Assembly (NCBI GenBank): GCA_016186395.1
Contig: JACPLU010000001.1
Span: 5,036 to 69,035 of the forward strand
Direction of reading: 5' to 3'
DNA length: 64,000 nt
DNA from: Parcubacteria group bacterium
Lineage (GTDB): Bacteria; Patescibacteriota; Minisyncoccia; 2-02-FULL-40-12
The notes beneath the pieces are model-generated. The model was not told where the DNA came from. It was given only the letters and a program-made list of their open reading frames with translations, and did no database searches. This document shows, piece after piece, positions 1-64,000 of the stretch. Every line of letters starts with the position of its first letter. Position 1 is the first letter of the stretch. A program made the position numbers and the translations under genes.

Positions 1-75
1 TTTTTGAGGATAGTTGAACAATCGAATGTTCCTGAAGAAGAATTCAAATGAAGGAATATTCTTTATGGACTTAAT

Positions 76-768
76 TTGCTCAAGAATATTAAGGGTCTCA
101 CTCCAGTAGTTATTATTTTTATTGTTCTCGCCGTTGCCGCGGTTGGATATTTGGGGTTGAATTCTACAAGCTGTATTGATTTTACTACTGGAAAGGATGG
201 TCAAATATATATTTGTCAGACTTATTTCAAAAAACTGGTTAATAAATTTTCAGATTTTCAATCTCAAGTCGAACAAATCTCCGATACATCAGGTTGGAAA
301 ACGTATCGGAATGATCAGTACGGATTTGAGGTAAAGTATCCGCCTGAATGGAGTATAGAAGAAAAATATAACTATTCCGTAGACCGTGTTTATATTCGGG
401 GTAAAGGAGATGCAATGGTTCTTATCGCACCGATTGGTTGGGCAACAGGACGCGGAGGAACTATTAGGATAGAAAATTCTGATATATTCATTGATCGCTT
501 AAGGGCCACGAAAGAAACAAGTTTGACGGAAAGTGGTGACGAGTTCTCAAGTTTTATAAGGTTAGTTGATGTCCCTAGGGCATGGACATCAGAGAATTTT
601 ATAATCACCGACGCTAACATTATTGACGAAAGGATAGAGTGCGGAAAACCAGTGTCATCTGATGGAGAATGTGAGTTCGGTGACGGGGTGCGTTATTTTG
701 GCAGTACCAATATTCAAGATCAAAAGACTATTAATTCTATTCTTTCTACCTTCAAATTTATAGATTAA
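76..768 (+). CDS. Hypothetical membrane-anchored or secreted protein (N-terminal TM/signal segment, TTG start)
   Basis: 230-aa ORF with a hydrophobic N-terminus (VVIIFIVLAVAAVGYLGL). No recognisable catalytic motif. Confidence 0.45.
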   Translation: MLKNIKGLTPVVIIFIVLAVAAVGYLGLNSTSCIDFTTGKDGQIYICQTYFKKLVNKFSDFQSQVEQISDTSGWKTYRNDQYGFEVKYPPEWSIEEKYNYSVDRVYIRGKGDAMVLIAPIGWATGRGGTIRIENSDIFIDRLRATKETSLTESGDEFSSFIRLVDVPRAWTSENFIITDANIIDERIECGKPVSSDGECEFGDGVRYFGSTNIQDQKTINSILSTFKFID

Positions 769-830
769 CTTTTCGAGTTTCATGACTTAAGCTTCAAGTT
801 TTATGTTTTAAGTTTCATGTTTCAGGCTCT

Positions 831-1178
831 ATGATTAGCGATATTTTTTGTAAAATCGTTCAAAAGGAACTGCCGGCAGAAATAGTTTATGAAGACGAAG
901 AATTTTTAGTTATAAAAGACATTCATCCGCAAGCACCGGTGCATTTGTTGGTAGTTCCTAAAAAACATTTTGATCAGATTCATGCGGCGAGTCATGAGGA
1001 TTTAGATTTGCTTGGTAAGATGGTGCTTGTAGCTGGTAAAGCCGCAAAACTTGCAGGAACTGAAGAAAAAGGTTATAGATTAATAATTAATCAAGGTCAA
1101 GATGGGGGTCAATTAGTTCCTCATTTGCATTTGCATTTATTAGGCGGAAAAGCGTTAGGGCCTAAGATAATCAGATAA
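831..1178 (+). CDS. HIT-family (histidine triad) nucleotide hydrolase
   Basis: C-terminal HLHLHLLGG histidine-triad motif. Typical ~115-aa size. Confidence 0.85.
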   Translation: MISDIFCKIVQKELPAEIVYEDEEFLVIKDIHPQAPVHLLVVPKKHFDQIHAASHEDLDLLGKMVLVAGKAAKLAGTEEKGYRLIINQGQDGGQLVPHLHLHLLGGKALGPKIIR

Positions 1179-1186
1179 GCTCAACG

Positions 1187-1252
1187 TCTAATGACTAAGG
1201 TCTAAGGCAAATTGGTTTCTAGCTTTAGACTTTAGACTTTAGACTTTAGACT
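1187..1252. repeat. Family A intergenic hairpin repeat (GTCTAAAG...CTTTAGAC with tandem TAGACTTTAGAC units)
   Basis: Contains tctaatgactaagg...ctttagactttagactttagactttagac. Related copies occur at 13128, 14424, 24743, 27427, 33982 and 37771. Confidence 0.8.
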
Positions 1253-1255
1253 AGT

Positions 1256-1522
1256 TTGGTTCAAGTTTACCGAAAACCAAGAGAAACAATCCCAAGCCTA
1301 ATCAGGCGTTTTAGTCGTGCAGTTCAAACAAGTGGTGTTTTAGATCAGGCCAAGGCTAAAAGATCTAGTCGTCGTAAGCCGTCAGAAAGAGTTATCAAGC
1401 AAAGAGCGATTATGGCTTTTCATTTAAGAAAACTTAGAATACATCTTGAAAAGGTGGGTCAATATAGTGAAGAAAAATTTGAGATTGAAAAAAAGAAGTT
1501 GAAACAAAAACTCGGACTCTAA
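1256..1522 (+). CDS. rpsU: 30S ribosomal protein bS21
   Basis: LIRRFSRAVQTSGVL...RRKPSERVIKQRA matches the S21 pattern (ALRRFKR..EK.G.L....R.YEKP...RK). Basic protein of 88 aa; TTG start, so the exact start is uncertain. Confidence 0.7.
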   Translation: MVQVYRKPRETIPSLIRRFSRAVQTSGVLDQAKAKRSSRRKPSERVIKQRAIMAFHLRKLRIHLEKVGQYSEEKFEIEKKKLKQKLGL

Positions 1523-1542
1523 AGTGTAAATTTCAACTCTTA

Positions 1543-1666
1543 GAAAAATTATATCCTTTCAGCACGCAAATTTTCTCCAGCGGGAAATTTGCTAAGTGCA
1601 GCATTAGATTTTGTTCTTTCTAGAACAAACCAAGCAATCTAATGCCGCAATTACTTCAAGGATATA
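1543..1666 (+). other. Candidate structured RNA or complex attenuator: three nested hairpins closed by a 15-bp helix
   Basis: gaaaaattatatcctt (1543-1558) pairs with aaggatataatttttc (1651-1666). Internal hairpins are gcaaattt-N11-aaatttgc, gcattagatt...aatctaatgc and ttgttct-ttc-tagaacaa. Confidence 0.4.
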
Positions 1667-1682
1667 ATTTTTCTCCCCCATC

Positions 1683-2180
1683 TTGTTAAAAGAAAGAATT
1701 AAAAATGATGTGGTTCAGGCACTAAAGATGCATGACGAAAAAGGGCGGTTAGTTTTAGGTTCTTTGCTTGCCGTTATTCAAAATAAAGAGATAGAGAAAA
1801 GGAGTTTTGCCGTAAAGAAAAATCTTTTTAGTTCCCAAGAAGAGTTAGTAAAGGCGTCGGAGCTTTCTGACGATGACGTTATTCAAGTTATTCAATCTGA
1901 AGTTAAAAAACGGAAAGAAGCAGTTGAACTTTTTAGAAAAGGTAACAGAGATGAACTGGCTCAAAAAGAAGAAGATGAAATCATAATTTTATCTGGATAT
2001 TTGCCGGAACAACTAAACGAGGAAGAGTTGAAAGAAATAGTTAGAAATACGATTAATGAATTGGGTGCGAAGGATGTTAAAGAAATGGGTAGAGTAATAA
2101 ATACTGTTATGCAAAAAGTTAAAGGCAGGGCTGACGGTTCTATGGTTAGTAGGTTGGCTAAAGATTTATTGGTTTCATGA
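1683..2180 (+). CDS. GatB/YqeY-domain protein
   Basis: The C-terminal region (LPEQLNEEELKEIVRNTINELGAKDVKEMGRVINTVMQKVKGRADGSMVSRLAKDLL) is typical of the YqeY/GatB C-terminal domain. Confidence 0.8.
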   Translation: MLKERIKNDVVQALKMHDEKGRLVLGSLLAVIQNKEIEKRSFAVKKNLFSSQEELVKASELSDDDVIQVIQSEVKKRKEAVELFRKGNRDELAQKEEDEIIILSGYLPEQLNEEELKEIVRNTINELGAKDVKEMGRVINTVMQKVKGRADGSMVSRLAKDLLVS

Positions 2181-2665
2181 AGTCAAATTTTACTTTCAAT
2201 AATTTCACGAAAATTCGGTCCTTGAAAAAGGGCTTTTTTAATAAAGTGATAAGCAAGGTTTTAGAAGAACTTAAATTAGGAAGAGAAAATTTGGCTTTTA
2301 GTTTAAGTATTGTTGATTCAAAAAGAATGAAGGAACTCAACAGAAATTATAGAGGAAAAAACAAAACCACGGATGTGCTTTCGTTTTCTTATGTTAAGGA
2401 CGGAAAACTTTCTAATGCAGAATTGTTACGTTTTATCAAAAAAGAAAAAATTGTGGAACTCGGGGATATTTTTATTGATCCGTCGGTAGCAAAGAAACAA
2501 GCCCAGCAAGTTAAAAATGACGGCCATTCTTTAGAGTATGAATTTGCAATGTTAACAACTCATGGGCTCTTACATTTACTTGGTTATGATCACGAACGTT
2601 CTAAGAAGGACGAAAAGAGGGTGTATGATCTCCAAGCTAAAATTTTAAAGGGTTTGCACTTATAA
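2177..2665 (+). CDS. ybeY: rRNA maturation endoribonuclease YbeY
   Basis: HGLLHLLGYDHE zinc-binding motif (H..H..GYDH). Overlaps the upstream gene by 4 bp. Confidence 0.85.
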   Translation: MKSNFTFNNFTKIRSLKKGFFNKVISKVLEELKLGRENLAFSLSIVDSKRMKELNRNYRGKNKTTDVLSFSYVKDGKLSNAELLRFIKKEKIVELGDIFIDPSVAKKQAQQVKNDGHSLEYEFAMLTTHGLLHLLGYDHERSKKDEKRVYDLQAKILKGLHL

Positions 2666-2797
2666 TACATATTTTGTGATTTAGGTTTCATGTTTTACGT
2701 TCCATTTTCCCGCCTTATCCACCTTTAAATTTGTAAAATAGGGCCTCAATTGTTATTGTTAAATCAATAAATTATTCTATTTTTAAATTTTTAGTTT

Positions 2798-4045
2798 TTG
2801 GCTATGCCCAAAGGTCACGTAATAACGGGTCTTGATATCGGAAACTCTGCGATCAAAGCTGTGATGGTTGAAATACATCCTGATTTTGCGCGTCCGCAAG
2901 TTATAGGGATCGGTACAGCGACTTCAAATGGTATGAGGCATGGCATGGTGGTAGATATGGAAGAGATAGTAAAGGATTTAGACATAGCGGTAAATCAAGC
3001 GGCTCAAACTTCCGGAGTGAAACCTAATAGGGTTTATGTAAATATTAACGGTTCATATATTAGAACGCAGAATTCCCGAGGAGTTATAGCGGTTTCTCGC
3101 GCAGATAATGAGATTTCCGAAGCGGATGTTCAAAGAGTAATTGAGGCGGCATCGGCAGTAAGCTTACCGCCAAACAGAGAAATACTTCATATTATACCAA
3201 GACATTTTATCGTAGATGGGCATGACCAGGTTAAAAATCCAATAGGTATGACAGGCGTTAGGTTAGAAGCAGAAGTTATGTTAATTGACGTTTTATCGCC
3301 ATATATAAAAAATTTGGCTAAGGCAGTAAATCAAAATAATTTGGAAGTAGCAGAATTTGTTTTTACTCCTCTTGCGGCATCTCGTGCTGTTTTAGATAAG
3401 AAGGCAAGAGAACATGGGGCGATGGTTTTAGATATTGGTGGCGGTTTATGCAGTATGGCGATTTTTGAAGAAGGGGATCTTGTCTATACCGGGGTTTTGC
3501 CTTTAGGTAGCCGGCACATTACAAATGATCTGGCTATTGTACTTAGAACATCTCTAGATAATGCTGAGCAGATAAAATTGGAATATGGGTTTGTCGGTAC
3601 TGACAACCTTTCTAAAAAAGATGTTGTTAACCTCTCGGGGGTTATTGGTGAAGAAGAATTTATTGTTCCTAAAAAACAAATTGCTGAAGTTGTAGAAGCT
3701 CGAGTTTTAGAACTTCTTGATCTTGTAAATAAAGAACTTAAAAGAAGTGGTAAAAATTTATTGCCGGCTGGCGTGATGTTGACCGGCGGTGGTATAAAGC
3801 TTCCAGGCCTGGTTCATTTAGTAAAAGAAACTCTTAAACTGCCGGTGCATCTTGGTATCTCAAAAGAGGTTGACGGCATCGTAAATCGTTTAGACGATTC
3901 TGTTTTTACTACTGCAGTTGGCCTTACATTGTGGGGTGCTGACAAAGAAGGGGCCTATTTAAATAAAAGACATTCTTTTCAGGTGTTTGGCAAGAATGCG
4001 GCTATAAATAAAATGAGGGATTGGTTTAAAAATTTTATGCCCTAG
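2798..4045 (+). CDS. ftsA: Cell division protein FtsA
   Basis: Actin-like ATPase N-terminus (ITGLDIGNSAIKAVMVE), a LDIGGG phosphate loop, and its position immediately upstream of ftsZ. Confidence 0.9.
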   Translation: MAMPKGHVITGLDIGNSAIKAVMVEIHPDFARPQVIGIGTATSNGMRHGMVVDMEEIVKDLDIAVNQAAQTSGVKPNRVYVNINGSYIRTQNSRGVIAVSRADNEISEADVQRVIEAASAVSLPPNREILHIIPRHFIVDGHDQVKNPIGMTGVRLEAEVMLIDVLSPYIKNLAKAVNQNNLEVAEFVFTPLAASRAVLDKKAREHGAMVLDIGGGLCSMAIFEEGDLVYTGVLPLGSRHITNDLAIVLRTSLDNAEQIKLEYGFVGTDNLSKKDVVNLSGVIGEEEFIVPKKQIAEVVEARVLELLDLVNKELKRSGKNLLPAGVMLTGGGIKLPGLVHLVKETLKLPVHLGISKEVDGIVNRLDDSVFTTAVGLTLWGADKEGAYLNKRHSFQVFGKNAAINKMRDWFKNFMP

Positions 4046-4071
4046 TTTCTTAAAACAAGGAAAACTAAAGA

Positions 4072-4098
4072 GGAACGGATTCAAGGTCCGTTTTTGTT
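4072..4098 (+). terminator. Rho-independent terminator after ftsA
   Basis: aacggat-tcaagg-tccgtt hairpin followed by a T-run (tccgtttttgtttg). Confidence 0.5.
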
Positions 4099-4214
4099 TG
4101 TTACTCCTTGCATTGTAAAGTCATGTATGATAATGAATATGAAAACAACGGTTTATGGATTTTGTAACATTTGGATCCAAATGTTAAGTGTTTCTTCATA
4201 AATCGATATAAATA

Positions 4215-5348
4215 GTGCCTCAATTAAAACCTCCTTTTGAAACCTTTGCCCGTATAAAAGTAATTGGTGCCGGTGGTTCCGGAAGTAACGCTATTCAGCG
4301 GATGATAGCTGAAAAAATTCATGGCGTAGAATTAATTGCTGTAAATACTGATGCCCAAGATCTTCATAAGTCCGGGGCACCCACTAAGATTCATATAGGC
4401 AAAAATTTAACCAGAGGTCTTGGAGCTGGTATGAACCCAGAAATTGGACGACAAGCTGCTGAAGAGACTCGTGACGAACTTCACGAAGTTATTAAGGGTG
4501 CTGATATGGTGTTCATAACTTGTGGACTCGGGGGCGGTACTGGAACTGGTGCGGCACCGATAATTGCCGAAGTAGCAAAAGATGCCGGGGCCTTAACCGT
4601 TGCTATTGTTACCAGGCCGTTTAGTTTTGAAGGAGCTCAAAGAGGGAAAATAGCTGAAACTGGGTGGAACCAGTTAAGAGAAAAAGTAGATGCTCTTATT
4701 ACAATTCCAAACGATAGACTTTTATCAATTATAGAAAGAAAAACTCCTTTGCTTGAAGCCTTTAGAATAGTTGATGAAGTTTTGCGTCAGGGGGTTCAGG
4801 GAATATCAGATCTTATTACTACTCCGGGGATAGTTAATGTTGATTTTGCAGACGTTAAGGCAATCATGGCAAACTCTGGTTCAGCTTTAATGGGTATTGG
4901 AAGGGCAACGGGTGAAGATCGTGCTATTGAAGCTGCTAAAGCAGCAATAAATTCTCCGCTTTTAGAAATTTCAATTGATGGTGCGCGTGGAGTGCTATTT
5001 AATGTTGCTGGCGGTTCAGACCTATCTATGGCTGAAATTAACGATGCCGCTAAAGTAATAACAGAATCAATAGATACAGACGCTAAAGTTATTTTTGGTG
5101 CCACTCAAGACGATGGTTTAAAAAAAGGAGAGATTAAGATTACAGTTATAGCAACTGGTTTTGGAAATGGAGGAGTTAAACCAAGGGGTGCTACAAGTTT
5201 TGGATTATTTGAGCAGGAAAATACCAAAACCTCCTTGACACCTTCTCTAAGTAATTCTCAAAATTCTAAAAAAGTAATCGATGATCTAAATTCAGATGAA
5301 GAAGAGTATGATGTTCCGGCGTTTATTCGCCAAAAAATGAAAAAATAG
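4215..5348 (+). CDS. ftsZ: Cell division GTPase FtsZ
   Basis: Tubulin signature [19 protein letters not shown], and the full FtsZ architecture. Confidence 0.95.
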
Positions 5349-5410
5349 TTGAAATTTGTGGATAATTACAAAAAAATGCCCAAGTGGCGTTTTTTTGTTG
5401 GTTTCTGGGT

Positions 5411-5449
5411 TTGGTGAATAATACTATTTCTCTTTCTTCGTCCCCCCCC
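5411..5449. mobile_element. Partial copy (left end only) of the MITE-like element, followed by a C9 homopolymer
   Basis: tttggtgaataatactatttctctttcttcg matches the left arm of the 14994 and 30098 elements, then ccccccccc. Confidence 0.55.
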
Positions 5450-5684
5450 CACCTAACTTTTGTGGAAACTTGATTAGTTTAACTACATAATTGTCTTAAT
5501 TAATATTTAGTAATTCTGTCTATTAAAATAAAAGTTAGGTGGGGGTTGACTTCTTATTCGGAGGGTTTAAAATAAGAATTAAAGTGACTCTTAGAATCTT
5601 AAATATTTATAAAAGTTAGAATTAGTTTTTGGCGCCTTCACGGCGCCGACACTGTTTTAACAAAAGAATTAATTTTTCTCAAAT

Positions 5685-8497
5685 ATGACAAATCAATTTG
5701 TTTTTCCTCAAATTTCGACAGACAATGATAAAGAAAAGTTGGTAACCAGTTCTAAGCAAGGAAACGGAAAGTCTTATGGTTTAAACTGGCCCAGGTTTTT
5801 TGGCGAAGGTGATCCCTATGACTTTATTCAATGGGAAAGAAGGACAGCAAAAATAACCAAATCTGATGGCAGTATAGTTTTTGAGCAGAAAGATATTGAG
5901 GCACCCTCTTTTTGGTCTCAAACGGCTACAGATATTGTTGCCTCAAAATATTTCAGGGGGAAGATTAACAGTCCGGAAAGAGAAACAAGTGTTAGGCAGA
6001 TGATTGATCGAGTTAGTATTACGATAGCTAATTGGGGAAAAGCCGAAGGAAGGTTTATAAGTGATCAGGATTACGAAAACTTTTTACAAGATTTGAAATT
6101 TTTGCTGATAAATCAATACGCGTCTTTTAACAGTCCTGTTTGGTTTAATGTGGGTGTTTATGAACGTCCTCAATGTTCAGCTTGTTTTATCTTATCTGTA
6201 AAAGACGATATGCAATCCATCATGGATTGGGTTCAGGATGAAGGCTGGATATTTAAGAACGGTTCTGGTTCTGGAGTCAATCTTTCTTCTTTGCGCTCTT
6301 CCAAAGAGCCTTTATCCAAAGGTGGTCATTCTTCTGGTCCAGTCTCTTTCATGAAGGCTGCTGACGGCATGGCTAACTCGATTCGTTCCGGTGGAACAAC
6401 TCGACGCGCTGCCAAAATGGTAATTCTAAATGCAGATCACCCCGATATCAAAGATTTTATTTATTCTAAAAAAATAATTGAGGACATGACTAAAGCTTTG
6501 GCTCGAGAAGGCTTTAAAGATTCAATTACCGCAGATCTTTTTGACCCTTATACTCTTTTGCCGTATCAAAATGCTAATAATTCTGTTCGGGTGACAAATG
6601 AGTTTATGCATGCAGTAAAAGAAAATCGGGATTGGAATTTAAAAGCTGTTACTTCGGGAGATGTGATTGAGAGGATGCCAGCGAAAGATATACTTAGATG
6701 GTGTGCAGAGGCCGCTTGGCACTCTGCCGATCCAGGAATGCAATATGACACGGTTATAAACGATTGGCATACGTGTCCCAATAGTGGAAGGATTAGCGCC
6801 TCAAATCCATGCTCTGAATACATGCATCTTGATAACAGCGCCTGTAACCTTGCCTCACTGAACCTTTTAAAGTTTTTGCGTGAAGATGGAACTTTTGACG
6901 TCAATACTTTTAAAAATGCCGTTGGAACAATTATTCTTGCTCAAGATATTTTAGTTGATAATTCATCTTATCCAACTGAAAAAATAACCGAGAACGCTAA
7001 GAACTATCGTGAGTTAGGACTGGGTTATGCAAATCTTGGAGCTTTACTTATGACATTGGGACTTCCATATGATTCTGATCAAGGTAGGGCGTTGGCTGGT
7101 AGCATCACATCTTTAATGTGTGGGGAGGCTTATAGGATGTCGGCTATTATGGCGTCAAAATCTGGCCCCTTTGGTGGTTATATGAAAAATGAAGGACCAA
7201 TGTTGCGTGTTATAGAGAAGCATCAAAAAGCAGCCGATAATTTGGTTGAAAATATTAGATCAGATGGTCTAATTAATGAAGAAGACCTAATTTCTAACAG
7301 TCAATCTGTTTGGTATGAAGCGTTGGAATTGGGTAAACAGTACGGATACCGCAATTCTCAAGTTACAGTGCTTGCTCCTACGGGTACGATTTCGTTTATG
7401 ATGGATTGTAAAACAACAGGAATTGAACCGGATCTTGCTTTGGTAAGTTATAAAAAACTGGTTGGCGGAGGAACAATAAAATTAGTAAATAACCAAGTGC
7501 CGTCAGCTTTAAGGCGGCTTGGTTATTCTGAAGAACAGGTAAAATTATTTCGGATCATCTCATAGAAAAGGATACCATAGAGGGAGCTCCCGGACTTAAA
7601 GGGGAAGATTTGGCAGTTTTTGATTGTTCATTTAAACCACAAAATGGTAAAAGAACAATCAATTATATGGGACATCTTAAAATGATGGCGGTTGCTCAGC
7701 CATTTATATCCGGGGCTATTTCTAAAACTGTTAATCTTCCAAGCGAGGCAACTGTAGAGGATATAGAGCAGGCATTTATTGATTCTTGGGAGTTGGGTCT
7801 TAAAGCAGTCGCTTTTTATAGAGATGGTTCAAAAACCATACAGCCGTTAAGTACGTCAAAAGAAGATAAATTAGTTGAGCACATTAACGGATATACGCGT
7901 ATAAAACTGCCAGATGAACGGCCTTCTATAACCCATAAATTTACAATTGGTGGTTATGAGGGCTACATAACAACAGGTCTTTATCCGGGTACTCAAAAGC
8001 CCGGGGAGACTTTTCTAGTTGCTGCGAAAGAAGGCAGTACCGTATCGGGGTTATTAGATACAATTGCAACTTTAATTTCTATGTGTTTACAGTCCGGAAT
8101 TCCACTTAAGACCTTGGTCAAAAAGTTTAAGGATTTGCGTTTTGAACCAGCTGGTTATACAAACAACCCGGAAGTTCCTTTGGCAAAATCAATTGTTGAC
8201 TATGTATTTCGATATCTGGGTACAAAGTTTTTAACTCCAGAAGATAAGGAAGAAGTCTTTGGACCGCCTCATGATTTTAACGCTTCTGAAAAGGATATGA
8301 GTGCGATTACTACGCTGGCCTCCATAAATAATGTTCAAGTTTCCTCGGATCCGCTTCTTTGGAATCCACCGCCTAGACTCGGCGAGGCTGGCAACGAAGC
8401 GAGTGCTCCTGTTTGTAACTGCGGTGCTTTAATGTTTAGAGCCGGTTCTTGTTATACTTGTCCTAACTGTTTTTCTACTACTGGGGTTTGCAATTAA
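5685..8497 (+). CDS. nrdJ: Class II (adenosylcobalamin-dependent) ribonucleotide reductase NrdJ, interrupted by a -1 frameshift near 7541-7546
   Basis: ORF 5685-7565 and ORF 7610-8497 both carry RNR motifs (NPCSEYMHLDNSACNLASLNL; VFDCSFK...AVAQPFISGAISKTVN; C-terminal CxxC...CxxC). Reading from 7541 in the second frame gives the continuous KIISDHLIEKDTIEGAPGLKGEDLAVFDCSF. Confidence 0.8.
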
Positions 8498-8582
8498 GGA
8501 CTTTGTCTAAATTTAAGCGAAGCGCAGAAAATTTAGATACAAAACCGGAGTAGGATTCAAAAAACAGAATGGTGTAAATTAA

Positions 8583-8610
8583 AAACTCCTAAAGGGGAGT
8601 TTTGTTTTTA
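8583..8610. terminator. Bidirectional rho-independent terminator between nrdJ and the convergent small ORF
   Basis: aactcc-taaagg-ggagtt hairpin flanked by A and T runs. Confidence 0.55.
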
Positions 8611-8623
8611 TTAGAACATTGGG

Positions 8624-8821
8624 TTATTGATTTTGGGCGAGGTATTTTGCTGCCATTGAGCCGATAAATAAAGCCAAGATTACTTGTAAAAGAGTAAAGT
8701 CAATTTTGGCTGAAAGTTGAATGAAGCCGCTAAATAAAGTTATTCTGGCGAATTCAACAAGAAGTATGAGTCCTAGCCAAAAGAGTCCTTGGCTGATGAA
8801 AAACAATATCTTTTGATACAT
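8624..8821 (-). CDS. Small hypothetical membrane protein (65 aa, two TM segments)
   Basis: Hydrophobic ORF convergent with nrdJ. No motif. Confidence 0.35.
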   Translation of the reverse strand: MYQKILFFISQGLFWLGLILLVEFARITLFSGFIQLSAKIDFTLLQVILALFIGSMAAKYLAQNQ

Positions 8822-8869
8822 GATGAGTCTCCGAATTATTTAAAATAGCTATATTATAAGCATAGCATC

Positions 8870-10450
8870 GTGGTCAAAATTTACTATCCCCAGTTAATGA
8901 AATACGACTTGAGTTGGAAGCGTTACTTGGTTATAGTTTTACATATGATTTTAAGTCGCTCAAAGATTTTTTTAATTTGTCTTTTGGCATTTATTTTTGG
9001 GGTGGGATTGGGCTCATTTGTAAATGTAGCTGAAAAAGCAGCTCTTATAATCTTTTTAGTTTTAGGAATTCTGTTTTTGGGCGTCGGCTTGGTAGATAAA
9101 AGCAAAAGTTTATGGATTTTTTTGTTGGTTATAGTTTTTGCAGGTATTGTTAGATTTAACATAGAAAAAACAAATAGAGCGCAGTTTGATGGATTTATAG
9201 GTGTAAACTTTGCCGTTACAGTCAGAGGCTACATAAATGATCAGCCGCAGATTTTTGAAGATAAGCAACGTTTCATTTTTAAAGCAGAACAGATTATTGC
9301 CAATGATTTAGTAGTCAGTGTTGCAGACAATATTTTAATAACTTCAGATTTGTATCCCAAATATAATTTTGGAGATATTTTGGAGATAGAAGGAGAATTT
9401 CAAAAGCCAACTAGTTTTGATGACTTTGATTATGCCGCTTATTTGGCGAAAGACGATATCTATGTTTTGTCGTACTACCCCAAAATTAAAAAAATCTGTG
9501 AGGACAAACCAAATTGTTTAACACACTCATTTGCAACTACCTTGAAAAATGATTTTTTCAGAATTGTTTTTAACTGGAAACAAAAATTTGAAAATTCATT
9601 AAATTATTCTGTTAATGAACCCAATGCTTCGTTCTTAAATGGTGTGATTTTAGGATCTCGTTCAAATATCCCAATAGATTTGAAGGAGGACTTTAAAAAG
9701 ACCGGCACAAGTCATATCTTTGCTATTTCCGGATGGAATATTACCATTATCGGACAGATTATAGGTGGTTTCTTTTTATTATTTTTTAGAAGGCCAGTGG
9801 CTTTTTGGTTTACCGTCGGAGTAATTGCAACTTTTGTTTTATTAACCGGTGCTTCTGCATCTGTTGTAAGGGCGGCTGTTATGGGAGTTTTAGTTCTTTT
9901 GGCATACAAAGAAGGTAGATTTTACAATGCTACTAATGCAGTTGTTTTTGCAGGGGCGTTAATGATTTTAGTTAATCCTAAAATTTTGCGTTTTGACGTT
10001 GGATTTCAGCTTTCTTTTCTTGCGACACTTGGGCTCTTATACATTGGTCCGGTTATAGAAAGATTTTTTAAGCGATTGCCGAGCCTTTTTAAATTTAAAG
10101 AAAATTTAATTGCAACCTTATCAGCTACGGTTGCAATTTTACCGCTTGCAATTTTTTATTTTCGTCAGTTTTCAATAGTTTCTGTTCCAACCAATATTTT
10201 AGTTTTGCCAGCTATTCCTTGGGCAATGCTTTTTGGGTTTCTTTCAGGAATTCTGGGTTTATTATTTAATCCTTTGGGTCAGGCAGTCGGATGGACTGCT
10301 TGGCTATTCTCTTTTTACGCGCTGGGCATTATAAAGTTATTTGCTAAATTATCTTTTGCGGTGTTTGAAGTTCGCTGGCACTGGGTTGTAGTCTTTGTTT
10401 ACTACGTTATTTTGTCATTTGTTTTAAGAAGAAATTTTAAACAAATTTAA
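8870..10450 (+). CDS. comEC: ComEC/Rec2 DNA-uptake channel protein (N-terminal DUF4131 plus competence domain); the metallo-beta-lactamase domain is a separate downstream ORF
   Basis: Polytopic membrane protein. The N-terminal domain motif DFDYAAYLAKDDIYVLSYY and the many TM segments are typical of the ComEC core. Confidence 0.75.
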   Translation: MVKIYYPQLMKYDLSWKRYLVIVLHMILSRSKIFLICLLAFIFGVGLGSFVNVAEKAALIIFLVLGILFLGVGLVDKSKSLWIFLLVIVFAGIVRFNIEKTNRAQFDGFIGVNFAVTVRGYINDQPQIFEDKQRFIFKAEQIIANDLVVSVADNILITSDLYPKYNFGDILEIEGEFQKPTSFDDFDYAAYLAKDDIYVLSYYPKIKKICEDKPNCLTHSFATTLKNDFFRIVFNWKQKFENSLNYSVNEPNASFLNGVILGSRSNIPIDLKEDFKKTGTSHIFAISGWNITIIGQIIGGFFLLFFRRPVAFWFTVGVIATFVLLTGASASVVRAAVMGVLVLLAYKEGRFYNATNAVVFAGALMILVNPKILRFDVGFQLSFLATLGLLYIGPVIERFFKRLPSLFKFKENLIATLSATVAILPLAIFYFRQFSIVSVPTNILVLPAIPWAMLFGFLSGILGLLFNPLGQAVGWTAWLFSFYALGIIKLFAKLSFAVFEVRWHWVVVFVYYVILSFVLRRNFKQI

Positions 10451-10452
10451 AA

Positions 10453-11340
10453 ATGTTTAACCTATACAACAAAGTTATCAAGGTAATTATTTGCATTTTA
10501 ATATTAATCAACGGATTAGTATTTTCACTCTCTCTAAGTCTTAAAGATAACGATGAACTTAAAATCTATTTTTTTGACATTGGTCAGGGTGACAGTATTT
10601 TTGTTGAGACTCCAAGTCGCAAACAAATTTTAATTGATAGTGGACCTTCAACAAGAGTCGTTCAAAAGCTTGGTAAAGTAATGCCATTTTTTGATCATTC
10701 AATAGACACGTTAATACTTACTCATACTGATAAAGATCATATCGGCGGGATGCCGGAAGTATTAAATCGTTTTAAGGTAAGGTCAATTTTAGATACCGGT
10801 ATTATTTGTATTACATCAATATGTGACGAGTATAATAAAGCAGTTGGAAATGAATTAAGCCATGGTGCTGTCAGAGTTTTGACGCATACCGGACAGAGGT
10901 GGGATTTTGGGGATGGAGTGTTTTTAACTATTTTAAGTCCTTTTGAGAAATTGGATCAGGTCGAGGTTTCAAAGCCAAACGAAACATCTGTCGTTGTAAG
11001 GCTTGATTATGCGGGGCGTTCAGTTTTGTTTACAGGAGACATCGGTGGGCAGACAGAAGAAAAATTAGTTCTTGCCGATATAAAACTTAAAAGCGATATT
11101 TTGAAGGTTCCTCATCATGGAAGTAAATATTCAAGTTCGGATATTTTTCTGAAGTCGATTGATCCTGACTATGCTGTAATCAGTGTAGCCGCAAAGAATT
11201 CTTATGGTCATCCTACCAAGGAGGCACTGGAAAGACTTGCAAATTCAGGCGCAACTTTGTATCGTACTGATGAAGATGGGGATATTTTACTACATATAAA
11301 CAGTAAAGGAAAGTTATGGTTAGAAAAAAACAAAATCTAA
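10453..11340 (+). CDS. Metallo-beta-lactamase domain protein (the ComEC C-terminal domain encoded as a separate ORF with its own signal/TM)
   Basis: HxHxDH motif (ILTHTDKDHIGG), then D at GDIGG, and H at VPHHGSKYSS. It starts 2 nt after the ComEC stop. Confidence 0.8.
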   Translation: MFNLYNKVIKVIICILILINGLVFSLSLSLKDNDELKIYFFDIGQGDSIFVETPSRKQILIDSGPSTRVVQKLGKVMPFFDHSIDTLILTHTDKDHIGGMPEVLNRFKVRSILDTGIICITSICDEYNKAVGNELSHGAVRVLTHTGQRWDFGDGVFLTILSPFEKLDQVEVSKPNETSVVVRLDYAGRSVLFTGDIGGQTEEKLVLADIKLKSDILKVPHHGSKYSSSDIFLKSIDPDYAVISVAAKNSYGHPTKEALERLANSGATLYRTDEDGDILLHINSKGKLWLEKNKI

Positions 11341-11954
11341 AAAATAAGAAAACAGCATTAGACTTTATTCACCCACTACATGAGCGTACCTTTGTTTTAG
11401 TAAAGCCAGACGGATTGTTGAGGGGCCTTGTTGGTGATATTCTCTCCCGTTTTGAAAAACGTGGTTTAAAAATCATAGCCTTAAAAATGGTATGGCCCAC
11501 ACGAGAACACGTTTACAAACATTATCCTGAATCAGAAGATTGGTTTTCTAACATAGGTTCAAGAACCTCAGAGTTTTTTAAAGAACATAACATGAGAGTT
11601 GAAGACCATTTTGGAACTAAAGACGAAGTCAGAATAGGGAGAAAAGTTAAAGATTGGTTGGGAGACTATTTAACACAGGGACCGGTTGTAGCAATGATAA
11701 TTCAGGGAATGCATGCGATTAAAACAGTACGAAAGTTGGTTGGGCACACTTATCCAATTGAGGCTTTGCCGGGAACCATAAGAGGCGACTTTTCGGTGGA
11801 TACTCCAACCGCAGCAAACGTAGAAAAAAGAGTGGTTAAAAATATTATTCATGCCTCGGGTAATCTAAAGGAGGCAGAACATGAAATTGAACACTGGTTT
11901 AGTCCCGAAGAAATCTATTCTTATAAAAGATCCGATGAAAGCACAATGTTCTAA
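11316..11954 (+). CDS. ndk: Nucleoside diphosphate kinase (with an insertion)
   Basis: ERTFVLVKPDG...GDILSRFEKRGLKIIALKM, and the active-site region IHASGNLKEAEHEIEHWF. Confidence 0.85.
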   Translation: MVRKKQNLKNKKTALDFIHPLHERTFVLVKPDGLLRGLVGDILSRFEKRGLKIIALKMVWPTREHVYKHYPESEDWFSNIGSRTSEFFKEHNMRVEDHFGTKDEVRIGRKVKDWLGDYLTQGPVVAMIIQGMHAIKTVRKLVGHTYPIEALPGTIRGDFSVDTPTAANVEKRVVKNIIHASGNLKEAEHEIEHWFSPEEIYSYKRSDESTMF

Positions 11955-11961
11955 AGATTAA

Positions 11962-11984
11962 AAAAAGCGTTCCATTGGAACGCT
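11962..11984. terminator. Bidirectional terminator between ndk and the sigma factor gene
   Basis: aaaagcgttcc-attg-gaacgctttt perfect hairpin. Confidence 0.6.
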
Positions 11985-11985
11985 T

Positions 11986-12660
11986 TTAAGTAGGGTTGGG
12001 AATATCATATTTTTTAGGTTTGGCTTTGACGTTGAGCATATGTTGGACTTTAAGTCTGGCTTTATGAAGCTGACTTTTTGTGGTTCCGGCTGTTACGCCG
12101 AGAAACGCACCAACTTCCTCGTGCTCATATCCTTCTATATCATGGAGAGACAAAACTGCTAAATAACCGCGTGACAATTTAGGGATGACTTGTTTTAAAG
12201 TTAAACATTCCGTGTCTAAATTGTATTGTTGGTATCCGAATCTAGGGTCGTGATCAATTTTTCTAGATGTGCCAAGAATATCATCTTGATAACTGCCTTC
12301 TTTGTTTCTTTTAGTTTTTAATGTTCTAAGCGCCATTAAGGCTTGATTTACACTTAAACGATATAGCCAAGTAGAAAATGAAGAGTTCCAACGAAAAGTA
12401 TTTAGTTTTCTTACTACCTGCCATATTGCTATTTGGGTCACTTCTTCTGCTTCGTCGGGATTGCCTATTATTCTTAAAATGATTGAATAAACTCTTCTTT
12501 TATAAATTTGGTAGAATTCAGACCATAGGTCTTCAAACTCTTGGCCATTGTTTTGATGGTTGTTAGGGTCGTACTTTTGGAGTTTTCTAATGAGTTCATC
12601 CTTGTTGTGTATGTCTAATTTGTCTTTTTTTGTGGCTACAGCTGTAGTGGTATTTGTCAT
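11986..12660 (-). CDS. Sigma-70 family (ECF-like) RNA polymerase sigma factor
   Basis: Region 2 (NPDEAEEVTQIAIWQVVRKLNTFRWNSSFSTWLYRLSVNQALMALR). Region 4 HTH (LSLHDIEGYEHEEVGAFLGVTAGTTKSQLHKARLK). Confidence 0.8.
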   Translation of the reverse strand: MTNTTTAVATKKDKLDIHNKDELIRKLQKYDPNNHQNNGQEFEDLWSEFYQIYKRRVYSIILRIIGNPDEAEEVTQIAIWQVVRKLNTFRWNSSFSTWLYRLSVNQALMALRTLKTKRNKEGSYQDDILGTSRKIDHDPRFGYQQYNLDTECLTLKQVIPKLSRGYLAVLSLHDIEGYEHEEVGAFLGVTAGTTKSQLHKARLKVQHMLNVKAKPKKYDIPNPT

Positions 12661-12720
12661 TTCCTCACCTGTTTTTAGAGAACTAATTTATTGAGGTCAG
12701 TTTAGCCCAAGTATTTTAAA

Positions 12721-12760
12721 AGTCAAACCCCATTCTTGAGTTCAAGAATGGGGTTTGACT
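12721..12760 (-). terminator. 18-bp perfect inverted repeat; terminator of the minus-strand tRNA unit
   Basis: gtcaaaccccattcttga-gt-tcaagaatggggtttgac. Confidence 0.5.
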
Positions 12761-12769
12761 TTTCTTGAT

Positions 12770-12819
12770 TGGTCAGGGTGCCGGGATTTGAACCCGAACT
12801 ACATCCACTTTCACCCGCC
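12770..12819 (-). pseudogene. 3'-half tRNA remnant (T-arm, acceptor 3' strand, encoded CCA) lacking D and anticodon arms
   Basis: Minus strand reads GGCGGGTGAAAGTGGATGTAGTTCGGGTTCAAATCCCGGCACCCTGACCA. It has a canonical T-arm and CCA but cannot fold into a cloverleaf. Confidence 0.5.
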
Positions 12820-12833
12820 TAATTTTTTATCAA

Positions 12834-12904
12834 TCGGGGTATTGGGATTCGAACCCAAATTAAATCCACCCCATGGACTCGTGCTACCGTTGCACTATAC
12901 CCCG
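12834..12904 (-). tRNA. tRNA-Pro (anticodon GGG)
   Basis: Manual fold gives a 7-bp acceptor CGGGGTA/TACCCCG, D-stem GTGC/GCAC, anticodon stem AGTCC/GGATT with loop ATGGGGT (U33, GGG, G37), T-arm TTGGG-TTCGAAT-CCCAA, discriminator A. CCA is not encoded. Confidence 0.8.
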
Positions 12905-12915
12905 TAGTTTTAATA

Positions 12916-13116
12916 TTAAGCCGGTAATTTTGTCAGGCTTTTAATGCATTGAGTGCAGATTTGCATTCTTTTAATGCCTTTGGGTGTTGAGATTTTCGCC
13001 CACTGTAAATTAGGGTACTGTCTGTACTTTTTTGTAGGATTATAATGGCCACGCAAAAGTTTGCGTTTAACTGCCATAATTGCTTTTTTACCGCATGTTG
13101 GACAACGAGTAGCCAT
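12916..13116 (-). CDS. rpmB: 50S ribosomal protein bL28
   Basis: CPTCGKK...YPNLQ...GIKRMQICTQC matches the L28 pattern (C..CGK...PNLQ....RM..C..C). Confidence 0.8.
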   Translation of the reverse strand: MATRCPTCGKKAIMAVKRKLLRGHYNPTKKYRQYPNLQWAKISTPKGIKRMQICTQCIKSLTKLPA

Positions 13117-13127
13117 GAGAATTAAGT

Positions 13128-13214
13128 TTAATGTCTAGTGACTAAAGTCTAGAGTCTAGGGTCTAAAGACTTTAAAAAATTTTGCTTTAGACTTTAGCCA
13201 TTAGACTTTAAGCC
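13128..13214. repeat. Family A hairpin repeat
   Basis: taatgtctagtgactaaag...gtctaaagac-tttaaaaaattttg-ctttagac tttagccattagactttaag. Confidence 0.8.
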
Positions 13215-13224
13215 TTATTCACTG

Positions 13225-13872
13225 TTGTTACTTTACCATTTTCATGATACTTTTACAAGCATACTTATGCTTGTAGTTTTATTTAAAATAATCGTTGTTT
13301 TGTTCTCGGTTGTTATTCACGAGGTTTCCCACGGCCTTATGGCATATAGATTAGGAGACCCGACGGCGAAAAGGTTAGGTCGTCTTACATTAAATCCTTT
13401 TCCTCATTTAGATTTATTTGGGTCAATTCTTTTGCCATTTCTATCCTTTATGTTTGGCGGTTTTGTCTTTGGATATGCAAAACCAGTCCCATATAATCCA
13501 TTATTCTTGAGGGATCAAAAATACGGACCAGCAAAGGTGGGTTTTTCTGGACCGGCGTCAAACTTAGTTTTGGCCGTAATATTTGGATTGATTTTAAGAT
13601 TCCTCCCGCCATTTTTATATCAAACGTCTATTCCCGAGCTTTTTACTTTTATCGTTTTTATAAATCTCGGCCTTGCTATATTTAATTTAATGCCAGTTCC
13701 TCCGCTAGATGGCCACTGGCTTTTGTTGTCGTTTTTGCCAGATAGATTTTATCGGCTTAAACAAATGTACTCTCAATACGGTTTATTATTGTTTTTTGTT
13801 TTTTTGTTCATCGTCTTTCCTTTAATCCTGCCGCTAGTTCAAATATTATTCAGGTTAATCGTGGGAGTGTAA
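13225..13872 (+). CDS. Site-2 protease family (peptidase M50) membrane metalloprotease
   Basis: HEVSHG zinc motif in a TM helix, and LNLMPVPPLDG (NxxPxxPLDG motif). Confidence 0.75.
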   Translation: MLLYHFHDTFTSILMLVVLFKIIVVLFSVVIHEVSHGLMAYRLGDPTAKRLGRLTLNPFPHLDLFGSILLPFLSFMFGGFVFGYAKPVPYNPLFLRDQKYGPAKVGFSGPASNLVLAVIFGLILRFLPPFLYQTSIPELFTFIVFINLGLAIFNLMPVPPLDGHWLLLSFLPDRFYRLKQMYSQYGLLLFFVFLFIVFPLILPLVQILFRLIVGV

Positions 13873-13991
13873 AAAGTTCGTTTTTGACTATTTTTGACTG
13901 ACAGATGGTCAAATGTTAAACTATTGAAATTAGAAGATGCTTTTGGTAACATACTAAAGGCCTATAAGGCCTTTTTGATTGCAATTTAAAT

Positions 13992-14408
13992 ATGCCGACA
14001 TTTAATCAACTTTTAAAAAAATCTAAAACTAGAAGAATTTCAAAGGCGAAAACAAAATCGCCCGCTTTATCATTTGGATTCAATACTTTAAAGAATAAAC
14101 CGAGTTTTTATCCAGCGCCGTTTAAAAGAGGGGTTTGTTTGCAAGTGAGAACAACAACGCCAAAAAAACCAAATTCAGCTTTACGTAAAATCGCCAGAGT
14201 GAGATTGACTAACGGAATGGAGGTTACTGCTTATATCCCTGGTGTGGGGCACAATCTTCAAGAACACTCGGTGGTTTTAATAAGAGGAGGCAGGGTTAAA
14301 GATTTACCCGGTGTTCGTTATCATATTGTTAGAGGAGTATACGACTCTGGAGGGGTTGAGGGTCGTAAACAACAAAGATCAAAGTACGGCGCAAAAAGAT
14401 TGAAATAA
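13992..14408 (+). CDS. rpsL: 30S ribosomal protein uS12
   Basis: [36 protein letters not shown]. Confidence 0.95.
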
Positions 14409-14423
14409 GTTTTTGTCTGGTGG

Positions 14424-14482
14424 CAAAAGTCTAAAGCAAAATTTTTTAAAGCCTTTAGACCTTAGTCTTTAGACTCTAGACG
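14424..14482. repeat. Family A hairpin repeat
   Basis: gtctaaagc-aaaattttttaaagc-ctttagac cttagtctttagactctagac. Confidence 0.8.
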
Positions 14483-14485
14483 GAT

Positions 14486-14953
14486 TTGAGAAGAGGCCCA
14501 ATAACCAAAAAATTGTTAGAACCAGATTTAAAATATCAGAGTTCTTTGGTTACCCGTTTTATAAATTATGTAATGGATTCAGGTAGGAAGTCAGCTGCCA
14601 AAAAGATCGTTTATGGAGCCTTAGCTCACGCTGAAAAAAAAGTTAATAAACCTGCCCTAGAAATTTTAGATGCTGTTATTAAAAATGCCGGTCCGGAACA
14701 GGAACTACGCTCTCGGAGAGTCGGCGGCGCTAATTATCAGGTGCCTCATCCAGTAAACGCGGATAGAAGAGTAACTTTAGCGTATCGTTGGATTATCGCT
14801 GCGGCTCACTCTAAAAAAGGAAAACCAATGTCAGAAAAACTTGCTCAGGAGTTAATTGACGCCTTTAATAATACTGGAATCGCAGTCAAGAAAAAGACAG
14901 ACACACATAAAATGGCCGATGCGAATAAAGCTTTTGCTCATTTTGCGTGGTAG
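14486..14953 (+). CDS. rpsG: 30S ribosomal protein uS7
   Basis: S7 pattern (DSGRKSAAKKIVYGAL...RRVGGANYQVP). Confidence 0.95.
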   Translation: MRRGPITKKLLEPDLKYQSSLVTRFINYVMDSGRKSAAKKIVYGALAHAEKKVNKPALEILDAVIKNAGPEQELRSRRVGGANYQVPHPVNADRRVTLAYRWIIAAAHSKKGKPMSEKLAQELIDAFNNTGIAVKKKTDTHKMADANKAFAHFAW

Positions 14954-14993
14954 AATTTTTCGCCTTTCTCAATAAAATATAAAATTGAAAGAA

Positions 14994-15198
14994 CTTGATA
15001 AATAATACTCTTTCTCTTTCTTCGCAAACCCCAGCGTGGTTTGCTCAGGGGTTGAGCTCTTTGCTCTTATCCAACTCTTTCTTTTGAAAGAGCTGGGTAA
15101 ACCATGCCCGTCCCGATTTCTGCTCCGCAGAATCGAGGATCCTCGATAGCATCGGGACTACGGGCTCAAAACCCGTTCAAGAGTATTATTCACCAAGT
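14994..15198. mobile_element. MITE-like element, copy 1 (about 205 bp; 19-bp TIR CTTGGTGAATAATACTCTT; palindromic core AATCGAGGATCCTCGATT; central hairpin cassette variant 1)
   Basis: Left end cttgataaataatactctt and right end aagagtattattcaccaag are inverted. Both arms are nearly identical to the inverted arms of the 30098-30317 copy. It is inserted between rpsG and fusA. Confidence 0.8.
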
Positions 15199-15266
15199 TC
15201 AATTGAAAAGGTAAATATTAAAATGACAAATAAATTTTAAATTTTGCATTGTCATTCTGAATTTTT

Positions 15267-17381
15267 ATGAGGGACTACCCAATCGAAAAAACTCGTGACA
15301 TAGGAATCATCGCTCACATAGATGCTGGAAAAACTACGGTAAGTGAGCGTGTTTTATTTTATACCGGAGTTTCGCATAAAATAGGCGAGGTGCACGAAGG
15401 AGAAGCAATAATGGATTGGATGGAACAAGAGCGTGAACGTGGTATTACAATTACTGCTGCTGCAACAACGACTTTTTGGATTCCAACTGATAAAACAAAT
15501 GCTCCAGATAGAAAGAATTACGAACATAAAATAAATATTATAGACACTCCAGGACATGTTGATTTTACGGTTGAAGTTGAGCGTTCTTTAAGAGTTTTAG
15601 ATGGAGCCGTAGTTGTTTTTGACGGGGTTGCTGGAGTAGAGCCACAGTCTGAAACTGTTTGGCGTCAAGCAGACAAATATAAAGTTCCCAGGGTATGTTT
15701 TATAAACAAACTAGACAGATTGGGGGCATCTTTTGAGCGTTCTTTTCAATCTATTTTAGATCGTTTAACCCCCAACGCTGTAAGAATGCAAATTCCCGAT
15801 GGACACGAAGATAAATTCTTGGGAGTCGTGGACCTTTTGACAATGAGATATTATACATTTGAGGGAAAGTCTGGAGAAAAGATTGAAGAACATGAAATCC
15901 CCGAAAATCTAAAATTAGACGCAGAAAGATATCATCATGAGTTAGTAGAGAAAATAGTGGAGCAAGACGAAATTTTAATGAATCAATATTTGGAAGGTAA
16001 AGAGCCGTCAACATTGGAATTAATGAGGGTTTTGCGAGATGCGGTTTTAAATTATAAATTAGTTCCTGTATTTTGTGGAGCCGCATTAAGAAATAAGGGA
16101 GTGCAATTTATGTTGGATGCAGTTGTGCATTATTTACCATCGCCGTTAGATGTACCTCCGGTTAGGGGAATTAACGTTAAGACCGGGGAAGAAGAACTAA
16201 GAGAAACAAAAGATGATGCACCTTTTTCAGCCTTAGCATTTAAAGTAGCAACAGACCCATATGTGGGACAGTTAACTTACTTTAGGGTTTACTCGGGGCA
16301 GTTAAAAGCCGGATCGTATGTTTTAAACACTTCGAGCGGTCAACAAGAACGTGTCGGCAGAATTTTACAGATGCATGCCAATGAGAGGAAAGAAATGCAA
16401 GAAGTTTATGCTGGTTATATTGCGGCAACGGTTGGTTTAAAAAGTACAAAAACTGGACACACCCTTTGTGATCCGGAACACCCAGTTAGGTTGGAAGAAA
16501 TTACTTTTCCTGAACCAGTTATTTCTTTAAGAATTGAACCAAGGACTAAGGCTGATCAGGAAAAAATGGGAGTTGCTTTAAAAAGATTATCCGACGAGGA
16601 TCCTACATTTCGTCTTAAGGGAGATGAAGAAACAGGGGATACCATTATTTCAGGAATGGGAGAGTTGCATCTTGAAATAATTGTAGATCGAATGAAAAGA
16701 GAATTTGGGGTTGAGGCGAACGTCGGCCGGCCACAGGTAGCTTATAAGGAAACAATTCAGAAGTTGACTGAAAGTGAAGGGAAATATATTCGTCAATCCG
16801 GAGGCCGCGGACAATATGGACATGTTTGGTTGCGTTTAGAGCCGTTGGAACGAAGTAAGGGGTATGAATTTGTAAATGCTCTTAAAGGTGGAGTTATACC
16901 AAATGAGTTTGTTCCGGCAGTTGAGAAGGGGGTAAAAGAAGCTATAGAAAAAGGAATATTGGCTGGTTACCCGGTGGTAGATGTAAAGGTTACTGTTTAT
17001 GATGGGTCTTATCATGAGGTTGATTCGTCAGAAATGGCATTCAAGATTGCCTCCTCCATTTCTTTTCAGGAAGGAGCAAAAAGAGCCAATCCAATTATTT
17101 TGGAGCCCATTATGAAGGTTGAAGTTATAATGCCGGATTCGTTTTTGGGTGAGGTAACTGGGGATCTTAATTCCAGGAGAGGTCAAATTTTCAATATAGG
17201 CGATAGAACGGGCTTGAATCTAAAAGTTATTGATGCTAAAGTGCCATTGGCTGAAATGTTTGGTTATGCAACGACTATAAGGTCTTTAACTGAAGGTCGT
17301 GGAACATTTACGATGGAGTTTGGCAATTACGAACCAGTTCCAGCAAGTATCGTACAGCAGATCGTAGAGGGGAAGAAGTAA
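15267..17381 (+). CDS. fusA: Elongation factor G
   Basis: G1 [17 protein letters not shown], and full EF-G length with domains IV and V. Confidence 0.97.
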
Positions 17382-17389
17382 GTTTTTGT

Positions 17390-17677
17390 CTGAACACAGT
17401 GACTTGTGATGAGCTTGCTTGCCCTGAACTTGTTGAAGGGGTTGAATCAAACGAGCACAGTTATAAAAAGTTACCCAGCCCCACTTTTACTATTTGAATA
17501 ACGGCAATTTAAAGCTTTAAATTGCCGGGCTAAATGGCCTTATATAATCTTTTAGTAGTAAGTTCATATTGCAATGGTAAAAGTGGAGCTGGGTGCGGAT
17601 AACTGTGGTTATTCGCTTCCTAAAACATTTTTCAAATGTTCGGGCTAGTCCGTGCGTAGGCACTACGCCCTAGGACG
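17390..17677 (+). other. Non-coding structured segment between fusA and tuf
   Basis: acccagccccacttttac (17472-17490) pairs with gtaaaagtggagctgggt (17578-17596). It encloses the perfect hairpin cggcaatttaaag/ctttaaattgccg. A further GC-rich hairpin is gcgtaggcactacgc. Confidence 0.4.
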
Positions 17678-17706
17678 ATCATTATTCAATATAATTGAAT
17701 AATGAT
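17678..17706. promoter_or_regulatory. 29-bp operator-like palindrome (13-bp perfect arms, 3-bp spacer), 26 bp upstream of ORF 17732
   Basis: atcattattcaat-ata-attgaataatgat. Confidence 0.5.
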
Positions 17707-17731
17707 TTAGTCGCTCATAAACATTTATCGC

Positions 17732-18112
17732 ATGCTAACTAAGGAATTACAAAATTTAACTGATAAATTGGGAGGTGTGGTTTTGGTTGAGGATGGTAAC
17801 CCTAAATTTGTTTTACTTTCATATAAGAAATTTAATGAATTATCTGGTGGTAATGGACTTGAGCCACATAATGATCCAACAATAGTCGCCCACGAATCAA
17901 TTAATAGTGGGTTTGAACATGTAAGTTCGGGAATCTCCAACAAACAAAACGAATTAGTAAATTTGTATCAGACAAACAGAACAGAACCTGTAATAATTGA
18001 GGACGGTGAATTAATTGAAAGATTAAACAAAGAGATTATGACCCTAAAAGAAGAAATTGAAGCAAAAGAGAAAGAGCTTGGTTTAACGGCGGATGTGGAG
18101 AGTATTGGATGA
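17732..18112 (+). CDS. Small hypothetical protein: Phd/YefM-antitoxin-like N-terminus plus C-terminal coiled coil
   Basis: N-terminus LTKELQNLTDKLGGVVLVEDGNPKFVLLSYKKFNEL resembles the Phd/YefM fold pattern. C-terminus LIERLNKEIMTLKEEIEAKEKEL. No toxin partner is present. Confidence 0.4.
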   Translation: MLTKELQNLTDKLGGVVLVEDGNPKFVLLSYKKFNELSGGNGLEPHNDPTIVAHESINSGFEHVSSGISNKQNELVNLYQTNRTEPVIIEDGELIERLNKEIMTLKEEIEAKEKELGLTADVESIG

Positions 18113-18247
18113 GGATAAAAGAATGTTTGACGGTTTATTTTTTCCTGTTATAATAACATAGGAATTACTTCTATATATAAAGACAAAGGGATGGAAACAA
18201 GGGGCAAAGCCGTTTGTTCTCTATTACCTGTCGCTTAAAGCTCATTT

Positions 18248-19450
18248 ATGCCAGAAAAATTTGAAAGGAATAAACCACATATGAATGTCGGAACCGTTGG
18301 TCATGTTGACCATGGAAAGACTACATTAACTGCGTCAATTTTACATGTCGCTAATTTGTTATCTGGCCAAGGCTATAAAGCCAGAGTCGAGGGGGTCAAT
18401 GATATTGATAATGCTCCAGAAGAAAAAGCTCGAGGTATTACTATTGCCCTTCACCATTCCGAATACGAAACACCCAAAAGGCATTATGCGCACGTAGATG
18501 CTCCTGGGCATGCAGATTATATCAAAAATATGATAACCGGTGCCGCTCAAATGGACGGTGCGGTTTTAGTTGTGTCAGCCGCAGATGGCCCAATGCCTCA
18601 AACAAGGGAACACATTCTTTTGGCTCGTCAGGTTGGTGTGCCATCAATTGTTGTATTTTTAAATAAAGCTGATCAAGTTTCTGACCCGGAGCTTATTGAT
18701 CTTGTAGAAACTGAAGTTAGAGAGCTTTTGAATAAGTATCAATTTCCTGGTAACGAGACCCCAATTATTAGAGGTTCAGCGCTTAAAGCATTAGAGGCAA
18801 AGTCTGCTGACGACGAAGCAGTTAAACCAATTAAACAACTTTTAGACACATTAGATTCTTACATGCCTGAACCGGTTCGAGATATGGATAAGCCATTTTT
18901 AATGCCAATTGAAGATATTTTTTCTATTGAAGGCCGAGGCACTGTAGTTACCGGAAAAGCGGAAAGAGGAAAACTAAAGTTAAATGATACTGTTGAGATT
19001 GTGGGTCTTAAGCCAACTCAAAATACTGTAATTACTGGAGTTGAAATGTTTAATAAACAGATGGATGAAACTATTGCTGGAGATAATGTTGGTTTATTAT
19101 TGCGTGGTTTGAAAAAAGAAGACGTAATGAGAGGACAAGTACTTGCCGCTCCTGGTTCTATAACTCCTCATACCGAATTTGACGCGGAGGTTTATATTTT
19201 AACCAAAGAAGAAGGCGGAAGACACACCCCATTTTTTAAGGGTTATAAACCCCAATTTTATGTAAGAACTACAGATGTAACTGGAGAAGTGATTTTACCA
19301 GAAGGTACTGAAATGGTAATGCCAGGAGATACCGTAAATTTGAAGATTAAATTAATTGCTCCGATTGCCTTAGAGGTAAAGATGAGATTTGCCATAAGAG
19401 AGGGGGGTAAAACTGTTGGTGCCGGAGTGGTTACAAAGATTACAGCGTAA
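18248..19450 (+). CDS. tuf: Elongation factor Tu
   Basis: [40 protein letters not shown]. Confidence 0.97.
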
Positions 19451-19454
19451 ATGG

Positions 19455-19565
19455 AATACAAATTTACAAATGATATGCGAATGCAACAAATAATATTATG
19501 TATCAAATAGTAAGCATGAATTATTCGTACGTGCGCATTCGTAGCGCGCTATTAGCATACTGTTC
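19455..19565. repeat. Family D leader-like repeat (diverged copy) upstream of rpsJ
   Basis: caaatttacaaatgatatgcgaatgcaac and attcgtacgtgcgcattcgtagcgcg resemble the 24023 and 26152 copies. Confidence 0.5.
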
Positions 19566-19573
19566 TTTAGAAA

Positions 19574-19909
19574 ATGCCCACTAAAAAACCCAAAAAAGAG
19601 GAGTTACAACAGAGAATTAGGATCAAACTAAAAGCGTTTGACGGTAGAGTTATTGACCGTTCAACAAAACAGATTGTTGAGACTATTGAACGTTATGGCG
19701 CAAAGATGATTGGTCCAGTTCCGTTACCTACAGAAATTTCAAGAGTAACGGTTAACAGGTCACCTTTTGTTCACAAAAATAGTAGAGAGCAATACGAAAT
19801 GAGAGTGCATAAGCGCTTAATTGATATTTTAAACCCAACCCCACAGATTATAGATTCTTTGATGAATTTAAACCTGCCCGCCGGAGTAGATATTGAAGTT
19901 AAAATGTAA
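19574..19909 (+). CDS. rpsJ: 30S ribosomal protein uS10
   Basis: [10 protein letters not shown]...GPVPLPT...[16 protein letters not shown]. Confidence 0.95.
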
Positions 19910-19914
19910 ATAAC

Positions 19915-19995
19915 GTTCTGTGAGCCCGCCTATGGGCGAGACGAGCGGCTAGCGGAATTTATCCCGAGGAGCATAAGCGACGAGGGACGGATTCT
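19915..19995 (+). other. Anomalously GC-rich segment immediately after rpsJ
   Basis: gagcccgcctatgggcgagacgagcggctagcgg...cccgaggagcataagcgacgagggacgg, in an otherwise AT-rich context. Confidence 0.35.
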
Positions 19996-20124
19996 TTAAA
20001 AAATGGAAAACGAACCAAAAACTGAAAAATATTTTCTCAACAAAGACGAAAAATAGAGATTCTTGGCTCAATTAAAGTTGCAGCATTAGAGATACAAAAA
20101 AGGGCGGCAGAGCTGATTGACTTA

Positions 20125-20277
20125 ATGCAACAAGCAGAAGACAATATTGATAAGAATGGGGAAATAACTATGACCGAAGATCTAAAAGAAGGTGTTCTTA
20201 GAGGAATCTATAATATAAAAAGGAGGCAAGAAGTTTTTTCTCGGATTGAGCATATAGAAGAGTTTAAGGATAAATAA
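20125..20277 (+). CDS. Possible small ORF (50 aa from the ATG; open from 20032) in the rpsJ-rplC spacer
   Basis: MQQAEDNIDKNGEITMTEDLKEGVLRGIYNIKRRQEVFSRIEHIEEFKDK. Not in the supplied track. Coding status uncertain. Confidence 0.25.
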   Translation: MQQAEDNIDKNGEITMTEDLKEGVLRGIYNIKRRQEVFSRIEHIEEFKDK

Positions 20278-20292
20278 AATTATTCCCTTCCT

Positions 20293-20350
20293 CTTGCCAT
20301 AATTCATGGTTCGAGCTTCAAGCTTCATGTTTCATGAATAGGTGGCAAGC
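20293..20350. repeat. Family B repeat (TTCATGTTTCA/GTTTCAAG units) inside a 7-bp hairpin cttgcca...tggcaag
   Basis: cttgccataattcatggttcgagcttcaagcttcatgtttcatgaataggtggcaag. Confidence 0.75.
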
Positions 20351-20477
20351 GATAAGGTAGTAATGCCTTAGTAAATGAAAATTATGGTTTTACCGTTACT
20401 AAAGCCAGACTAAAATTAAAGTATACAAAGATTTAGCGTTTTTATTATGCCCAGCTAAATCTGGGTTTTTTGTTGAA

Positions 20478-21113
20478 ATGACTAAGTTTATTCTAGGTAA
20501 AAAAATCGGTATGTCGCAAGTATTTAAAGAAGACGGAGCGGTTATTCCGGTTACTTTAGTTGAAGCCGGACCAGTTACAGTCACCAAGCTTAGGACAAAA
20601 GAAAAAGACGGTTATGAAGCGATCCAGATAGGATCGCAAAAATCAAAAATCAAAAATCCCCGGCCTCGCCAAGCGAAGCGGGGCGGGCAAAAATCAAAAT
20701 TTGAGAACCTGAAAGAATTTAAACCCAAGTTTCAAGATTCAAGTTTCAAGATTCAAGACTTCACTCTTGGTCAAAAAATTGATGTATCTATTTTTGAAGA
20801 AGGAGAAGTTGTAAAAATTAGCGGAGTTTCTAAGGGTAAGGGTTTTCAAGGAGGAGTGAAACGTCATGGATTTCACGGTATGCCGGCAAGTCATGGTCAT
20901 AAGCATGTTACTCGTACTCCAGGATCAATCGGGCAGAGGTTTCCACAGCACACTCTTAAAGGAACAAGAATGGCTGGTCATATGGGTCATGAAAGGGTAA
21001 CTGTTGAGGGGTTAAAAGTTGTTAAGGTAGACAAGGAAAATAATATTTTATTGATAAAAGGAGCGATTCCGGGTAGACGGGGAACTCTAGTTGAGATTGT
21101 TAATGATAATTAA
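20478..21113 (+). CDS. rplC: 50S ribosomal protein uL3 (contains an in-frame family B-like tandem unit at 20728-20760)
   Basis: GKKIGMSQVF...VTKGKGFQG...HGSIGQRFPQ. The internal aagtttcaagattcaagtttcaagattcaagac encodes KFQDSSFKIQDF. Confidence 0.95.
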   Translation: MTKFILGKKIGMSQVFKEDGAVIPVTLVEAGPVTVTKLRTKEKDGYEAIQIGSQKSKIKNPRPRQAKRGGQKSKFENLKEFKPKFQDSSFKIQDFTLGQKIDVSIFEEGEVVKISGVSKGKGFQGGVKRHGFHGMPASHGHKHVTRTPGSIGQRFPQHTLKGTRMAGHMGHERVTVEGLKVVKVDKENNILLIKGAIPGRRGTLVEIVNDN

Positions 21114-21116
21114 ATC

Positions 21117-21776
21117 ATGAAGACGGATTTATATAATCAAGAAGGAGAAGTTATTCAGAAAATCGAAATTCCCGATAAGATTTTTAACATTTCAATAAAT
21201 CAAGATTTAATACATCAAGCAGTACTAGCCCAGGATGCAAATTCAAGGTTGTCATTGGCACATGCAAAAGATAGGTCAGAAGTAAGGGGAGGGGGAAAAA
21301 AACCTTGGCGGCAAAAGGGTACTGGTCGTGCCAGGCATGGTTCCATTCGTTCACCTATTTGGGTTGGGGGTGGGGTAACCCACGGGCCTCTTAAGTCCAA
21401 GATATTTCAAAAGAAAATTAATAAAATAATGAAAAGAAATGCTTTGTTAATGGCTCTTTCCTCAAAAGTTAAGGATAGCCAGGTTTTGTTTGTAGATAAA
21501 TTATCACCGAAAGATTATAAAACAAAACAACTGGTTTCTATTTTAAATCGTCTTTCAAGTAAACTTCAAAATTATAAAAAGACAAAAATAAAACAAGATA
21601 GCATTTTAATTTTAAGCAATGGTCAAGATAAAAATTTAAATATTGCTTCCAAGAATATTCCCTATTTGTTAAATCTGAGATCTGACAGTTTAAATATAAA
21701 AGATGTTTTGGTTAATAAGTATTTAATTGTGTTAGAAGAGGCGATACCTACAATAGAAAAGATGTATTTAAGGTAA
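21117..21776 (+). CDS. rplD: 50S ribosomal protein uL4
   Basis: RGGGKKPWRQKGTGRARHGS. Confidence 0.95.
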   Translation: MKTDLYNQEGEVIQKIEIPDKIFNISINQDLIHQAVLAQDANSRLSLAHAKDRSEVRGGGKKPWRQKGTGRARHGSIRSPIWVGGGVTHGPLKSKIFQKKINKIMKRNALLMALSSKVKDSQVLFVDKLSPKDYKTKQLVSILNRLSSKLQNYKKTKIKQDSILILSNGQDKNLNIASKNIPYLLNLRSDSLNIKDVLVNKYLIVLEEAIPTIEKMYLR

Positions 21777-21786
21777 AATTTTAAAC

Positions 21787-22206
21787 ATGGCACTATTTAA
21801 AAAGTCTAAAAAAGAAAAAGAAGAAAAAATGAAAATCGAAGAAAGCGATAAGTTTTTAGATAACGGCAAAAAGTCTAAAGATAACGATGGCGCAAAAACC
21901 TTTTTGCCTAAAGGCAAAGACTCAAAGTCTTATTTATTAATAAAAATACCTCATACTACAGAAAAAGCGGTATTTTTAAAACAAAGTAGAAATCAGTACA
22001 CGTTTGAAGTCTTTCCTAATGCAAATAAGAATGAGATTAAAAAAGCAGTAGAAAGATTGTATGAAGTTAAAGTAAAGAAAGTTATGGTAACCAGAACTTC
22101 AGGAAAGGTTCGTCAGCTCGGTCGTTTTACAGGTTTTAAGTCCGGTATTAAGAAAGCTGTAGTTGTTCTTGCGAAGGGTCATAAAATAGATATTTTATCA
22201 ACATGA
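21787..22206 (+). CDS. rplW: 50S ribosomal protein uL23 with a lysine-rich N-terminal extension
   Basis: YTFEVFPNANKNEIKKAVERLYEVKVKKV. Confidence 0.9.
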   Translation: MALFKKSKKEKEEKMKIEESDKFLDNGKKSKDNDGAKTFLPKGKDSKSYLLIKIPHTTEKAVFLKQSRNQYTFEVFPNANKNEIKKAVERLYEVKVKKVMVTRTSGKVRQLGRFTGFKSGIKKAVVVLAKGHKIDILST

Positions 22207-23033
22207 TAAAAAAATATAATCCTACAACTCCTGGCAGAAGACAGATGACAGGTTATGATTTTTCTAACTTAAGCAAAGTTGAGCCTTTAAGATCTTTAAA
22301 AATGGGCTTGAGAAGGTCAGTTGGTAGGAATAATCAAGGAAGAATCACTACTCTTCATAAAGGGGGTGGAGTAAAACGTTCTTATAGAATGATTGATTTT
22401 AACCAACTTGATAAGTTAGATATTCCGGCCAGAGTGGAAACGATTGAATATGATCCGAATCGTTCCGCTAGGATTGCTAGAATTCTCTATCTCGATGGAT
22501 CAAGAAGCTATATTCTTGCTCCCGATAGTTTAAAAGCTGGAGATCGTGTAACCTCATTTTCTAAAACCGGATCTTTAGCGGTTGGCAATAGGTTAAAACT
22601 GCGCTATATTCCACAAGGCACCCAAATATATAATATAGAGTTACAACCTGGAAAAGGTGGGCAGATTGTTCGTTCTGCCGGTTCAACGGCTCAAATGTTA
22701 GCTGTTGAAGATGACAAATATGTACAGGTTAAAATGCCTTCTGGTGAGGTCCGTCGTTTCTTGGCTGACTCGATGGCAAGCATTGGGCAATTATCAAACC
22801 AAGAGCATATGCATATTAGTTTAGGCAAAGCAGGAAGGTCACGCTGGTTAGGTCGTAGGCCGGCTGTGCGTGGAACAGCCATGAATCCAGTTGATCATCC
22901 TCATGGAGGAGGTGAAGGAAAACAGCCATTGGGAATGCCACCAAAGACTCCGTGGGGGAAAAAGGCTATGGGAGTTAAAACTAGGAAAAGAAAGAAAATA
23001 AGTAACAGATTAATAGTAAAGAGAAGAAAATAA
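22203..23033 (+). CDS. rplB: 50S ribosomal protein uL2
   Basis: GRNNQGRIT..HKGGG, VDHPHGGGEGK. Confidence 0.97.
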   Translation: MIKKYNPTTPGRRQMTGYDFSNLSKVEPLRSLKMGLRRSVGRNNQGRITTLHKGGGVKRSYRMIDFNQLDKLDIPARVETIEYDPNRSARIARILYLDGSRSYILAPDSLKAGDRVTSFSKTGSLAVGNRLKLRYIPQGTQIYNIELQPGKGGQIVRSAGSTAQMLAVEDDKYVQVKMPSGEVRRFLADSMASIGQLSNQEHMHISLGKAGRSRWLGRRPAVRGTAMNPVDHPHGGGEGKQPLGMPPKTPWGKKAMGVKTRKRKKISNRLIVKRRK

Positions 23034-23039
23034 AATTAT

Positions 23040-23387
23040 ATGTCTAGAAGTCTGAAAAAGGGACCATATGTAAATCCGAAGCTGTTAAAAAAAATAGCTA
23101 AACTTCGTGCTGGCGACAAAACAATTATAAAAACTTGGGCTAGAAGTTCAACCATTACTCCTGAAATGGTTGGATTTACTTTTGGAGTGCACAACGGAAA
23201 AATTCATATACCGGTTTTGATAACAGAAGAAATAGTTGGCCACAAGTTAGGAGAGTTTGCGCACACAAGAAGGTTTAGCCGTCATGGTGGTCGTATGCAG
23301 AGAGAATTGGAAGCCGCGGCCAAACAAAGAGAAGTTGACGCAGCAAAGGCGGCAAAGACAGCAACAGAAGAAAAAGGTGGAAAGTAA
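23040..23387 (+). CDS. rpsS: 30S ribosomal protein uS19 with a C-terminal extension
   Basis: SLKKGPYV...[30 protein letters not shown]. Confidence 0.95.
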
Positions 23388-23455
23388 AAACGTGAAACCT
23401 GAATCATGAAACTTTAAATTTAAGAATGTTTCAAGTTATAGGTTTCAAGTTGTAG
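23388..23455. repeat. Family B repeat
   Basis: aaacgtgaaacctgaatcatgaaactttaaatttaagaatgtttcaagttataggtttcaagttg. Confidence 0.75.
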
Positions 23456-23457
23456 AA

Positions 23458-24021
23458 TTGCAGGTAACCGCACAACTAAATCAGTTAAGAATTGCACCGA
23501 GAAAGGTCAGAATAGTAGCACATCAATTACGTGGGCTTGATATAGTATCGGCCAAAAGTAAATTGAAATATGTGATAAGACGAGCGAGTCATCCGATTGA
23601 AAAGTTGCTTGATTCGGCAATATCAAATGCTGTGAATAATCATGGTCTTGATAAGGATTCACTTTTCATAAAAGATTTGGTGGTAAATGAGGGTAGAAAG
23701 TTAAAACGTTTTAAGGCTAGAGGATTTGGCATGACCATGCCTATTCAAAGAAAATCAAGTAACTTAAGGATAGTTTTAGACCAATTGTCAGAAGAAAAAT
23801 TAGAAAAGATTAAAACAAGATTGTCTAGAAGAAAAGTTTTAAATCAAATGCCTGAAGTTAAGGAATTGAAACAAGGTTTAGAAACGGAAAAAAGGAAGTC
23901 TTCTGATAAAGAATATGAAAAGCCCAGGTTTACCGAGAAACAGAGTCTAGGTAAAAATAAAAGTTTTCTCGGAGGCATAAAGGGTTTAAGTAGAAAGATG
24001 TTTAGAAGAAAATCAGTGTAA
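23458..24021 (+). CDS. rplV: 50S ribosomal protein uL22 with a roughly 70-aa basic C-terminal extension (TTG start)
   Basis: RIAPRKVRIVAHQLRG...AISNAVNN...FKARGFG. Confidence 0.9.
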   Translation: MQVTAQLNQLRIAPRKVRIVAHQLRGLDIVSAKSKLKYVIRRASHPIEKLLDSAISNAVNNHGLDKDSLFIKDLVVNEGRKLKRFKARGFGMTMPIQRKSSNLRIVLDQLSEEKLEKIKTRLSRRKVLNQMPEVKELKQGLETEKRKSSDKEYEKPRFTEKQSLGKNKSFLGGIKGLSRKMFRRKSV

Positions 24022-24022
24022 A

Positions 24023-24117
24023 ATCGATTCAAATATACAAATTGATGCGAATGATACGAATCAGACTAGAGACAAATGAATGCTATTCGTATAATTAGTA
24101 TATTTGTATCGCAGAAT
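24023..24117. repeat. Family D leader-like repeat (about 90 bp), copy 2
   Basis: aaaatcgattcaaatatacaaattgatgcgaatgatacgaatc...gtataattagtatatttgtatcgcag. Its first 44 bp match 26152-26196 at 41/44 bp. Confidence 0.8.
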
Positions 24118-24747
24118 TTGGCACAAAAAAATTCACCCATCGCAAATAGGCTTGGAATTATCGAGGATTGGAGATCTCGGTGGTTTTCTATTAAAAACTA
24201 CAAATCCTATCTTCATGATGATTTGAGAATCCGTGAATATTTAGACAAGCGGTTACGGGGTTTTTCTGTGGACAAGATAGAAATTGAAAGAAGCCCGGGC
24301 CAGTTAATGTTGCGTCTATGGACTGCTAGGCCGGGTTTGATTATTGGTCGTGGGGGTACTGGTATAGAAGAGTTGAAAAGCGAGTTGGAGTCAATTATTG
24401 AAGATAAAACGAGAGTTAGACTCGAAGTTCAAGAAATAAAAAAACCGACGATGTCTGCCGCTATTGTAGCCGAACAGATTGCCGAACAGATTGAAAGAAG
24501 GGTGCCATTTAGAAGAACGATGAAACAGGCCTTCGCAAAAATTATTGCTAATCCTGAAGTTAAGGGAGCCAAAATTCAAATTTCTGGAAGGCTGGACGGG
24601 AGCGAGATTGCCAGAGAAGAACATACTGAATCAGGCCTACTTCCTTTACAGACATTGAGGGAAAAAATTGATTATGCTCAAAATACTGCTTTTACAACTT
24701 ATGGCACCGTAGGAATCAAGGTGTGGATCTATAAACCAGGCGACTAA
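24076..24747 (+). CDS. rpsC: 30S ribosomal protein uS3 (the track start lies inside repeat D; probable true start is TTG at 24118)
   Basis: IANRLGIIEDWRSRWF...KH-domain GRGG...TMKQAFA...GRLDGSEIAR. The first 14 codons are encoded by the repeat. Confidence 0.9.
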   Translation: MNAIRIISIFVSQNLAQKNSPIANRLGIIEDWRSRWFSIKNYKSYLHDDLRIREYLDKRLRGFSVDKIEIERSPGQLMLRLWTARPGLIIGRGGTGIEELKSELESIIEDKTRVRLEVQEIKKPTMSAAIVAEQIAEQIERRVPFRRTMKQAFAKIIANPEVKGAKIQISGRLDGSEIAREEHTESGLLPLQTLREKIDYAQNTAFTTYGTVGIKVWIYKPGD

Positions 24748-24832
24748 AGACCAAAGTCTAAAGCTCAGTGATTAAAGACCAAAGCCAGAAATTTAATTAG
24801 CCTTAGCCTTTAGTCATTAAACTTTAGACAAG
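24743..24832. repeat. Family A hairpin repeat (the rpsC stop codon lies inside it)
   Basis: gactaaagaccaaagtctaaag...ctttagtcattaaactttagac. Confidence 0.8.
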
Positions 24833-24838
24833 TTTTGT

Positions 24839-25243
24839 ATGCTTCAACCCAAAAGATTAAAACATCGAAAGGTATTTCGTCGGCACATAGCGCCGGTTGC
24901 TTCGCGTGGTAATTATATTTCTTTTGGATCCTTTGGGTTAAAGACAGAAGAGTCGTATTGGCTTAAAGCAAATCAGATTGAGGCGGCTAGAAAAAGTATA
25001 ACAAGATATTTAGAAAAGGGTGGTAAGTTATGGATTAGGGTTTTTCCCCATGTTCCTCAAACTGCTAAAAGTGCAGAAGTTGGAATGGGCGGAGGTTCAG
25101 GACCAATAGTTGGTTTTTCGGCTCCAGTTGAAGCAGGAAGAATTTTATTTGAGATAGATGGAGTCGACGAAAAGGTTGCCAGAGAAGCTTTCAGACTGGC
25201 TAGCAGTAAGCTGCCGGTAAAAACAAGATTTATAAAAAAGTAA
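24839..25243 (+). CDS. rplP: 50S ribosomal protein uL16
   Basis: MLQPKRLKHRKVFRR...G. Confidence 0.95.
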   Translation: MLQPKRLKHRKVFRRHIAPVASRGNYISFGSFGLKTEESYWLKANQIEAARKSITRYLEKGGKLWIRVFPHVPQTAKSAEVGMGGGSGPIVGFSAPVEAGRILFEIDGVDEKVAREAFRLASSKLPVKTRFIKK

Positions 25244-25250
25244 TATAATT

Positions 25251-25460
25251 ATGGCTACCAAATTTAAAGAATTTAAACAAAAAACGATATTAGAACTGAA
25301 TAACCTTTTGAATGAAAAGAAGGTTGAACTTGGCCATTTGCGGTTCCAGTTGCAAGATAAACAGTTAAAAAACGTTAACAAGATTAAAGAAACAAAAAGA
25401 GATGTAGCGAGAATTAAAACTTTATTGTCCAATAAAGACGTTAAGTTGGTCCAAAAATAA
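25251..25460 (+). CDS. rpmC: 50S ribosomal protein uL29
   Basis: Position and size match; L29 coiled-coil pattern (ELNNLLNEKKVELGHLRFQL). Confidence 0.85.
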   Translation: MATKFKEFKQKTILELNNLLNEKKVELGHLRFQLQDKQLKNVNKIKETKRDVARIKTLLSNKDVKLVQK

Positions 25461-25711
25461 TGGATAACCCTAAAATTAAAATAAAACGCAAGCTCAAGGG
25501 AGTTATAGTATCTGATAAAATGCAGAAAACTGTTGTGGTGTCCATAACCAGATTAAAGAAACATCCAAAGTATAAGAAATTTTATAAAATAACCAATCGT
25601 TTTAAAGCTCATGATGAAAAAAATGAATATAAGGTTGGTGAAAGGGTTATCATTCAAGAAACCAGGCCGATATCAAAAGAGAAGCACTGGAGAGTTGCGG
25701 GCAGGGTTTAG
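25460..25711 (+). CDS. rpsQ: 30S ribosomal protein uS17
   Basis: GVIVSDKMQKTVVVSITRLKKHPKYKKF. Confidence 0.9.
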   Translation: MDNPKIKIKRKLKGVIVSDKMQKTVVVSITRLKKHPKYKKFYKITNRFKAHDEKNEYKVGERVIIQETRPISKEKHWRVAGRV

Positions 25712-25800
25712 AAATTTTAAACATGAAACTTGAAATTTGAAGCATTTCTAAATGTTCCATGATTCACGCTTCATGTTACATGATCCTTGATTCAACTTCG
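25712..25800. repeat. Family B repeat
   Basis: aaacatgaaacttgaaatttgaagc...gttccatgattcacgcttcatgttacatgatcc. Confidence 0.75.
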
Positions 25801-26152
25801 TTCAATGGTTCAGGTTGCAGATAATACCGGTGCTAAAAAAATCGGAGTTATTCGCGTACTCGGCGGTTCGTCCAGGAGATATGGTCAGATAGGAGATATA
25901 GTGGTCGGATCAATTAAAGAAGCAGAACCACGTAAACAGGTTAAGAAAAAAGATAAAGTTCGTTGTTTGATTGTCCGTCAGCGCAAGGCTTTTAGAAGAA
26001 AAGATGGTACGTATATAAAATTTGATGACAATTCAGTTGTAATTTTGGAAGGGAAAGAACCAAAGGGAGGAAGAATTTTTGGTCCTATTCCAAGAGAGAT
26101 TAAAGAATTAGGATATGCTACCATCGCTTCGTTGGCAGAAGAGCTGGTGTAA
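25787..26152 (+). CDS. rplN: 50S ribosomal protein uL14
   Basis: MIQ...VADNTGAKK...GGS. Confidence 0.95.
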   Translation: MIQLRSMVQVADNTGAKKIGVIRVLGGSSRRYGQIGDIVVGSIKEAEPRKQVKKKDKVRCLIVRQRKAFRRKDGTYIKFDDNSVVILEGKEPKGGRIFGPIPREIKELGYATIASLAEELV

Positions 26153-26236
26153 ACCGATTCAAATATACGAATTGATGCTAATGATACGAATCTTATTAGT
26201 ATAATTAGTATGCATTAGTATATTGGTATCGCGGAA
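26152..26236. repeat. Family D leader-like repeat, copy 3
   Basis: aaaccgattcaaatatacgaattgatgctaatgatacgaatc...attagtataattagtatgcattagtatattggtatcgcgg. Confidence 0.8.
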
Positions 26237-26542
26237 GTGAAATTACATAAAGGTGACAACGTAAAAATGTTATCTGGTAAAGACCATGGTAAACAGGGTA
26301 AGGTTTTGCGTGTTTTTCCTTTTGAAGAAAAGGTGGTTGTTGAAGGTCTTAATTTGGTTAAAAAACATGAGCGTGCAAAAAAGCAGGGGCAAAAAGGTCA
26401 AATTATTTCAGTTCCGAGGTTGGTGAATATTTCGAGTGTTGGTTTAGTTTGTAAAAATTGTGGTAAAGCAACAAGAGTTGGTTATAAATTTGAAGGAGAA
26501 AGAAAGGTTAGAATTTGTAAAAAGTGCGGAGCAGAAACTTAA
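26237..26542 (+). CDS. rplX: 50S ribosomal protein uL24 (GTG start) with a C-terminal Cys-rich tail
   Basis: KLHKGDNVKMLSGKDHGKQGKVLRV (KOW motif), then CKNCGK...CKKCG. Confidence 0.9.
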   Translation: MKLHKGDNVKMLSGKDHGKQGKVLRVFPFEEKVVVEGLNLVKKHERAKKQGQKGQIISVPRLVNISSVGLVCKNCGKATRVGYKFEGERKVRICKKCGAET

Positions 26543-26590
26543 AAAATGAGGTTGAAAAACGATATGTCGGCTTTATAAAAGCGATTTTTT

Positions 26591-27148
26591 ATGAAAAAAG
26601 AGTCAAATACACTTAAAGAGAAATATAAGAAAGAAGTAATTCCTGCGATGCAGGCTAAATTTGGTTATAAAAGCATTATGGCTATACCTAAGATTGAAAA
26701 AGTAACAGTAAATGTTGGGATTGGCAGGGCTTTAAAAGAAACAAATCAGAAGTTGATAGATCGGATAAAACATGATATAGCTACAATCACTGCTCAAAAG
26801 GCAGCACCGCGTAGAGCTAAAAAATCTATTGCTGGCTTTAAAACAAGGCAAGGGATGGTAGTTGGCTATCAGGTTACTTTAAGGGGGAAAAGAATGCTTG
26901 ATTTTATGGAACGTCTTATTAAAATCGCTCTGCCAAGAGTAAGGGATTTTAGAGGATTACCCGAATCTTTATTTGATCAGAATGGCAATTTAAATATAGG
27001 AATAAAAGAACAAAATATCTTTCCAGAAATAGAGTTTGAGTCGGCAAAAGATCTATTTGGTCTACAGATAACCATAACGACTTCAGCAAAAACTAAGGAA
27101 GAAGGAGTAGAATTGCTTAAATTGATGGGATTCCCGATTAAATCATGA
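26591..27148 (+). CDS. rplE: 50S ribosomal protein uL5
   Basis: PKIEKVTVNVGIG...GFKTRQGMVVG. Confidence 0.95.
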   Translation: MKKESNTLKEKYKKEVIPAMQAKFGYKSIMAIPKIEKVTVNVGIGRALKETNQKLIDRIKHDIATITAQKAAPRRAKKSIAGFKTRQGMVVGYQVTLRGKRMLDFMERLIKIALPRVRDFRGLPESLFDQNGNLNIGIKEQNIFPEIEFESAKDLFGLQITITTSAKTKEEGVELLKLMGFPIKS

Positions 27149-27214
27149 AGCATGTAGCATGTAACCCGAATCATTTAAAAAGTTTTAGGTTTCAGGTTTC
27201 AGGTTTTACGATTC
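27146..27214. repeat. Family B repeat supplying the rplE stop (TCATGA) and the rpsZ start (TTCATGG)
   Basis: aatcatgaagcatgtagcatgtaacc...gtttcaggtttcaggttttacgattcatgg. Confidence 0.75.
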
Positions 27215-27400
27215 ATGGCAAAAAAATCACTAATAGTTAGATTAAAAAAACCAAGAAAATTTCAGGTTCGTAGTAGGGGCCATTGTTTTATTTGTGGACG
27301 GACCCATGGATATTTGAGTAAATTTGGTCTTTGTAGGATACATTTTAGAGAATACGCTAATAGGGGTTTGATTCCAGGAGTAAAGAAGGCATCATGGTGA
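27215..27400 (+). CDS. rpsZ: 30S ribosomal protein uS14, zinc-binding type Z
   Basis: 61 aa, [23 protein letters not shown]. Confidence 0.9.
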
Positions 27401-27426
27401 TAATGTGCCTCACTAACGTTCGGCAC

Positions 27427-27477
27427 GACTAGGGACTAGGGACTAAAGCCTTAGACTATAGACATTAGACTTTAGAC
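27427..27477. repeat. Family A hairpin repeat
   Basis: gactagggactagggactaaagccttagactatagacattagactttagac. Confidence 0.75.
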
Positions 27478-27483
27478 AAAAAT

Positions 27484-27885
27484 ATGACTGACCCAATTTC
27501 GGATTTTTTTATAAGAATTAAGAATGCTTATGCTGCCAAAAAGGAGCGCGTATTGGTGCCGTTCTCAAATTTAAAGTTTGAAATTGCCAGCGAATTAGAA
27601 AGAGGGGGCTTTGTCCAGGAAATTGGAAAAAGAAAGAAAAAAGTTTTAAAGTCTAACCATTTATATCTGGACATAAAGTTAAAATATAAAGACAATGGCC
27701 CGGCGATGGAAGGATTAAGAATTTTTAGTTCTCCTTCAAGGCGTATCTATATAAAGTCTAAAGACATTAGACCAGTCAGGTCCGGTTATGGGATGGCTAT
27801 TTTATCTACACCAAAGGGTATAATGAGTGAAAAAGCAGCCAGAAAAGAGAATGTTGGCGGAGAACTGATTGCAGAAGTGTGGTAA
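27484..27885 (+). CDS. rpsH: 30S ribosomal protein uS8
   Basis: MTDPISDFFIRIKNA...GGELIAEVW. Confidence 0.95.
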   Translation: MTDPISDFFIRIKNAYAAKKERVLVPFSNLKFEIASELERGGFVQEIGKRKKKVLKSNHLYLDIKLKYKDNGPAMEGLRIFSSPSRRIYIKSKDIRPVRSGYGMAILSTPKGIMSEKAARKENVGGELIAEVW

Positions 27886-27889
27886 TAAA

Positions 27890-27950
27890 GTATTAAAAAT
27901 TAAACATCAAACCTTATTTTTGATTTTTGATTTTTGAATTTTAATTTTGT
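27890..27950. repeat. Family C repeat (TTTTGA/TCAAAA units)
   Basis: catcaaaccttatttttgatttttgatttttgaattttaattttgtttga. Confidence 0.7.
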
Positions 27951-28493
27951 TTGAGTCGTATAGGAAAAAAACCAATTCAGATACCACCTGGAGTTGACGC
28001 AAGAATCAACGATTTTTTGTTTTCAGCCAAAGGACCAAGAGGTCAGTTGGAAAAAAAGGTATACAATAAACTAGAAGTTCTTTTGGAAGATGAAAAAATT
28101 CTTTTAAAACCGTTGGCAACAGATAGGCATACTGCCGCAATGTGGGGGACTGAACACGCTCATATTAAGAACATGATAAAAGGAGTAACCGAAGGTTTTG
28201 AAAAAGTACTAGAGCTTGAAGGCATCGGATACAAAGCGGTTTTAAAAGACAATGGGCTTGATTTAAGCGTTGGTTTCAACAAGCCGATAACTGTTAAAGT
28301 TCCGGAGGGAATAACTTTTAGAGTAGAAAAAAATGCAATTTTTATTAACGGTAACAATAAACATTCTGTTGGTCAGATTGCTGCTGAAATAAGGAAAATT
28401 CGTCCACCCGAACCATATAAAGGAAAGGGGATTCGTTACCGAGGTGAAATTATTAAGAAAAAGGCTGGCAAGAAAGCTGTTTCAACAGGATAG
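27951..28493 (+). CDS. rplF: 50S ribosomal protein uL6 (TTG start)
   Basis: SRIGKKPIQIP. Confidence 0.95.
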   Translation: MSRIGKKPIQIPPGVDARINDFLFSAKGPRGQLEKKVYNKLEVLLEDEKILLKPLATDRHTAAMWGTEHAHIKNMIKGVTEGFEKVLELEGIGYKAVLKDNGLDLSVGFNKPITVKVPEGITFRVEKNAIFINGNNKHSVGQIAAEIRKIRPPEPYKGKGIRYRGEIIKKKAGKKAVSTG

Positions 28494-28504
28494 TTTTTAT
28501 AAGG

Positions 28505-28858
28505 ATGAATAGTAAAGAAAAACAATATAGAAAAACTAGAAGGCATAAAAGAATCAGAGCAAAAATCTCCGGAACTTTAGATTGTCCTCGTCTCTCAATA
28601 TTTAGAAGTAATCAGCATTTGTATTCTCAATTAATAGATGATATAAATGGCCGGACCCTTTTAAGTGTTTCTGATTTAAAGATTAAAAAACCTAAAACAT
28701 CTTTGAAGCAGAAAGCAAAAGATCTTGGCCTCCTTTTAGCTGAAAAGGCAAAGCAAGTAAACATAAAAACTGTTGTTTTTGATCGAGGAGGTTATAAATT
28801 TCACGGCATTATAAAAGAATTTGCAAATGCAGCAAGAGAAGGAGGCCTTAAATTTTAA
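28505..28858 (+). CDS. rplR: 50S ribosomal protein uL18
   Basis: RLSIFRSNQHLYSQLIDD...VFDRGGYKFHG. Confidence 0.95.
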   Translation: MNSKEKQYRKTRRHKRIRAKISGTLDCPRLSIFRSNQHLYSQLIDDINGRTLLSVSDLKIKKPKTSLKQKAKDLGLLLAEKAKQVNIKTVVFDRGGYKFHGIIKEFANAAREGGLKF

Positions 28859-28871
28859 ATTATAAAAATAC

Positions 28872-29004
28872 CCCGTAGTGAAAATTCGAAAGGATTTACA
28901 CATGCTAAGTCACTGTGGGGTTTAAGAGATGTAATATAAAAAGAGTTTGAATAATGTTAGCAGATTCTAAAAATCATAAAGCATTATTCGAATTTCTACT
29001 ACGG
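28872..29004. repeat. IR-flanked insert between rplR and rpsE (20-bp near-perfect inverted repeats enclosing 93 bp)
   Basis: ccccgtagtgaaaattcgaa (28872-28891) versus ttcgaatttctactacgggg (28985-29004). Confidence 0.6.
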
Positions 29005-29005
29005 G

Positions 29006-29599
29006 GTGGATACACAAATTTCTGAACAAACTCAAAATAATACAGGGGCCGAAGAGAAGGCCATTTTAGAAATACCTAAAGAACCAGTTTTAGAAGAAAT
29101 ACGTTCCGAGAAGGAAGTAATTGCTAGAATAGAGGGAAGAAATAGAAGAAGAGATGACGAATTTGATCAAAAAGTTTTGGACGTGGCAAGGGTTACCAGG
29201 GTAACTAAGGGAGGAAAACGTTTTACTTTTAGGGCAACGGTTGTTTTGGGTGATCATAAAAACAGAGTAGGTGTTGGAACGGGAAGAGGGGCAGATGTTG
29301 CTCAAGCTATTGAGAAAGCTTCACGTTTAGCTAAGAAAAATGCAATTACTGTTTTGTTAAAAAAGGGAACAATTTCACATTTGGTTGAAGCAAAGTACGC
29401 AAGCGCCAGGGTGCTTTTAAAACCAGCTATGCCTGGTTCTGGAGTAAAGGCTGGGGGTCCAGTAAGAATAATTTCGAAATTGGCCGGCATTCAGGATATT
29501 ACAAGTAAACTTATTTCAAGAACTAACAATAAGATAAATATTGCTCAGGCGGTTATTCAAGCATTAAAGCAATTAAAGAATCTAGAAATTAGAAAATAG
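29006..29599 (+). CDS. rpsE: 30S ribosomal protein uS5 (GTG start, N-terminal extension)
   Basis: VARVTRVTKGGKRFTFRATVVLGD, then the C-terminal domain. Confidence 0.95.
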   Translation: MDTQISEQTQNNTGAEEKAILEIPKEPVLEEIRSEKEVIARIEGRNRRRDDEFDQKVLDVARVTRVTKGGKRFTFRATVVLGDHKNRVGVGTGRGADVAQAIEKASRLAKKNAITVLLKKGTISHLVEAKYASARVLLKPAMPGSGVKAGGPVRIISKLAGIQDITSKLISRTNNKINIAQAVIQALKQLKNLEIRK

Positions 29600-29650
29600 A
29601 ATTTAGAATGTCGATTCTATATTTTTATTTTCTATTTCCAATTTTTAAAA

Positions 29651-30100
29651 ATGCGACTGCACGAAATTAGCTCAACAACTGGAAGAAAGAAAAAAAGAAT
29701 TGGGAGAGGAGGTAAAAGAGGTTCATATTCCGGCCACGGTGTTAAGGGTCAAAAAGCTAGAGCTGGTGCCGGAGTCAAACCTGGTTTTAGGGGTGGTGAT
29801 ACACCTATTTGGAAATTGTTCCCAAAGAAAAGAGGAGCTTCACGAAAACTTGAAATTAAAAAGCGTGGGTTTAGATTACATCAATTAAAACCTGTTGTGA
29901 TAAATCTTGATACTTTAGAGCGTTATTTTAAAGATGGGGACGCTGTTTCTCCTCAAACACTTCAAGAAAAGGGGTTAATTAAAAATACGAAACACAAGAT
30001 TAAAATCCTTGGTAGAGGCGGGCTGACAAAAAATTTAGAATTTAAAGATGTTATGTTTTCAGCTTCTGTATCAAAAATAATAAGTTTAAATAAGAAATAG
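29651..30100 (+). CDS. rplO: 50S ribosomal protein uL15 (no L30 gene lies between rpsE and rplO)
   Basis: GRKKKRIGRGGKRGSYSGHGVKGQKAR. Confidence 0.95.
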   Translation: MRLHEISSTTGRKKKRIGRGGKRGSYSGHGVKGQKARAGAGVKPGFRGGDTPIWKLFPKKRGASRKLEIKKRGFRLHQLKPVVINLDTLERYFKDGDAVSPQTLQEKGLIKNTKHKIKILGRGGLTKNLEFKDVMFSASVSKIISLNKK

Positions 30101-30317
30101 AAGTGGGCTTGGTGAATAATACTCTTGAACGGGTTTTGAGCCCGTAGTCCCGATGCTATCGAGGATCCTCGATTCTGCGGAGCAGAAATCGGGACGGGCA
30201 TGGTTTTCTCTGTCTGGATTTACAGTCCAGATAGAGAAAGAGCGAAGGGCTCAACCCCTGAGCAAACCACGCTGGGGTTTGCGAAGAAAGAGAAAGAGTA
30301 TTATTCACCAAGCTCAC
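30098..30317. mobile_element. MITE-like element, copy 2 (inverted relative to copy 1; central cassette variant 2), inserted between rplO and secY
   Basis: cttggtgaataatactctt...aagagtattattcaccaag. The arms are the reverse complement of copy 1's arms. The central 45 bp differ and form an 11-bp hairpin (ctctatctgga/tccagacagag). Confidence 0.85.
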
Positions 30318-30367
30318 GAGTTGCTGCTTGACCATCAATAATTATAGTTTAGTTAAATTAATATTAT

Positions 30368-31630
30368 ATGGATAAAATTTTAAAACTTTTTAAAATACCC
30401 GACCTTAGAAAAAGAGTGTTTTTTATAGTCGCTTTACTAATAGTATTTAGGGTGGCTGCCGCTGTGCCTGTTCCAGGTATAGATACTTCGCGTTTGGCTC
30501 AATTTTTTGAACAAAACCAACTTTTTGGATTGATAAGTTTGTTTACAGGGGGTGGTTTAGAGAATCTTTCTATTGTCATGTTGGGGGTTGGTCCTTATAT
30601 TACTGCCTCAATTATTATGCAGCTTTTAACTATGATCTTCCCGTCTTTGGAGCAAATGTATAAGTATGAAGGAGAAGCTGGTAGAGCCAAGTTTAATCAA
30701 TATTCAAGGCTTCTAACTGTACCGTTGGCAATTTTACAAGGTTTTGGCTTTTTAACTTTACTTTCTAGACAGCAAGGATTGGTTGGCTCTCTTTCTTTGA
30801 TTCAGTGGGTTACTGCCTTATTAGTGGTTACGGCTGGGACTATGTTTGTAATGTGGCTAGGGGAGTTGATTACTGAAAAGAATCTTGGAAATGGAGTTTC
30901 CCTAATTATTTTTGGCGGGATTATATCCCGGGGACCGCAAACCATTCGTCAATTAGCCGTAGGTTATGACCCTAGTCAACTGTTTACTTATATTGGTTAT
31001 TTTGTTTTGGCGATCATTATTATAGCCGGTGTGATTTACATATCTGAAGCTCAACGCAACATACCCATTACTTATGCAAAAAGAGTCCGGGGTTTTAAAG
31101 TCTATGGCGGAGTTTCAACTTATCTTCCTATGAGGGTTAACAATGCAGGTGTTATTCCTATTATTTTTGCTCTTTCACTATTATTATTTCCTGGTATGGT
31201 AGCTAATTTTTTCGCCGGTTCTAATATAGCTTTCATTTCTAAGATTTCACAGTTTTTCACGACCTTTTTGAATAATCAGTTTGCTTATGGAAGTATGTAT
31301 TTTCTTTTAGTTGTTTTATTTACATACTTTTATACCGCTGTGACATTTAGTCCAAAGTCAATTTCGGAAAATATTCAACGTCAAGGTGGCTATATACCTG
31401 GAATTAGACCTGGTCCGGCTACGGCAGATTTCTTAACTCATTTATTAAATCGGGTAACTTTAGTCGGTGCTTTATTCCTCGGGCTAATAGCAGTTTTGCC
31501 GTCTATAGTTCAGGGTGCAACTGGTATTACTGCCTTTGCTCTCGGCGGAACCTCTTTATTAATTGTCGTTTCCGTTGCTCTAGAGGTTATGAAGCAAGTT
31601 CAAGCCCAGCTTGCGATGTATGAATATTAA
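30368..31630 (+). CDS. secY: Preprotein translocase subunit SecY
   Basis: 10-TM protein in its conserved position after rplO. Confidence 0.95.
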   Translation: MDKILKLFKIPDLRKRVFFIVALLIVFRVAAAVPVPGIDTSRLAQFFEQNQLFGLISLFTGGGLENLSIVMLGVGPYITASIIMQLLTMIFPSLEQMYKYEGEAGRAKFNQYSRLLTVPLAILQGFGFLTLLSRQQGLVGSLSLIQWVTALLVVTAGTMFVMWLGELITEKNLGNGVSLIIFGGIISRGPQTIRQLAVGYDPSQLFTYIGYFVLAIIIIAGVIYISEAQRNIPITYAKRVRGFKVYGGVSTYLPMRVNNAGVIPIIFALSLLLFPGMVANFFAGSNIAFISKISQFFTTFLNNQFAYGSMYFLLVVLFTYFYTAVTFSPKSISENIQRQGGYIPGIRPGPATADFLTHLLNRVTLVGALFLGLIAVLPSIVQGATGITAFALGGTSLLIVVSVALEVMKQVQAQLAMYEY

Positions 31631-31707
31631 CTTTCTTTGAATTTTTTGGTTGAAATATTTTTCTAAATTTGATATTTTAAGATCGGTTCATTAAAATAAA
31701 AGGAGAG

Positions 31708-32382
31708 ATGACGGTTCATTCTAAAAAAACAATTTTAATTTTCGGTATGCCTGGTTCGGGTAAAGATACCCAAGCCGATCTTTTGCAAAAAAATACCGGT
31801 TTAGTTAGAGTAAGAACTTCTAAATTATTAGAAGATAAATTTAATAATACTGATCCCAGCGACACCTTTTTAATGGAACAAAAAAAGATTTGGCACGAAG
31901 GCAAACTTAACGATCCAGAATGGGTTACTTCTATCGTTATAGAAAAAATTAAAGAATTAAGTGGGAAAAATAAAGGAACCATACTTAGCGCTTCTCCAAG
32001 AACCTTATATGAGGCCAAAGTAGAAATGCCGTTGTTTGAAGAATTATATGGCAGAGACAATATCAAAATTTTCTTGCTTAAATTAAGTGACGAAGAAGCG
32101 GTAAAAAGAAATACAAAACGGCTGGTGTGTGAAGCTAACGAACATCCTATAGATCCAAAATTGGTGGAAGAAGGAATAAAAATTTGTCCAATAGACGGCA
32201 GCCTAGTTGTTACTAGGACATTAGATAATGAAGAAACTATGAAAATGCGTTTAAGCGAGTTTTATAATCGAACTTCTCCAATCTTTGATTTTTTAAGGGA
32301 AAACAGCTTTCAAATAATTGAAATTAATGGTGAACAGCCAATAGAAAAAGTTCATGAGGACATAATGGAATATTTGGCATGA
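31708..32382 (+). CDS. adk: Adenylate kinase (long, zinc-lid type)
   Basis: P-loop GMPGSGKDTQA, lid with Cys pairs (CEANEH...CPIDGS), and the secY-adk-map order. Confidence 0.8.
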   Translation: MTVHSKKTILIFGMPGSGKDTQADLLQKNTGLVRVRTSKLLEDKFNNTDPSDTFLMEQKKIWHEGKLNDPEWVTSIVIEKIKELSGKNKGTILSASPRTLYEAKVEMPLFEELYGRDNIKIFLLKLSDEEAVKRNTKRLVCEANEHPIDPKLVEEGIKICPIDGSLVVTRTLDNEETMKMRLSEFYNRTSPIFDFLRENSFQIIEINGEQPIEKVHEDIMEYLA

Positions 32383-33146
32383 TTAATCTTAAAGGCGAAA
32401 AAAATATAAAAGTGATGCTTGAAGGCGGCAAAATTTTAGGACAAATGCTTCAAGAGTTAGGTAACTTTGTTAAGCCCGGCATTACAACAAACGATGTAGA
32501 CAAGCTTGCAAAAGAGCTTGTTTTTAGCTTTGCAAAAAAATATCCTAAGGCAAAAATTCAACCTGCTTTTTTAGGTTACAATGGGTTCCCCGCCCATATT
32601 TGTATTTCAGTGAATGACGAAGTGGTTCATGGTATTCCTTCTGAAAAAGTTTTAAATGAGGGAGATGTTGTTGGCCTTGATTTTGGAATTACTTATTACG
32701 GCTGGAATCTTGATTCTGCCATAACTGTTGGTGTTGGGAAAATAAGTAGACAAGCCCAGAAATTATTAGAGGCAACAAAGAAAGCTTTAGAAATAGGAAT
32801 TGACATGGCTAGGGCTGGAAATAAGTTGGGTGATCTGGGCTTTAGCATTCAAAAATTTTTAGAGTCAAATGATTTTGCCGTAGTTAGGGATTTGGTTGGG
32901 CATGGAATAGGAGAGAAGCTACACGAAGATCCATATGTGCCAAATTACGGTGAACCAGGAGAGGGCGAAGTGTTAAAAGAGGGAATGGTAATTGCGATTG
33001 AGCCAATGGCAACTTTAGGTGATTGGCACGTGGCTTTAGACAAAGACGGTTGGACCTGGAGAACTAAAGATAAAAGTATTGCGGCTCACTTTGAGCATAC
33101 GGTGGCGATAACTAAAGATGGACCACTGGTATTGACAAGTCATTGA
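32379..33146 (+). CDS. map: Methionine aminopeptidase type I
   Basis: pita-bread metal ligands (D...D...H...E...E): VGLDFGI, VGHGIG, AIEPM. Confidence 0.95.
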   Translation: MINLKGEKNIKVMLEGGKILGQMLQELGNFVKPGITTNDVDKLAKELVFSFAKKYPKAKIQPAFLGYNGFPAHICISVNDEVVHGIPSEKVLNEGDVVGLDFGITYYGWNLDSAITVGVGKISRQAQKLLEATKKALEIGIDMARAGNKLGDLGFSIQKFLESNDFAVVRDLVGHGIGEKLHEDPYVPNYGEPGEGEVLKEGMVIAIEPMATLGDWHVALDKDGWTWRTKDKSIAAHFEHTVAITKDGPLVLTSH

Positions 33147-33204
33147 AGGCCTTTTTTTTATTCTGGTTTTTGATATTATTAAATTAATAATCTTGGGATT
33201 CAAA

Positions 33205-33268
33205 ATGCATAACAAGTTTCAGATTTTATGATCCATGTTTCACGTTTTGCGTTCCATGTTTCAAGAAT
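33205..33268. repeat. Family B repeat overlapping the start of the GT2 gene
   Basis: atgatccatgtttcacgttttgcgttccatgtttcaag encodes the first 12 codons (MIHVSRFAFHVS). Confidence 0.7.
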
Positions 33269-33986
33269 TAAACTTTCAGTCATTGTTCCTGCCTTTAATG
33301 AATCAGAAAGAATAATCCCGACTTTAGATTCTCTAAATAATTATTTGTCTAAACAGTCTTATGATTGGGAAGTTTTGGTAGTAAACGATGGTTCGACTGA
33401 CAATACTGCTGAAGTGGTTAGGAGTTTCATGTTTCATGTTTCAGGTTTCAGGTTGTTGGATAACAAAGAAAATCATGGCAAGGGTTGGGTAGTAAGGCAG
33501 GGAATGCTAGCGGCAGAAGGAGATTTTAGATTATTTATGGATGCTGATAACGCAACCAGAATTGAAACTGTTGAAAAATTCTGGCCCCTTTTTAATCAAG
33601 GTTATGATGTAGTAATTGCTTCAATTGGTATTAAGGGAGCGGACGTAGCTGGTACAGAGAAATTTTATCGGCGTATCTTTGGAAAACTGGGTAATCTTTG
33701 GATTCAATTTTGGGTTACACCCGGGATATTGGATACACAAAGAGGATTTAAAATGTTTTCAAAAGTGGCAGCCGGTAAAATTTTTCCAAAGCTTAAAATT
33801 CTAAAGTGGGGATTTGATGTAGAGGTTTTGGCTTTGGCAAGAAAATTTACTTTTAAGATAAAAGAGGTTCCAATAAAATGGGTTAATGATCCGAAGAGTC
33901 ACGTTAAGTTAACTGCTTATATTCAAGTTTTACTTGAGGTTTTGAAAATAAGATGGAATCTATGGACAAACAAATATAATGTCTAA
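33228..33986 (+). CDS. Family 2 glycosyltransferase (polyprenyl-phosphate sugar synthase-like); contains a second in-frame family B unit at 33424-33456
   Basis: LSVIVPAFNESERI...VLVVNDGSTDNT, DxD-like MDADN. The internal gtttcatgtttcatgtttcaggtttcagg encodes SFMFHVSGF. Confidence 0.8.
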   Translation: MIHVSRFAFHVSRIKLSVIVPAFNESERIIPTLDSLNNYLSKQSYDWEVLVVNDGSTDNTAEVVRSFMFHVSGFRLLDNKENHGKGWVVRQGMLAAEGDFRLFMDADNATRIETVEKFWPLFNQGYDVVIASIGIKGADVAGTEKFYRRIFGKLGNLWIQFWVTPGILDTQRGFKMFSKVAAGKIFPKLKILKWGFDVEVLALARKFTFKIKEVPIKWVNDPKSHVKLTAYIQVLLEVLKIRWNLWTNKYNV

Positions 33987-34060
33987 TGACTAAAGACCAA
34001 AGACTAAAGCTTTTTCAATCAAGCTCTAGACTCTAGATTTTTGACTTTAGTCTTTAGATC
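33982..34060. repeat. Family A hairpin repeat (supplies the GT2 stop codon and the 5' end of the galT ORF)
   Basis: taatgactaaagaccaaagactaaag...ctctagactctagatttttgactttagtctttagatc. Confidence 0.8.
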
Positions 34061-35051
34061 AGCTTTCTTGCTTAGTGAATTTAGACAAGATTTAGTTTCC
34101 GGTGAATGGGTTTTAATTTCAACCGGCCGTACTCATACCGTAAAAAAGTTTGAGGATTCTTATCAATCAAAAGATGAGTGTCCTTTTGAGGACTGGAATA
34201 TATTAAAACAAGATCTTGTAACTATTATTCCAGGTGAAATTAATTGGCGAGTGGCAGTTATAAAAAATAAATATCCTGCGGTGATGCCGGGTGAGAATGT
34301 TCCGGAAGAAAAAATCGGCCCGTTTAATATTAAAAAAGCCGTAGGAGAACACGAGGTCATCGTTTTTAGAGACCACGATATTAGATTTTACGACTTTAAT
34401 TTGGATCAGATAGCAGAGGCTATTAATATATACAAACAGCGTTATGCCGCGTTGGCTCAAAAGGATTCAAAAAAGTATATCATGATTTTTCATAATCATG
34501 GTCGTGAGGCCGGAGCCAGTATTTATCATCCCCATTCTCAAATTATTACTACTCCCATACTTCCACCCGATGTGGCCCATAGTATAAACGGTTCTTTTCA
34601 ATACTATAAAAAACACGGAAAAAGGGTATATGATGTATTATTGGATTGGGAGTTAAAAGAGAAAAAAAGAATTATTTACGAAAATGACCATTTTGTTGTT
34701 TTTTGTCCTTTTATTTCAAAGTATCCTTATGAAATAAGGGTTTTTTCAAAAGAAAGTCATGCCCATTTTGATAAGATGCCAGATGAATTAAATCAACCTT
34801 TGGCGGATGCCTTGAAATTTGCCATAGATAAACTAGGGGCAGTTTTAAATAAGCCGCCATTTAATTTTTTTATTCACACCGCACCATTGGAAAGTGAGTT
34901 TAATGATTTAATGCATGAATATTATCAATGGCATTTTGAGATAATTCCTCATATGAAAATAGATGCAGGATTTGAAATAGGTACGGGTATAGAAGTAAAT
35001 ATTATTGATCCGGATGAAGCGGCAGAAAAACTTAGAAACGTAAGACTTTAA
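34041..35051 (+). CDS. galT: Galactose-1-phosphate uridylyltransferase-like (HIT superfamily). The start is uncertain: TTG at 34041 or 34068
   Basis: SGEWVLIS, FHNHGREAGASIYHPHSQI (HxHxQ active site). Confidence 0.8.
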   Translation: MTLVFRSAFLLSEFRQDLVSGEWVLISTGRTHTVKKFEDSYQSKDECPFEDWNILKQDLVTIIPGEINWRVAVIKNKYPAVMPGENVPEEKIGPFNIKKAVGEHEVIVFRDHDIRFYDFNLDQIAEAINIYKQRYAALAQKDSKKYIMIFHNHGREAGASIYHPHSQIITTPILPPDVAHSINGSFQYYKKHGKRVYDVLLDWELKEKKRIIYENDHFVVFCPFISKYPYEIRVFSKESHAHFDKMPDELNQPLADALKFAIDKLGAVLNKPPFNFFIHTAPLESEFNDLMHEYYQWHFEIIPHMKIDAGFEIGTGIEVNIIDPDEAAEKLRNVRL

Positions 35052-35059
35052 TTTATAAA

Positions 35060-35117
35060 CTTGGCGAATAATACTCTTTCTCTTTCTTCGCAAAACCTGT
35101 TCAAGAGTATTATTCCG
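35060..35117. mobile_element. Deletion-derivative (mini) copy of the MITE, with both termini fused
   Basis: cttggcgaataatactctttctctttcttcgcaaaacc joined to tgttcaagagtattattcc. Confidence 0.7.
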
Positions 35118-35131
35118 CCATGCTTTAATTT

Positions 35132-35752
35132 ATGATTGGCCTTATTTCTTTAGTCAGTAGTTTTGCCCTTGGTTTTATTGAAAAAACCGGATATACCGGT
35201 GTTTTTGTCTTGTCATTGCTAGAAAGTGCCGCTATACCGGTCCCGTCAGAAATAGTAGTTCCGTTTTCCGGGTTTTTAGTTTCGCTGGGTAGATTTAATT
35301 TTTGGGTAATTGTAATTTTAACAAGCCTAGCTAATCTGTCCGGTTCAATAATTCTATTTTTTATAGGGAAAAGCGGTGGTCGGTGGATTTTAGAACATTA
35401 TGGTAAGTATATTTTTGTGCATCGTGACGATCTTGAGAAAAGCGATAAATGGTTTAAAAAGTATGGGTCAAAAGCAGTATTTTTTGGAAGGTTGTTGCCG
35501 GTAGTTAGAACTTTTATATCTTTGCCAGCTGGAATAGCAGAAATGAATTTTTATAAATTCAGTCTTTTTACCTTTTTAGGTGCCTTGCCTTGGAATTTTG
35601 TTTTAGCCTTGATAGGATTAAAAGCAGGAGAAAACTGGAATATCTTACATGAGTATTTTAGAAAATTAGATATTTTTATTTTATTAACCATTTTGGGTTT
35701 GATAGTTTTTTATTTATTTAAACATTTAAAAAAACAAAAAAGATATGTCTAA
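35132..35752 (+). CDS. DedA family membrane protein
   Basis: DedA signature region VFFGRLLPVVRTFISLPAGIAEMNFYKF and the TM topology. Confidence 0.8.
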   Translation: MIGLISLVSSFALGFIEKTGYTGVFVLSLLESAAIPVPSEIVVPFSGFLVSLGRFNFWVIVILTSLANLSGSIILFFIGKSGGRWILEHYGKYIFVHRDDLEKSDKWFKKYGSKAVFFGRLLPVVRTFISLPAGIAEMNFYKFSLFTFLGALPWNFVLALIGLKAGENWNILHEYFRKLDIFILLTILGLIVFYLFKHLKKQKRYV

Positions 35753-35933
35753 AAAACTGATCGTTGCAAACTGTCCCGAAAAACTTCGCGAGAGAAAATC
35801 GAGCGACTAGTTTTTTCGAGATTCCGTTTTGTTTGCCATAATCAGATATAATATTTGGCGAAGTTAACGGGATCATGAGATTGTACTTGCTCGCCTCATT
35901 GGCTCGCAAACAATTTCGGGAGAAAATTAACCT

Positions 35934-36728
35934 ATGCAAAAAAGACTAATAGTTGCTAACTGGAAGATGAATCCGCAAACTTCAACCGAGGCTAAGGAAC
36001 TTTTGGTTTCGGTTTTAAGCGATGCGTCGGATTTTAAAAATATAGAATTAGTCATTTGTCCCCCATTTGTTTATTTCTCGTCTATTTCGGCGATGATTTA
36101 TGATTTAAGTTCCAAGTTTCAAGTTTCCCTCGGTGCCCAGAATATGCATTGGGAACAAAAAGGCGCATTTACCGGAGAGATATCGGCTCAAATGCTAAAA
36201 GAGTTCGGAGTTGAATACGTAGTAGAAGGACACAGCGAGCGAAGATGGATTATGGGAGAAACTGACGAAATGATAAATAAAAAAATAAAAACTGCATTAA
36301 AATCCGGATTAATACCAATATTGGCAGTTGGTGAGAAAGAACGTAATAATTTTGATTCCTCGGGGAGGCATATTAATACTGCCGATGATGTGGTTATAGA
36401 TCAACTCACCAGAGCTTTAGATGGCGTACCTGTTTCAAAAATAAAAGATGTGGTAATTGCTTATGAACCAGTTTGGGCCATAGGTACTGGTTTAGCTGAT
36501 AATCCTGACGATGCCTTATCTGTATCGCTTCTTATAAGAAAAGTTATTTCAAAAATGACCGATGATAAAACAGCCAGGGCAATAAAAATTTTATACGGCG
36601 GAAGCGTTAACTCAAAAAATATTGCTGAATTTTTAAAACAAGACGGTATAGACGGTGCTTTGGTCGGTGGTGCAAGTATTGATAAAGATGAGTTTACTAG
36701 AATTTTAGAAATTGTTTCTTCTTTATAA
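35934..36728 (+). CDS. tpiA: Triosephosphate isomerase
   Basis: IVANWKMN, EGHSERR, AYEPVWAIGTG, GGAS. Confidence 0.95.
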   Translation: MQKRLIVANWKMNPQTSTEAKELLVSVLSDASDFKNIELVICPPFVYFSSISAMIYDLSSKFQVSLGAQNMHWEQKGAFTGEISAQMLKEFGVEYVVEGHSERRWIMGETDEMINKKIKTALKSGLIPILAVGEKERNNFDSSGRHINTADDVVIDQLTRALDGVPVSKIKDVVIAYEPVWAIGTGLADNPDDALSVSLLIRKVISKMTDDKTARAIKILYGGSVNSKNIAEFLKQDGIDGALVGGASIDKDEFTRILEIVSSL

Positions 36729-36731
36729 AAA

Positions 36732-37766
36732 ATGAAGTTAATATCAGAGATTGAAGATCTAAATAAGAAAAAAGTTCTTTTAAGGGTTGATTTTAATGTT
36801 CCTGTTGAAAATGGCAGATTAATGGAAATCTATAGACTAGAGGCCCATCGGCTAACTATTGAGTATTTGGTTAAGAATGGAAGTATTATTGTTTTATTAG
36901 CTCATTTGGGAGATGACGAATCTGAAAGTTTTCTGAATTTAGTCGGACAGTTTTCGGATTTTTATAAAAAAGATATAGAATTTATTCCAGAAACAGGAGA
37001 CATCGAAAATAAAATAAAAGATGCTTTACCAGGCAGTATTTTTTTATTGGACAATATTCGCAAATGGCCTCTTAAAAATGTACTCGACACTCCGTCTGAT
37101 GGTAAGATTTTAATTCTTGGAGGAGCTAAAATCTCAACTAAGGCCCCGGTAATTAAAGGTTTTATTGAACATTCTGACGCTATCTTAATTGGTGGGGCGG
37201 TTGCAAATCAATTTTTCAAGTTTAAGGGAGTAAATGTCGGTTCTTCAAGAGTCGAAAAGATTGCTTTAGAGGACCTCGGATTTGATATTGGTCATCCCCG
37301 TATTTTATTGCCACAAGATATGGTGATTTCTTCAGACATGACCGGTGTTGGTTCAAAGGAAGTAGTACCAGTTCAAAATATTGCCGATGATCAAAAAATC
37401 TTGGACATCGGGCCGGAAACAATTAAAAGATTTTCTAAGTTAATCAATGATTCTAAACTTATCGTATGGAACGGCCCTATGGGTTTAGCAGAGGTGGGTG
37501 CTTTTTCTGAAGGAACAAAACAGATTGTTTCTGCAATTTTTTCATCTTCCTCTCGTAAGGTAGTGGGTGGCGGTGATACAATAGCCTTTTTAGAAAAAGA
37601 AAGTCTGCTTGATAAATTTAGTGGTTTCGACAAGTCCTTCGATTCTGAAGTCCCCAGGACTGAAGGGCTCACCACAAGTTTTGTTTCTACCGGCGGCGGA
37701 GCGATGTTGGAGTTTTTGGCTGGAAATCAGTTGCCAGGTTTGGTTGCTTTGGGGTATTATCAATAG
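36732..37766 (+). CDS. pgk: Phosphoglycerate kinase (short form)
   Basis: VLLRVDFNVP...LLAHLG, GGGA...G in the C-terminal domain. Confidence 0.8.
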   Translation: MKLISEIEDLNKKKVLLRVDFNVPVENGRLMEIYRLEAHRLTIEYLVKNGSIIVLLAHLGDDESESFLNLVGQFSDFYKKDIEFIPETGDIENKIKDALPGSIFLLDNIRKWPLKNVLDTPSDGKILILGGAKISTKAPVIKGFIEHSDAILIGGAVANQFFKFKGVNVGSSRVEKIALEDLGFDIGHPRILLPQDMVISSDMTGVGSKEVVPVQNIADDQKILDIGPETIKRFSKLINDSKLIVWNGPMGLAEVGAFSEGTKQIVSAIFSSSSRKVVGGGDTIAFLEKESLLDKFSGFDKSFDSEVPRTEGLTTSFVSTGGGAMLEFLAGNQLPGLVALGYYQ

Positions 37767-37770
37767 TCAA

Positions 37771-37825
37771 ATGTCTAATGTCCAAGGCTCAAAGCATTAG
37801 TCTTTGGTCTTTAGACTTTAGTCAA
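37771..37825. repeat. Family A hairpin repeat
   Basis: atgtctaatgtccaaggctcaaagcattagtctttggtctttagactttagtc. The track ORF start at 37778 lies inside it. Confidence 0.75.
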
Positions 37826-37852
37826 AAACCATGGTTTACACTATTCATTTTC

Positions 37853-38722
37853 ATGACTAAATTTATAGAAAATAGAAAAAAGAGGCGCAAGCCGGAAAAA
37901 TCTGTTGTAGTATTTTATCATGCTGACTGCACTGATGGTTTTACTGCAGCTTGGGCCGCTTGGAAAAAGTTTGGCGATAAGGCAGAATATATTGCTCATT
38001 TTCATCAAGACGAGCCCCTTCCATTCAAAAATAAGAAGGTCTATACGTTAGATATAACTTTTCCAGAACCAGTCACTAAGAGATTAATTCGCGATAATAT
38101 TTTCGTTACCTCTATAGATCATCATAAAAGCACTAAGGATATTACTCTCTCTACTTATAAGCCTTTATTTTCTTTGGATAATTCAGGCTGCGTGTTAGCT
38201 TGGAAATATTTTCATCCCAAAAAGTCAATTCCTAAATTTTTATTAAGCGTAGAAGATTTGGATATTTGGCGGTTTAAAATTAAAGGCACTCGTGAACTGT
38301 ATGCCTATTTAGATCTTTTTGATTTTAGCTTTAAAAATTGGTCAAGCTTTGTCAGAAATTTTGAAAATAAAGAAAAGCGCAAAAAAATGCTGGATATGGG
38401 AGCAGTTATAGTTAAATATGAAAATAAAGAAATTGAACGCCAGATTAAAAAGAATGCCAGGGTAGTGAAGTTCGAGGGTTACAAGATTTATGCCGTCAAC
38501 ACTACTTTTAACACTAATTTAGTTGGAGACAGACTACGTTATTTATTGCCACCCTTTTCTGTTATGTGGAAACAAAATAATTTAGGCATGATACTTGTGT
38601 CTTTGCGTGGTGACGGGACAGTAGATACATCTTTAATCGCTAAAAAATACGGTGGCGGAGGGCATCGCGATGCCTCTGCTTTTCGCTTGCCGTCTATTAA
38701 AAACATACCTTGGACTACTTAA
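37853..38722 (+). CDS. nrnA: DHH-family phosphoesterase (NrnA-like). The probable start is ATG at 37853; the track ORF begins at 37778 inside repeat A
   Basis: VVFYHADCTDGFTAAW (DHH motif I), SIDHHKS (motif III), GGGH. Confidence 0.75.
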   Translation: MTKFIENRKKRRKPEKSVVVFYHADCTDGFTAAWAAWKKFGDKAEYIAHFHQDEPLPFKNKKVYTLDITFPEPVTKRLIRDNIFVTSIDHHKSTKDITLSTYKPLFSLDNSGCVLAWKYFHPKKSIPKFLLSVEDLDIWRFKIKGTRELYAYLDLFDFSFKNWSSFVRNFENKEKRKKMLDMGAVIVKYENKEIERQIKKNARVVKFEGYKIYAVNTTFNTNLVGDRLRYLLPPFSVMWKQNNLGMILVSLRGDGTVDTSLIAKKYGGGGHRDASAFRLPSIKNIPWTT

Positions 38723-39141
38723 TTCATACTGATGGTGGTTCGCGCGGCAATCCCGGTCCAGCCGCTATCGGGGTGGTTATTCAGTCCGCCAATAAAGGGT
38801 TAAAAAAGGAATATGGAGAATATATTGGTGAAGCAACAAATAATGTGGCTGAATACAAGGCAGTCGTTTTTGCTTTAAAAAAGTTAAAACAATTGATTGG
38901 TACCGCTAAGTCCAGTGAAGCTATGGTTCATATTCATGTTGACAGTGAGCTTTTGGCAAAACAATTAAATGGAGAGTATAAAATAAAAGAAGAAAATATC
39001 CAAAAATTGTTTTTAGAAGTTTGGAATTTGAAGACAGATTTTGAGCATGTTGAGTTTGTGCATGTTCCCAGAGAAAAAAATAAAGACGCTGATAGGATGG
39101 TAAATGCCGCGCTTGACAAAGAAGAGAACAGACTGCTATAG
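38710..39141 (+). CDS. rnhA: Ribonuclease HI
   Basis: HTDGGSRGNPGPAAIGVVI...NNVAEYKAV...D...REKNKDADRM (DEDD catalytic residues). Confidence 0.85.
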   Translation: MDYLIHTDGGSRGNPGPAAIGVVIQSANKGLKKEYGEYIGEATNNVAEYKAVVFALKKLKQLIGTAKSSEAMVHIHVDSELLAKQLNGEYKIKEENIQKLFLEVWNLKTDFEHVEFVHVPREKNKDADRMVNAALDKEENRLL

Positions 39142-39149
39142 TTTTATAT

Positions 39150-39440
39150 GGTAGATCGGGTGATTGCCTTGATGTCATAGTCAGGGAGGAAAGTCCGAAC
39201 ACTCACCTAGCGCTTTCATTGAAAGAGCTGGGTAAAATGGTAGCAGGTAACGCCTGCCATGCAAAAGCATAGAGGTGCGAACAGTGACGTCTGCGGCGCA
39301 AGCCAAAGAGAGCCCAATCCCAAGCTAGTAGGCTTAACTCCGTTATAGGGACAAAAAAACGGAGGTGAAACGAGTATTGCTATGGTAACATGGCGATCCG
39401 CTAAATCCTTACCTGGGTGCAAGATCAAACTTGATAATTT
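39150..39440 (+). ncRNA. rnpB: RNase P RNA (reduced bacterial type); boundaries approximate
   Basis: GGGAGGAAAGTCCGAAC (P4 5' strand signature), GCAGGTAACGCCTGC, GGAGGTGAAACG, AACTCCG motifs in the canonical order. Confidence 0.6.
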
Positions 39441-39550
39441 TTAAAGATTATCAAAGGAACGTAGATCGCATTGAGGCTCGATGGCGACATCGGCCCCAGA
39501 TAAATAATCACACAAATACAGAATTCGGCTTATAGATCTACCACAATCTC

Positions 39551-39577
39551 AAAGCCCCGACATTATGTCGGGGCTTT
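39551..39577 (+). terminator. Rho-independent terminator
   Basis: agccccgaca-tta-tgtcggggcttt. Confidence 0.55.
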
Positions 39578-39722
39578 GACTATCTAAATAATTTGTGGGA
39601 GATTGTTAGGTACTCAAATAATTATGAATCCCGTTAGGAGTACCCATCCAAACAATCTTCTAAAAAACAGCTATTATGAAAAATATTACCAAGTTACAAT
39701 ATAGGTTAATAATAAAACGGAT

Positions 39723-41135
39723 ATGCAAGCATATCCTACTTCTAACGGGATGAAACGCTCAGATTTTATCTTTAATATTCTACTTTTACCGGTTGATTTT
39801 GTGACGTTGATTTTAGCCGGTATATCAACCTATTTTTTGCGTACCGAGATTGTTAGTGGTTTGAGACCGGTGTTTTTTAGAATTAATTTGCCTTTTGAAA
39901 AGTACCTTCTTTTGGTCGTTGCAACAGCGGGGGTTTTCGTCATTTGTTATGCAATATCAGGTCTTTATAGTATGCGTTCGTCTCGCCGTTTTGGAGAAGA
40001 ATTTCTTAAAATAATAGTTGCTTCGTCGGCAGGTATAATGGGCATTATAGTTTACATTTTTTTAAGACAAGAACTTTTCAATTCCAGGTTTTTGGTCTTA
40101 GGTGGTTGGGTAATGGGAATAATCTTTGTCAGCCTTGGCCGCTTTGTAATGAATCGTTTGAAAAAGTTTCTTGTTTCTCATTATGATTTCGGAGTCCATA
40201 AAATCATGGTTATTGGTGACGATGATATCACAGAAAAGGTTAAGAACTTTGTTGAGCACGAACCGTCAATTGGTTACAGGTTGGTGAAACACTTGATTAA
40301 TCCGGATATAGAAGAGGTTAAGTTGGCAGTTGGAAATCCGGGAATCGACGAAGTAATTTTGGCTAATCCAAATTATCCCGCAGAAAGAGTTTTGCAGTTG
40401 GTTGATTTTTGCCACGAAAACCATATTGCTTTTAAATTTATCCCTAATTTATTTCAGACACTTACTGCTAATACTATATTGGACGATTTTGCCGGTTTGC
40501 CGATGGTGGAATTACGGAGAACAGCTTTAGACGGATGGGGTCGGGTTATAAAAAGAGCAATTGATGTTTTTGCTTCGGCTGTAGGGTTGATTATTTTATC
40601 TCCAGTACTTGGGCTTATTGCTTTTGCTATTAAGTGGGAAACCGAAGGTCCGGTTTTAGTAAGGTTGGAAAGGGTAAGCCAGAATAAAAGCCTTAGGCTT
40701 TTAAAATTCCGCTCAATGATTAAAAATGCCGAAAGATTAAAGCCTCTTTTGGCCGATTTTAACGAAAGATCTAATACTCCTTTGTTCAAAATGAGAAACG
40801 ACCCAAGACTTACCAAAGTGGGCGGATTTATAAGGAAATTCAGACTAGATGAGTTGCCCCAACTTATAAATGTTTTAAAAGGAGAAATTAGTCTTGTTGG
40901 TCCAAGGCCACATGAACCTCAAGAAATTGTACGTTATCAAAAACATCATAAAAGAGTTTTAGCCATGAAAGCTGGAGCGAGTGGTCTTGCTCAAGTATCC
41001 GGTGCTTCAGATTTAGATTTTGAAGAAGAAGTTGCTTTAGACACTTACTATATAGAACATTGGTCTTTGTGGTTAGATGTTAAAATTATTTTAAGAACCA
41101 TTGGCAAAATGTTTTTTGATAGGTCTGCAGTCTAA
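39723..41135 (+). CDS. Polyprenyl-phosphate sugar phosphotransferase (WbaP/bacterial sugar transferase family)
   Basis: N-terminal TM segments plus the C-terminal sugar transferase domain (KFRSM...DELPQLINVLKGEISLVGPRP). Confidence 0.85.
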   Translation: MQAYPTSNGMKRSDFIFNILLLPVDFVTLILAGISTYFLRTEIVSGLRPVFFRINLPFEKYLLLVVATAGVFVICYAISGLYSMRSSRRFGEEFLKIIVASSAGIMGIIVYIFLRQELFNSRFLVLGGWVMGIIFVSLGRFVMNRLKKFLVSHYDFGVHKIMVIGDDDITEKVKNFVEHEPSIGYRLVKHLINPDIEEVKLAVGNPGIDEVILANPNYPAERVLQLVDFCHENHIAFKFIPNLFQTLTANTILDDFAGLPMVELRRTALDGWGRVIKRAIDVFASAVGLIILSPVLGLIAFAIKWETEGPVLVRLERVSQNKSLRLLKFRSMIKNAERLKPLLADFNERSNTPLFKMRNDPRLTKVGGFIRKFRLDELPQLINVLKGEISLVGPRPHEPQEIVRYQKHHKRVLAMKAGASGLAQVSGASDLDFEEEVALDTYYIEHWSLWLDVKIILRTIGKMFFDRSAV

Positions 41136-41166
41136 GTGTGTGGAGTTAACTCCGAGGAGGAGTTGA

Positions 41167-41195
41167 CAGAGTTGTCTTGAAAATGTACACTATCT
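41167..41195 (+). promoter_or_regulatory. Sigma-70-like promoter (TTGACA-N17-TACACT) preceded by the palindrome GGAGTTAACTCC
   Basis: gagttgacagagttgtcttgaaaatgtacact lies directly upstream of ORF 41196. Confidence 0.4.
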
Positions 41196-41462
41196 ATGTA
41201 TATTAACAATTTAGGAGATCGTGAAATGATTAAAGGGACTTATGTTATATGTTTTGCAAATGGTAACGAACTTACTCTTAATGACGCTAATTGTGATTCA
41301 CAGCACGCAATGACTACATTTGAACAAATTAGAAAAGTAGCAAGTCTTTTTCCAAATGCTCCTGGGTATTTGCCGGTGCATCTTGTGAGGAGGGTGGAAA
41401 TTTTTGGATCTTTTGGATCAATTTTCGGATCTGTTGGGTCATATGAAGTAACTGTTATTTAG
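41196..41462 (+). CDS. Hypothetical small protein with a C-terminal FGS(I/V)GS repeat
   Basis: 88 aa; ends ...EIFGSFGSIFGSVGSYEVTVI. Confidence 0.4.
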   Translation: MYINNLGDREMIKGTYVICFANGNELTLNDANCDSQHAMTTFEQIRKVASLFPNAPGYLPVHLVRRVEIFGSFGSIFGSVGSYEVTVI

Positions 41463-41485
41463 TTTCTCGTTTTGTCAATTGAACC

Positions 41486-41512
41486 CATTGCGGGTTTTTT
41501 TGTTTGCCTATA
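41486..41512 (+). terminator. Rho-independent terminator
   Basis: aaccc-attgc-gggtt followed by ttttttg. Confidence 0.55.
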
Positions 41513-41541
41513 TTTTATTTTTTGTGCTAACTTCATAAGAC

Positions 41542-42645
41542 ATGAGAATTGCTATTGTTCACGATTATTTAACTCAATTTGGAGGAGCAGAACGGGTTTT
41601 GATGGCGTTATCGGAAATTTTTCCAGAGGCTCCTATTTTTACTTTGCTTTATAACGAGCATTTAACCGGCCATGTTTTTAAAGATAAACAGATTCATACC
41701 TCTTTTCTTCAAAAATTGCCATGGTCGCATAAAATTTTCCGGTTTTTGCCGTGGCTTATGCCATTGGCTATTGAACAATTTGACTTGGCTTCGTTTGACG
41801 TAGTGATTTCGATTTCAACCTCTTATGCCAAGGGCATTTTGACCAAACCTTACACTAGACACATTTCTTACTGTTCGACTCCACCTAGATATTTATGGCA
41901 TGAAACTCACGAGAGTTTAGACGAATTTGCTGTTCCAGATTTTGTAAAACCATTTATTCCGATGATTTTAAGTTATCTAAGAGTATGGGACTTTGATGCT
42001 TCATCGAGGGTAGATGATTTTATTGCTAATTCAGAGAATGTAAAACAAAGAATCAAAAAATATTACAATCGTGATTCGTTTGTTATTCATCCGCCGGTTG
42101 AGGCAGAAAAATTTGTTCTATCCAGTGAACCAAGGGAGTATTTTTTAATGGTTGGGCGGATGGTTCCCTATAAGCGTTTTGATATTGTAGTTCAGGCGTT
42201 TCAAGCTCCAAGTTTTAAGTTGCAAGATTCAAAACTTTTGATAATCGGTGACGGGCCGGAACGACAATATTTGAAAAGACTTGCCAGTGGTTCGCGTAAT
42301 ATTCATTTTCTTGGTTTAGTTTCTGACTCAAAACTACCGCAATATTATGCTAGAGCTAAAGCAGTTATATTCCCTCAAGAGGAAGATTTTGGGATCGTAC
42401 CGTTAGAGGCTATGGCTTCTGGTACGCCGGTTATTGCATATCGGGCTGGCGGAGTACTCGAAACAGTAATAGAAGATAAAACGGGATTGTTTTTTGATGA
42501 CCAAACTCCGGAATCGCTCAAAAATGCGATAATAAAATTTGAAAGCATGAAGTTCGATCCCGAACAAATCCGTTTGCATGCTTTGAAATGGGATAAAAGC
42601 ATTTTTCAAACTAAAATAAAAAAATATATAGAGATATGGGGATAG
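41542..42645 (+). CDS. Family 4 glycosyltransferase (GT-B, group 1)
   Basis: C-terminal EDFGIVPLEAMASGTPVIA motif. Confidence 0.85.
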   Translation: MRIAIVHDYLTQFGGAERVLMALSEIFPEAPIFTLLYNEHLTGHVFKDKQIHTSFLQKLPWSHKIFRFLPWLMPLAIEQFDLASFDVVISISTSYAKGILTKPYTRHISYCSTPPRYLWHETHESLDEFAVPDFVKPFIPMILSYLRVWDFDASSRVDDFIANSENVKQRIKKYYNRDSFVIHPPVEAEKFVLSSEPREYFLMVGRMVPYKRFDIVVQAFQAPSFKLQDSKLLIIGDGPERQYLKRLASGSRNIHFLGLVSDSKLPQYYARAKAVIFPQEEDFGIVPLEAMASGTPVIAYRAGGVLETVIEDKTGLFFDDQTPESLKNAIIKFESMKFDPEQIRLHALKWDKSIFQTKIKKYIEIWG

Positions 42646-42712
42646 GCTTGTGTTAACAGCCATTTTTTGTTATACTGTTTTTTATTAGTACATTTCTAGA
42701 TCGGAGAGTAAG

Positions 42713-42934
42713 ATGGACGCAAGAAGGATTAAAACGACAAATTTCATAATTAAATGCTTGTGTCTGGTTTTATTGGGGATGACCTTAAGTTCTTTCTATA
42801 TTCATCTTACAAACAAAGCATGGGTTTATCCAGCGTTAATAATTCTGTTGCTAGTTGTCTATGGTTTCTTAGTCAAAAAAAGAAATAAGTTGACTCAAGC
42901 TGAAGTTGAATATTGGCAAGGAAGAGATTATTAG
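42713..42934 (+). CDS. Small hypothetical membrane protein
   Basis: 73 aa, two hydrophobic segments. Confidence 0.35.
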   Translation: MDARRIKTTNFIIKCLCLVLLGMTLSSFYIHLTNKAWVYPALIILLLVVYGFLVKKRNKLTQAEVEYWQGRDY

Positions 42935-43108
42935 GTTTAACTATTAGGGACTTGTAGAAATGCGACCTTTTCGTCGCTTTTTTTAATGCTTTGATTCTGT
43001 TATCGTAAACATATTCTAATGATTATTTATATACTCAACTTGATAGTTTAATTCCTTTTTGGTACTTTCTAGCTGCACATTTAAAACTTCTAATGGAGGG
43101 TTTGTTGG

Positions 43109-43969
43109 GTGAAAGTAAAAGAATTAGGTATTAAAAAAACTGAAATTTTAATCGATTATGATTATGTTTGGGGTTTACTTAATAGGTCGGGTTTAAATGT
43201 AAGTTTTTCTAGGCCCGAAATATATGTTGGCAGTGAACATGTAGATAAATTTTTTGAGATTGCCTCACAAAAATCCTTAGTTGTGGCTAACTCTACGGAG
43301 GCTGTTTATGATTGGAAGGCAGATGCTATTTATATAAATGATGAATTAATTAATGGCGCAGGGTATAGTAGGTCCAATCTTTGTTCAAGTAGGCGTCTTG
43401 TTTTACTTCACGAATTAATTCATGCTTTTTTGTTTCACAATAATAAAAGATTCGGTGAAGAACAGGATGCTTTGACAAAATCTGAAAATAAGAGGTCTCA
43501 AGAAAGAGGCTGGGTCTATACAGTTTTTGATGAAGGCTTCGCTATAAGACTGACAGAATTAATACTAACCTTTTGGTCTGATGTTCAGGATGGAGAGTTT
43601 GCTTCCTCGTTAGCACTTATCTTAAAAGATGAATATAGAGAATTAAAATCGGATAAAGATTTTAGGTTACGTGCTTTGATATTGAAACTTCCGTGGCCTG
43701 AATCTGGTTGGAAAAAAGTGGCTTTGCGGTGGTTTGAAAAACATCCGCATGGTCTTTATGGTCTTAGTTATGTTTTGGGATATAATTTTACGGAACATAT
43801 TATTCAGGATTTGAATAAGAACTCTATTGATATGGTTAGTAGAATTGTTGAAACTCCACCTAGCCGTGTTGAACATATTTTGTATCCGCAAAGATATTTA
43901 AGCCAAAAAGTCTTTCCAAAAATGCAAAAATCAATAGGACAAAATAGAAATCCTCACAGCAAGCTGTGA
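43109..43969 (+). CDS. Hypothetical protein with an HExxH zinc-metallopeptidase-like motif (GTG start, good RBS GGAGGG)
   Basis: ...DAIYINDELINGAGYSR...RRLVLLHELIHAFLFH. The pattern resembles DUF4157-type metallopeptidase domains, but this cannot be confirmed without a profile search. Confidence 0.55.
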   Translation: MKVKELGIKKTEILIDYDYVWGLLNRSGLNVSFSRPEIYVGSEHVDKFFEIASQKSLVVANSTEAVYDWKADAIYINDELINGAGYSRSNLCSSRRLVLLHELIHAFLFHNNKRFGEEQDALTKSENKRSQERGWVYTVFDEGFAIRLTELILTFWSDVQDGEFASSLALILKDEYRELKSDKDFRLRALILKLPWPESGWKKVALRWFEKHPHGLYGLSYVLGYNFTEHIIQDLNKNSIDMVSRIVETPPSRVEHILYPQRYLSQKVFPKMQKSIGQNRNPHSKL

Positions 43970-44039
43970 GATACTCTCAAAAAGAGTACCCTACGCAATT
44001 TTTAAAAATAAATGATGTTTTTCAAACCTTTCAAAAATT

Positions 44040-44150
44040 GCTGGATTTATGTTATTTCCTCCGCTTCGTCGAGCTAAGCTCGACTTTGCTTCGGGCTTGC
44101 ATTCATCCCCACGGCAAGCCTGCCTATCGGCAGACAGGCCGCGGGAAGAA
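44040..44150 (+). other. GC-rich multi-hairpin 3' region of ORF 43109
   Basis: gtcgagc-taa-gctcgac, ggcttgc-N13-gcaagcc, gcctg...caggc. Composition is strongly atypical for the locus. Confidence 0.4.
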
Positions 44151-44155
44151 ATAAT

Positions 44156-44180
44156 AAAGCGACCTAATAGGTCGCTTTTT
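44156..44180 (+). terminator. Rho-independent terminator
   Basis: aaagcgacc-taat-aggtcgcttttt. Confidence 0.7.
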
Positions 44181-44214
44181 AAAATTTCATTATTTTGGTA
44201 CATTAAAAGGCACA

Positions 44215-46098
44215 ATGAGTGATTCAAATATCCGTAATTTCTGCATTATTGCTCACGTGGACCATGGAAAGTCGACCCTTGCGGATCGGCTTTTAGAATT
44301 AACTGGTACTATAGATAAACGCAAGATGCATGATCAATTTCTAGATATGCATCCGCTTGAACAAGAGCGGGGTATTACTATAAAACTTCAGCCTGTGAAA
44401 ATGATTTATAAATTGCCTAAAGACGAAAGACTAAAGACTAAAGAAGAAATTTACTCTGGCGTTAGTCACTTGACCTTAGACGTTGGTCAAGATTCAGAAT
44501 TTATTCTGAATCTTATTGACACACCAGGACATGTCGATTTTTCTTATGAAGTTTCTCGTTCACTTGCTGCAGTGGAAGGGGCAGTTTTGTTGGTTGATGC
44601 GACCCAAGGGGTACAGGCTCAAACTTTAGCTAATTTTAATTTAGCCAAAGAACAAAAATTAGATATTATTCCGGTTCTTAATAAAATCGATTTGCCAACT
44701 GCCAGAGTTCAGGAGTCAGAGGAACAACTGGAGTCTCTTTTGGCTAGTTATGAAAATGTCTATAAGGTTGACGGGGAAATTTTAAAAATTTCTGGGAAAC
44801 TTGGAACTAATGTAGATAAACTCTTGGGGGCAATAATTAAAAACATCAGATCACCAAAGACGGATATTAAAATACCTCTTAAAGCATTAATCTTTGATTC
44901 TCTGTTTGATCCTTATCGGGGGGTAATAGCTTATGTAAGAGTTTTTGAAGGACAGGTTAAACCTGGCGATAGTATTTTTCTTTCTGCGCAGAAAACAAAA
45001 AGTGAAGTTGTAGAAGTTGGTATTTTTGCTCCGGCACTAAAAAAAGAGGAATTATTGTTGGCTGGAGAAATTGGCTATATTGCGACCGGTCTAAAAGATA
45101 TTTCAAAAGTAAAAGTTGGAGATACAATAACCATTTATCCCCAACCGTCTGAATTTAAAGCGCTGGCCGGTTATAAAGAATGCCAGCCTTTAGTTTTTGC
45201 AAGTTTATTTCCCAGAAATCAAGACGATTTTGAATCAACTAGAGACGCATTAAATAAACTTAAACTTCAGGACGCAGCATTGCTATTTGAGCCTGAAAGC
45301 TCGTCTGGTTTAGGAAGGGGGTTTAGATGTGGTTTTCTTGGGCTTTTACACGCCGAGATTGTAGGAGAAAGATTGAAACGTGATTTTGGATTAGATCTTA
45401 TAATTTCAACTCCGTCCGTCCAATATCAAATAACTTTAATGAATGACGAAAGATTTATTATTCATTCGGCGTCTAAATTACCTGATCCAAGTAGGGTTAA
45501 ATTTATAGAAGAGCCGATTGTAAAACTTGAAATTTTAACTCCCCAAAGTTATGTGAGCCAGATTTTAGACTTAATCAAAGAGTACAGAGGGCAGTATGTT
45601 GATTCAAATTATTTAGCTGCCGATACTATAATTTTGCAGGCTAATGCCCCGTTGGCAGATATGATTGTAGATTTTTATGATAGGCTAAAAAGTGTTAGTT
45701 CTGGGTATGCGTCTTTAAGTTATGACCTCATCGGTTATAAAATAGAGAAGCTTACCCGTTTGGATATTTTGGTAGCAGGGGATATGGTTGAGCCTTTTTC
45801 AAGAATCGTACCAGAGATTAAGATTCACCAAGAAGCAAAAAGAATCGTTGAAAAATTAAAACAGTTAATCCCCCCTCAACTTTTTGAGGTTGCGATTCAA
45901 GCTGCTATAGGGGGTAAAATTATAGCTCGAGAAACACTACGTGCTAGGCGCAAAGATGTTACTGGTTATCTGTATGGTGGAGATGTAACCAGAAAAATGA
46001 AGCTTTTAAAGAAGCAAAAACGCGGCAAGGAAAGATTGAAAGAATCAGGCCGCGTTAATATTCCTCAAGAAGTATTTTTAGAGATGTTAAAACGCTAA
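44215..46098 (+). CDS. lepA: Elongation factor 4 (LepA)
   Basis: [23 protein letters not shown], and the LepA-specific C-terminal domain. Confidence 0.95.
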   Translation: MSDSNIRNFCIIAHVDHGKSTLADRLLELTGTIDKRKMHDQFLDMHPLEQERGITIKLQPVKMIYKLPKDERLKTKEEIYSGVSHLTLDVGQDSEFILNLIDTPGHVDFSYEVSRSLAAVEGAVLLVDATQGVQAQTLANFNLAKEQKLDIIPVLNKIDLPTARVQESEEQLESLLASYENVYKVDGEILKISGKLGTNVDKLLGAIIKNIRSPKTDIKIPLKALIFDSLFDPYRGVIAYVRVFEGQVKPGDSIFLSAQKTKSEVVEVGIFAPALKKEELLLAGEIGYIATGLKDISKVKVGDTITIYPQPSEFKALAGYKECQPLVFASLFPRNQDDFESTRDALNKLKLQDAALLFEPESSSGLGRGFRCGFLGLLHAEIVGERLKRDFGLDLIISTPSVQYQITLMNDERFIIHSASKLPDPSRVKFIEEPIVKLEILTPQSYVSQILDLIKEYRGQYVDSNYLAADTIILQANAPLADMIVDFYDRLKSVSSGYASLSYDLIGYKIEKLTRLDILVAGDMVEPFSRIVPEIKIHQEAKRIVEKLKQLIPPQLFEVAIQAAIGGKIIARETLRARRKDVTGYLYGGDVTRKMKLLKKQKRGKERLKESGRVNIPQEVFLEMLKR

Positions 46099-46170
46099 CC
46101 CCGCACCTTTGTGGTGAAAGTCACTAAAGCGACGTAATTTGCCTCGGGCAGTTACCACAAAGGTGCAGGG
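46099..46170 (+). other. Long hairpin (13-bp perfect stem, 39-nt loop) immediately after lepA, not followed by a T-run
   Basis: gcacctttgtggt (46102-46114) pairs with accacaaaggtgc (46154-46166). Confidence 0.5.
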
Positions 46171-46317
46171 CTAATTGGTACTAGAATAGAAGAAGGGTGT
46201 AAAATAAAACCATACTGATTGCTATGAGTATGACCAGAATAGTCCAAACTATCTTTAGTTTCTTATTGTAGAAATATTGAAGCATTACCTTATTCTGCCA
46301 TGGGCAGAATAAAAGTC

Positions 46318-46420
46318 AAAGGTCAAAACGCAAAAGGCAAAACCGCAACTCAAAAGTTAAATTTTAATTTTTGATTTGTATTTTTGAATTTAGATTTTTG
46401 AGTTTTGAATTATTTCTTTG
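46318..46420. repeat. Family C repeat
   Basis: gtcaaaggtcaaaacgcaaaaggcaaaacc...tttttgatttgtatttttgaatttagatttttgagttttgaatt. Confidence 0.7.
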
Positions 46421-46768
46421 TTTCGCTCCCCAATCTTTACAATTTTGCTATTAGTGGGTATTGGTTTTGTGGTATCCGCAATCATTAAAAACCGACCTTA
46501 TAGTTTAGAAATTGAATCAAGCCTTAATAATGTTCAAGGTCAGTTTAAAAAACTGGAGGATCAACAGAAGAACCTTGATAAGTTAGTGGATTATTTTAAA
46601 AGTATTTCTTTTCAGGAGAAAGAAGCTAGAATTAAATATAATTTAAAAAAACCAGGTGAGGAAGTTTTTATCATAAAAAAAGAAGGTTCTGAAGAACTGG
46701 ATCAAAGTGCTGAAGTTAAAAACAGTTTTTGGGGTAGTATTAAGAACTGGTTTAGTAAAATATTTTGA
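46418..46768 (+). CDS. Septum formation initiator family protein (FtsB/DivIC-like)
   Basis: N-terminal TM, then a coiled coil, then EKEARIKYNLKKPGEEVFIIK, which matches the FtsB/DivIC signature. Confidence 0.65.
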   Translation: MFRSPIFTILLLVGIGFVVSAIIKNRPYSLEIESSLNNVQGQFKKLEDQQKNLDKLVDYFKSISFQEKEARIKYNLKKPGEEVFIIKKEGSEELDQSAEVKNSFWGSIKNWFSKIF

Positions 46769-46769
46769 T

Positions 46770-46840
46770 GCGGGATTAGTACAGTGGTAGTACATCTGCT
46801 TCCCAAGCAGAGGGCGCGAGTTCGATTCTCGTATCCCGCT
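46770..46840 (+). tRNA. tRNA-Gly (anticodon CCC)
   Basis: Acceptor GCGGGAT/ATCCCGC, D-stem GTAC/GTAC, anticodon stem TCTGC/GCAGA with loop TTCCCAA, T-arm GCGAG-TTCGATT-CTCGT, discriminator T, then a T-run. Confidence 0.85.
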
Positions 46841-46963
46841 TTTTTTATGTTTAGATGCAATATTTTTTTAGGTGTTTTTGGTTTTGCGCTGACAATTATT
46901 AAACCTATTTATGTTTTATTGACAATTTATTTTATTGTAGAATGACATTTTATTTGGGCTAGT

Positions 46964-47422
46964 TTGTTGATTCTAGTTATTGTAGTTTCGGATATACTAG
47001 ATGGTGTACTTTTTAGAATGTCTAATTTTAGAAGTAATGTTCGTTTAACAAAGTTGCGACGTATTTTTGATATAGTCGGAGACCGTATCGCTATAGATGG
47101 AGTTATGATAACTCTTATATTTTATACCCAGCTTCCGTCGCATTATTATTTTATAGAGTTAATAAGAGAAATTATTCTAATTGTTGTAGTAATTTGGAGT
47201 TATATGATTCATAATCCTTTAAAAGAACCAAATTTACCTTCACGTTTATCGGCATTTTGCGCGGGGGGAGTGGCAATAGCATGGTTAAATTCTTTTCTAT
47301 TTTTATCAAATCTATTTTTAGTGGGTTTAGTGGTTTTAGGAGTTTGGGGAATTTTTATTTATTATAAAACTATAAAACTTGGTTCTATCCTCGTCACCTC
47401 AAATACATACCCCTTTTCGTGA
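46964..47422 (+). CDS. Hypothetical membrane protein (TTG start); weak CDP-alcohol phosphatidyltransferase-like D-G...R...G...D...D spacing
   Basis: DILDGVLFR...FDIVGDRIAIDG plus three or four TM segments. Confidence 0.35.
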   Translation: MLILVIVVSDILDGVLFRMSNFRSNVRLTKLRRIFDIVGDRIAIDGVMITLIFYTQLPSHYYFIELIREIILIVVVIWSYMIHNPLKEPNLPSRLSAFCAGGVAIAWLNSFLFLSNLFLVGLVVLGVWGIFIYYKTIKLGSILVTSNTYPFS

Positions 47423-47550
47423 ATATTCCTCTGCCTATTGGGCGGAATCAGTATGCTTATTATCAGACGACTTAAATTTAAGAAGGCATTGATTTAATAA
47501 TAATCTAGTGCTACCATTTTGGCAGAATGATTTACAATTAGGAGTTATTT

Positions 47551-48306
47551 ATGTCAACACAATTGAGTCAAGTACCTATTCTTTTAGGGACAGACGCCAT
47601 TATGCGAAGACCAGAAATAATAGAAAAAGCGGCCACTTGCAAGGGCTTAACGGTTAAAAGATATCGTGAGGATAGAGAATATTCTGAAACAGAAGTTATC
47701 GGGACATATAAGTTAGACAAAGGGTTACTAGAAGCACTTGGAAAAGTTGGCTTCACTTTTGAGCCTGGCAGGAAACCGCCTCATGATTCAATGATTTATC
47801 TAACGGGTAATTCTAACCAAAGAGGACAAGAAGTCTTTGAGTCCGATTGCTGGGCTTGGAAAAGAACAGACACAAACCACGAACTCACTATTTATCTAAG
47901 ACTCTCGGTCAGTGAAAAAGAAAGAGGTGTTGTTGTTGTTCCTCAAGTTTGGGGTAACTGTAGTGTTGGGGCATGTCATCGTCCGACTATTAACAAACTC
48001 GTTGTAGCAATTGGTGGGTATGCCACAGATGCACATCCTTTACTCAAAGAGATGGCCGTTGATTCATATCCTACGATTCACTGGAGTGACATCGGTTTAG
48101 GGGGCATAAAGTCAGTGGGTACTCTTTTCAGAGAGTTGTATGGGCACAATGAATCTGTTTCCAGGCTTGCGGATTCAAATGTTTCGCCCTTTGCTCCTAG
48201 TCCTAAGCAGGCTGGATATAACTACTTTGTAGTCGAATCATATCAGCCCAGATTGTTTGAACAGTGGAAGAATCAATTGCAGGAATATAAGGATAGACTT
48301 CGATAA
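47551..48306 (+). CDS. Hypothetical soluble protein (251 aa); no recognised domain
   Basis: Good RBS (AGGAG); somewhat higher GC and different codon choices than its neighbours; followed by a strong terminator. Confidence 0.5.
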   Translation: MSTQLSQVPILLGTDAIMRRPEIIEKAATCKGLTVKRYREDREYSETEVIGTYKLDKGLLEALGKVGFTFEPGRKPPHDSMIYLTGNSNQRGQEVFESDCWAWKRTDTNHELTIYLRLSVSEKERGVVVVPQVWGNCSVGACHRPTINKLVVAIGGYATDAHPLLKEMAVDSYPTIHWSDIGLGGIKSVGTLFRELYGHNESVSRLADSNVSPFAPSPKQAGYNYFVVESYQPRLFEQWKNQLQEYKDRLR

Positions 48307-48315
48307 GTAGAAACA

Positions 48316-48345
48316 TGGTGCGACAATCTCGCACCTTTTTGTTTT
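48316..48345 (+). terminator. Rho-independent terminator
   Basis: ggtgcga-caatc-tcgcacc followed by tttttgttttc. Confidence 0.7.
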
Positions 48346-48457
48346 CTCAAAAAACCCAGATAAAACAAGGACTTTTCAATTTTTACTGTGAGGCAGGGTA
48401 CAGATGACGACATTCTAATGTCATTCATTAATCCGTTCAAATTGAAAAAGTAATATA

Positions 48458-48772
48458 ATGATGTTACCTTTATTTTTAGTTATTTTAACAAAGGAGGGTT
48501 TTGTGGTTGCAGATTCAGGTGAAAATAAAGATAAAAATCAGGCAGTTGTTATTAAATTATTAGCTTGGCAAAACGCCGGTTTTATTCATGAAATGAATTG
48601 CCCAAGCGGTCATCTTTTAAGTCCGACTATTGAAGCTGAAAAAGTATTTCTTTTTTGTCATGTGTGTAAATTTAAGACTGAAACAATACCTGAAATAGTT
48701 TTGAATTTGGATTTAAAATCTTTAGAAGAATTAATACAAAGACTTCGCGAAGGAAAAGTGGAGGAAATATGA
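48458..48772 (+). CDS. Hypothetical small protein with a CxxxH...CxxC motif, translationally coupled to murB (ATGA overlap)
   Basis: NCPSGH...CHVCKF. A TATAAT box sits directly at the start codon, so the transcript may be leaderless. Confidence 0.4.
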   Translation: MMLPLFLVILTKEGFVVADSGENKDKNQAVVIKLLAWQNAGFIHEMNCPSGHLLSPTIEAEKVFLFCHVCKFKTETIPEIVLNLDLKSLEELIQRLREGKVEEI

Positions 48773-49851
48773 TTATTGAAGAAAATGTTTTGTTGGCTCC
48801 ACATACTTCTTTTAAAATTGGTGGTCCAGCCAAAAAGTTTGTAGAAATTAAAAGCATAGAAGAAGCTTTTGAAGTTTTTCGTTCGTCTGAACTTAAAGAT
48901 TTACCAGTTTTTGTGCTTGGTGAAGGAACAAATGTTTTGATAGGAGATGAGGGTTTTGATGGGCTAGCCATAAAAAACAGTATTAAAGGTTTTAGTTTCC
49001 ATAGAACTGATAGTTTTACCATGGTAACTGTTTTTGGTGGTGAGTCTTGGGATGGTTTTGTTTCTGCTTGTGTTGCGTCAAATTTAGCTGGTGTTGAAAA
49101 TCTTTCTGGAATTCCAGGAACAGTAGGTGCGGCACCTATTCAAAATATCGGTGCTTATGGTCAAAGTGTTAGTGATGTTATTGAAGAAATTTTAGTTATT
49201 GATCGGTTAACAGGCGCAAGGTTAAGTTTAAAAAAAGAAGAGTGTGGATTCGGTTATAGAAATAGTATTTTTAAATCTTGTCCTAAGCGTTACTTTATAG
49301 TTACAGTTGTTTTTAAACTATGGCCATATGTAAAACCGAATCTTGATTACCAAGATCTTAAAAAGGCTTTTGCGAAAAGAGATAGTATTACTATTGGAGA
49401 AATGAGGAGCGCAGTTTTGGGGATAAGAGAAAGAAAGGGCGCACTTATTTTATTTGGTTTTTTAGGATTTAATAGTGCGGGCTCATTTTTTAAAAATCCA
49501 ATTGTTGATTATGATTTATTCCGACGAGTTCAAATTCAGGTAGAGTTGTTTAGATTTAAAAATGAAATGTTATCTAACGAATGGTTTTGGAAGTTGTCTG
49601 ATGGCAGGGTAAAAATATTTGCCGCTTCTTTAATAGAATGTGCCGGTTTTTCCAGGGGTTCTTGTCTGGGTCAGGCGGGGATTTCTTCAAGACATGCGTT
49701 AGTTTTAGTAAACCTTGGAAAAGCAAAAGCCAAAGATATTGTAACTTTAGCTCAACTAATTCAATATTCTGTAAAAACCAATTTTGGAGTTTGGCTTGAG
49801 CCGGAAATAGAATTGGTCGGTTTTAAAGAAAACCCTTTGTTCAAAAGTTAA
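48769..49851 (+). CDS. murB: UDP-N-acetylenolpyruvoylglucosamine reductase
   Basis: FAD-binding N-terminus (APHTSFKIGGPAKKFVEIKS...PVFVLGEGTNVLI) and MurB C-terminal domain. Confidence 0.85.
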   Translation: MIIEENVLLAPHTSFKIGGPAKKFVEIKSIEEAFEVFRSSELKDLPVFVLGEGTNVLIGDEGFDGLAIKNSIKGFSFHRTDSFTMVTVFGGESWDGFVSACVASNLAGVENLSGIPGTVGAAPIQNIGAYGQSVSDVIEEILVIDRLTGARLSLKKEECGFGYRNSIFKSCPKRYFIVTVVFKLWPYVKPNLDYQDLKKAFAKRDSITIGEMRSAVLGIRERKGALILFGFLGFNSAGSFFKNPIVDYDLFRRVQIQVELFRFKNEMLSNEWFWKLSDGRVKIFAASLIECAGFSRGSCLGQAGISSRHALVLVNLGKAKAKDIVTLAQLIQYSVKTNFGVWLEPEIELVGFKENPLFKS

Positions 49852-49876
49852 TGAGCCGTTTGGTTTTTTTATTCTA

Positions 49877-49905
49877 TTGACTTTCTTTAAGTAAAAGTGT
49901 ACTAT
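49877..49905 (+). promoter_or_regulatory. Sigma-70-like promoter TTGACT-N17-TACTAT
   Basis: ttgactttctttaagtaaaagtgtactat, with RBS AGGGGG before the ATG at 49940. Confidence 0.45.
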
Positions 49906-49939
49906 TTAAAGGTGCTTTCAAAAAAAGGGGGTTAAAAGT

Positions 49940-50290
49940 ATGGCGTATGAATTAGTAAAGTGTAAAAAATGCGGGATGATGGTATATGCTGATATGAAAA
50001 ACAGAAATTGTAAATACTGTAAAGCTGATTTTGTTAGTCAGGGAGTGAACTTTCAAAAAATGGCGATTGAAGAATCAAGGGGAAATTATAGTAAGAAGTT
50101 GAAAAAGTTTATTAGAGGTTTCTTTTTCTTTGTGGCCATGGGTTTAATACTGGTTTATAGAGACGAACTTGCACATAATTGGAAAATTTGGGTTCTATTT
50201 TTTGTCTTTTTAGCATTTCCAGAGAGGATGTTAGATAAACTAGCCAGATATGTAGCAAAATTGCAATATCCTGATTCTCTTAATGTATGA
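49940..50290 (+). CDS. Hypothetical zinc-ribbon membrane protein
   Basis: CKKCG...CKYCK, then two TM helices. Confidence 0.45.
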   Translation: MAYELVKCKKCGMMVYADMKNRNCKYCKADFVSQGVNFQKMAIEESRGNYSKKLKKFIRGFFFFVAMGLILVYRDELAHNWKIWVLFFVFLAFPERMLDKLARYVAKLQYPDSLNV

Positions 50291-50313
50291 CCGACGATTA
50301 ACGTCGGTATTTT
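50291..50313 (+). terminator. Rho-independent terminator
   Basis: ccgacg-attaa-cgtcgg followed by tatttt. Confidence 0.6.
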
Positions 50314-50340
50314 AATTGATTTTTAGCTTTTTCAGTGTTA

Positions 50341-50460
50341 AATTATATCTAGATTTGCCGATGTAGTCCCGATTTTGCTCTGCAAAATCGAGGATCCTCG
50401 ATGGCAAAGCCGTCGGGACTCAACGGCAGAGTCCCGACTTTGTCGAGGATCCTCGATTAT
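50341..50460. repeat. Nested palindromic element related to the MITE core (two copies of TCGAGGATCCTCGA with GTCCCGA/TCGGGAC-type arms), immediately upstream of tRNA-Thr
   Basis: gattttgc-tct-gcaaaatc, atcgaggatcctcgat, gtcgggact-N9-agtcccgac, tcgaggatcctcga. Confidence 0.65.
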
Positions 50461-50474
50461 TAGCAGAACTTAGA

Positions 50475-50546
50475 GCCGGCATAGCTCAGTGGTAGAGCAA
50501 CTGTTTTGTAAACAGTAGGTCGTCAGTTCAAATCTGACTGCCGGCT
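50475..50546 (+). tRNA. tRNA-Thr (anticodon UGU)
   Basis: Acceptor GCCGGCA/TGCCGGC, D-arm GCTC-AGTGGTA-GAGC, anticodon stem ACTGT/ACAGT with loop TTTGTAA, T-arm GTCAG-TTCAAAT-CTGAC. Confidence 0.85.
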
Positions 50547-50662
50547 CTAAGTTCTGGATAATCGGGGCAACGCTTTTGTAAAGCGAAGGTTCCGAGTTCA
50601 AGTCTCAGGGTCGGCTCTAACGGGATAAATAGGTTATGGGTTCAAATTCCTCTGTCGGCTTG
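50547..50662 (+). pseudogene. Two tandem degenerate tRNA-Thr-derived remnants (one near full length with intact anticodon loop and T-arm but an unpaired acceptor; one 3'-half only)
   Basis: ...ACGCTTTTGTAAAGCG...CCGAGTTCAAGTCTCAGGGTCGGCTCT, then ...ATGGGTTCAAATTCCTCTGTCGGCTTG. Both end in the (T/G)CGGCT(C/T)T acceptor-like tail of the intact gene. Confidence 0.55.
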
Positions 50663-50772
50663 TTGAATACAATGAAAAAGGGAACCAAGTGACACTAATT
50701 AAAACAAAAGTTTGAAGTTTTGGAGGTAACCATTATTTATCTTTTCCGAAATTTTTGCTATAATATTCACTA

Positions 50773-51847
50773 ATGGAAAATATACTAGAAAAACTAGATG
50801 ATTTGAAGGCTAAATACCGCTTAACGGCGGACAGTCTTTGACTTAGCTAATGATAAAAAAAGGCTTGAAGAGCTGTTAGAACAAATAAATAAGCCTGATT
50901 TCTGGGCCAACAAAGAATCTGCGGCTAAGGGGTTGCAAGAGTTATCCGGTCTAAAAGAAAAGATAAAACTGGCTGAAGATATTGAAGATTCGCTTTCTTT
51001 GTTGGTTGAAACAGAAATAAATGAAGATAGTAGCAGACAGATAGAAAAAGAATTAAACAAGCTTGAAAAGAAAATAAATCAATTTGAGCGCAACAATAGG
51101 TTTACCGGAAAGTATGATAAAAATAATGCAATTCTTTCCTTTCACTCCGGTGCCGGAGGTGTGGATGCTCAAGATTGGACATCCATGCTTTTAAAAATGT
51201 ATCAGCTTCTAAGTTCGCGGCGCGGTTGGCAGTTTAATGTATTGAATGAGTCGTTTGGAGAGCAGGGAGGTATTAAAAATGCAGTTATGGAAGTTTCCGG
51301 TCAGAATGTTTTTGGAATCTTAAAAAAAGAGAGTGGAGTCCATAGATTAGTTAGAGTCTCCCCTTTCTCGGCAAAGAATTTACGTCATACTTCATTTGCA
51401 TTAGTTGATATAATGCCGGAGATTGAGAAACCAGAATTCAAACTAGATATAAAAGATTTAAAAATAGATACGTTTAGATCGTCTGGTCCAGGAGGCCAGA
51501 ATGTAAATAAGTTAGAAACGGCGATAAGGATAACTCATGTTCCAACTGGTATCGTGGTTGCAGTTCAATCAGAGCGTTCCCAGGCCCAGAATAAAGACAA
51601 GGCTATGCAGTTGCTTTTTTCAAAATTGCATCAGGAATTAGAAAAAGAGCATGTAGACGAAGTTTCAAAACTTAAAACTAAACTTGCTACAGGAATAGAG
51701 TGGGGAAACCAAATACGTTCCTATGTTTTACACCCATATAGATTGGTGAAAGATCACAGAACTAATGTTCAGGTTTCAAATCCAGATGCGGTTTTAAATG
51801 GTGAGTTGGACGAATTTCTTGATGTCGAAGTAGCCACTAGCCAATAG
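50773..51847 (+). CDS. prfB: Peptide chain release factor 2 with the programmed +1 frameshift (CTT TGA C at 50836-50842)
   Basis: ORF1 MENILEKLDDLKAKYRLTADSL ends at the UGA; the +1 frame continues DLANDKKRLEELLEQ...SGAGG...GGQNVNK...RSYVLHPY (SPF and GGQ motifs). Confidence 0.9.
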
Positions 51848-51912
51848 AAGCTAGTCCTTAGTAACTTTACTAGTGGCTAGGCACTGGATACTAGAAACTA
51901 AATAAAATTCGC

Positions 51913-52596
51913 ATGATAATTTTTGATAAAGTAACAAAAATATATAATGGAAGTGCACCAGCTTTAGATAATGTTAGTCTTGAAGTTAAAAAAGGCGACT
52001 TCATATCAATTATTGGTCCATCTGGTGCTGGGAAGTCAACGCTTTTGAAAATGCTTATTCGAGAAGATATTCCGACCGAAGGAAGGGTTATGGTTGGAAA
52101 AGTTGACGTCGCTAAGTTAAGCGATTCCGAAGTACCTGTATTAAGAAGGAAAATTGGCACTGTTTTTCAAGATTTTAAATTGTTAAATAATAAAACAGCA
52201 TTTGAAAACGTGGCCTTTGCTTTAGAGGTTGTGGGTACGGAACAAGAACAGATTCAGGAAGATGTTCCTCGGGTTTTAAAAATTGTAGGTTTGGAAGAAA
52301 GGGCAGAAAGTTTTCCTTCTCAATTATCCGGTGGAGAAAAACAAAGGGTTGCAATCGCTAGAGCCCTTGTCCACCGCCCGGAAATTTTACTTGCTGACGA
52401 ACCCACTGGAAATTTAGATTTGCTTAATACTTACGATGTCATTAAACTACTTTCTAAAATTAATGAATTTGGCACAACGGTTATATTGGCATCGCATGAT
52501 CGTGAAGTAGTAAATACGGTAGGTAAAAGAGTTATCTCTATGGAAAAAGGTAAAATCGTCAAAGAACAAGAAAGCGGTGGGAGGTATATTATTTAA
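51913..52596 (+). CDS. ftsE: Cell division ATP-binding protein FtsE
   Basis: Walker A GPSGAGKST, ABC signature LSGGEKQRVAIARAL, Walker B LLADEPTGNLD. Sits upstream of ftsX. Confidence 0.9.
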   Translation: MIIFDKVTKIYNGSAPALDNVSLEVKKGDFISIIGPSGAGKSTLLKMLIREDIPTEGRVMVGKVDVAKLSDSEVPVLRRKIGTVFQDFKLLNNKTAFENVAFALEVVGTEQEQIQEDVPRVLKIVGLEERAESFPSQLSGGEKQRVAIARALVHRPEILLADEPTGNLDLLNTYDVIKLLSKINEFGTTVILASHDREVVNTVGKRVISMEKGKIVKEQESGGRYII

Positions 52597-52660
52597 AAAT
52601 TAAAAGTCAAAACTCAAAGTTCAAAATTTAATAATTAAAAGTTGAAAGTTGAGAGTTGAA
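52597..52660. repeat. Family C repeat (TCAAAA orientation)
   Basis: aaaagtcaaaactcaaagttcaaaatttaataattaaaagttgaaagttgagagttgaag. Confidence 0.65.
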
Positions 52661-53591
52661 GTTTTTAATTTTAGAACACGGGGTGAAACAACATCTAAAA
52701 AGAATTTTTGAAGCAGGCTGGGTTAATTTTAAACGTAATTCTTGGCTTTCTTTTGGGACAACCGGAGTTATGGCCTTAACTCTGTTTTTGTTTGTTAGTT
52801 TAGTTGCTTTTAACGCCTTATCTAATAGCACAATCTCCAGTCTTAAAGAAAAGGTTGACGTTACTGCGTATTTCAGACCAGAAGCAGAACAAGATCAAAT
52901 TCTTGCTGTGCAAGACGATCTTAGTAAGTTATCAGAAGTCAAAAGCATAGAGTATATTTCTAAAGATGATGCTTTGAATAGGTTTAAGGAAAAACATGTG
53001 GCCGATGAATTAATTCAACAGTCACTTGAAGAACTGGGTGATAACCCGTTGCGCCCGGCATTAAATATTAAAGCAAAAGATTCGTCTCAATATGCTTCGA
53101 TTGTTCAATATTTAGAAGGCAATCGTTTTCGTGCCCTGATAGATAAAGTCAACTTTTATGAAAACGAAAGTGTTATTAATCGAATCCAAGGCATATCAAG
53201 CGGTTTGCAGAGAGGTGGGGTATTGGCAACAATATTTCTTGGAGCAATTGCAGTTTTAGTTTCTTTTAATACGATTCGTCTTACTATTTATACCCAAAAA
53301 AGAGAAATAGAAATTATGCGTTTGGTTGGCGCCTCCAGTTGGCATATTCGAGGGCCGTTTCTTGTAGAGGGAGGGCTTTACGGTTTATTTGCCGGGTTGT
53401 TGGTTTTGATCTTAATCTATCCGGCGCTTTATTTTGTTTCTCCAAAACTTTCTAACTTTTTACCTTCAATCAATCTTTTTTCATACTTTGGCCGATACTT
53501 TGGTCAGACCTTTTTGTTGGTTGTGGTCTCTGGCATTGTGTTGGGTATGCTCTCAAGCTTCATTGCGATTAGAAGATATCTGAAAATATAG
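52656..53591 (+). CDS. ftsX: Cell division permease FtsX (the probable true start is GTG at 52682; the first 9 track codons lie in repeat C)
   Basis: A large periplasmic loop between TM1 and TM2-4, FtsX topology, position after ftsE. Confidence 0.85.
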   Translation: MKFLILEHGVKQHLKRIFEAGWVNFKRNSWLSFGTTGVMALTLFLFVSLVAFNALSNSTISSLKEKVDVTAYFRPEAEQDQILAVQDDLSKLSEVKSIEYISKDDALNRFKEKHVADELIQQSLEELGDNPLRPALNIKAKDSSQYASIVQYLEGNRFRALIDKVNFYENESVINRIQGISSGLQRGGVLATIFLGAIAVLVSFNTIRLTIYTQKREIEIMRLVGASSWHIRGPFLVEGGLYGLFAGLLVLILIYPALYFVSPKLSNFLPSINLFSYFGRYFGQTFLLVVVSGIVLGMLSSFIAIRRYLKI

Positions 53592-53625
53592 AACATAGAA
53601 TTTAGAAACTAGAGTTAAGCTTTTA

Positions 53626-53650
53626 GTTCGGCTATAGCCGATTTTTTTTC
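53626..53650 (+). terminator. Rho-independent terminator
   Basis: gttcggcta-tagccgat followed by tttttttc. Confidence 0.7.
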
Positions 53651-53688
53651 TTGAAAAAATAAGAAAAATTTGGTAAAGTTTTCTTAAT

Positions 53689-53759
53689 TGCGAGGTCGTC
53701 TAATGGTAGGACAGCGCCCTCTGAAGGCGTTTATCTTGGTTCGAGTCCAAGCCTCGCAG
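53689..53759 (+). tRNA. tRNA-Gln (anticodon CUG)
   Basis: U1:A72 acceptor TGCGAGG/CCTCGCA, D-arm GTCT-AATGGTA-GGAC, anticodon stem GCGCC/GGCGT with loop CTCTGAA, T-arm CTTGG-TTCGAGT-CCAAG, discriminator G. Confidence 0.8.
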
Positions 53760-53880
53760 CAGTCCTGTGACAGGTTCTGGCGACCACGACCCGTCTACGC
53801 TAAAGCTACGAACAGGTACCGCGGGTCGCGCGCCATCACATGATACTTTTCCGCCAAGGAATGTATCCCTGCCGTTGTTT
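53760..53880 (+). other. GC-rich structured segment immediately after tRNA-Gln
   Basis: cctgtgacagg hairpin; cgacccg...cgggtcg pairing; about 60% GC over 100 bp in an AT-rich locus. Confidence 0.35.
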
Positions 53881-53900
53881 AATGTTGATAACTTTTATAT

Positions 53901-54437
53901 TTGTATACATCGCGGGGCGGTATAATAATAGTTATGATTAATAAAATATTTCTAGTTGTGATAACTATGGCATTGGTTGTGACCGGTTATTTTTTCTATC
54001 AAAATCAAAAGCTTTCAGCAGAGCTTAGTATTTTAAAAAATACAGATCTGGCGAAGGAAGTAGCAACTCTAAAATTTAAATTAAGGTCAGTTGAAGATGT
54101 CCTGACTCTTGAAAAGCGCGAACACGGGGATACTAAAAATCAGTTGACTACTGCCGAGGGTAGAGTAAAAACTCTGGAAGCAACCATAAAACAGGTTAGG
54201 CCATACGTTAATGTCTTAACTGCTTTCGATGATTGGCAACGTCCCACCGGGCTTCATATTCTCGACCGGGATACCAGCCAAATTGATAGCGCCGTCTCCG
54301 CTCTTGGTGATAATGAGGTTTCTGATCTGTGGCAAGAAGTTAAAGCTAACTTTTCAAGAGCAAAACAAACCGGTGACTTTCGTGATAATGAGGTACCCGT
54401 TCTAATAACTCAAAAACTCGCGAGATTGTTGAAATAA
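53901..54437 (+). CDS. Hypothetical membrane-anchored coiled-coil protein
   Basis: N-terminal TM (IFLVVITMALVVTGYFFY), then heptad-rich sequence. Confidence 0.45.
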   Translation: MYTSRGGIIIVMINKIFLVVITMALVVTGYFFYQNQKLSAELSILKNTDLAKEVATLKFKLRSVEDVLTLEKREHGDTKNQLTTAEGRVKTLEATIKQVRPYVNVLTAFDDWQRPTGLHILDRDTSQIDSAVSALGDNEVSDLWQEVKANFSRAKQTGDFRDNEVPVLITQKLARLLK

Positions 54438-54617
54438 ATGGAAAAACACTTCCTCTTTATTGCAGGTCGTACCACAAGCATAAAGAGTGGCAAATGGAAA
54501 CTTGTTTATACTGAAGCCTATCTTGATAGACGTGATGCGATAGGCCGGGAAAAGTTTTTGAAAAGTGGTTCTGGTCGTACTTATCTAAAAAAGCAATTAC
54601 GAAATTATTTAATGTAG
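54438..54617 (+). CDS. Small GIY-YIG-superfamily-like ORF (59 aa, C-terminal part of the domain only), in the same frame as ORF 53901 and separated only by TAA
   Basis: SGKWKLVYTEAYLDRRDAIGREKFLKSGSGR resembles the C-terminal half of small GIY-YIG proteins (...WKLVYYEEF...REKQIK.WK). Confidence 0.35.
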   Translation: MEKHFLFIAGRTTSIKSGKWKLVYTEAYLDRRDAIGREKFLKSGSGRTYLKKQLRNYLM

Positions 54618-54753
54618 CGGATTAGTAAGCCTGTCCCGTGGTGAAGTTTTACGGGGTTAGAACCTAAATTTAAGTTTTTTTACTCATGCGGTTAATCTTA
54701 CCTTGTGATAGAATGTGAGAATAAGATGTAAGCCGGGTTAAAATTTCTATGTT

Positions 54754-56025
54754 ATGGATGTTTCTCTTAGTGTTCTTCAAAAAGTAATCATCAAAGGCAA
54801 GATTAAGCCAGAAGAATTTCTTAAATTTGTATTGCCAAAACAGAAAAAGGCGTTGCTTGATGTTGCCGAAAAAATACGAGGGAAAAGGGTGGTGCATATA
54901 AATGCTGCGGCTATTGGGGGTGGGGTGGCCGAGATACTTCAAAGCCTCATACCATATCTGCGATCTCTCGGTATTGAGAGTGACTGGTATGTTATTAATC
55001 CATTAGTTGGAAAAGACTTTTTTGAGATAACTAATAAATTTCACAATTCGCTCCAGGGAGCAAATATTAGGATAACTTCTAAGGAGTGGGGTAAGTATAA
55101 AGAAATAAATGAGAAAATAGCTAAAGAACTTGAGGGAATTGATTGCGATGTTTTGGTTATCAATGACCCACAGCCTCTACTTGCCGGGAAATTAGCTCAT
55201 TCTAAAAAACATAAAGTATATATAAGTCATATCGATACTTCTACGGCGCACGATGCATTGTGGGGAAGGGTTTATCCGCTTATTCAGGGTTATCATCGTA
55301 TAATTTTTAGCAATAAAAATTTTGTGCATGGAAGTCTGTCGAAGCGTAAAGTCAGAGTGTTTACTCCTGCAATAGATCCTTTGGCGCCGAAACAGAAACT
55401 AATTAATTATGGAAAAGCCAGGCGATATTTAAAAAAATTCGGTGGGATACCAGCCGGGGTTCCCCTTGTAGTTCAGGTTTCACGGTTTGATATGTGGAAA
55501 AATCCAATCGAAGTCATAGGGGCGTTTCGTATTATTCAGTCAATGCATCCAGGAGCACATTTAGCCCTCGTCGGCTTTAATGAGGCAAAAGATAATCCGG
55601 CAGCGGTTGTGGTATACAAGGATGTCCGCGCTTTGGCCCATAAAGATCCGAGCATTCATCTTTATTTTGAGGTAGGGAAAAAGAACGTCCCAGAATTTAC
55701 AAACATGGTTCAAAATGGCGCCGATATTATAGTGCAGAATTCAATAAAAGAAGGGTTTGGACTTGTTGTCTCGGAGGCGATGTGGAAATCTAAGCCGGTG
55801 GTAGGAGGACCGGCTTTTGGCATAAGGAAACAGATTGTTGACGGACATAACGGATTTATAGTCACCACTCCCCAGGAACTGGCGAACAAGATATTGCTTC
55901 TCCTTAACAACGAGAAGAGGAGAAATAGAATGGGCAAGGCTGCGCGAGAAGTTGTCATAAAAAAGTTTTTGTTTCCTCGTTTGGTTTTTGATCATCTGAG
56001 AGTGTATCTCGCATGTCTTAAGTAG
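54754..56025 (+). CDS. Family 4 glycosyltransferase (trehalose-synthase/TreT-like GT-B)
   Basis: GGVAEILQSL N-terminal motif; C-terminal EGFGLVVSEAMWKSKPVV. Confidence 0.8.
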   Translation: MDVSLSVLQKVIIKGKIKPEEFLKFVLPKQKKALLDVAEKIRGKRVVHINAAAIGGGVAEILQSLIPYLRSLGIESDWYVINPLVGKDFFEITNKFHNSLQGANIRITSKEWGKYKEINEKIAKELEGIDCDVLVINDPQPLLAGKLAHSKKHKVYISHIDTSTAHDALWGRVYPLIQGYHRIIFSNKNFVHGSLSKRKVRVFTPAIDPLAPKQKLINYGKARRYLKKFGGIPAGVPLVVQVSRFDMWKNPIEVIGAFRIIQSMHPGAHLALVGFNEAKDNPAAVVVYKDVRALAHKDPSIHLYFEVGKKNVPEFTNMVQNGADIIVQNSIKEGFGLVVSEAMWKSKPVVGGPAFGIRKQIVDGHNGFIVTTPQELANKILLLLNNEKRRNRMGKAAREVVIKKFLFPRLVFDHLRVYLACLK

Positions 56026-56176
56026 AGAGTAGGACTATTTTTTGTTATGGAGGGAGTGCCGTTTGCCTGCTCGCCTCGCTGAAGCTCTGGCGAAGCGGGC
56101 CGGCAGGTATTCAAGATAAAAAAATCACCTGACCGGCGATTTTTTGTATAACAATGGTATGATTTAGGCCAAATTT

Positions 56177-57406
56177 TTGCTACGATTAAGAGCATGTTTA
56201 TATCTCTTAATCCAAGTGACTATTATCCCGTCATTTAAAATGAAGGTAGCTTTCATACACAACGATAAGAAATTAGGTACAGGAGCTCATTACATAAATG
56301 AGCTCCTGGCTATTAAACTTCGCGGAAGAGGGGTAGATGTCAAAAATTTCTATCCCAGAACATCTCTTATCGATCCGCCGATACATTTGAAAGGACTTTC
56401 GAATATTCTTTTCTTCTACTCCCTACTGGAAAAGAAAGATGAAATTATGCGTTTTAACTTAGTACAGGGTACGACATATACACCTCTTCCATTTCTGGCG
56501 TTTAATATTCCAGTAGTTAGCCATTTTGGCTCTACTACCAGGGGATTTTTAGAATCTACTCCTCAAGCCAAAGATTTGCTTTCAGACACGCGCCGCCTAT
56601 GGTACAGATTAAGAAAAGACCGCATCCTGTCCGAGCTTAATGTAAGATCCCGCAAACCGATGCGTGATATTGCGGATATGGAGGAGTATGTAGCTAAAAG
56701 AGCCGATGCAGTTATTGCTGTTTCTGAAAATGTGAAAAAAGAACTTGTAGAAGCCGGCGTGAGTTCGGATAAAATAACAGTGATTCACAATGCGATAGAG
56801 GATTATTGGTTTGAAAAAAGCTTAAAGCCGATAGTTTCTGATCCTGCAATAGTTTTTCTCGGTCGTCTTGGCGGTGATGCGTTTACTTTGAAATTAAAAG
56901 GCCTCGATCGCTTGGTGCATCTTTATTCCAAGTTTCCGAAAGTAAAGAAAATTACCATATGCCTTATTTCGAACAAAAAGTTAAAAAATTGGCTTAGGGT
57001 TTGGTTCGAGAGGCATCAAATGTTCGTCAATTTTAAGAAAGACCTTATTCCTAACGTAGTTGATGCACAGGCGGGGAGTATTCTTTTTATACCTTCCCGT
57101 TACGAAGGATTTTCCCTTAGTCTTATAGAGGGCATGTCGCAAGGTCTAATCCCGGTCAGTTATCGAGTCGGTGTTGCACCGGAGATAATCGTTAATGGAG
57201 AGAACGGCTTTCTTGTTTCATCTCAAGTCGAAGCCATTTCTGTTATTGAAAATATCTTAAAAAACGAGGCGCTACGCCGCAAACTTTCTGAAGGCGCATA
57301 TCAAACCTCATTTAAATTTAGGAGCGATGTTGTCGTAGATGAACTTCTGGATCTCTACTCGCGGACACTTAGAGAGTATGCCTCGACTCCAAAAAGAATT
57401 ATATAA
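56177..57406 (+). CDS. Family 4 glycosyltransferase
   Basis: C-terminal EGFSLSLIEGMSQGLIPV...GENGFLV. Confidence 0.8.
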   Translation: MLRLRACLYLLIQVTIIPSFKMKVAFIHNDKKLGTGAHYINELLAIKLRGRGVDVKNFYPRTSLIDPPIHLKGLSNILFFYSLLEKKDEIMRFNLVQGTTYTPLPFLAFNIPVVSHFGSTTRGFLESTPQAKDLLSDTRRLWYRLRKDRILSELNVRSRKPMRDIADMEEYVAKRADAVIAVSENVKKELVEAGVSSDKITVIHNAIEDYWFEKSLKPIVSDPAIVFLGRLGGDAFTLKLKGLDRLVHLYSKFPKVKKITICLISNKKLKNWLRVWFERHQMFVNFKKDLIPNVVDAQAGSILFIPSRYEGFSLSLIEGMSQGLIPVSYRVGVAPEIIVNGENGFLVSSQVEAISVIENILKNEALRRKLSEGAYQTSFKFRSDVVVDELLDLYSRTLREYASTPKRII

Positions 57407-57415
57407 ACAAACAAT

Positions 57416-57440
57416 CACTCTAGGGTGATTTTTTGTTATT
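57416..57440 (+). terminator. Rho-independent terminator
   Basis: atcac-tctagg-gtgat followed by tttttg. Confidence 0.55.
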
Positions 57441-58011
57441 TGGTAGAATAGATATAGAAATGAATAATCATGTAAACAACTTAATGAGAGATTTAGCACT
57501 CATCATCCTTAGTGTTTTTATTGCTATTATCCTTGCTAAAACTGGCGTCCTTAAAGATCTAATTACTTCAACCCAAGAAATGAGATTTATTGGAAGTTTT
57601 ATTGCCGGTATTTTCTTCGTATCTGTTTTTACCGCTGCTCCTGCCACTGTAGCTCTTGGAGAAATAGCCCAATCAAGCTCTGCAATCACGGTAGCTATTT
57701 TTGGAGGATTGGGCGCTTTAATTGGAGATCTAATAATTTTTCGCTTTGTTAAAGATAAGGTTTCGGAGCATTTTGATTATCTGATTAAAGTATCAAAATC
57801 AGAAAGATTATTCTCAATTTTTAAACTAAAGCTTTTTAGATGGATTATCCCTTTTGTGGGAGCTTTAATAATAGCCTCGCCATTGCCTGATGAAATTGGA
57901 GTGTCAATGCTTGGCCTATCAAAGATGAAAAATTCATATTTTGTTTTACTGTCATTTATTTTAAATTCAGCTGGTATATTGATAATCGGGTTAATTGCAA
58001 AATCTTTATGA
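57433..58011 (+). CDS. Hypothetical polytopic membrane protein
   Basis: 192 aa with five or six hydrophobic helices; translationally coupled to the downstream ATPase (ATGA overlap). Confidence 0.5.
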   Translation: MLFGRIDIEMNNHVNNLMRDLALIILSVFIAIILAKTGVLKDLITSTQEMRFIGSFIAGIFFVSVFTAAPATVALGEIAQSSSAITVAIFGGLGALIGDLIIFRFVKDKVSEHFDYLIKVSKSERLFSIFKLKLFRWIIPFVGALIIASPLPDEIGVSMLGLSKMKNSYFVLLSFILNSAGILIIGLIAKSL

Positions 58012-60608
58012 TTCAAAGAACTGAAAAGGAACAACCATTTTGGGCTCTGCCATTCTCAAAGGTTATTGAGATATTGGAGACGAATGATCGAGATGGTCTT
58101 TCAGAAAGCGAAGCAAAAAGAAGGTTAAAAATCTTTGGGCCTAATGTAATTGAGAAGCCTCGGCGAGCTCCCGGACTTTTTATTTTATTAAACCAGTTCA
58201 AAAGCCCGCTGATTTTGATTTTGTTGTTTGCCGGGGTTGTTACTTGGTTCATTGCTCACTACCGCGATGCACTTTTTATTTTTGCAGCCATAATTGCCAA
58301 TGCTTGGCTCGGCTTTTATCAGGAGTATAAGGCCGAGAAAGCGTTGGCGGAACTTAAAACATATCTTAAACAGAGAGCAAGAGTTATTCGCGGTGGTATT
58401 GAACGTGAAATAGATGCCGCAGAACTGGTGCCGGGGGACATTATCCATCTTGCCCAGGGAGATCGTATTTCCGCTGATGGGCGACTTATATTTGTTAACG
58501 ATCTACAGACTGACGAGGCGATACTAACAGGAGAATCTCTGCCAGTATCAAAATTGATTGATCCGGTGAACGTAGAATCATCTATTGGTGATCAGTATCC
58601 CATGGTTTTTGCTGGGACACTCGTAACCCAAGGTATGGGTACTGCCGTGATTTGTCGCACTGATTTTTCAACAGAGCTGGGGAAAATCGCAACACTGGTC
58701 GCGAAATCACAGCTGGAAGAAACTCTGTTACAAAATGCAATTAAGCGTTTTAGCGTAAAGGCCGGAATAATTTTAGGTATCTTTACGCTCATTATTTTTG
58801 CTGTAGGTATTGCTTTGGGGTATTCACGCGTGGATATGTTTTTGACATCCGTAGCAATCGCCGTTTCAGCGGTTCCCGAAGGTTTGCCTGTGGCTATGAC
58901 GGTTATCTTGGCAATAGGAGTTCAGCGGATGGCGCGGCGAAAAGGCGTTATCAGGAAGCTGATTGCAGCAGAAACACTGGGGAGTACCAGCGTCATTCTT
59001 ACTGATAAAACAGGGACATTAACTATGGCAAAAATGGAACTGAGCAAAGTGCTTCCAAACAGGGGCGTGGAAGAAAAAAACTTGCTTGAATTAGCACTCA
59101 TCAACACTAATGTCTTGATAGAAAATCCCAATGATTTGCCGTCAGATTGGCGAATCAGCGGACGAATACTAGAGACGGCATTAGTGCGATCATCCGCTCT
59201 TCGGGGTGTCTTTGTAGAAGAAGTCAAAAAAAGAACGTTAACTCTAAACTCACTTTTGTTTAATGCATCTAATAAATTTTCCGCTTCGCTTATACACGAT
59301 GGAGAGAAACACTTGTTGGTCTTTTTTGGCGCGCCAGATATTTTTATCAGCCATTCAACATTAAATGACACGGAGCGGAATGACGCTTTAAAAGAAATTA
59401 GTTCTCTTGCCGAATCCGGAGAACTTATAGTCGGAGTAGCGATAAAAGAAATTGAAAAAAAAGAAGATTTTATTTTTTCAAAAGACTTGGAGTTAACGAA
59501 TCTTGTATTCCAAGGCTTAATCACTTTGCGGGATCCTATAAGGCCGAATGTTAAAGAGGCGATCCAAAAGGTACAAGAATCCGGCATAAGAGTAGTAGTT
59601 ATGACCGGTGATCATCGCGGTACCGCCGAAGCTGTAGCCAGAGAGGTTGGCCTACGCATTGAGAAGGGGGGTATTCTTGACTCTTCAGAACTTAAGTTGC
59701 TGTCAGACGCGGACCTCAAAAAGTGTCTGCCATCTCTACGAGTTATTTCCCGCGTATCTCCGCTGGACAAAATGAGGATTGTAAAAATGTTTCAAGAAAC
59801 AGGAGAAGTTGTGGCAATGACTGGCGATGGTGTAAACGACGCGCCTAGTATCAAACAAGCTGACATCGGCATCGCTATGGGCTCGGGGACAGAGGTAGCG
59901 CGCGATGTTGCAGATCTAGTATTGCTGGACGATAATTTTGAAACCATCGCTGCCGCGGTGGAAGAAGGCCGCCAGATCATGCACAATATCCGTAAAGTTC
60001 TCGTATATCTTCTTTCTTCTGTTGCCGACGAGCTGCTTCTTATAGGCGGCGCTCTTATAACCGGCCTAGTTCTTCCGTTGAATGCGCTCCAAATTTTGTA
60101 TGTTAATTTTTTCTCTGATAGTTTTCCAGCTGTCGCATACGCTTTTGAAAAAAATATTGACGGTTTGGCTTATCGTCCCCAGAGCACAAAAACTGGCCTC
60201 TTTGATCCTATGATGAGATTCTTAGTTTTATTCATTGGCCTTTCTACGAGTGCTCTTCTGTTCGTCCTGTATTGGTTCTTGTTGCGGGCCGGTTTTCCGG
60301 AAGATGTTGTGAGAACATTTATTTTTGCTAGTTTCGGAAGTTATACATTATTTTTGGCATTTTCCCTGAAGAGTTTAGAGAAAAGCATTTTCAAGTATCC
60401 TATTTTTTCCAATCGTTATTTAGTCGGTGGTGTGAGCATTGGAATTATTTTAATGCTTTCAGCTATTTATGTTCCATTCCTGCGGTCTTTACTAAAGACA
60501 ACTCCGTTACCTTTTTACTGGCTTTTGGGAGTTATGTTGGTCGGCCTGATAAATATTCTAGCGGTTGAATTTGGGAAATGGATTTTTCGCCGTAAAAAGT
60601 CAATATAA
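58008..60608 (+). CDS. Cation-transporting P-type ATPase (type II, Ca2+/Mg2+-like)
   Basis: Phosphorylation motif DKTGTLT, TGES, MTGDGVNDAPS, ten TM helices. Confidence 0.95.
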   Translation: MIQRTEKEQPFWALPFSKVIEILETNDRDGLSESEAKRRLKIFGPNVIEKPRRAPGLFILLNQFKSPLILILLFAGVVTWFIAHYRDALFIFAAIIANAWLGFYQEYKAEKALAELKTYLKQRARVIRGGIEREIDAAELVPGDIIHLAQGDRISADGRLIFVNDLQTDEAILTGESLPVSKLIDPVNVESSIGDQYPMVFAGTLVTQGMGTAVICRTDFSTELGKIATLVAKSQLEETLLQNAIKRFSVKAGIILGIFTLIIFAVGIALGYSRVDMFLTSVAIAVSAVPEGLPVAMTVILAIGVQRMARRKGVIRKLIAAETLGSTSVILTDKTGTLTMAKMELSKVLPNRGVEEKNLLELALINTNVLIENPNDLPSDWRISGRILETALVRSSALRGVFVEEVKKRTLTLNSLLFNASNKFSASLIHDGEKHLLVFFGAPDIFISHSTLNDTERNDALKEISSLAESGELIVGVAIKEIEKKEDFIFSKDLELTNLVFQGLITLRDPIRPNVKEAIQKVQESGIRVVVMTGDHRGTAEAVAREVGLRIEKGGILDSSELKLLSDADLKKCLPSLRVISRVSPLDKMRIVKMFQETGEVVAMTGDGVNDAPSIKQADIGIAMGSGTEVARDVADLVLLDDNFETIAAAVEEGRQIMHNIRKVLVYLLSSVADELLLIGGALITGLVLPLNALQILYVNFFSDSFPAVAYAFEKNIDGLAYRPQSTKTGLFDPMMRFLVLFIGLSTSALLFVLYWFLLRAGFPEDVVRTFIFASFGSYTLFLAFSLKSLEKSIFKYPIFSNRYLVGGVSIGIILMLSAIYVPFLRSLLKTTPLPFYWLLGVMLVGLINILAVEFGKWIFRRKKSI

Positions 60609-60611
60609 GAA

Positions 60612-61073
60612 GTGAGACGGTCTTACTCTTTTCAAAAATTGGCAGCTACTTTTCTAAATGCGATAATTAGGGTCAGAATTTGTAATAAAATGTTTAAGAA
60701 GCTTTTCTCAATATTTATAGCCAGTTTCCTGTTGAATTTAGTTTGGGAAAATCTCCATTCATATCTGTATATCCATTATAAGGCAGGAGAAATAACCCAA
60801 CTCATATTATTGCGAGCTACATTGTTTGACGCGCTTTTTATAACACTTTTAGCCATACTATTTATTAAGTTCGCCTATTTTAAAGATAGGAAATGGTATG
60901 CATTATCGATTGGTGTTGTCTTTGCGATTTTAATAGAGTTATCTGCTTTGAAAACCGGCCGGTGGGCATATAGTGAATTTATGCCCATTATCCCACTGAT
61001 AAATACTGGCTTAACACCGACCATTCAACTTGGCATTTTGTCGTATTTAGTTTTTAAGCGGCAGATAAAATAG
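60612..61073 (+). CDS. Hypothetical membrane protein
   Basis: 153 aa, four hydrophobic segments. Confidence 0.45.
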   Translation: MRRSYSFQKLAATFLNAIIRVRICNKMFKKLFSIFIASFLLNLVWENLHSYLYIHYKAGEITQLILLRATLFDALFITLLAILFIKFAYFKDRKWYALSIGVVFAILIELSALKTGRWAYSEFMPIIPLINTGLTPTIQLGILSYLVFKRQIK

Positions 61074-61181
61074 AGAACCCACCAAAAATTTATTAGCGTA
61101 AATCCAAATCAGTCTAAGTGGCGGGCTTAGATCAGGTTGCTGGACTGACAAAAGATCACTCTAATAAATATAAATAAACTT

Positions 61182-61964
61182 ATGAAATATTTTAGTATTT
61201 TGGAGCCGCCGTCAAAAGAAGCAATTCAAGAATTTGCCGAAAAAAGAAATCTTGCCGAATATTTGACGGAAGCCTATCAACATCCACAGGAAGATTTTTT
61301 GATTGCTTTTGGTTCACCTCTTGTTTTTGTTGTTTCTGACGGAGTTACTCTGAATTTTATGAAGTTTATTGAAAGTAACATAAACTATCCAAGTCCTTCT
61401 CCTGCCGGTGATGTTTCTAGGATATTTTGTGAAGCGGTTGTTAAATATACAAAGGAGAGGTACGAGGCATTTAATGAAAAAGACGTGGTTGATGTTTTTA
61501 AATATGCCAACAGTGAAGTTGGTAAGTATAATCAGAAGGTTGGAAAGACAGAAGTTTCGGGCAACATCACTGGTTATTATGCTGCTACTGGATCGTTTGT
61601 GATTGTTAAGGAAAGTTTGGCATACTGGGCTTCTATCTGCGATTCATTTGTTGCCCATTTTGACAAAGAGATGAATTTGAAATTTATGTCTTCAGGATTA
61701 TGTGAACCATACGCAGTTATTAATGGCGAGAAACAAATGGTTGACTATATTGAAAGGGGAGTTTTAGATCTTGAGAAGGAAGATCGTATATTTATATTTA
61801 CGGATGGTTTTGAACATTACATGAAAAATCCCTATTTTTTAGGATTATTTAAAGAGTGGGATGAAAATATTAAAAGTTGTATTATAGACTTTTCTAAGGA
61901 AATGAATCAAAAGAATCCTGGAAAATACGGTCACGAACGTTCGCTGATAGCAGTTTTGTTTTAG
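61182..61964 (+). CDS. Hypothetical protein; weak PP2C-phosphatase-like motifs
   Basis: LVFVVSDGV and RIFIFTDGFEHY resemble PP2C metal-binding motifs, but the Gly-rich elements are absent. Confidence 0.35.
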   Translation: MKYFSILEPPSKEAIQEFAEKRNLAEYLTEAYQHPQEDFLIAFGSPLVFVVSDGVTLNFMKFIESNINYPSPSPAGDVSRIFCEAVVKYTKERYEAFNEKDVVDVFKYANSEVGKYNQKVGKTEVSGNITGYYAATGSFVIVKESLAYWASICDSFVAHFDKEMNLKFMSSGLCEPYAVINGEKQMVDYIERGVLDLEKEDRIFIFTDGFEHYMKNPYFLGLFKEWDENIKSCIIDFSKEMNQKNPGKYGHERSLIAVLF

Positions 61965-61993
61965 ACTAAATTAAAAACGTTAAAGCACTAATA

Positions 61994-64000
61994 ATGAAAG
62001 AACATACACAAAAAATGGAAGTTCAGAGTCAAGAAGCTGATTCTTTTAATAATATAAACCCACCGCCAACTAAGATAGAAGACGTTGTTGAAAAAGTGGG
62101 TGAACACTTGATACATGATTCATATAGATGGTTGGAAGATTCGGATAGCGAAGAAACTCAGAGTTGGATTAGGGTTCAAAATGAATATCTGGATAAATCT
62201 TTGCGGGGCAAAACATTTGAAGTCTTTTTTACTGAACTGACTAAGAGTTTTAGGGTAGTTAATTTTTCAACTCCAATTATGCGTAAGGGCAAGTATTTTT
62301 TTAGTGAACGACAACCTGGTGAAGATCATCATGCCGTTTGGTATAGGAAAAGTTTAGATAGTGAGCCGATTAAACTTGTCGACCCAAATGGTATGAATGA
62401 AACTAACACTGTTTCAGTTGACGGTTGGAGTATTTCAAAAAGTGGTAAATATCTGGTGTATGGTTTATCAGAAGGTGGCAAAGAAATGGCCACTCTGCAT
62501 TTAAAAGATGTCGAGACTAATACTGAGCTTCCTGATCAGATAGAGAGATGTCGGTTTTCTCGCGTTCAGTGGTTGTCGGATGATTCAGGTTTTTATTACA
62601 TGCGAAATCCTCATCCAGGTTCAGTATCTAAAAATGAAGAATATATGCATCAAAAAATATATTTTCACAAATTAGGTGATAATCCGGATGATGATGTACT
62701 AATTTTCGGTAAAGATCGTCCCAAAGATGATATGCTTGGTTTTTCTCTTTCAGTTGATGGAAGATATTTGTGTATTCATGTTTCTCAAAATTGGCATGAG
62801 AACGAATTGTATATTTATGATAGGCAAACAGAAACTACTACCCAGTTAGTTACTGGTATCCATGCAAAGTTTCAACTTGTTTTTCTTATAGATAGGGTGA
62901 TTATCAAAACAAACTATAGGGCAAATAATAAACGAGTACTATGGGTACCGTTGGGAAAACTTCTAACCCCAATTGACGATTGGGAAGAGTTAATTCCTGA
63001 ACAGGAATACTTGTTAGAAAGTGTGGGCGTTACTAAGAGTAAGCTTATTATTGAGTATTCTGTAAATGCATGTTCCAAGCTTAGCATTTTTAATCACGAC
63101 GGTATTAAACAAGAGGAAGTTCCAATACCGGAGTATGCGTCTCTTGTTAGTTTATCCGGTAATATAGACGAAGAAGAATTTTTTTATGGGGTAGACTCGT
63201 TTACGTTTCCAAAAATAGAGTATAGATACGATCCAAAGAAAAAAGACTTTGAAGAATTTAGAAGAGTAGAGAATCCAGTTAATCCAGATAACTATGTGGT
63301 TAAACAAGAATGGTTTAATTCAAAGGACGGAGTTAGCGTTCCCCTTTTTATTGTTTATAGAAAAGATGTTTCTGGAATTCATCCAACTGTTTTGTACGGT
63401 TATGGGGGGTTTTCTTTATCGAAGAACCCCGCGTTTATGAGAAGTTGGATACCTTGGATTAAGCGTGGTGGTGTTTTTGCTGTGGCTAATATACGAGGTG
63501 GTGGTGAATTTGGCGAACAATGGCATGAGGAAGGAATAAAGGAAAAAAAACAAAATTCATTTAACGACTTTATTTCGGCAGCAGAGCATCTTATCAAAAA
63601 AGGTTACACTGATTCAGACCATCTGGGTATCGTGGGCGGTAGTAATGGCGGGTTGCTTGTTTCGGCTGTAGAGGTCCAACGGCCTGAATTATTCAAAGCG
63701 GTTTGTTCTCAAGTGCCACTGACTGATATGGTCAGATTTCCACAGTTTGGTATAGCTATTCGCTGGATTCCTGAATACGGTGATCCTAAGAAAAAAGAAG
63801 AGTTAGAAAATATTTTAAAATGGAGTCCGTATCATAATGTAAAAGAAGGTGTTGAATATCCAGCTACGTTATTTACTACTGCAGAAAATGATACTCGAGT
63901 AAATCCGCTTCATGCTAGAAAGATGGCGGCATTGTTTCAGTCGGTGAATAAGAAAAATAATGTATTTATTTTTTCAGAAATAGAGGCTGGTCATGGTCCG
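61994..64000 (+). CDS. Prolyl oligopeptidase (S9A family), 3'-partial (runs off the window end)
   Basis: N-terminal beta-propeller region plus catalytic domain with GGSNGGLLV (the GxSxGG serine motif). The reading frame is open to position 64000. Confidence 0.85.
   Translation, partial: MKEHTQKMEVQSQEADSFNNINPPPTKIEDVVEKVGEHLIHDSYRWLEDSDSEETQSWIRVQNEYLDKSLRGKTFEVFFTELTKSFRVVNFSTPIMRKGKYFFSERQPGEDHHAVWYRKSLDSEPIKLVDPNGMNETNTVSVDGWSISKSGKYLVYGLSEGGKEMATLHLKDVETNTELPDQIERCRFSRVQWLSDDSGFYYMRNPHPGSVSKNEEYMHQKIYFHKLGDNPDDDVLIFGKDRPKDDMLGFSLSVDGRYLCIHVSQNWHENELYIYDRQTETTTQLVTGIHAKFQLVFLIDRVIIKTNYRANNKRVLWVPLGKLLTPIDDWEELIPEQEYLLESVGVTKSKLIIEYSVNACSKLSIFNHDGIKQEEVPIPEYASLVSLSGNIDEEEFFYGVDSFTFPKIEYRYDPKKKDFEEFRRVENPVNPDNYVVKQEWFNSKDGVSVPLFIVYRKDVSGIHPTVLYGYGGFSLSKNPAFMRSWIPWIKRGGVFAVANIRGGGEFGEQWHEEGIKEKKQNSFNDFISAAEHLIKKGYTDSDHLGIVGGSNGGLLVSAVEVQRPELFKAVCSQVPLTDMVRFPQFGIAIRWIPEYGDPKKKEELENILKWSPYHNVKEGVEYPATLFTTAENDTRVNPLHARKMAALFQSVNKKNNVFIFSEIEAGHGP

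Follow-up and report, generated by a model that had tools for sequence, protein, structure and literature searches.

Short palindromic sequences between ribosomal genes in the 64-kb stretch of patescibacterial DNA analysed here (the window) are very probably copies of a non-coding MITE whose ends match those of an IS5-like insertion sequence (IS) of about 1 kb. We read them as mobile DNA because of target-site duplications, sites without the element in related genomes, and transposase-bearing ISs with matching ends, and the same three lines uphold the earlier note's proposal of a non-autonomous mobile element with terminal inverted repeats (TIRs).

Copies, termini and insertion sites

There are three complete copies and one fragment within the 64 kb.

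14991..15200, plus strand: MITE copy 1, 210 bp, taken as "forward", between rpsG (14486-14953) and fusA (15267-17381)
14991..15012, plus strand: left TIR of copy 1, GAACTTGATAAATAATACTCTT, 22 nt and 91% complementary to the right repeat at 15179-15200
30105..30315, minus strand: MITE copy 2, 211 bp, opposite in orientation to copy 1, upstream of secY (30368-31630)
35057..35125, plus strand: short form, 69 bp, made of both termini and CGCAAAACC, between a GalT-like gene (34041-35051) and a VTT-domain gene (35132-35752)
5407..5440, plus strand: truncated left end, GGGTTTGGTGAATAATACTATTTCTCTTTCTTCG, in the spacer between ftsZ and a ribonucleotide reductase gene

These pieces, which lie between genes for S7 and EF-G, L15 and SecY, GalT and a VTT-domain protein, and FtsZ and ribonucleotide reductase, have the terminus GAGCTTGGTGAATAATACTCTT in common. 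Copy 2 starts 4 nt past the rplO stop codon (30098-30100), and the truncated end abuts another inverted-repeat element (5446-5545). All four had been recognised previously: the two full copies in opposite orientation inside ribosomal operons, a deletion derivative with both termini (then placed at 35060-35117) and a left-end-only fragment (5411-5440). It is their borders that needed revision, as the true ends lie 3 nt outside CTTGG and the coordinates shift with them. Dispersal in several copies, and lengths of 210, 211 and 69 bp with no transposase coding, are as expected of MITEs, which span about 50-1000 bp. No similarity to transposases was found anywhere in the window, including similarity to the family that bears the matching termini.

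Overall, the TIRs are 22-24 nt long and 91-96% complementary, as is typical of MITEs. Their core, CTTGGTGAATAATACTCTT, occurs at six sites in the window with three mismatches or fewer, versus 0.03 expected, and a 1-nt insertion distinguishes a seventh site (35103-35122). The recurrence of this core agrees with the shared 19-bp TIR of the earlier note, except that the left terminus of copy 1, CTTGATAAATAATACTCTT, departs from it by two mismatches; in searchable form the terminus is GAGYTTGGTGAATAAT. The arms, described as "essentially identical" over about 64 and 98 bp, are indeed 94% and 97% identical between copies 1 and 2, and the matches extend to 78 and 106 nt respectively, a few flanking bases included.

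The flanking target-site duplications that were to be looked for are present at two of the three complete copies, as exact 8-bp repeats in the same register, with an empirical chance of 8-9e-5 per site in the window; copy 2 has none.

14983..14990, no strand assigned: left duplication of copy 1, AATTGAAA, with its right counterpart at 15201-15208; exact at 8 of 8 positions and abutting both ends
35049..35056, no strand assigned: left duplication of the short form, TAATTTAT, containing the upstream stop codon; its right counterpart, at 35126-35133, overlaps the downstream ATG

The sites in related genomes were compared at three junctions. In the closest relative (L073; S7 95% identical in amino acids and about 88% in nucleotides), the rpsG-fusA spacer is 9 nt long, against 313 nt in the window. 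Excision of copy 1 with one repeat would leave a spacer of about 95 nt that has no counterpart in this relative, and for this reason we regard the element as absent from the site, rather than the site as precisely empty. In the more distant relatives L001 and L003, an 8-nt overlap between the GalT and VTT genes is found at the site of the short form, and removal of the short form with one repeat yields a compact junction colinear with theirs; the rplO-secY junctions of L001 and L003 also lack the element. In other relatives, unrelated elements occupy the same junctions. The earlier note had named conservation of the sequence at the same junctions, together with the lack of other copies, as the pattern that would speak against mobility; instead, relatives are without it there and other copies exist. 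A contig from another sequencing run (L072), 100% identical to the window, breaks within the element: its last bases, ...CGCAAA, coincide exactly with the point at which the long and short forms part.

That the sequence is a conserved cis-regulatory leader, or another structured RNA of ribosomal-protein operons, and not mobile DNA, would fit its strong structure and its position between ribosomal-protein and translation genes. However, the element occurs in both orientations relative to transcription and also between the GalT/VTT and FtsZ/ribonucleotide reductase genes, it is flanked by target-site duplications, and the same junctions in L073, L001 and L003 are without it. Rfam searches, moreover, gave no meaningful match at either the gathering or a permissive threshold (E up to 10). 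We give this explanation practically no credence.

Partner insertion sequences and sister elements

The mobile-element reading gains a candidate source of transposase from six transposase-bearing ISs on metagenomic contigs, including Kerfeldbacteria, which are bounded by GAG(T/C)(T/C)TGGTGAATAA followed by T or C; the exceptions are one right end that begins with TAG and another that reads ...GAATATT. Five of the ISs (L063, L064, L057, L080 and L081) are 974-1010 bp long, while L013 is an internally deleted copy of 828 bp whose left end gives the best match to the terminus in the window, at 21 of 22 positions. The ends of the element are therefore common to autonomous ISs, as in other MITEs, with the partner ISs known from other metagenomic genomes.

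The encoded transposases, of about 300 aa, belong to DDE_Tnp_1 (PF01609, E 5e-21 to 3e-19, over the cut-off). They are closest to IS5 models, the best being NCBIfam NF033580, where they score 52-66 bits, below the cut-offs of 110-140 for these models (110 for NF033580). Judged by these profile scores, the partner is IS5-like, but divergent, as it falls under the NCBIfam IS5 equivalog cut-off. Only one of the six IS copies (L064) has a target duplication, of 6 bp and not 8, and the other five have none; chimeric flanks in the metagenome assemblies could explain the missing duplications.

Sister MITEs of 60-175 bp, with matching ends and unrelated interiors, are found in a Staskawiczbacteria MAG (L006), beside the IS in Kerfeldbacteria (L057) and at five metagenome loci. 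Target duplications are missing from all five sister MITEs in which both ends can be seen. Large-scale searches for the 18-mer terminus gave 11 loci in genomes and 42 in metagenomes, near the number estimated for chance. Most are fortuitous, isolated matches in unrelated organisms, and a locus was kept only where an inverted partner or a transposase accompanied the terminus. In viral contigs the terminus pattern gave chance matches only, within coding regions.

We propose that a DDE transposase of about 300 aa, acting in trans, would recognise the terminus of about 22 bp, GAG(C/T)TTGGTGAATAATACTCTT, and insert the element into AT-rich intergenic DNA via an 8-bp staggered cut.

Interior hairpins and folding of the copies

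Apart from its two ends, the 69-bp form has little but a CGCAAA motif in subterminal position; in the 210-bp forms, GC-rich hairpin units add a block of about 140 bp. Related units also stand alone in the window.

15069..15098, plus strand: central hairpin of copy 1, ATCCAaCTCTTTC TTTT GAAAGAGcTGGGT, specific to copy 1
30207..30237, minus strand: central hairpin of copy 2, specific to copy 2
15110..15158, plus strand: internal palindromic module of copy 1, two hairpin units in tandem, TCC(Y)CGAT-x-ATCG(R)GGA, including the TCGAGGATCCTCGA core
30146..30195, minus strand: internal palindromic module of copy 2, with the same sequence as in copy 1
50363..50421, plus strand: free-standing palindromic module without MITE termini, upstream of tRNA-Thr, 82.8 bits
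50429..50471, minus strand: partial second module, inverted relative to the module at 50363-50421, 25.9 bits, E 4e-4

The earlier note described a central stretch of about 45 bp that differs between the full copies, each forming its own hairpin of 10-11 bp. The centres do differ and each does form a hairpin, but the stretch is nearer to 30 nt, and each hairpin has 13 bp and a single A.C mismatch (z -4.3 and -5.8). We discarded the idea that the two central hairpins are mutual inversions after a comparison by eye found no similarity in either orientation.

The nested palindrome GTCCCGAT..TCGAGGATCCTCGA..ATCGGGAC is real, and it recurs twice elsewhere in the window (50363-50421 and 50429-50471), beyond the bounds of the element. 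This makes four copies of the module in the window, two of them inside MITE copies, in addition to one in the relative L074; a covariance model of the module detected no others, and its pattern had no match in viral contigs. The palindromic unit, like one subterminal hairpin, is also found beyond the element and within elements that have other ends, the units being kept with compensatory changes across contexts, and a sister family varies mainly in its central hairpin. Since hairpin units can stand alone or be enclosed by other ends, we read the interior as a mosaic of such units. The "swappable cassette" put forward previously is thereby retained in the looser sense that units recur elsewhere, while the swap itself rests on two copies only. 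Nested insertion, or recombination between palindromic repeats, may have assembled this mosaic, and the centre would be its least constrained part, which yet remains a hairpin.

Tandem short hairpin units, some of them free-standing and in inverted pairs (50363-50471), could also indicate REP/BIME-type units spread by a RAYT (Y1, IS200-like) transposase, the long TIRs being incidental. GTAG, a tetranucleotide familiar from REPs, precedes three of the four independent module copies. Against this, the element ends match those of DDE ISs at 21 of 22 positions, 8-bp target duplications are no feature of Y1-mediated REP spread, and modules are few, with four in the window (two inside MITEs), one in L074 and none in viral contigs. 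We find this origin highly improbable; "REP/BIME-like" denotes a resemblance only, and one of the internal unit, not of the whole element.

As RNA, copies 1 and 2 fold with -91.3 kcal/mol (z -9.6) and -110.1 kcal/mol (z -10.9), and are closed by a stem of 19-22 bp. Promoter-like and terminator-like sites are within the expectation from shuffled sequence, which gives no backing to the suggestion that the element supplies internal promoters or terminators; copy 1 alone has one weak terminator-like hairpin, GCTCAGGGGTTGAGC with a poor T tract, on the sense strand. Copies with no convincing terminator are probably read through within ribosomal-protein transcripts, in which they would form very stable stem-loops, and they most likely influence expression mildly or not at all. 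Insertion between essential ribosomal genes appears to have occurred without obvious harm.

Nor is the location as unusual as was first thought. Ribosomal spacers in this lineage hold several unrelated small palindromic elements, so insertion there is not exceptional, and insertion into an operon has been described before, for the Chunjie MITE (cited in PMC10969869). Numerous further spacers of the same gene cluster form hairpins.

A MITE so placed might have been domesticated, with the stem-loops at rpsG-fusA and rplO-secY serving as determinants of RNA processing or stability (for example as RNase III substrates) that uncouple the expression of fusA and secY from that of the ribosomal genes ahead of them, comparable to Correia elements in Neisseria, which RNase III binds and cleaves (PMC2649163). 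The strong folding of both orientations around a long closing stem, the hairpins in many other spacers of the cluster, and the retention of hairpin units with compensatory changes across contexts are consistent with such a role. However, the closest relative has just 9 nt at rpsG-fusA, unrelated elements occupy the same junctions in other relatives, and wobble and mismatch positions show no consistent strand preference. On balance we think domestication unlikely.

Comparison with known elements and significance

The non-coding MITE preferred here has its nearest parallels among MITEs with IS5-type ends, such as BrickBuilt/MITE464 of Porphyromonas gingivalis, which shares ends with ISPg1/ISPg9, and ATR of Neisseria, which shares them with ISNme1 (PMC4596501). 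Like these (PMC4596501), it is small, non-coding and multi-copy, with GAG-initial ends that match those of IS5-type ISs exactly or almost exactly, interiors that are unrelated from one family to another even where the ends are the same, target duplications that are variable or missing, and cargo repeats in the interior. Unlike them, it has a partner IS found only in other metagenomic genomes and an interior of GC-rich hairpin units instead of a minisatellite, and it differs in sequence and in host phylum (Patescibacteria).

Chunjie of Geobacter uraniireducens (Chen et al. 2008, cited in PMC10969869) is inserted in an operon that is left unbroken, and it likewise occurs both at full length and as shorter forms in which the ends are conserved. 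Its sequence and parent element are unrelated to those described here, and the targets differ, ours being ribosomal-protein clusters. Correia elements (CREE/NEMIS) of Neisseria share a length of about 100-200 bp, long TIRs and a long stem that is a potential RNase III substrate, and are co-transcribed with neighbouring genes (PMC2649163). They are set apart by a TA duplication, an IHF site, promoters at their ends and the lack of a known transposase (PMC2649163), whereas the present element has an 8-bp duplication, no promoter signal and an identifiable partner IS family, and is not a Correia element. BOX of Streptococcus pneumoniae and the BIMEs of E. coli also combine short hairpin-forming units in varied ways (PMC3049150; PMC2229807), but are without long TIRs matching an IS, and module exchange in the present element is documented by few cases only.

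The element is a new example of a well-known type, and conceptually an ordinary MITE. CPR/Patescibacteria have small genomes in which mobile DNA is usually said to be scarce, and our literature search found no paper on MITEs in this group. A MITE family is now linked to a specific IS5-like transposase family, and MITEs are seen to populate ribosomal-operon spacers. The element accounts for contig breaks in MAG assemblies, its copies are markers for strain-level variation, and it flags strong intercistronic stem-loops next to essential genes as candidates for an effect on expression.

A further idea, to which we assign a low probability, is that Patescibacteria maintain a pool of hairpin units, for example TCC(Y)CGAT..ATCG(R)GGA with the TCGAGGATCCTCGA core and GAGCAAACC..GGTTTGCGAA, that are shuffled between MITE families whose ends differ and kept at specific intercistronic junctions of ribosomal-protein operons, where their stem-loops would be co-opted for RNA processing or stability. 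If this were true, MITEs would be a delivery vehicle for lineage-specific operon regulation in reduced genomes.

Anatomy of the element and its insertion sites

The window derives from a Parcubacteria (CPR/Patescibacteria) metagenome-assembled genome, has a G+C content of ~37% and encodes a SecY whose nearest non-identical relatives show 83% identity; it holds the str/S10/spc ribosomal-protein clusters, as well as FtsZ and ribonucleotide reductase (both Pfam-confirmed). Re-reading of the sequences bore out the four-piece repeat element of the earlier note, with the real ends lying 3 nt beyond CTTGG. Its core, CTTGGTGAATAATACTCTT, occurs 6 times in the window at ≤3 mismatches, against 0.03 expected.

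MITE pieces and flanking genes (window positions; genes by Pfam)
5407-5440, truncated MITE end
14486-14953, S7
14991-15200, MITE copy 1
15267-17381, EF-G
29651-30100, L15
30105-30315, MITE copy 2, inverted relative to copy 1
34041-35051, GalT-like gene
35057-35125, MITE short form
35132-35752, VTT-domain gene

When copy 2 is reverse-complemented, it matches copy 1 over arms of 78 nt (94%) and 106 nt (97%), lengths that take in a few flanking bases. The terminal inverted repeat (TIR) is common to both, with two mismatches at the left terminus of copy 1. The centres do differ, but over ~30 nt (15069-15098 versus 30207-30237) rather than the ~45 bp first proposed, and each forms its own hairpin, of 13 bp with one A.C mismatch rather than 10-11 bp. 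The long copies contain a ~140-bp block of local hairpins that has no counterpart in the short form and is flanked by CAAA(A)CC repeats, which are near-identical. The form with both termini but no block, described earlier as a deletion derivative, is therefore either the product of a microhomology deletion or the ancestral state. L072, a contig from another sequencing run with 100% identity to the window, stops within copy 1 at ...CGCAAA, precisely where long and short forms part, which is the usual assembler behaviour at repeats.

Target-site duplications flank copy 1 (AATTGAAA) and the short form (TAATTTAT), abutting the element ends directly and in the same register; the empirical chance rate of exact 8/8 flank matches in this window is 8-9e-5. 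No such duplication was found at the flanks of copy 2. At the short form, the GalT stop codon lies within the left repeat, while the right one overlaps the start codon (ATG) of the gene that follows; before insertion the two genes must have met at a compact junction, TAATTTATG. In two relatives (L001, L003) the GalT and VTT genes overlap by 8 nt, and excision of the short form with one repeat leaves a sequence colinear with both.

The presence/absence comparison with relatives that had been suggested shows the element missing at both ribosomal junctions. The rpsG-fusA spacer measures 9 nt in a close relative (L073; S7 95% identical, ~88% nucleotide identity) versus 313 nt in the window, and in another relative (L074) its 340 nt are occupied by different palindromic elements, seemingly including a relative of the CCCCAC...ACTTT type. 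Between rplO and secY, L001 and L003 lack the MITE of the window but have other elements bounded by TIRs (GAGGGTATAGCCAATTTCT..., GGGTGTAGYTGTT...), so that insertion at this junction is recurrent. The elements with GAGGGTATAGCCAATTTCT ends are a different MITE family, located directly after rplO (regions L001 9399-10000 and L003 8950-10000). In L003 the rplO stop codon is inside the GAGGGTATAGCCAATTTCT terminal repeat, and a NUDIX gene lies between rplO and secY.

Partner insertion sequences and classification

Scans with the 18-mer terminus returned 11 loci from the genome collection and 42 from the metagenome collection, about the estimated chance number; a few of these matches are real. 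The metagenomic locus L013 (identical to L027) carries an 828-bp element with ends GAGTTTGGTGAATAATACTCTT and ...AATTATTCACCAAACTC, which encodes a DDE_Tnp_1 protein split over two frames, and its left end matches the window terminus GAGCTTGGTGAATAATACTCTT at 21/22 positions. Homologues of the transposase are mostly 250-305 aa, two being named from Candidatus Kerfeldbacteria, and often lie on 1-2 kb contigs, as would be the case for insertion sequences that are repeated. Contigs retrieved for them (L063, L064, L057, L080, L081) hold elements of 974-1010 bp with ends GAG(T/C)(T/C)TGGTGAATAA followed by T or C, apart from one right end starting TAG and one reading ...GAATATT. The nearest models to the transposases are NCBIfam IS5, with scores under the cut-offs, which makes this a divergent, IS5-like family; the 64-kb window contains no transposase gene belonging to it. 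One of six insertion-sequence copies has a duplication (L064, 6 bp), and the other five have none. Two copies in L063 (region 1-1210) lie head to tail with 6 bp (ATGTAC) between them, an arrangement that either a tandem dimer or a circle junction could explain.

Other small elements sharing the MITE ends
60 bp: L006 (Staskawiczbacteria MAG), also L037 and L053
175 bp, GC-rich: L057 (Kerfeldbacteria; within region 2340-2600), 6 bp past the insertion sequence
~162-168 bp family: five metagenome loci (L018, L019, L030, L031, L035)

The ~162-168 bp family keeps its arms and varies in its central hairpin. A subterminal ...CGCAAA... motif is common to the mini elements, the short form of the window and the left ends of L063 and L081 (...AAAAGACG...); the basic unit therefore appears to be a left end, a short subterminal piece and a right end, to which the larger members add central DNA.

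With duplications on two of three complete copies, sites without the element in relatives and ends matching those of insertion sequences, the proposal of a non-autonomous mobile element is supported; the element shows every MITE feature that could be tested, and we have high confidence in the MITE interpretation. Some bacterial MITEs likewise have IS5-type GAG... ends in common and unrelated interiors (PMC4596501). We rejected a Correia element, as the window element duplicates 8 bp rather than TA and shows no promoter boxes, and also a ribosomal leader. The suggested REP/BIME likeness is confined to the internal unit (GTAG head in 3/4 copies) and does not extend to the whole element. The literature searched yielded no description of MITEs from CPR bacteria.

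Hairpin modules and other repeats

The best reading of the palindromic module of the long copies is a tandem of two units, TCC(Y)CGAT-x-ATCG(R)GGA, with TCGAGGATCCTCGA arising at their junction. The nested palindrome GTCCCGAT..TCGAGGATCCTCGA..ATCGGGAC is present in the element as described, but also occurs twice outside it (50363-50471), directly upstream of tRNA-Thr. The module stands free there and recurs in the L074 rpsG-fusA spacer. In these copies its first hairpin varies by paired changes (TTCTGC/GCAGAA, TTTTGC/GCAAAA, TTCTT/AAGAA). A second unit, GAGCAAACCaCGCTGGGGTTTGCGAA, turns up in L003 within an element whose ends differ; it is located in the same spacer and has an extra G..C pair. 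Module sharing between repeat families is real, with few cases documented; a covariance model of the module gave no more copies in the 176 kb searched.

The tRNA-Thr itself (50475-50547, in the region 50464-50660) lies within a perfect 18-bp extended stem (50464-50481/50539-50556). On its 3' side are two repeats resembling tRNA 3' halves, one of which ARAGORN calls as a second, overlapping tRNA-Thr; integration at the tRNA may have left them behind. A bacterial class A RNase P RNA (39148-39548) has an Rfam score of 102.7 against a gathering threshold of 100, and this near-threshold score suggests that it is divergent.

Many intercistronic spacers of the ribosomal clusters are hairpins of inverted 7-nt repeat runs, (GTCTAAA)n...(TTTAGAC)n or (GAAACNN)n...(GTTTCNN)n, and four of the six folded exceeded shuffled sequence in stability (z -3.2 to -4.3). 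A 65-nt inverted repeat of GTCTAAA-type heptamers, 88% complementary (13142-13206/14415-14479), encloses ~1.2 kb with ORFs 13225-13872 and 13992-14408, the latter being rpsL by synteny with L072 and L073 (Pfam Ribosom_S12_S23).

Heptamer hairpins and small elements with their own inverted repeats
Heptamer hairpins: 784-835, 1186-1251, 2671-2701, 13119-13220, 14430-14481, 23388-23457, 24748-24835, 25712-25786, 27149-27212, 27430-27477, 33223-33253, 33417-33461, 33988-34052, 37791-37824, 44415-44452
1542-1674, AGAAAAATTATATCCTT...
5446-5545, CCCCCACCTAACTTTT..., abuts the truncated MITE end
17473-17594, ACCCAGCCCCACTTTTAC..., ribosomal cluster, downstream of fusA
28870-29007, ACCCCGTAGTGAAAATTCGAA..., ribosomal cluster, spacer upstream of the 29006-29599 gene

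Folding and expected effect on the host operons

As RNA, both orientations of the element fold very strongly (-91 and -110 kcal/mol; z -9.6 and -10.9), with a closing stem of 19-22 bp, and Rfam has no match for the element. Wobble and mismatch positions show no consistent preference for one strand, which argues against a strand-specific RNA function. The idea that the element supplies internal promoters or terminators was not upheld, as the numbers of sites resembling either fall in the range expected from shuffled sequence. Since the downstream genes, fusA and secY, are essential, transcription most likely reads through the element. Stems of Correia elements are processed by RNase III (PMC2649163), and such processing would be a plausible side effect here. 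Chunjie, as cited in PMC10969869, likewise sits in an operon without disrupting it.

Follow-up and report, generated by a model that had tools for sequence, protein, structure and literature searches.

The gap between fusA and tuf in the stretch of Parcubacteria group DNA that we analysed (64,000 nt in all, referred to here as the window) appears to hold two independent features, a conserved open reading frame (ORF) and an unrelated 350-nt insertion, and we consider it probable that both of the accounts given below hold jointly. We infer that the ORF encodes a protein of the antitoxin fold that has no toxin and acts as a regulator or adaptor in connection with tuf or its product, EF-Tu. The insertion would be a young acquisition of nested, hairpin-forming repeat DNA, and the palindromes within it are parts of the inserted element and not operators of the ORF.

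Results

The ORF between fusA and tuf

The genes fusA (15267-17381; EF-G, 704 aa; MBI2626643.1, elongation factor G according to the source) and tuf (18248-19450; EF-Tu, 400 aa, from the ORF call and the source name) are separated by 866 nt, reckoned from the fusA stop at 17381 to the tuf start at 18248, which is the distance given in an earlier note on this DNA. Each of the sequence features listed in that note was found, and all of them are non-random. Genes, promoters, and other oriented features described here lie on the forward strand. Upstream of tuf is a promoter at 18127-18154 (TTGACG-16 nt-TATAAT with a TG extension, agreeing with the consensus at 11 of 12 positions) that is kept in the sister strain L001; a palindrome overlapping its -10, TGTTAT-A-ATAACA (18146-18158), is already imperfect there.

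The ORF at 17732-18112 (NCBI MBI2626644.1, "hypothetical protein") encodes an acidic protein of 126 aa with a pI of 4.6. Relative to L001 it shows 18 synonymous and 13 nonsynonymous codon differences, distributed 6/7/21 over the three codon positions and thus biased towards the third, and its dN/dS is 0.135. Constraint is uneven along the protein, the ratio being 0.09 in the N-domain, 0.08 in the C-terminal part, and highest (0.205) in the linker that joins them. Judged by this pattern of substitution, the ORF is a real gene under purifying selection. One could argue for a spurious reading frame within a noncoding spacer from the lack of a Pfam domain and of a Shine-Dalgarno motif, together with the single close homologue returned by a word-indexed search, but there is next to no chance that this is correct: the dN/dS and the at least 250 homologous clusters described below, with their conserved motifs and fixed position, refute it. 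The missing Shine-Dalgarno motif is uninformative, since such a motif precedes only nine of the 40 genes in the window.

The predicted protein has three parts. An N-domain (residues 1-38; 17732-17845) comprises a helix (2-13), two strands (15-20 and 23-29), and a second helix (31-37). It is followed by a variable, acidic, predicted-disordered linker (residues 39-90; 17846-18001; pLDDT approximately 50 or lower) and by a C-terminal amphipathic helix (residues 91-115, LIERLNKEIMTLKEEIEAKEKEL; 18002-18076) that is conserved across the family. The AF2 model built with the family alignment reached a pLDDT of 81-92 over the N-domain and 85-92 over the C-terminal helix, against 45 for the window protein modelled without an alignment. 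Within that helix N99 is invariant in the family alignment, L98, I102, L105, and E113 are conserved in at least 90% of the sequences, and not one substitution separates the window protein from that of L001. The helix is heptad-patterned, in agreement with the earlier description of this C-terminus as a coiled coil.

A protein family linked to tuf

A word-indexed protein search with the ORF alone found one cluster, and a HMMER scan was needed to uncover the family. With phmmer, 48 matches at E ≤ 1e-3 were recovered from 1.84e9 representatives; they are 74-138 aa long, and all have the bipartite layout. A profile search raised the family to at least 250 clusters. The few clusters with a name from their source are all "hypothetical protein" and come from Yanofskybacteria, the Parcubacteria group, or an unclassified "bacterium". 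As far as these collections reach, the family is unannotated and belongs to Patescibacteria wherever the source names an organism. Its members are uniformly acidic (pI 4.2-6.0; mean net charge of the N-domain, -0.9), and their linkers vary from 8 to 75 aa with a mean net charge of -2. The N-domain follows the pattern ..GxxVxVxxxGxPxFVvLsYxxYxxL, and the C-terminal helix carries the motif LNKEIxxLKEEI.

The genomic position of the family gene is constant: tuf lies immediately downstream of it in 16 of 16 informative lineages (the window, L001/L002, L005-L010, L011-L013, the P0127 contig, L153-L155, and L157). The earlier note, which had called for a comparison of synteny among related genomes, treated the ORF as part of an insert; the comparison shows instead that the gene is conserved and keeps its place upstream of tuf across Patescibacteria. 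The upstream neighbour is mostly fusA and otherwise unrelated cargo or a divergent gene, as in L006, L008, and L009, where a divergent rpsF-ssb-rpsR cluster occupies that side (in L006, beyond a peroxiredoxin gene). In L006-L010 the family gene has its own promoter, with a -10 that ends 6 nt before the ATG, and most loci have a promoter between the family gene and tuf. The family gene either closes the rpsL-rpsG-fusA series or stands by itself behind a leaderless-type promoter, and tuf is normally provided with a strong promoter directly after it. In none of the 16 informative loci does a toxin gene adjoin the family gene, as the earlier note had observed for the window. L155 carries an MNT/HepT toxin-antitoxin pair nearby, as separate cargo.

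Relationship to Phd/YefM antitoxins

The earlier suggestion that the N-terminus of the ORF product resembles Phd/YefM proteins holds at the level of the family. The Pfam model PF02604 matches 21 of the 49 family members (best E 2.1e-5) and was the top match in all ten members tested, the alignments covering profile positions 13 or 18 to 51; the NCBIfam model TIGR01552 matches 15 of 49. The core of the predicted N-domain (helix, beta-hairpin, helix) superposes on the Phd/YefM family only in a search of PDB40, and the alpha2-beta2-beta3-alpha3 core fold of that family is present. The window protein by itself has no PF02604 match at E ≤ 10 and reaches TIGR01552 at E 0.0098 (15.2 bits against a cut-off of 20.8) and a PHROG antitoxin family at E 0.015. 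No member attains a curated Pfam or NCBIfam cut-off, the PF02604 scores of ten members lying between 14.6 and 24.7 bits where 29.8 is required.

Other comparisons count against the relationship. Among PDB sequences, the N-domain profile found no Phd/YefM chain, and the full-length family profile drew coiled-coil noise only (e.g., Get1). With hhalign there was a weak match to YefM (E 1.3e-3, probability 18%) and none to Phd. One segment of the fold is missing altogether: the Pfam alignments begin at position 13-18 of the 74 in the profile, and the proteins themselves start only two or three residues earlier, so that beta1-alpha1 is absent. In YefM this segment contains Arg10 and Gln11, the residues that read the bases of the operator (PMC7544224). 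The LNKEIxxLKEEI motif matches neither a known toxin-binding region nor any Pfam or NCBIfam model.

The 350-nt insertion

Between the fusA stop and the start of the ORF lies a hairpin-rich, strain-specific insertion of 350 nt (17382-17731). Its minimum free energy (MFE) is -124.1 kcal/mol, with z = -8.6 relative to dinucleotide shuffles and -7.6 in an independent run. The fold is built on nested long-range helices (17444-17619) that pair 17444-17464 with 17599-17619 and 17473-17500 with 17567-17594, and both appear in the MFE and the centroid structures. The helix placed earlier at 17472-17596 therefore exists, and it is longer than the 18 bp then given, its arms measuring 28 nt with 86% complementarity. 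It encloses a perfect palindrome whose 13-bp arms meet without a spacer (CGGCAATTTAAAG/CTTTAAATTGCCG, 17502-17527). A second perfect palindrome, again with 13-bp arms and with a 3-nt spacer (ATCATTATTCAAT-ATA-ATTGAATAATGAT, 17678-17706), is the operator of the earlier note. The 64 kb contain only four perfect inverted repeats whose arms reach 13 bp or more, two of them inside the insertion, where shuffled sequence leads one to expect about 0.05 per window (n = 20 shuffles). The ends of the insertion pair only through GATGAGC/GCTCAT and short stems.

The insertion is entirely missing from the sister strains L001 and L002, whose identity to the window is 94% for fusA and 90% for the ORF (aa). 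At the corresponding site they read ...AAATAG-AA-ATGCTAAC..., that is, TAG-AA-ATG. L003 and L004 are identical to the window. The fusA/ORF junction is also compact in L011 and the P0127 contig (8-10 nt), and the remaining loci carry unrelated filler of 198 nt to 2.3 kb there. Adjoining the insertion is a divergent tract that covers the last 30 codons of fusA (17292-17381, approximately 90 nt): identity to L001, which runs at 53-60 of 60 per bin, drops at the 3′ end to 48/60 and 18/30, and dS is 1.13 in these codons against 0.22 upstream. We suggest that this tract and the insertion were imported together, and recombination with a more distant relative is the probable route; in other lineages the junction at which they landed is occupied by different filler. 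Presumably cotranscribed with the str operon, it would replace the 2-nt translational coupling of fusA and the ORF in the sister strains with a long, structured spacer.

The insertion as a whole was found nowhere else in our metagenome, viral, phage, and plasmid searches. Self-BLAST of the gap against the 64-kb window showed no second copy, BLAST against phages and plasmids gave no match, two segments of the insertion had no hit in an exact-pattern scan of viral contigs, and the 24-nt core of the 17502-17527 palindrome had no exact match in metagenome contigs. Comparison with the empty site revealed no recognisable terminal inverted repeats or target-site duplication. We rejected an integrative element, since no leftover of the native fusA 3′ end, which would be its mark, was seen at the right border.

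These comparisons bear directly on the model put forward in the earlier note, in which the ORF encodes an orphan antitoxin-like protein that binds DNA and regulates its own gene through an operator at 17678-17706, overlapping its promoter. The palindrome does stand close to the gene (25 nt before the ATG at 17732, not 26 bp as first given), palindromes of this kind are rare in the window, the N-domain is Phd/YefM-like, and YefM dimers bind palindromic operators (PMC7544224). Its right arm contains TTGAAT (17695-17700), the candidate -35 noted earlier, but the best -10 partner is poor (TAAACA), and a promoter scan of the insert reported nothing. Yet the insertion carrying the palindrome is missing in sister strains in which the ORF persists under purifying selection, and thus the palindrome is not a conserved operator of the ORF; nor is it present at any other family locus examined. 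An inverted repeat of at least 7 bp is absent from the 160 nt before the family gene in L005-L010, which include the five own-promoter loci, and no operator-like palindrome is shared upstream of family genes or at tuf promoters. The protein is itself a poor candidate, uniformly acidic in its family, also over the N-domain, and lacking the segment that holds Arg10-Gln11 in YefM. Because the palindrome is strain-specific, repeats upstream are absent, and beta1-alpha1 is missing, autoregulation through 17678-17706 as a conserved mechanism appears very unlikely indeed. Where the earlier note would have counted against its model relatives that lacked both ORF and palindrome, we find relatives that lack the palindrome and keep the ORF.

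A dispersed repeat within the insertion

Sequence comparison identifies the 5′ module of the insertion (17400-17448) as one copy of an intergenic repeat that is widespread. Its core 19-mer, CCCTGAACTTGTTGAAGGG (17422-17440), agrees at 17 of 19 positions with CCCTGAGCTTGTCGAAGGG, a sequence present in at least 120 viral contigs, and departs from it by two transitions, each towards A/T. An exact 20-mer of the window variant is present in 19 metagenome contigs, low-GC contigs carry an AT variant identical to that of the window, GCTTG flank included, and L151 shares 49 nt with the module at 90% identity. The widespread form, CCGTTCG-CCCTGAGCTTGTCGAAGGG-C, often forms a hairpin with TTCGACARGCTCA, whereas the window copy has no such inverted partner within three mismatches and lies inside a larger structure to which it is unrelated. 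The only Rfam match of the widespread form, AaHKsRNA41, is below threshold, and a literature search on the motif, as DNA or as spurious peptides, found nothing relevant and no name.

The module reads TTGCCC-17 nt-TTGAAT, which is weakly promoter-like, and this raises an alternative, that the insertion is a functional RNA cassette in which a promoter at 17400-17448 drives a structured RNA of approximately 250 nt (about 17455-17710), ending at the AT-rich hairpin 17678-17706 and acting as a small RNA or as a leader of the ORF. The extreme fold z-score, with 5′ and 3′ parts that pair and close the structure, is what such an RNA would predict. In L152 the repeat occupies a promoter position before real ORFs of 211 and 252 aa, as TTGCCC-17-TAGAAT-8 nt-ATG, and in L141, L143, and L152 it is located after terminators. 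Since the insertion breaks the coupling of fusA to the ORF, the ORF may also need another route of expression. In the window copy, however, the -10, TTGAAT, lacks the A at position 2, and the promoter matches at eight of 12 positions, below the threshold of the promoter scan. A scan of the insert found no terminator-like site. Rfam 15 identified no family at gathering score in 17382-18247, and at E ≤ 10 the structured segment attracted snoRNA and miRNA noise only, at 18-20 bits. The body of the insert has no homologue in any collection searched and hence no support from covariation. Many spacers of this genome are equally structured because of dispersed hairpin repeats: 12 of the 31 spacers tested in the window have z ≤ -5, and among these the three that, besides the one studied here, fold at z ≤ -7.5 contain palindromic repeats of a second family. 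On balance we regard the RNA cassette as unlikely, and favour an insertion of repeat DNA. What suggests a mobile repeat is the presence/absence polymorphism of the insertion, the 49-nt module found elsewhere, and analogy.

Discussion

Because the family gene holds a fixed position before tuf and no toxin accompanies it, its product would seem to be a domesticated, toxin-less protein of the antitoxin fold that has been wired into a core translation locus. We suspect that it acts as a dimer and that its C-terminal helix binds a conserved partner, much as the C-terminal region of an antitoxin binds its toxin, and that this partner is tied to the production or function of EF-Tu. We think it more likely to work as an adaptor or regulator that binds protein than to bind operators in the style of YefM. 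One specific version of this proposal, to which we assign only a slim chance, is an elongation partner specific to Patescibacteria, in which a dimerising domain with a tethered helix binds EF-Tu, another translational GTPase, or a ribosomal site, thereby tuning or protecting it.

Doc, the classical partner of Phd, phosphorylates and inactivates EF-Tu, and for that reason the pairing of this fold with this target may be no coincidence. The same fact can be read another way, with the family as working type II antitoxins whose toxin, for example an EF-Tu-targeting Doc/Fic kinase, is encoded elsewhere and acts in trans, the position before tuf being incidental. The Phd/YefM-like fold would fit, as would the disordered region and C-terminal helix, which resemble the toxin-binding tails of antitoxins (PMC7544224). 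Nevertheless, no adjacent toxin gene was found in 16 loci, no Fic/Doc motif is present in any frame of the 64-kb window, PADLOC returned no hits, and the pair that does exist in L155 is cargo distinct from the family gene. A strict position next to tuf across deep lineages is also unlike the behaviour of mobile toxin-antitoxin genes. We consider a toxin in trans quite improbable, and prefer the toxin-less adaptor or regulator.

The genomes of Patescibacteria (CPR) are tiny, and given this economy and the constant position of the gene in a core translation locus, the family gene is unlikely to be dispensable. That position spans Parcubacteria to metagenome-assembled genomes labelled Saccharibacteria, which argues against mere decoration. 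The family bears only the name hypothetical protein, where it is named, and falls outside Pfam and NCBIfam models; it would be a case of an antitoxin fold drawn, with no toxin, into the organization of housekeeping genes. Saccharibacteria are genetically tractable, and the tools available for them already include a promoter taken from the region upstream of tuf (PMC10633639); this is the region that the family gene borders in the loci examined. There is also a lesson for annotation: where a CPR spacer shows a striking palindrome or a high fold z-score, the cause can be a repeat that was inserted recently, and a single comparison with a sister strain can tell such cases from conserved regulatory elements.

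Set beside known Phd/YefM antitoxins (P1 Phd, the YefM proteins of E. coli and S. aureus, and N. europaea 2odk), the family has a similar core fold in its N-domain; its proteins are likewise small and acidic, and their second half is disordered up to a terminal helix. It differs in lacking beta1 and most of alpha1, the part that includes Arg10 of YefM, in scoring below the curated thresholds, and in a C-terminal motif unlike known toxin-binding regions. No toxin gene ever adjoins the family gene, which in 16 of 16 loci stays upstream of tuf in the core translation locus of the chromosome.

The insertion invites comparison with another class of elements. REP/BIME, ERIC, Correia/NEMIS, and RUP/BOX sequences are small intergenic palindromic repeats or miniature transposable elements (MITEs) that insert into operons. 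Unlike these, the 350-nt unit is single-copy in what we found, only its 49-nt 5′ module recurring; it has no recognisable terminal inverted repeats or target duplication; and it came with a flanking recombination tract and not by clean transposition. In other respects it resembles them: the insertion is also short and noncoding, consists of nested hairpins, and separates cistrons of a transcribed operon, its presence differs among close strains, and the genome of the window carries other dispersed hairpin repeats in its spacers.

A conserved gene upstream of tuf

The window derives from a Parcubacteria-group MAG of low G+C (proteins NCBI MBI2626641-45, on an 85.4-kb contig), with nearly all genes on the + strand. 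Here rpsL (13992-14408), rpsG (14486-14953) and fusA (15267-17381) are followed by tuf (18248-19450), with rpsJ and rplC 3′ of tuf, and the 866-nt gap between fusA and tuf does hold a structured segment, as the earlier note had described. That note counted the 126-aa ORF at 17732-18112 as part of the insert. We find that only the 350 nt between the fusA stop and the ORF start (17382-17731) are inserted, and that the ORF is a conserved gene whose family directly precedes tuf, in the same orientation, in all 16 lineages that were informative. Its only close homologue, P0001 (90% identical), comes from sister strains represented by two short metagenome contigs, L001 and L002; against L001 the dN/dS is 0.135, with 0.09 in the N-domain, 0.08 in the C-terminal part and 0.205 in the linker. 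The ORF is a real gene under selection. Since a Shine-Dalgarno-like motif precedes only 9 of 40 ATG starts in the window, a missing one is uninformative in this genome.

The linkage to tuf is strict. Where measured, the family gene stands 76-267 nt from tuf, except in L005, a MAG labelled Saccharibacteria, where the spacer is 611 nt (4018-4628) and, by eye, seems to include a further ORF similar to retropepsin-like aspartic proteases. Upstream stands fusA in most Parcubacteria-type loci and a divergent rpsF-ssb-rpsR cluster in L006, L008 and L009; in L006 a peroxiredoxin gene separates this cluster from the family gene. In five loci (L006-L010) the family gene has a promoter of its own, and exactly 6 nt separate the end of its -10 hexamer (TATAAA, TATAAG or TATACC) from the ATG, a spacing that suggests leaderless transcripts. 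A strong promoter of tuf's own normally lies between the two genes; that of the window, TTGACG-16-TATAAT (18127-18154), is kept in L001, and in genetic work on Saccharibacteria the region upstream of tuf has supplied a strong promoter (PMC10633639). The palindrome TGTTAT-A-ATAACA (18146-18158) overlaps the -10 of the window's tuf promoter and has one mismatch in L001 (ATAGCA); no equivalent was seen at the tuf promoters of other loci. The absence of a toxin gene, remarked on from this one stretch, extends to every locus examined: none adjoins the family gene, and the window has neither a Fic/Doc motif nor a PADLOC match.

A young insertion at the fusA junction

L001 and L002 are 94% identical to the window across fusA and 93% from the ORF ATG into tuf, and between fusA and the ORF they have TAG-AA-ATG and nothing more, so the entire 17382-17731 segment is an indel, one that includes the long helix and both palindromes. 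Because the junction is compact in more distant relatives too (8 nt in L011, 10 nt in the P0127 contig), the window state is derived, that is, an insertion. The proposal that the ORF product regulates its own gene through the palindrome at 17678-17706 is not supported by this comparison and is very unlikely as a conserved mechanism, as the palindrome lies within an indel missing from strains that keep the ORF; across related genomes the ORF is kept upstream of tuf, but the palindromes are not conserved.

The last 30 fusA codons, which adjoin the insertion, show about five times the divergence of the rest (dS 1.13 versus 0.22), with fusA 3′-end identities of 48/60 and 18/30 versus 53-60/60 in other bins, and divergence on the ORF flank is at background level. 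The simplest reading of these sequences is that the insertion and a short fusA tract entered via recombination with a more distant relative. No second copy of the insertion was found in the window or in phage or plasmid records; two probes from the segment had no match in viral contigs, and the 24-nt palindrome core had none in JGI metagenome contigs.

Judging from the loci compared, the junction between fusA and the family gene takes up different filler from lineage to lineage: an extra 77-aa ORF (L012), 291 nt of GTCCCGAT/TCGAGGATCCTCGA hairpins with a fold z of -11.7 (L013), 198 nt (L157), 337 nt (L156), about 1 kb each (L153 and L154) and 2.3 kb (L155). At 951-1735 of L155 lie an MNT/HepT toxin-antitoxin pair (NTP_transf_2 + HepT-like) and two more ORFs, so the junction accepts coding cargo as well.

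Hairpins and dispersed repeats

Both structures reported from the insertion are present. Arms of 28 nt (17473-17500 and 17567-17594, 86% complementary) enclose a perfect palindrome at 17502-17527, and the helix is extended by an outer pair (17444-17464/17599-17619); the second palindrome (17678-17706), also perfect, consists of 13-bp arms around a 3-nt spacer and ends 25 nt upstream of the ATG at 17732. In the 64 kb only four inverted repeats are perfect over arms of 13 bp or more, two of them in the insertion; shuffles predict about 0.05 per window. The remaining two, 12718-12763 (22-bp arms) and 39549-39579 (15-bp arms, directly 3′ of the RNase P RNA gene at 39148-39548), are probably terminators.

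The predicted RNA fold of the segment has -124.1 kcal/mol (z = -8.6), and an RNA-level role is a less likely reading of it. Rfam gave no family for it at the gathering score or at E<=10, and many window spacers are as structured, 12 of 31 having z<=-5. The three other top-z spacers among the 31 are filled by a dispersed palindromic repeat, GTCCCGAT...TCGAGGATCCTCGA...ATCGGGAC: the rpsG-fusA spacer (z -7.7; repeat at 15110-15158), 30101-30367 (z -10.6; 30147-30195) and 50291-50474 (z -7.5; 50366-50456). The GTCCCGAT repeat, not found in viral contigs, occurs also in other Parcubacteria, among them L013 (3215-3466) and L153 (~2005-2095); in L153 it sits inside the fusA 3′ end and has left a displaced remnant coding ...EIVPQNTAQQIIEGKK*. 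Just after the third of these spacers ARAGORN predicts a pair of overlapping tRNA-Thr(tgt) genes, 50475-50547 and 50540-50617, the second with its anticodon at position 38; Rfam gives only the first.

The 5′ module of the insertion is itself a copy of another dispersed repeat, its 19-mer at 17422-17440 being two transitions from CCCTGAGCTTGTCGAAGGG, which is present in at least 120 IMG/VR viral contigs (L014-L133) of very different composition. Among the matches listed, CCGTTCG usually precedes CCCTGAGCTTGTCGAAGGG, about 30% pair as a hairpin with an inverted partner, TTCGACARGCTCA, and sites are both intergenic and within genes. The single Rfam match, AaHKsRNA41, is sub-threshold, and a literature search found no paper naming the repeat. 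The exact AT-variant 20-mer is in 19 metagenome contigs, most of low G+C; similarity to the window copy reaches 49 nt at 90% in L151. L152 carries two copies at promoter position (TTGCCC-17 nt-TAGAAT-8 nt-ATG) before ORFs of 211 and 252 aa, and the window copy has TTGAAT, a poor match, at the -10 place. Low-GC contigs with the AT variant (L152 twice, L141, L143, L146) read TTGCCC-17 nt-TA(G/T/A)A(A/C/G)T, with a terminator-like T run 5′ of the repeat in L141, L143 and L152. The AT variant has the look of a promoter that is mobile or has been reused. We take 17382-17731 to be repeat DNA, young and rich in hairpins, rather than a dedicated regulatory RNA, and an insertion of an ordinary kind.

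The family and its fold

A HMMER scan of 1.84 billion representatives returned 48 relatives at E<=1e-3, and a profile search places at least 250 clusters in the family, with lengths of 74-138 aa among the members listed. The few members with a named source, all 'hypothetical protein', come from Yanofskybacteria, the Parcubacteria group or an unclassified 'bacterium', and genome loci add MAGs labelled Saccharibacteria and Patescibacteria. Neither Pfam, NCBIfam, PHROG functional annotation nor PADLOC covers the family. In the alignment an N part (M.i.ELk.L....GGvvV...g.P.FVvLsYekY.eL) is followed by an acidic linker, variable and 8-75 aa long, and then iE.LNKEILALKEEI..kE; N99 is invariant, and all members are acidic (pI 4.2-6.0).

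Searched alone, the ORF product does match antitoxin families, but only below threshold (phd_fam, E 0.0098; PHROG antitoxin family, E 0.015). The Phd/YefM-like N-terminus recognized earlier is borne out by the family: PF02604 is matched by 21 of 49 members (best E 2.1e-5) and TIGR01552 by 15 of 49, and PF02604 is the top match in 10 of 10 members tested, all below the 29.8-bit cut-off and all aligning from profile position 13-18. An AF2 model built with the family alignment confidently predicts helix 2-13, strands 15-20 and 23-29 and helix 31-37, an antitoxin-like core, then disorder at 38-90 and a confident helix at 91-115, the conserved amphipathic C-terminal helix, which supports the earlier coiled-coil call.

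A possible role, and comparison with YefM and Phd

We suspect that the family protein would dimerise via its Phd/YefM-type domain, leaving the conserved C-terminal helix to bind a conserved partner, an extrapolation from antitoxins, whose C-terminal regions contact the toxin. Given the strict tuf linkage, such a partner would likely bear on the production or the function of EF-Tu. In a rough split, a protein-binding adaptor or regulator is a tentative reading, DNA binding a somewhat less likely one, and the rest goes to something else. Our weak preference for protein binding over operator binding in the manner of YefM stems from the missing DNA-reading head, an N-domain whose mean charge across the family is slightly negative, and the lack of any conserved operator-like repeat upstream of family genes. 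Whatever its role, the family is a fixture of a core translation locus in a major bacterial radiation. Compared with YefM and Phd, its domain is truncated, without beta1 and most of alpha1, the part in which the base-reading Arg10-Gln11 sit in the YefM-DNA structure (PMC7544224). The fold is a known one, but toxin-less, truncated and joined to a new C-terminal module.

Follow-up and report, generated by a model that had tools for sequence, protein, structure and literature searches.

Candidate transcription attenuator with a short upstream open reading frame before the rplC-rplD operon of a Parcubacteria group bacterium

The 3′-terminal ∼95 nt of the rpsJ–rplC spacer (20384–20477) appear, on balance, to be the leader of the rplC-rplD... 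operon, working as a transcription attenuator. We hold this reading, which comes from sequence comparison, with somewhat better than even confidence, and from it we infer termination, read-through and a start site at the rplC leader. The window is the whole 64,000-nt stretch of DNA analyzed; coordinates are positions in it, and all features described lie on its + strand. The gene for ribosomal protein S10, rpsJ (19574–19909), is a 111-aa ORF, and the identical gene in Logan contigs is annotated Pfam Ribosomal_S10. It ends at 19909, 568 nt before the start at 20478 of rplC (L3; 20478–21113), the first gene 3′ of the attenuator, and rplD comes next with a start at 21117. The L3 relatives have 46–62% identity, and a lookup of the exact L3 sequence returned no record. 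A sequence-only reading of this DNA had treated the spacer as an unusual insert between genes that are normally contiguous. That premise does not hold for this lineage: S10–L3 spacers of 47 Patescibacteria-type relatives range between −2 and 3021 nt around a median of ∼180 nt, 13 of the 47 measure ≥400 nt, and the spacer is no unusual insert for the clade. The spacers of Ignavibacteria and Nitrospirota span −7 to 27 nt. The four features named in that reading (a GC-rich block, an ORF, a "family B" hairpin and a terminator-like hairpin) were all found. The spacer has no match in Rfam, either at the gathering threshold or at E ≤ 10, and a scan of 19400–20600 with Rfam 15 at E ≤ 10 gave only three chance-level matches (MIR169_2, RyhB and STnc550). 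Rfam searches of 17 related loci gave no match, and the tuf–rpsJ gap (19451–19573) is without an RNA family match. No tRNA or tmRNA was found in the spacer and no 23S rRNA within the 64,000-nt window.

The hairpin before rplC, GCCCAG-CTAAAT-CTGGGT (20449–20466; predicted −7.9 kcal/mol), is built like an intrinsic terminator, with a six-pair stem containing four G-C pairs, a 6-nt loop and, directly 3′, the U-tract TTTTTTGTT (20466–20474). The hairpin and T-run had been recognized from the sequence, at a distance of 15 nt from the rplC ATG that must be corrected to 11 nt. A hairpin with a T-run is present in the S10–L3 spacer of 36 curated relatives, mostly 5–25 nt from the ATG, and a covariance model adds eight genomes, giving 44 related genomes with the hairpin just 5′ of rplC. 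Across 29 relatives, 80.7% of stem cells are paired, and the number with double changes is 37 against 12.9 ± 2.4 in shuffles, none of 500 shuffles reaching as high. The model scores 42.5 bits at the window hairpin, where the next-best window match scores 25 bits, and in 80 loci (576 kb) all 42 matches at E ≤ 1 fall inside the S10–L3 spacer. That the model simply matches generic terminators is ruled out by its 0 matches at E ≤ 1 outside this spacer in the 576 kb. Like an autogenous leader, the hairpin is a conserved RNA element immediately 5′ of an r-protein operon. Its position 11 nt ahead of the rplC ATG means that every rplC transcript must pass it, and the 11-nt gap in the window leaves no promoter space between the hairpin/U-tract and rplC.

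The U-tract occupies the Shine-Dalgarno position of rplC, and no Shine-Dalgarno site was found for this gene. The hairpin and U-rich tract might accordingly be read as acting on rplC translation, as a standby or S1-binding site or as a translational operator, and E. coli L4 does repress translation too (PMC3616713). We consider this very improbable: a stem, a U-run and a competing upstream strand are the signature of termination control, and in 10 curated relatives the hairpin lies 39–336 nt from the rplC ATG, too distant for a start-site operator. In those 10 relatives, the same gap leaves space for another promoter.

The competing strand, AGATTTAGC (20429–20437), is a perfect 9-bp complement of 20454–20462, which spans the end of the 5′ arm, the loop and the start of the 3′ arm of the terminator. 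The predicted duplex has an energy of −12.1 kcal/mol versus −5.3 ± 1.5 kcal/mol for shuffled sequences, and the pairing is present in the regional minimum free energy (MFE) fold of the window. Over 37 leaders the complementarity has a mean z of −2.46 and reaches p < 0.05 in 21, compared with a mean z of −0.23 and 6.8% at p < 0.05 for 250 control terminators from the same loci; the leaders are phylogenetically related, and these and all other leader p-values overstate their independence. The partners vary among genomes, as in AGATTTAGC/GCTAAATCT, AGTTTTAGT/GCTAAAACT, ATTGCC/GGCAAT and GTACTAACC/GGTTAGTGC, so that an upstream strand mutually exclusive with the terminator, as expected of an attenuator, is conserved by covariation. 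Loop and strand also show a sequence preference, GCTRR / YYAGC, that exceeds what pairing needs. In the window the antiterminator is predicted at −9.3 kcal/mol versus −7.9 kcal/mol for the terminator, and of the 37 leaders, 17 have the antiterminator as their MFE fold and 20 the terminator. The near-equal stability of the two folds implies that the outcome would be decided kinetically.

These data bear on a simpler explanation, in which the hairpin is a leaky intrinsic terminator that ends a tuf-rpsJ(-small ORF) unit and sets a fixed, lower level downstream with no regulatory input. A short stem with a U-tract is typical of terminators, cells need more EF-Tu than r-proteins, and short-spacer relatives have no promoter room between rpsJ and the hairpin. 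However, a plain terminator needs no conserved complementary strand, and the same-locus controls are without one. Relatives that have an rpsJ terminator and a promoter still keep the second hairpin before rplC, and the enrichment of short upstream ORFs (uORFs), described below, also argues against this explanation, which we judge improbable. The earlier suggestion that the hairpin is a regulated attenuator is strengthened, since its occurrence in 44 genomes, the covarying stem, the antiterminator strand and the usual uORF all point away from a chance structure.

In the window, the putative uORF (20384–20413) reads ATG GTT TTA CCG TTA CTA AAG CCA GAC TAA and would encode MVLPLLKPD. Short uORFs of 4–12 codons are present in 26 of the 37 leaders versus 24 of 366 control terminators (Fisher p = 9e-19) and 5.6 ± 2.1 in shuffled leaders. 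The uORF stop and the antiterminator strand are separated by a median of 13 nt, mostly 9–18 nt (15 nt in the window), which is the constant spacing of short ORF and switch that characterizes leader-peptide attenuators. The predicted peptides of relatives, among them MVLTLIKT, MVLIFNKT, MVLIFSKT and MVLTEPI, are hydrophobic with a Lys near the end (MVLxxxKT) and have no codon run in common. Two relatives offer hints that the uORF is coding: in L010 a synonymous TTA-to-CTA change breaks the hairpin and keeps the peptide, and in L008 a 105-nt insertion preserves the frame. Because the short-spacer lineages (86–112 nt; L037, L039, L044, L046–L049, L052 and L056) have the antiterminator and terminator without a separate uORF, the uORF is not a universal sensor.

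Promoter-like sequence is found 5′ of the uORF ATG, with a score of 8.15 versus 6.47 ± 0.21 for shuffled sequences. Five relatives (L025, L038, L053, L054 and L067) carry TTGACA, a spacing of 16 or 17 nt, TATAAT or TATACT, and a further 6–7 nt before the uORF ATG, which implies a leaderless uORF with the start site at the ATG. In the same five, rpsJ is followed by a canonical terminator, so that rplC would head its own unit. The window site before the uORF is weak (6/12 matches), and rplC transcription may come instead from the tuf promoter at 18127. The proposals of regulated read-through and of a separate promoter for rplC-rplD thus find comparative support in the conserved hairpin, antiterminator and uORF and in the promoters of relatives, some of which are canonical.

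In the mechanism that we propose, pairing of 20429–20437 with 20454–20462 would block the terminator hairpin, and the sensor would be the 9-codon uORF. A ribosome at the uORF stop would abut and partly melt the weak, AU-rich antiterminator, and with the antiterminator melted the terminator would form. When ribosomes are scarce, the antiterminator would form and RNA polymerase would read into rplC. The outcome would be negative feedback on ribosome production, the sign of regulation being a guess. The uORF would in this way report a free ribosome engaging the nascent RNA, with the parked ribosome setting termination versus read-through. The wider claim, that in many Parcubacteria the main r-protein operon is under a ribosome-sensing attenuator with a leaderless uORF of 5–12 codons at the 5′ end of the rplC transcript, is put forward as a tentative one that we believe is more apt to be wrong than right.

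The same switch could alternatively respond to a downstream-encoded r-protein, L4 or L3, which would bind the leader and promote termination when it exceeds free rRNA, leaving the uORF incidental or modulating. R-protein operons are as a rule under autogenous control, and E. coli L4 attenuates the S10 operon (PMC3616713); the Archaeoglobi leader 5′ of rplC-rplD is likewise presumed to bind L4 (PMC7247131). The presence of the antiterminator/terminator core in lineages without a uORF fits this alternative, as does the GCTRR / YYAGC preference, which is possibly a protein contact. On the other side, no conserved protein-binding structure was found past the switch. The tentative hairpin P1, UGGUUUUA / UAAAGCCA (20385–20407), lies inside the uORF and folds at −6.1 kcal/mol with z = −2.1 in the window. 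P1 is weak as a conserved element, since it has a family mean z of −0.9, occurs in part of the family only and was not recovered by RNAalifold. A search for an anti-antiterminator, in which the uORF region would pair with the antiterminator strand, gave a mean z of +0.18 with 0 of 24 significant; with none found, it is the spacing alone that ties translation to the switch. The leader has no likeness to any Rfam r-protein leader, and control by L4 or L3 leaves unexplained the significant uORF, its fixed spacing and a promoter with its start site at the ATG. We regard an r-protein effector as doubtful.

Upstream of the attenuator, we propose that the remainder of the spacer is accessory, consisting of variable GC-rich hairpins, a frameshifted gene for a fast-evolving small protein and a second stem (hairpin C). 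The stretch 19915–19995 is indeed anomalously GC-rich, as had been read from the sequence, with 59.3% GC versus 37% window-wide (the 99.87th percentile of 81-nt windows). The block (19914–19995) is predicted to form two hairpins without a U-tract, at 19914–19947 and 19954–19995, and to fold at −32.1 kcal/mol (z = −2.5). It varies among relatives, which repeat only short pieces of it (TTCTGTGAG in L007, L008, L009 and L011; CGGAATTTAYCCCG in L050), and a structured RNA conserved across relatives is not supported. The block is single-copy in the window, which rules out a dispersed repeat or mobile element there as the source of the TTCTGTGAG motif.

Next in the spacer is the head of a small gene (20003–20056; ATG...TAG, encoding MENEPKTEKYFLNKDEK), whose N-terminus resembles MEQLPKIEQ in L033 and MEQEPKIEQ in L050 at the same position in those spacers. 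In a different frame, an 83-codon open frame (20026–20277) includes a 50-aa ORF (20125–20277). The sequence-only reading gave the ATG of this ORF correctly at 20125, though the open frame begins at 20026, after the TGA at 20023–20025, and not at 20032. A frame of this length is reached by 0.6% of 2000 dinucleotide shuffles (p ∼0.006), and its codon positions are gene-like, with first-position G of 0.34 and T of 0.11, the same pattern as in rplC, rpsJ and tuf. Homology was sought by a word-indexed search, exhaustive phmmer, Pfam and BLASTP of the spacer ORFs, all against all, and no family emerged. The 50-aa ORF had only identical copies as homologues in sets of 5.8 billion proteins and 1.84 billion cluster representatives; one ORF-search match, to a 2908-aa protein, had E = 2.7e-6 over 29 residues. 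The ORF belongs to no Pfam family, and in the all-against-all comparison the spacer ORFs of relatives are unalignable past ∼9 N-terminal residues. Conservation in relatives, proposed earlier as a check on the small ORF, was thus not found for the 50-aa ORF. This ORF has the look of the tail of a small, fast-evolving gene, with its start at 20003, that a frameshift has broken; the 20026–20277 frame probably forms the main part of that gene, entered through a −1 change of frame close to GAA AAA TAG (20048–20056). Across the frame break, the sequences of five independent Logan assemblies agree exactly or to within 1 nt, which rules out an assembly artifact.

The "family B" repeat was likewise found where it had been reported, in a hairpin at 20294–20348, and this hairpin is the apex of a conserved, locus-specific stem. 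Hairpin C (20279–20363; z = −4.6 for the window segment) is a long stem whose base, ATTATTCCCTTCCTCT / AGCGATAAGGTAGTAAT, is conserved and whose apex varies. The base recurs with other, still-pairing apices in L017, L033, L050, L177 and L195. L006 retains the base only, 7 nt after the rpsJ stop and without an ORF. In the other five relatives hairpin C begins 2–19 nt 3′ of a small ORF, and it always lies in the S10–L3 spacer; a metagenome scan with a 14-mer returned 120 stretches, of which the two genuine ones are both within S10–L3 spacers. The window apex contains the heptamer tandem repeat TTCGAGC TTCAAGC TTCATGT TTCATGA (20303–20337), a member of repeat family D1, which has 13 copies in the window and is supported by a heptad scan; the apex would have acquired this heptamer repeat of the genome. 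Hairpin C itself is single-copy in the window, and its origin there from a dispersed repeat or mobile element is ruled out.

Established attenuators in r-protein leaders include those of E. coli S10/L4 (PMC3616713) and B. subtilis rplJL, the latter with a translated leader peptide (PMC4538822). Like the element described here, the E. coli S10 leader precedes an operon with rplC and rplD, exerts control through an intrinsic-type terminator within the 5′ untranslated region, and serves to keep r-protein output in step with ribosome assembly (PMC3616713). In contrast, it lies 5′ of rpsJ, whereas our element is 3′ of rpsJ and 11 nt before rplC; it has five or more hairpins (HA–HE, HG) and no leader peptide, works by L4-stabilized, NusA-dependent pausing with no antiterminator strand, and is confined to Gammaproteobacteria. 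The notion of a relocated or analogous E. coli S10/L4 control point is not borne out, as position and architecture differ and no relation in sequence or structure was seen, similarity to HA–HE/HG being judged by the null Rfam 15 scan, from which an S10-leader model is possibly absent. The B. subtilis rplJL leader (L10(L12)4) shares an antiterminator, an intrinsic terminator and a short ORF, translated there and putative here (PMC4538822). It differs in that its anti-antiterminator is the protein-binding site, where none was found here, in that its peptide is thought to block Rho, and in belonging to another operon and another phylum with no homology to the rplC leader. The candidate L4-Archaeoglobi leader (Eckert and Weinberg 2020) likewise lies directly 5′ of an L3-headed operon, rplC-rplD-rplW-rplB (PMC7247131). 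It is archaeal and of different structure, has no terminator, antiterminator or uORF logic described, and had no match in the Rfam scan of the window. Also comparable are ribosome-mediated attenuators of the trpL type, in which a short leader ORF precedes mutually exclusive antiterminator and terminator folds. Here, however, the uORF peptide is without a regulatory codon run, a 1:2 (pause or anti-antiterminator) helix is missing, and the genes controlled encode r-proteins rather than a biosynthetic pathway, so that translation itself would be sensed. Leaderless short-ORF attenuators of mycobacteria offer a further comparison, since in the best relatives the uORF starts at the predicted transcription start and would be leaderless.

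The Candidate Phyla Radiation (CPR) is mostly uncultivated and makes up a large share of bacterial diversity, and to our knowledge almost nothing is known of its gene regulation; our searches of the literature turned up nothing relevant on an rplC leader in the CPR. The leader, which is without an Rfam family, would be a new class of r-protein leader from outside the well-studied phyla. The rpsJ/rplC junction is usually considered fixed, and these data are evidence that in the radiation it marks a boundary between operons and is a hotspot of gene insertion. The switch probably throttles transcription of the main r-protein operon, and a conserved cis-regulatory leader at the largest r-protein operon provides a testable handle on ribosome output in minimal cells. 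If the uORF is the sensor, the ribosome would, unusually, control its own protein supply via transcription termination, in a feedback free of protein factors that would couple r-protein transcription to translational capacity in organisms of minimal regulation.

In the window, tuf (18248–19450), preceded by a strong promoter-like site at 18127 (TTGACG-16-TATAAT with an upstream TG), is followed by rpsJ (19574–19909), a spacer of 568 nt, rplC (20478–21113) and rplD (from 21117). The Parcubacteria group belongs to the CPR/Patescibacteria. Through L3 we fetched 80 loci and measured the S10–L3 gap in each. The sequence-only reading had held that S10 and L3 are normally contiguous, which fails here: in the Patescibacteria-type loci (n = 47) the gap is -2 to 3021 nt long (median ~180 nt; at least 400 nt in 13). 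It is -7 to 27 nt in Ignavibacteria, Nitrospirota and Thermodesulfovibrio, and 13–174 nt in Chloroflexota. The Chloroflexota/Thermomicrobiales loci L045, L058, L059, L063, L068, L069, L075, L077 and L079 carry their own conserved rplC leader, aCACGCTCT-hairpin-TCCTGA...CAGGGGAGAGCCAATG, 70 nt upstream of rplC in S10–L3 spacers of 100–174 nt; Rfam matched it in neither of the two loci tested. The tuf–rpsJ gap (19451–19573) contains ACGAAT/GCGAAT-rich motifs, such as tacaaatgatatgcgaatgcaacaaat, as do spacers of L012, L018 and L023; these motifs resemble both the window repeat pair 24002–24069/26132–26199 and the tacgaat repeats flanking the rplC leader of some relatives.

Directly before rplC stands a GCCCAG-CTAAAT-CTGGGT hairpin (20449–20466) with TTTTTTGTT, its end 11 nt 5′ of the ATG; its presence had been called correctly, though at a distance of 15 nt. 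When the spacers are read, nearly all Patescibacteria loci show a hairpin and T-run shortly before rplC, and the stem sequences differ (arms TGCCCAG/CTGGGCG, CACCGG/CCGGTG, ACCGAC/GTCGGT, TGTCGGGG/CCCCGACA and GCGGGG/CCCCGT, for example). In a MAFFT alignment (n = 29), 80.7% of the stem cells are paired, and double-side changes occupy 37 cells vs 12.9 ± 2.4 in shuffles, a count reached by 0/500 shuffles; the covariation signal is lost on sliding the partner columns. A covariance model built from this alignment was searched in the 576 kb of the 80 loci. All 42 matches with E ≤ 1 fall within the S10–L3 spacer; two of these match a hairpin already counted, on its reverse strand, and eight lie outside the curated set of loci. 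The model scores 42.5 bits at the rplC site of the window vs 25 bits for the runner-up. Judged from sequence, the hairpin before rplC is conserved. In most loci it ends 5–25 nt before the ATG, leaving no room for a promoter, and therefore the rplC mRNA must read through it.

The hairpin has a competing partner. The segment AGATTTAGC (20429–20437) is the exact reverse complement of GCTAAATCT (20454–20462), which covers the entire loop plus the one adjoining base of the 5′ arm and the two adjoining bases of the 3′ arm, and RNAfold of the region finds this pairing in both the MFE and the centroid structure. For all 37 leaders, duplex energies of the loop-centred target with its 43 upstream nt were computed, dinucleotide shuffles serving as reference. 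The mean z is -2.46, with p < 0.05 in 21/37 leaders, as compared with -0.23 and 6.8% for 250 further terminator-like hairpins in these loci. The partners covary across genomes, as in AGTTTTAGT/GCTAAAACT, ATTGCC/GGCAAT, GTACTAACC/GGTTAGTGC and CGGTTT/AAACCG. In the window the terminator and antiterminator folds have similar stabilities (-7.9 and -9.3 kcal/mol), and of the 37 leaders, 17 have the antiterminator as MFE fold and 20 the terminator; such similar predicted stability is the balance that a switch needs.

Listing the ATG frames upstream of the hairpins shows a 4–12-codon ORF at a constant position. In the window this uORF (20384–20413) encodes MVLPLLKPD; the peptides are MVLTLIKT, MVLIFNKT, MVLIFSKT, MVLTEPI, MQILFVKT and MQILLNKI in near relatives, and MSSILSIWYVL, MSILSIHDVRGA, MRFVIGA, MNAKLAL and others in more distant ones. 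The equivalent ORF starts with GTG in L033, L050, L177 and L195. A uORF is present in 26/37 leaders vs 24/366 control terminators (Fisher p = 9e-19; shuffles, 5.6 ± 2.1), and its stop lies a median of 13 nt, mostly 9–18, from the antiterminator strand. A synonymous TTA-to-CTA change in L010 disrupts the local hairpin, and a 105-nt insertion in L008 is open and in frame; at the sequence level, both favour real coding of the uORF.

Upstream of the uORF ATG the sigma-70-like score is 8.15 vs 6.47 ± 0.21 in shuffles. In L025, L038, L053, L054 and L067, TTGACA-16/17-TATAAT or TATACT is followed after 6–7 nt by the uORF ATG, so that the transcript would start at the ATG and the uORF would be leaderless. 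These five loci also have a canonical terminator immediately 3′ of rpsJ, and by these predicted signals rplC clearly heads its own transcription unit there. The window signal is weak (6/12 matches), and rplC transcripts in the window could instead come by read-through from the tuf promoter. The hairpin inside the uORF (P1, 20385–20407) is weakly supported, and no anti-antiterminator emerged when the uORF region was scored for pairing with the strand (mean z = +0.18, 0/24 significant); therefore spacing is all that connects translation to the switch.

The comparison thus establishes an anatomy of promoter (in relatives), short ORF, fixed spacer, antiterminator strand, terminator and rplC, and from this anatomy we infer the function of the leader. 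A ribosome with a stop codon in its A site covers ~10 nt downstream in toeprint geometry, and the front of one at the uORF stop would touch the first pairs of the antiterminator helix, which is marginal and AU-rich. Our preferred reading is that the engaged ribosome tips the switch to the terminator, which would provide negative feedback; the opposite regulatory sign is possible. Lineages with 86–112-nt spacers keep the strand and terminator and have no separate uORF, and because of them a trans-acting effector, for example L4 or L3 as in E. coli (PMC3616713), stays a serious rival to the ribosome-driven switch. A purely constitutive leaky terminator is unlikely because of the results on control terminators. 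The comparative evidence supports the earlier suggestion of attenuation before rplC. We also observe, upstream of rpsL (S12, 13992–14408), a region (13894–13991) with a promoter-like TTGACT-17-TAAACT, a 6-codon ORF (MLLVTY; ATG 13937, TAA 13955–57) whose stop abuts a palindromic terminator-like hairpin (13957–13973), and a T-run, the hairpin with its T-run lying 18 nt before the rpsL ATG. Possibly the window has here a second leader of the uORF/terminator type, again before an r-protein operon.

Farther upstream, a long stem that we call hairpin C (20279–20363) lies directly 3′ of the small-ORF stop codon. Its base, ATTATTCCCTTCCTCT ... AGCGATAAGGTAGTAAT, is conserved in L017, L033, L050, L177 and L195 and shortened in L006; its apex is different in each genome with pairing kept (fold z = -3.4 to -5.6). 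The window apex is a heptamer repeat (20303–20337) common in the intergenic regions of this genome, in agreement with the family B repeat hairpin previously noted. Hairpin C is single-copy in the window, has no U-tract, and genuine metagenomic matches to its 14-mer occur only in S10–L3 spacers. In our view it is a second conserved structure, of RNA or DNA, specific to this locus; it may stabilise the small-ORF message at its 3′ end, be a site where that message is processed, or bind a protein. Heptamers of the intergenic kind also encode, as in-frame tandem repeats, the central loop region of L3 in rplC (CAAAAAT x3 and CAAGTTT/CAAGATT x5; 20637–20658, 20726–20763). Many short tandem arrays of 7-nt period (GTTTCAN, CTTTAGA and ATTTTTG types) occur across the window, mostly intergenic and often as inverted pairs (e.g., 796–826, 1217–1256, 27178–27215, 27912–27949, 33421–33459, 44414–44450), and similar heptad repeats occur in spacers of L024, L030, L042 and L043.

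The 50-aa ORF proposed for the spacer (ATG 20125 to 20277) is there, but its stop-free frame begins at 20026 rather than 20032. This 83-codon frame (20026–20277) exceeds chance length (p about 0.006) with gene-like codon-position bias. Protein homology searches with the 50-aa ORF returned only identical copies and no Pfam family, and a conserved gene is not supported. A 17-codon ORF starting at 20003, MENEPKTEKYFLNKDEK*, matches the same-place small ORFs of L033 (MEQLPKIEQ..., 62 aa, intact) and L050 (3412–3678; MEQEPKIEQ..., broken at an A9 run) at its N-terminus and ~23/27 nucleotides. The simplest reading of these sequences would be a single gene of ~91 codons (20003–20277) with a -1 frame change near GAA AAA TAG (20048–20056). 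Assembly error is ruled out as the cause of the break, since five independent assemblies carry the same sequence; the gene may be a pseudogene, slippage-dependent, or a still-expressed 50-aa remnant. The L050 (A9 run) and window (at GAAAAATAG) ORFs are both interrupted soon after a common N-terminus, ME(N/Q)EPK(T/I)E, in opposite frame directions, which may reflect slippage-prone tracts or parallel decay. Unrelated ORFs of 62–198 aa occupy this position in L007, L017, L033, L050, L177 and L195, which makes the rpsJ–rplC junction a hotspot of variable cargo ahead of the rplC leader. That it accepts cargo genes follows also from L025, where a 271-aa gene with a cytidine/dCMP deaminase zinc-binding domain (2833–3648; Pfam PF00383, E = 6e-8) lies between rpsJ and the leader.

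The anomalously GC-rich stretch at 19915–19995 is real (59.3% GC vs 37% for the window, 99.87th percentile) and folds into two hairpins. As a conserved structured RNA it is unsupported: among relatives only fragments recur (TTCTGTGAG in L007, L008, L009 and L011; CGGAATTTAYCCCG in L050), and the remainder have other GC-rich hairpins or none. Most likely the tuf–rpsJ message ends here in hairpins that evolve fast. Elsewhere in the window, a ~215-nt inverted repeat pair (14991–15204/30101–30315, 94–97% complementary) has partial copies at 5406–5447, 35058–35132 and 50373–50458, and its common core, ...TCGAGGATCCTCGA..., also occurs in the L033 spacer. ARAGORN calls two overlapping tRNA-Thr(TGT) (50475–50547, 50540–50617), the first alone being found by Rfam, and a bacterial RNase P RNA class A (39148–39548) scores 102.7 bits, barely over the gathering threshold of 100 bits.

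Functionally, the rplC leader is like the S10/L4 attenuator of E. coli and, in B. subtilis, the rplJL and infC leaders (PMC3616713, PMC4538822, PMC1865079), and in lying upstream of rplC it is placed like the L4 leader of Archaeoglobi (PMC7247131). It differs from all of these in location and architecture, having neither a multi-hairpin protein site nor an anti-antiterminator, and Rfam returns no match. The proposed analogy to the L4 control point of the E. coli S10 leader is accordingly not supported, and because of these differences the leader is outside those families. Our literature searches found no description of it, and we rate it a new r-protein leader/attenuator family, widespread in Parcubacteria.
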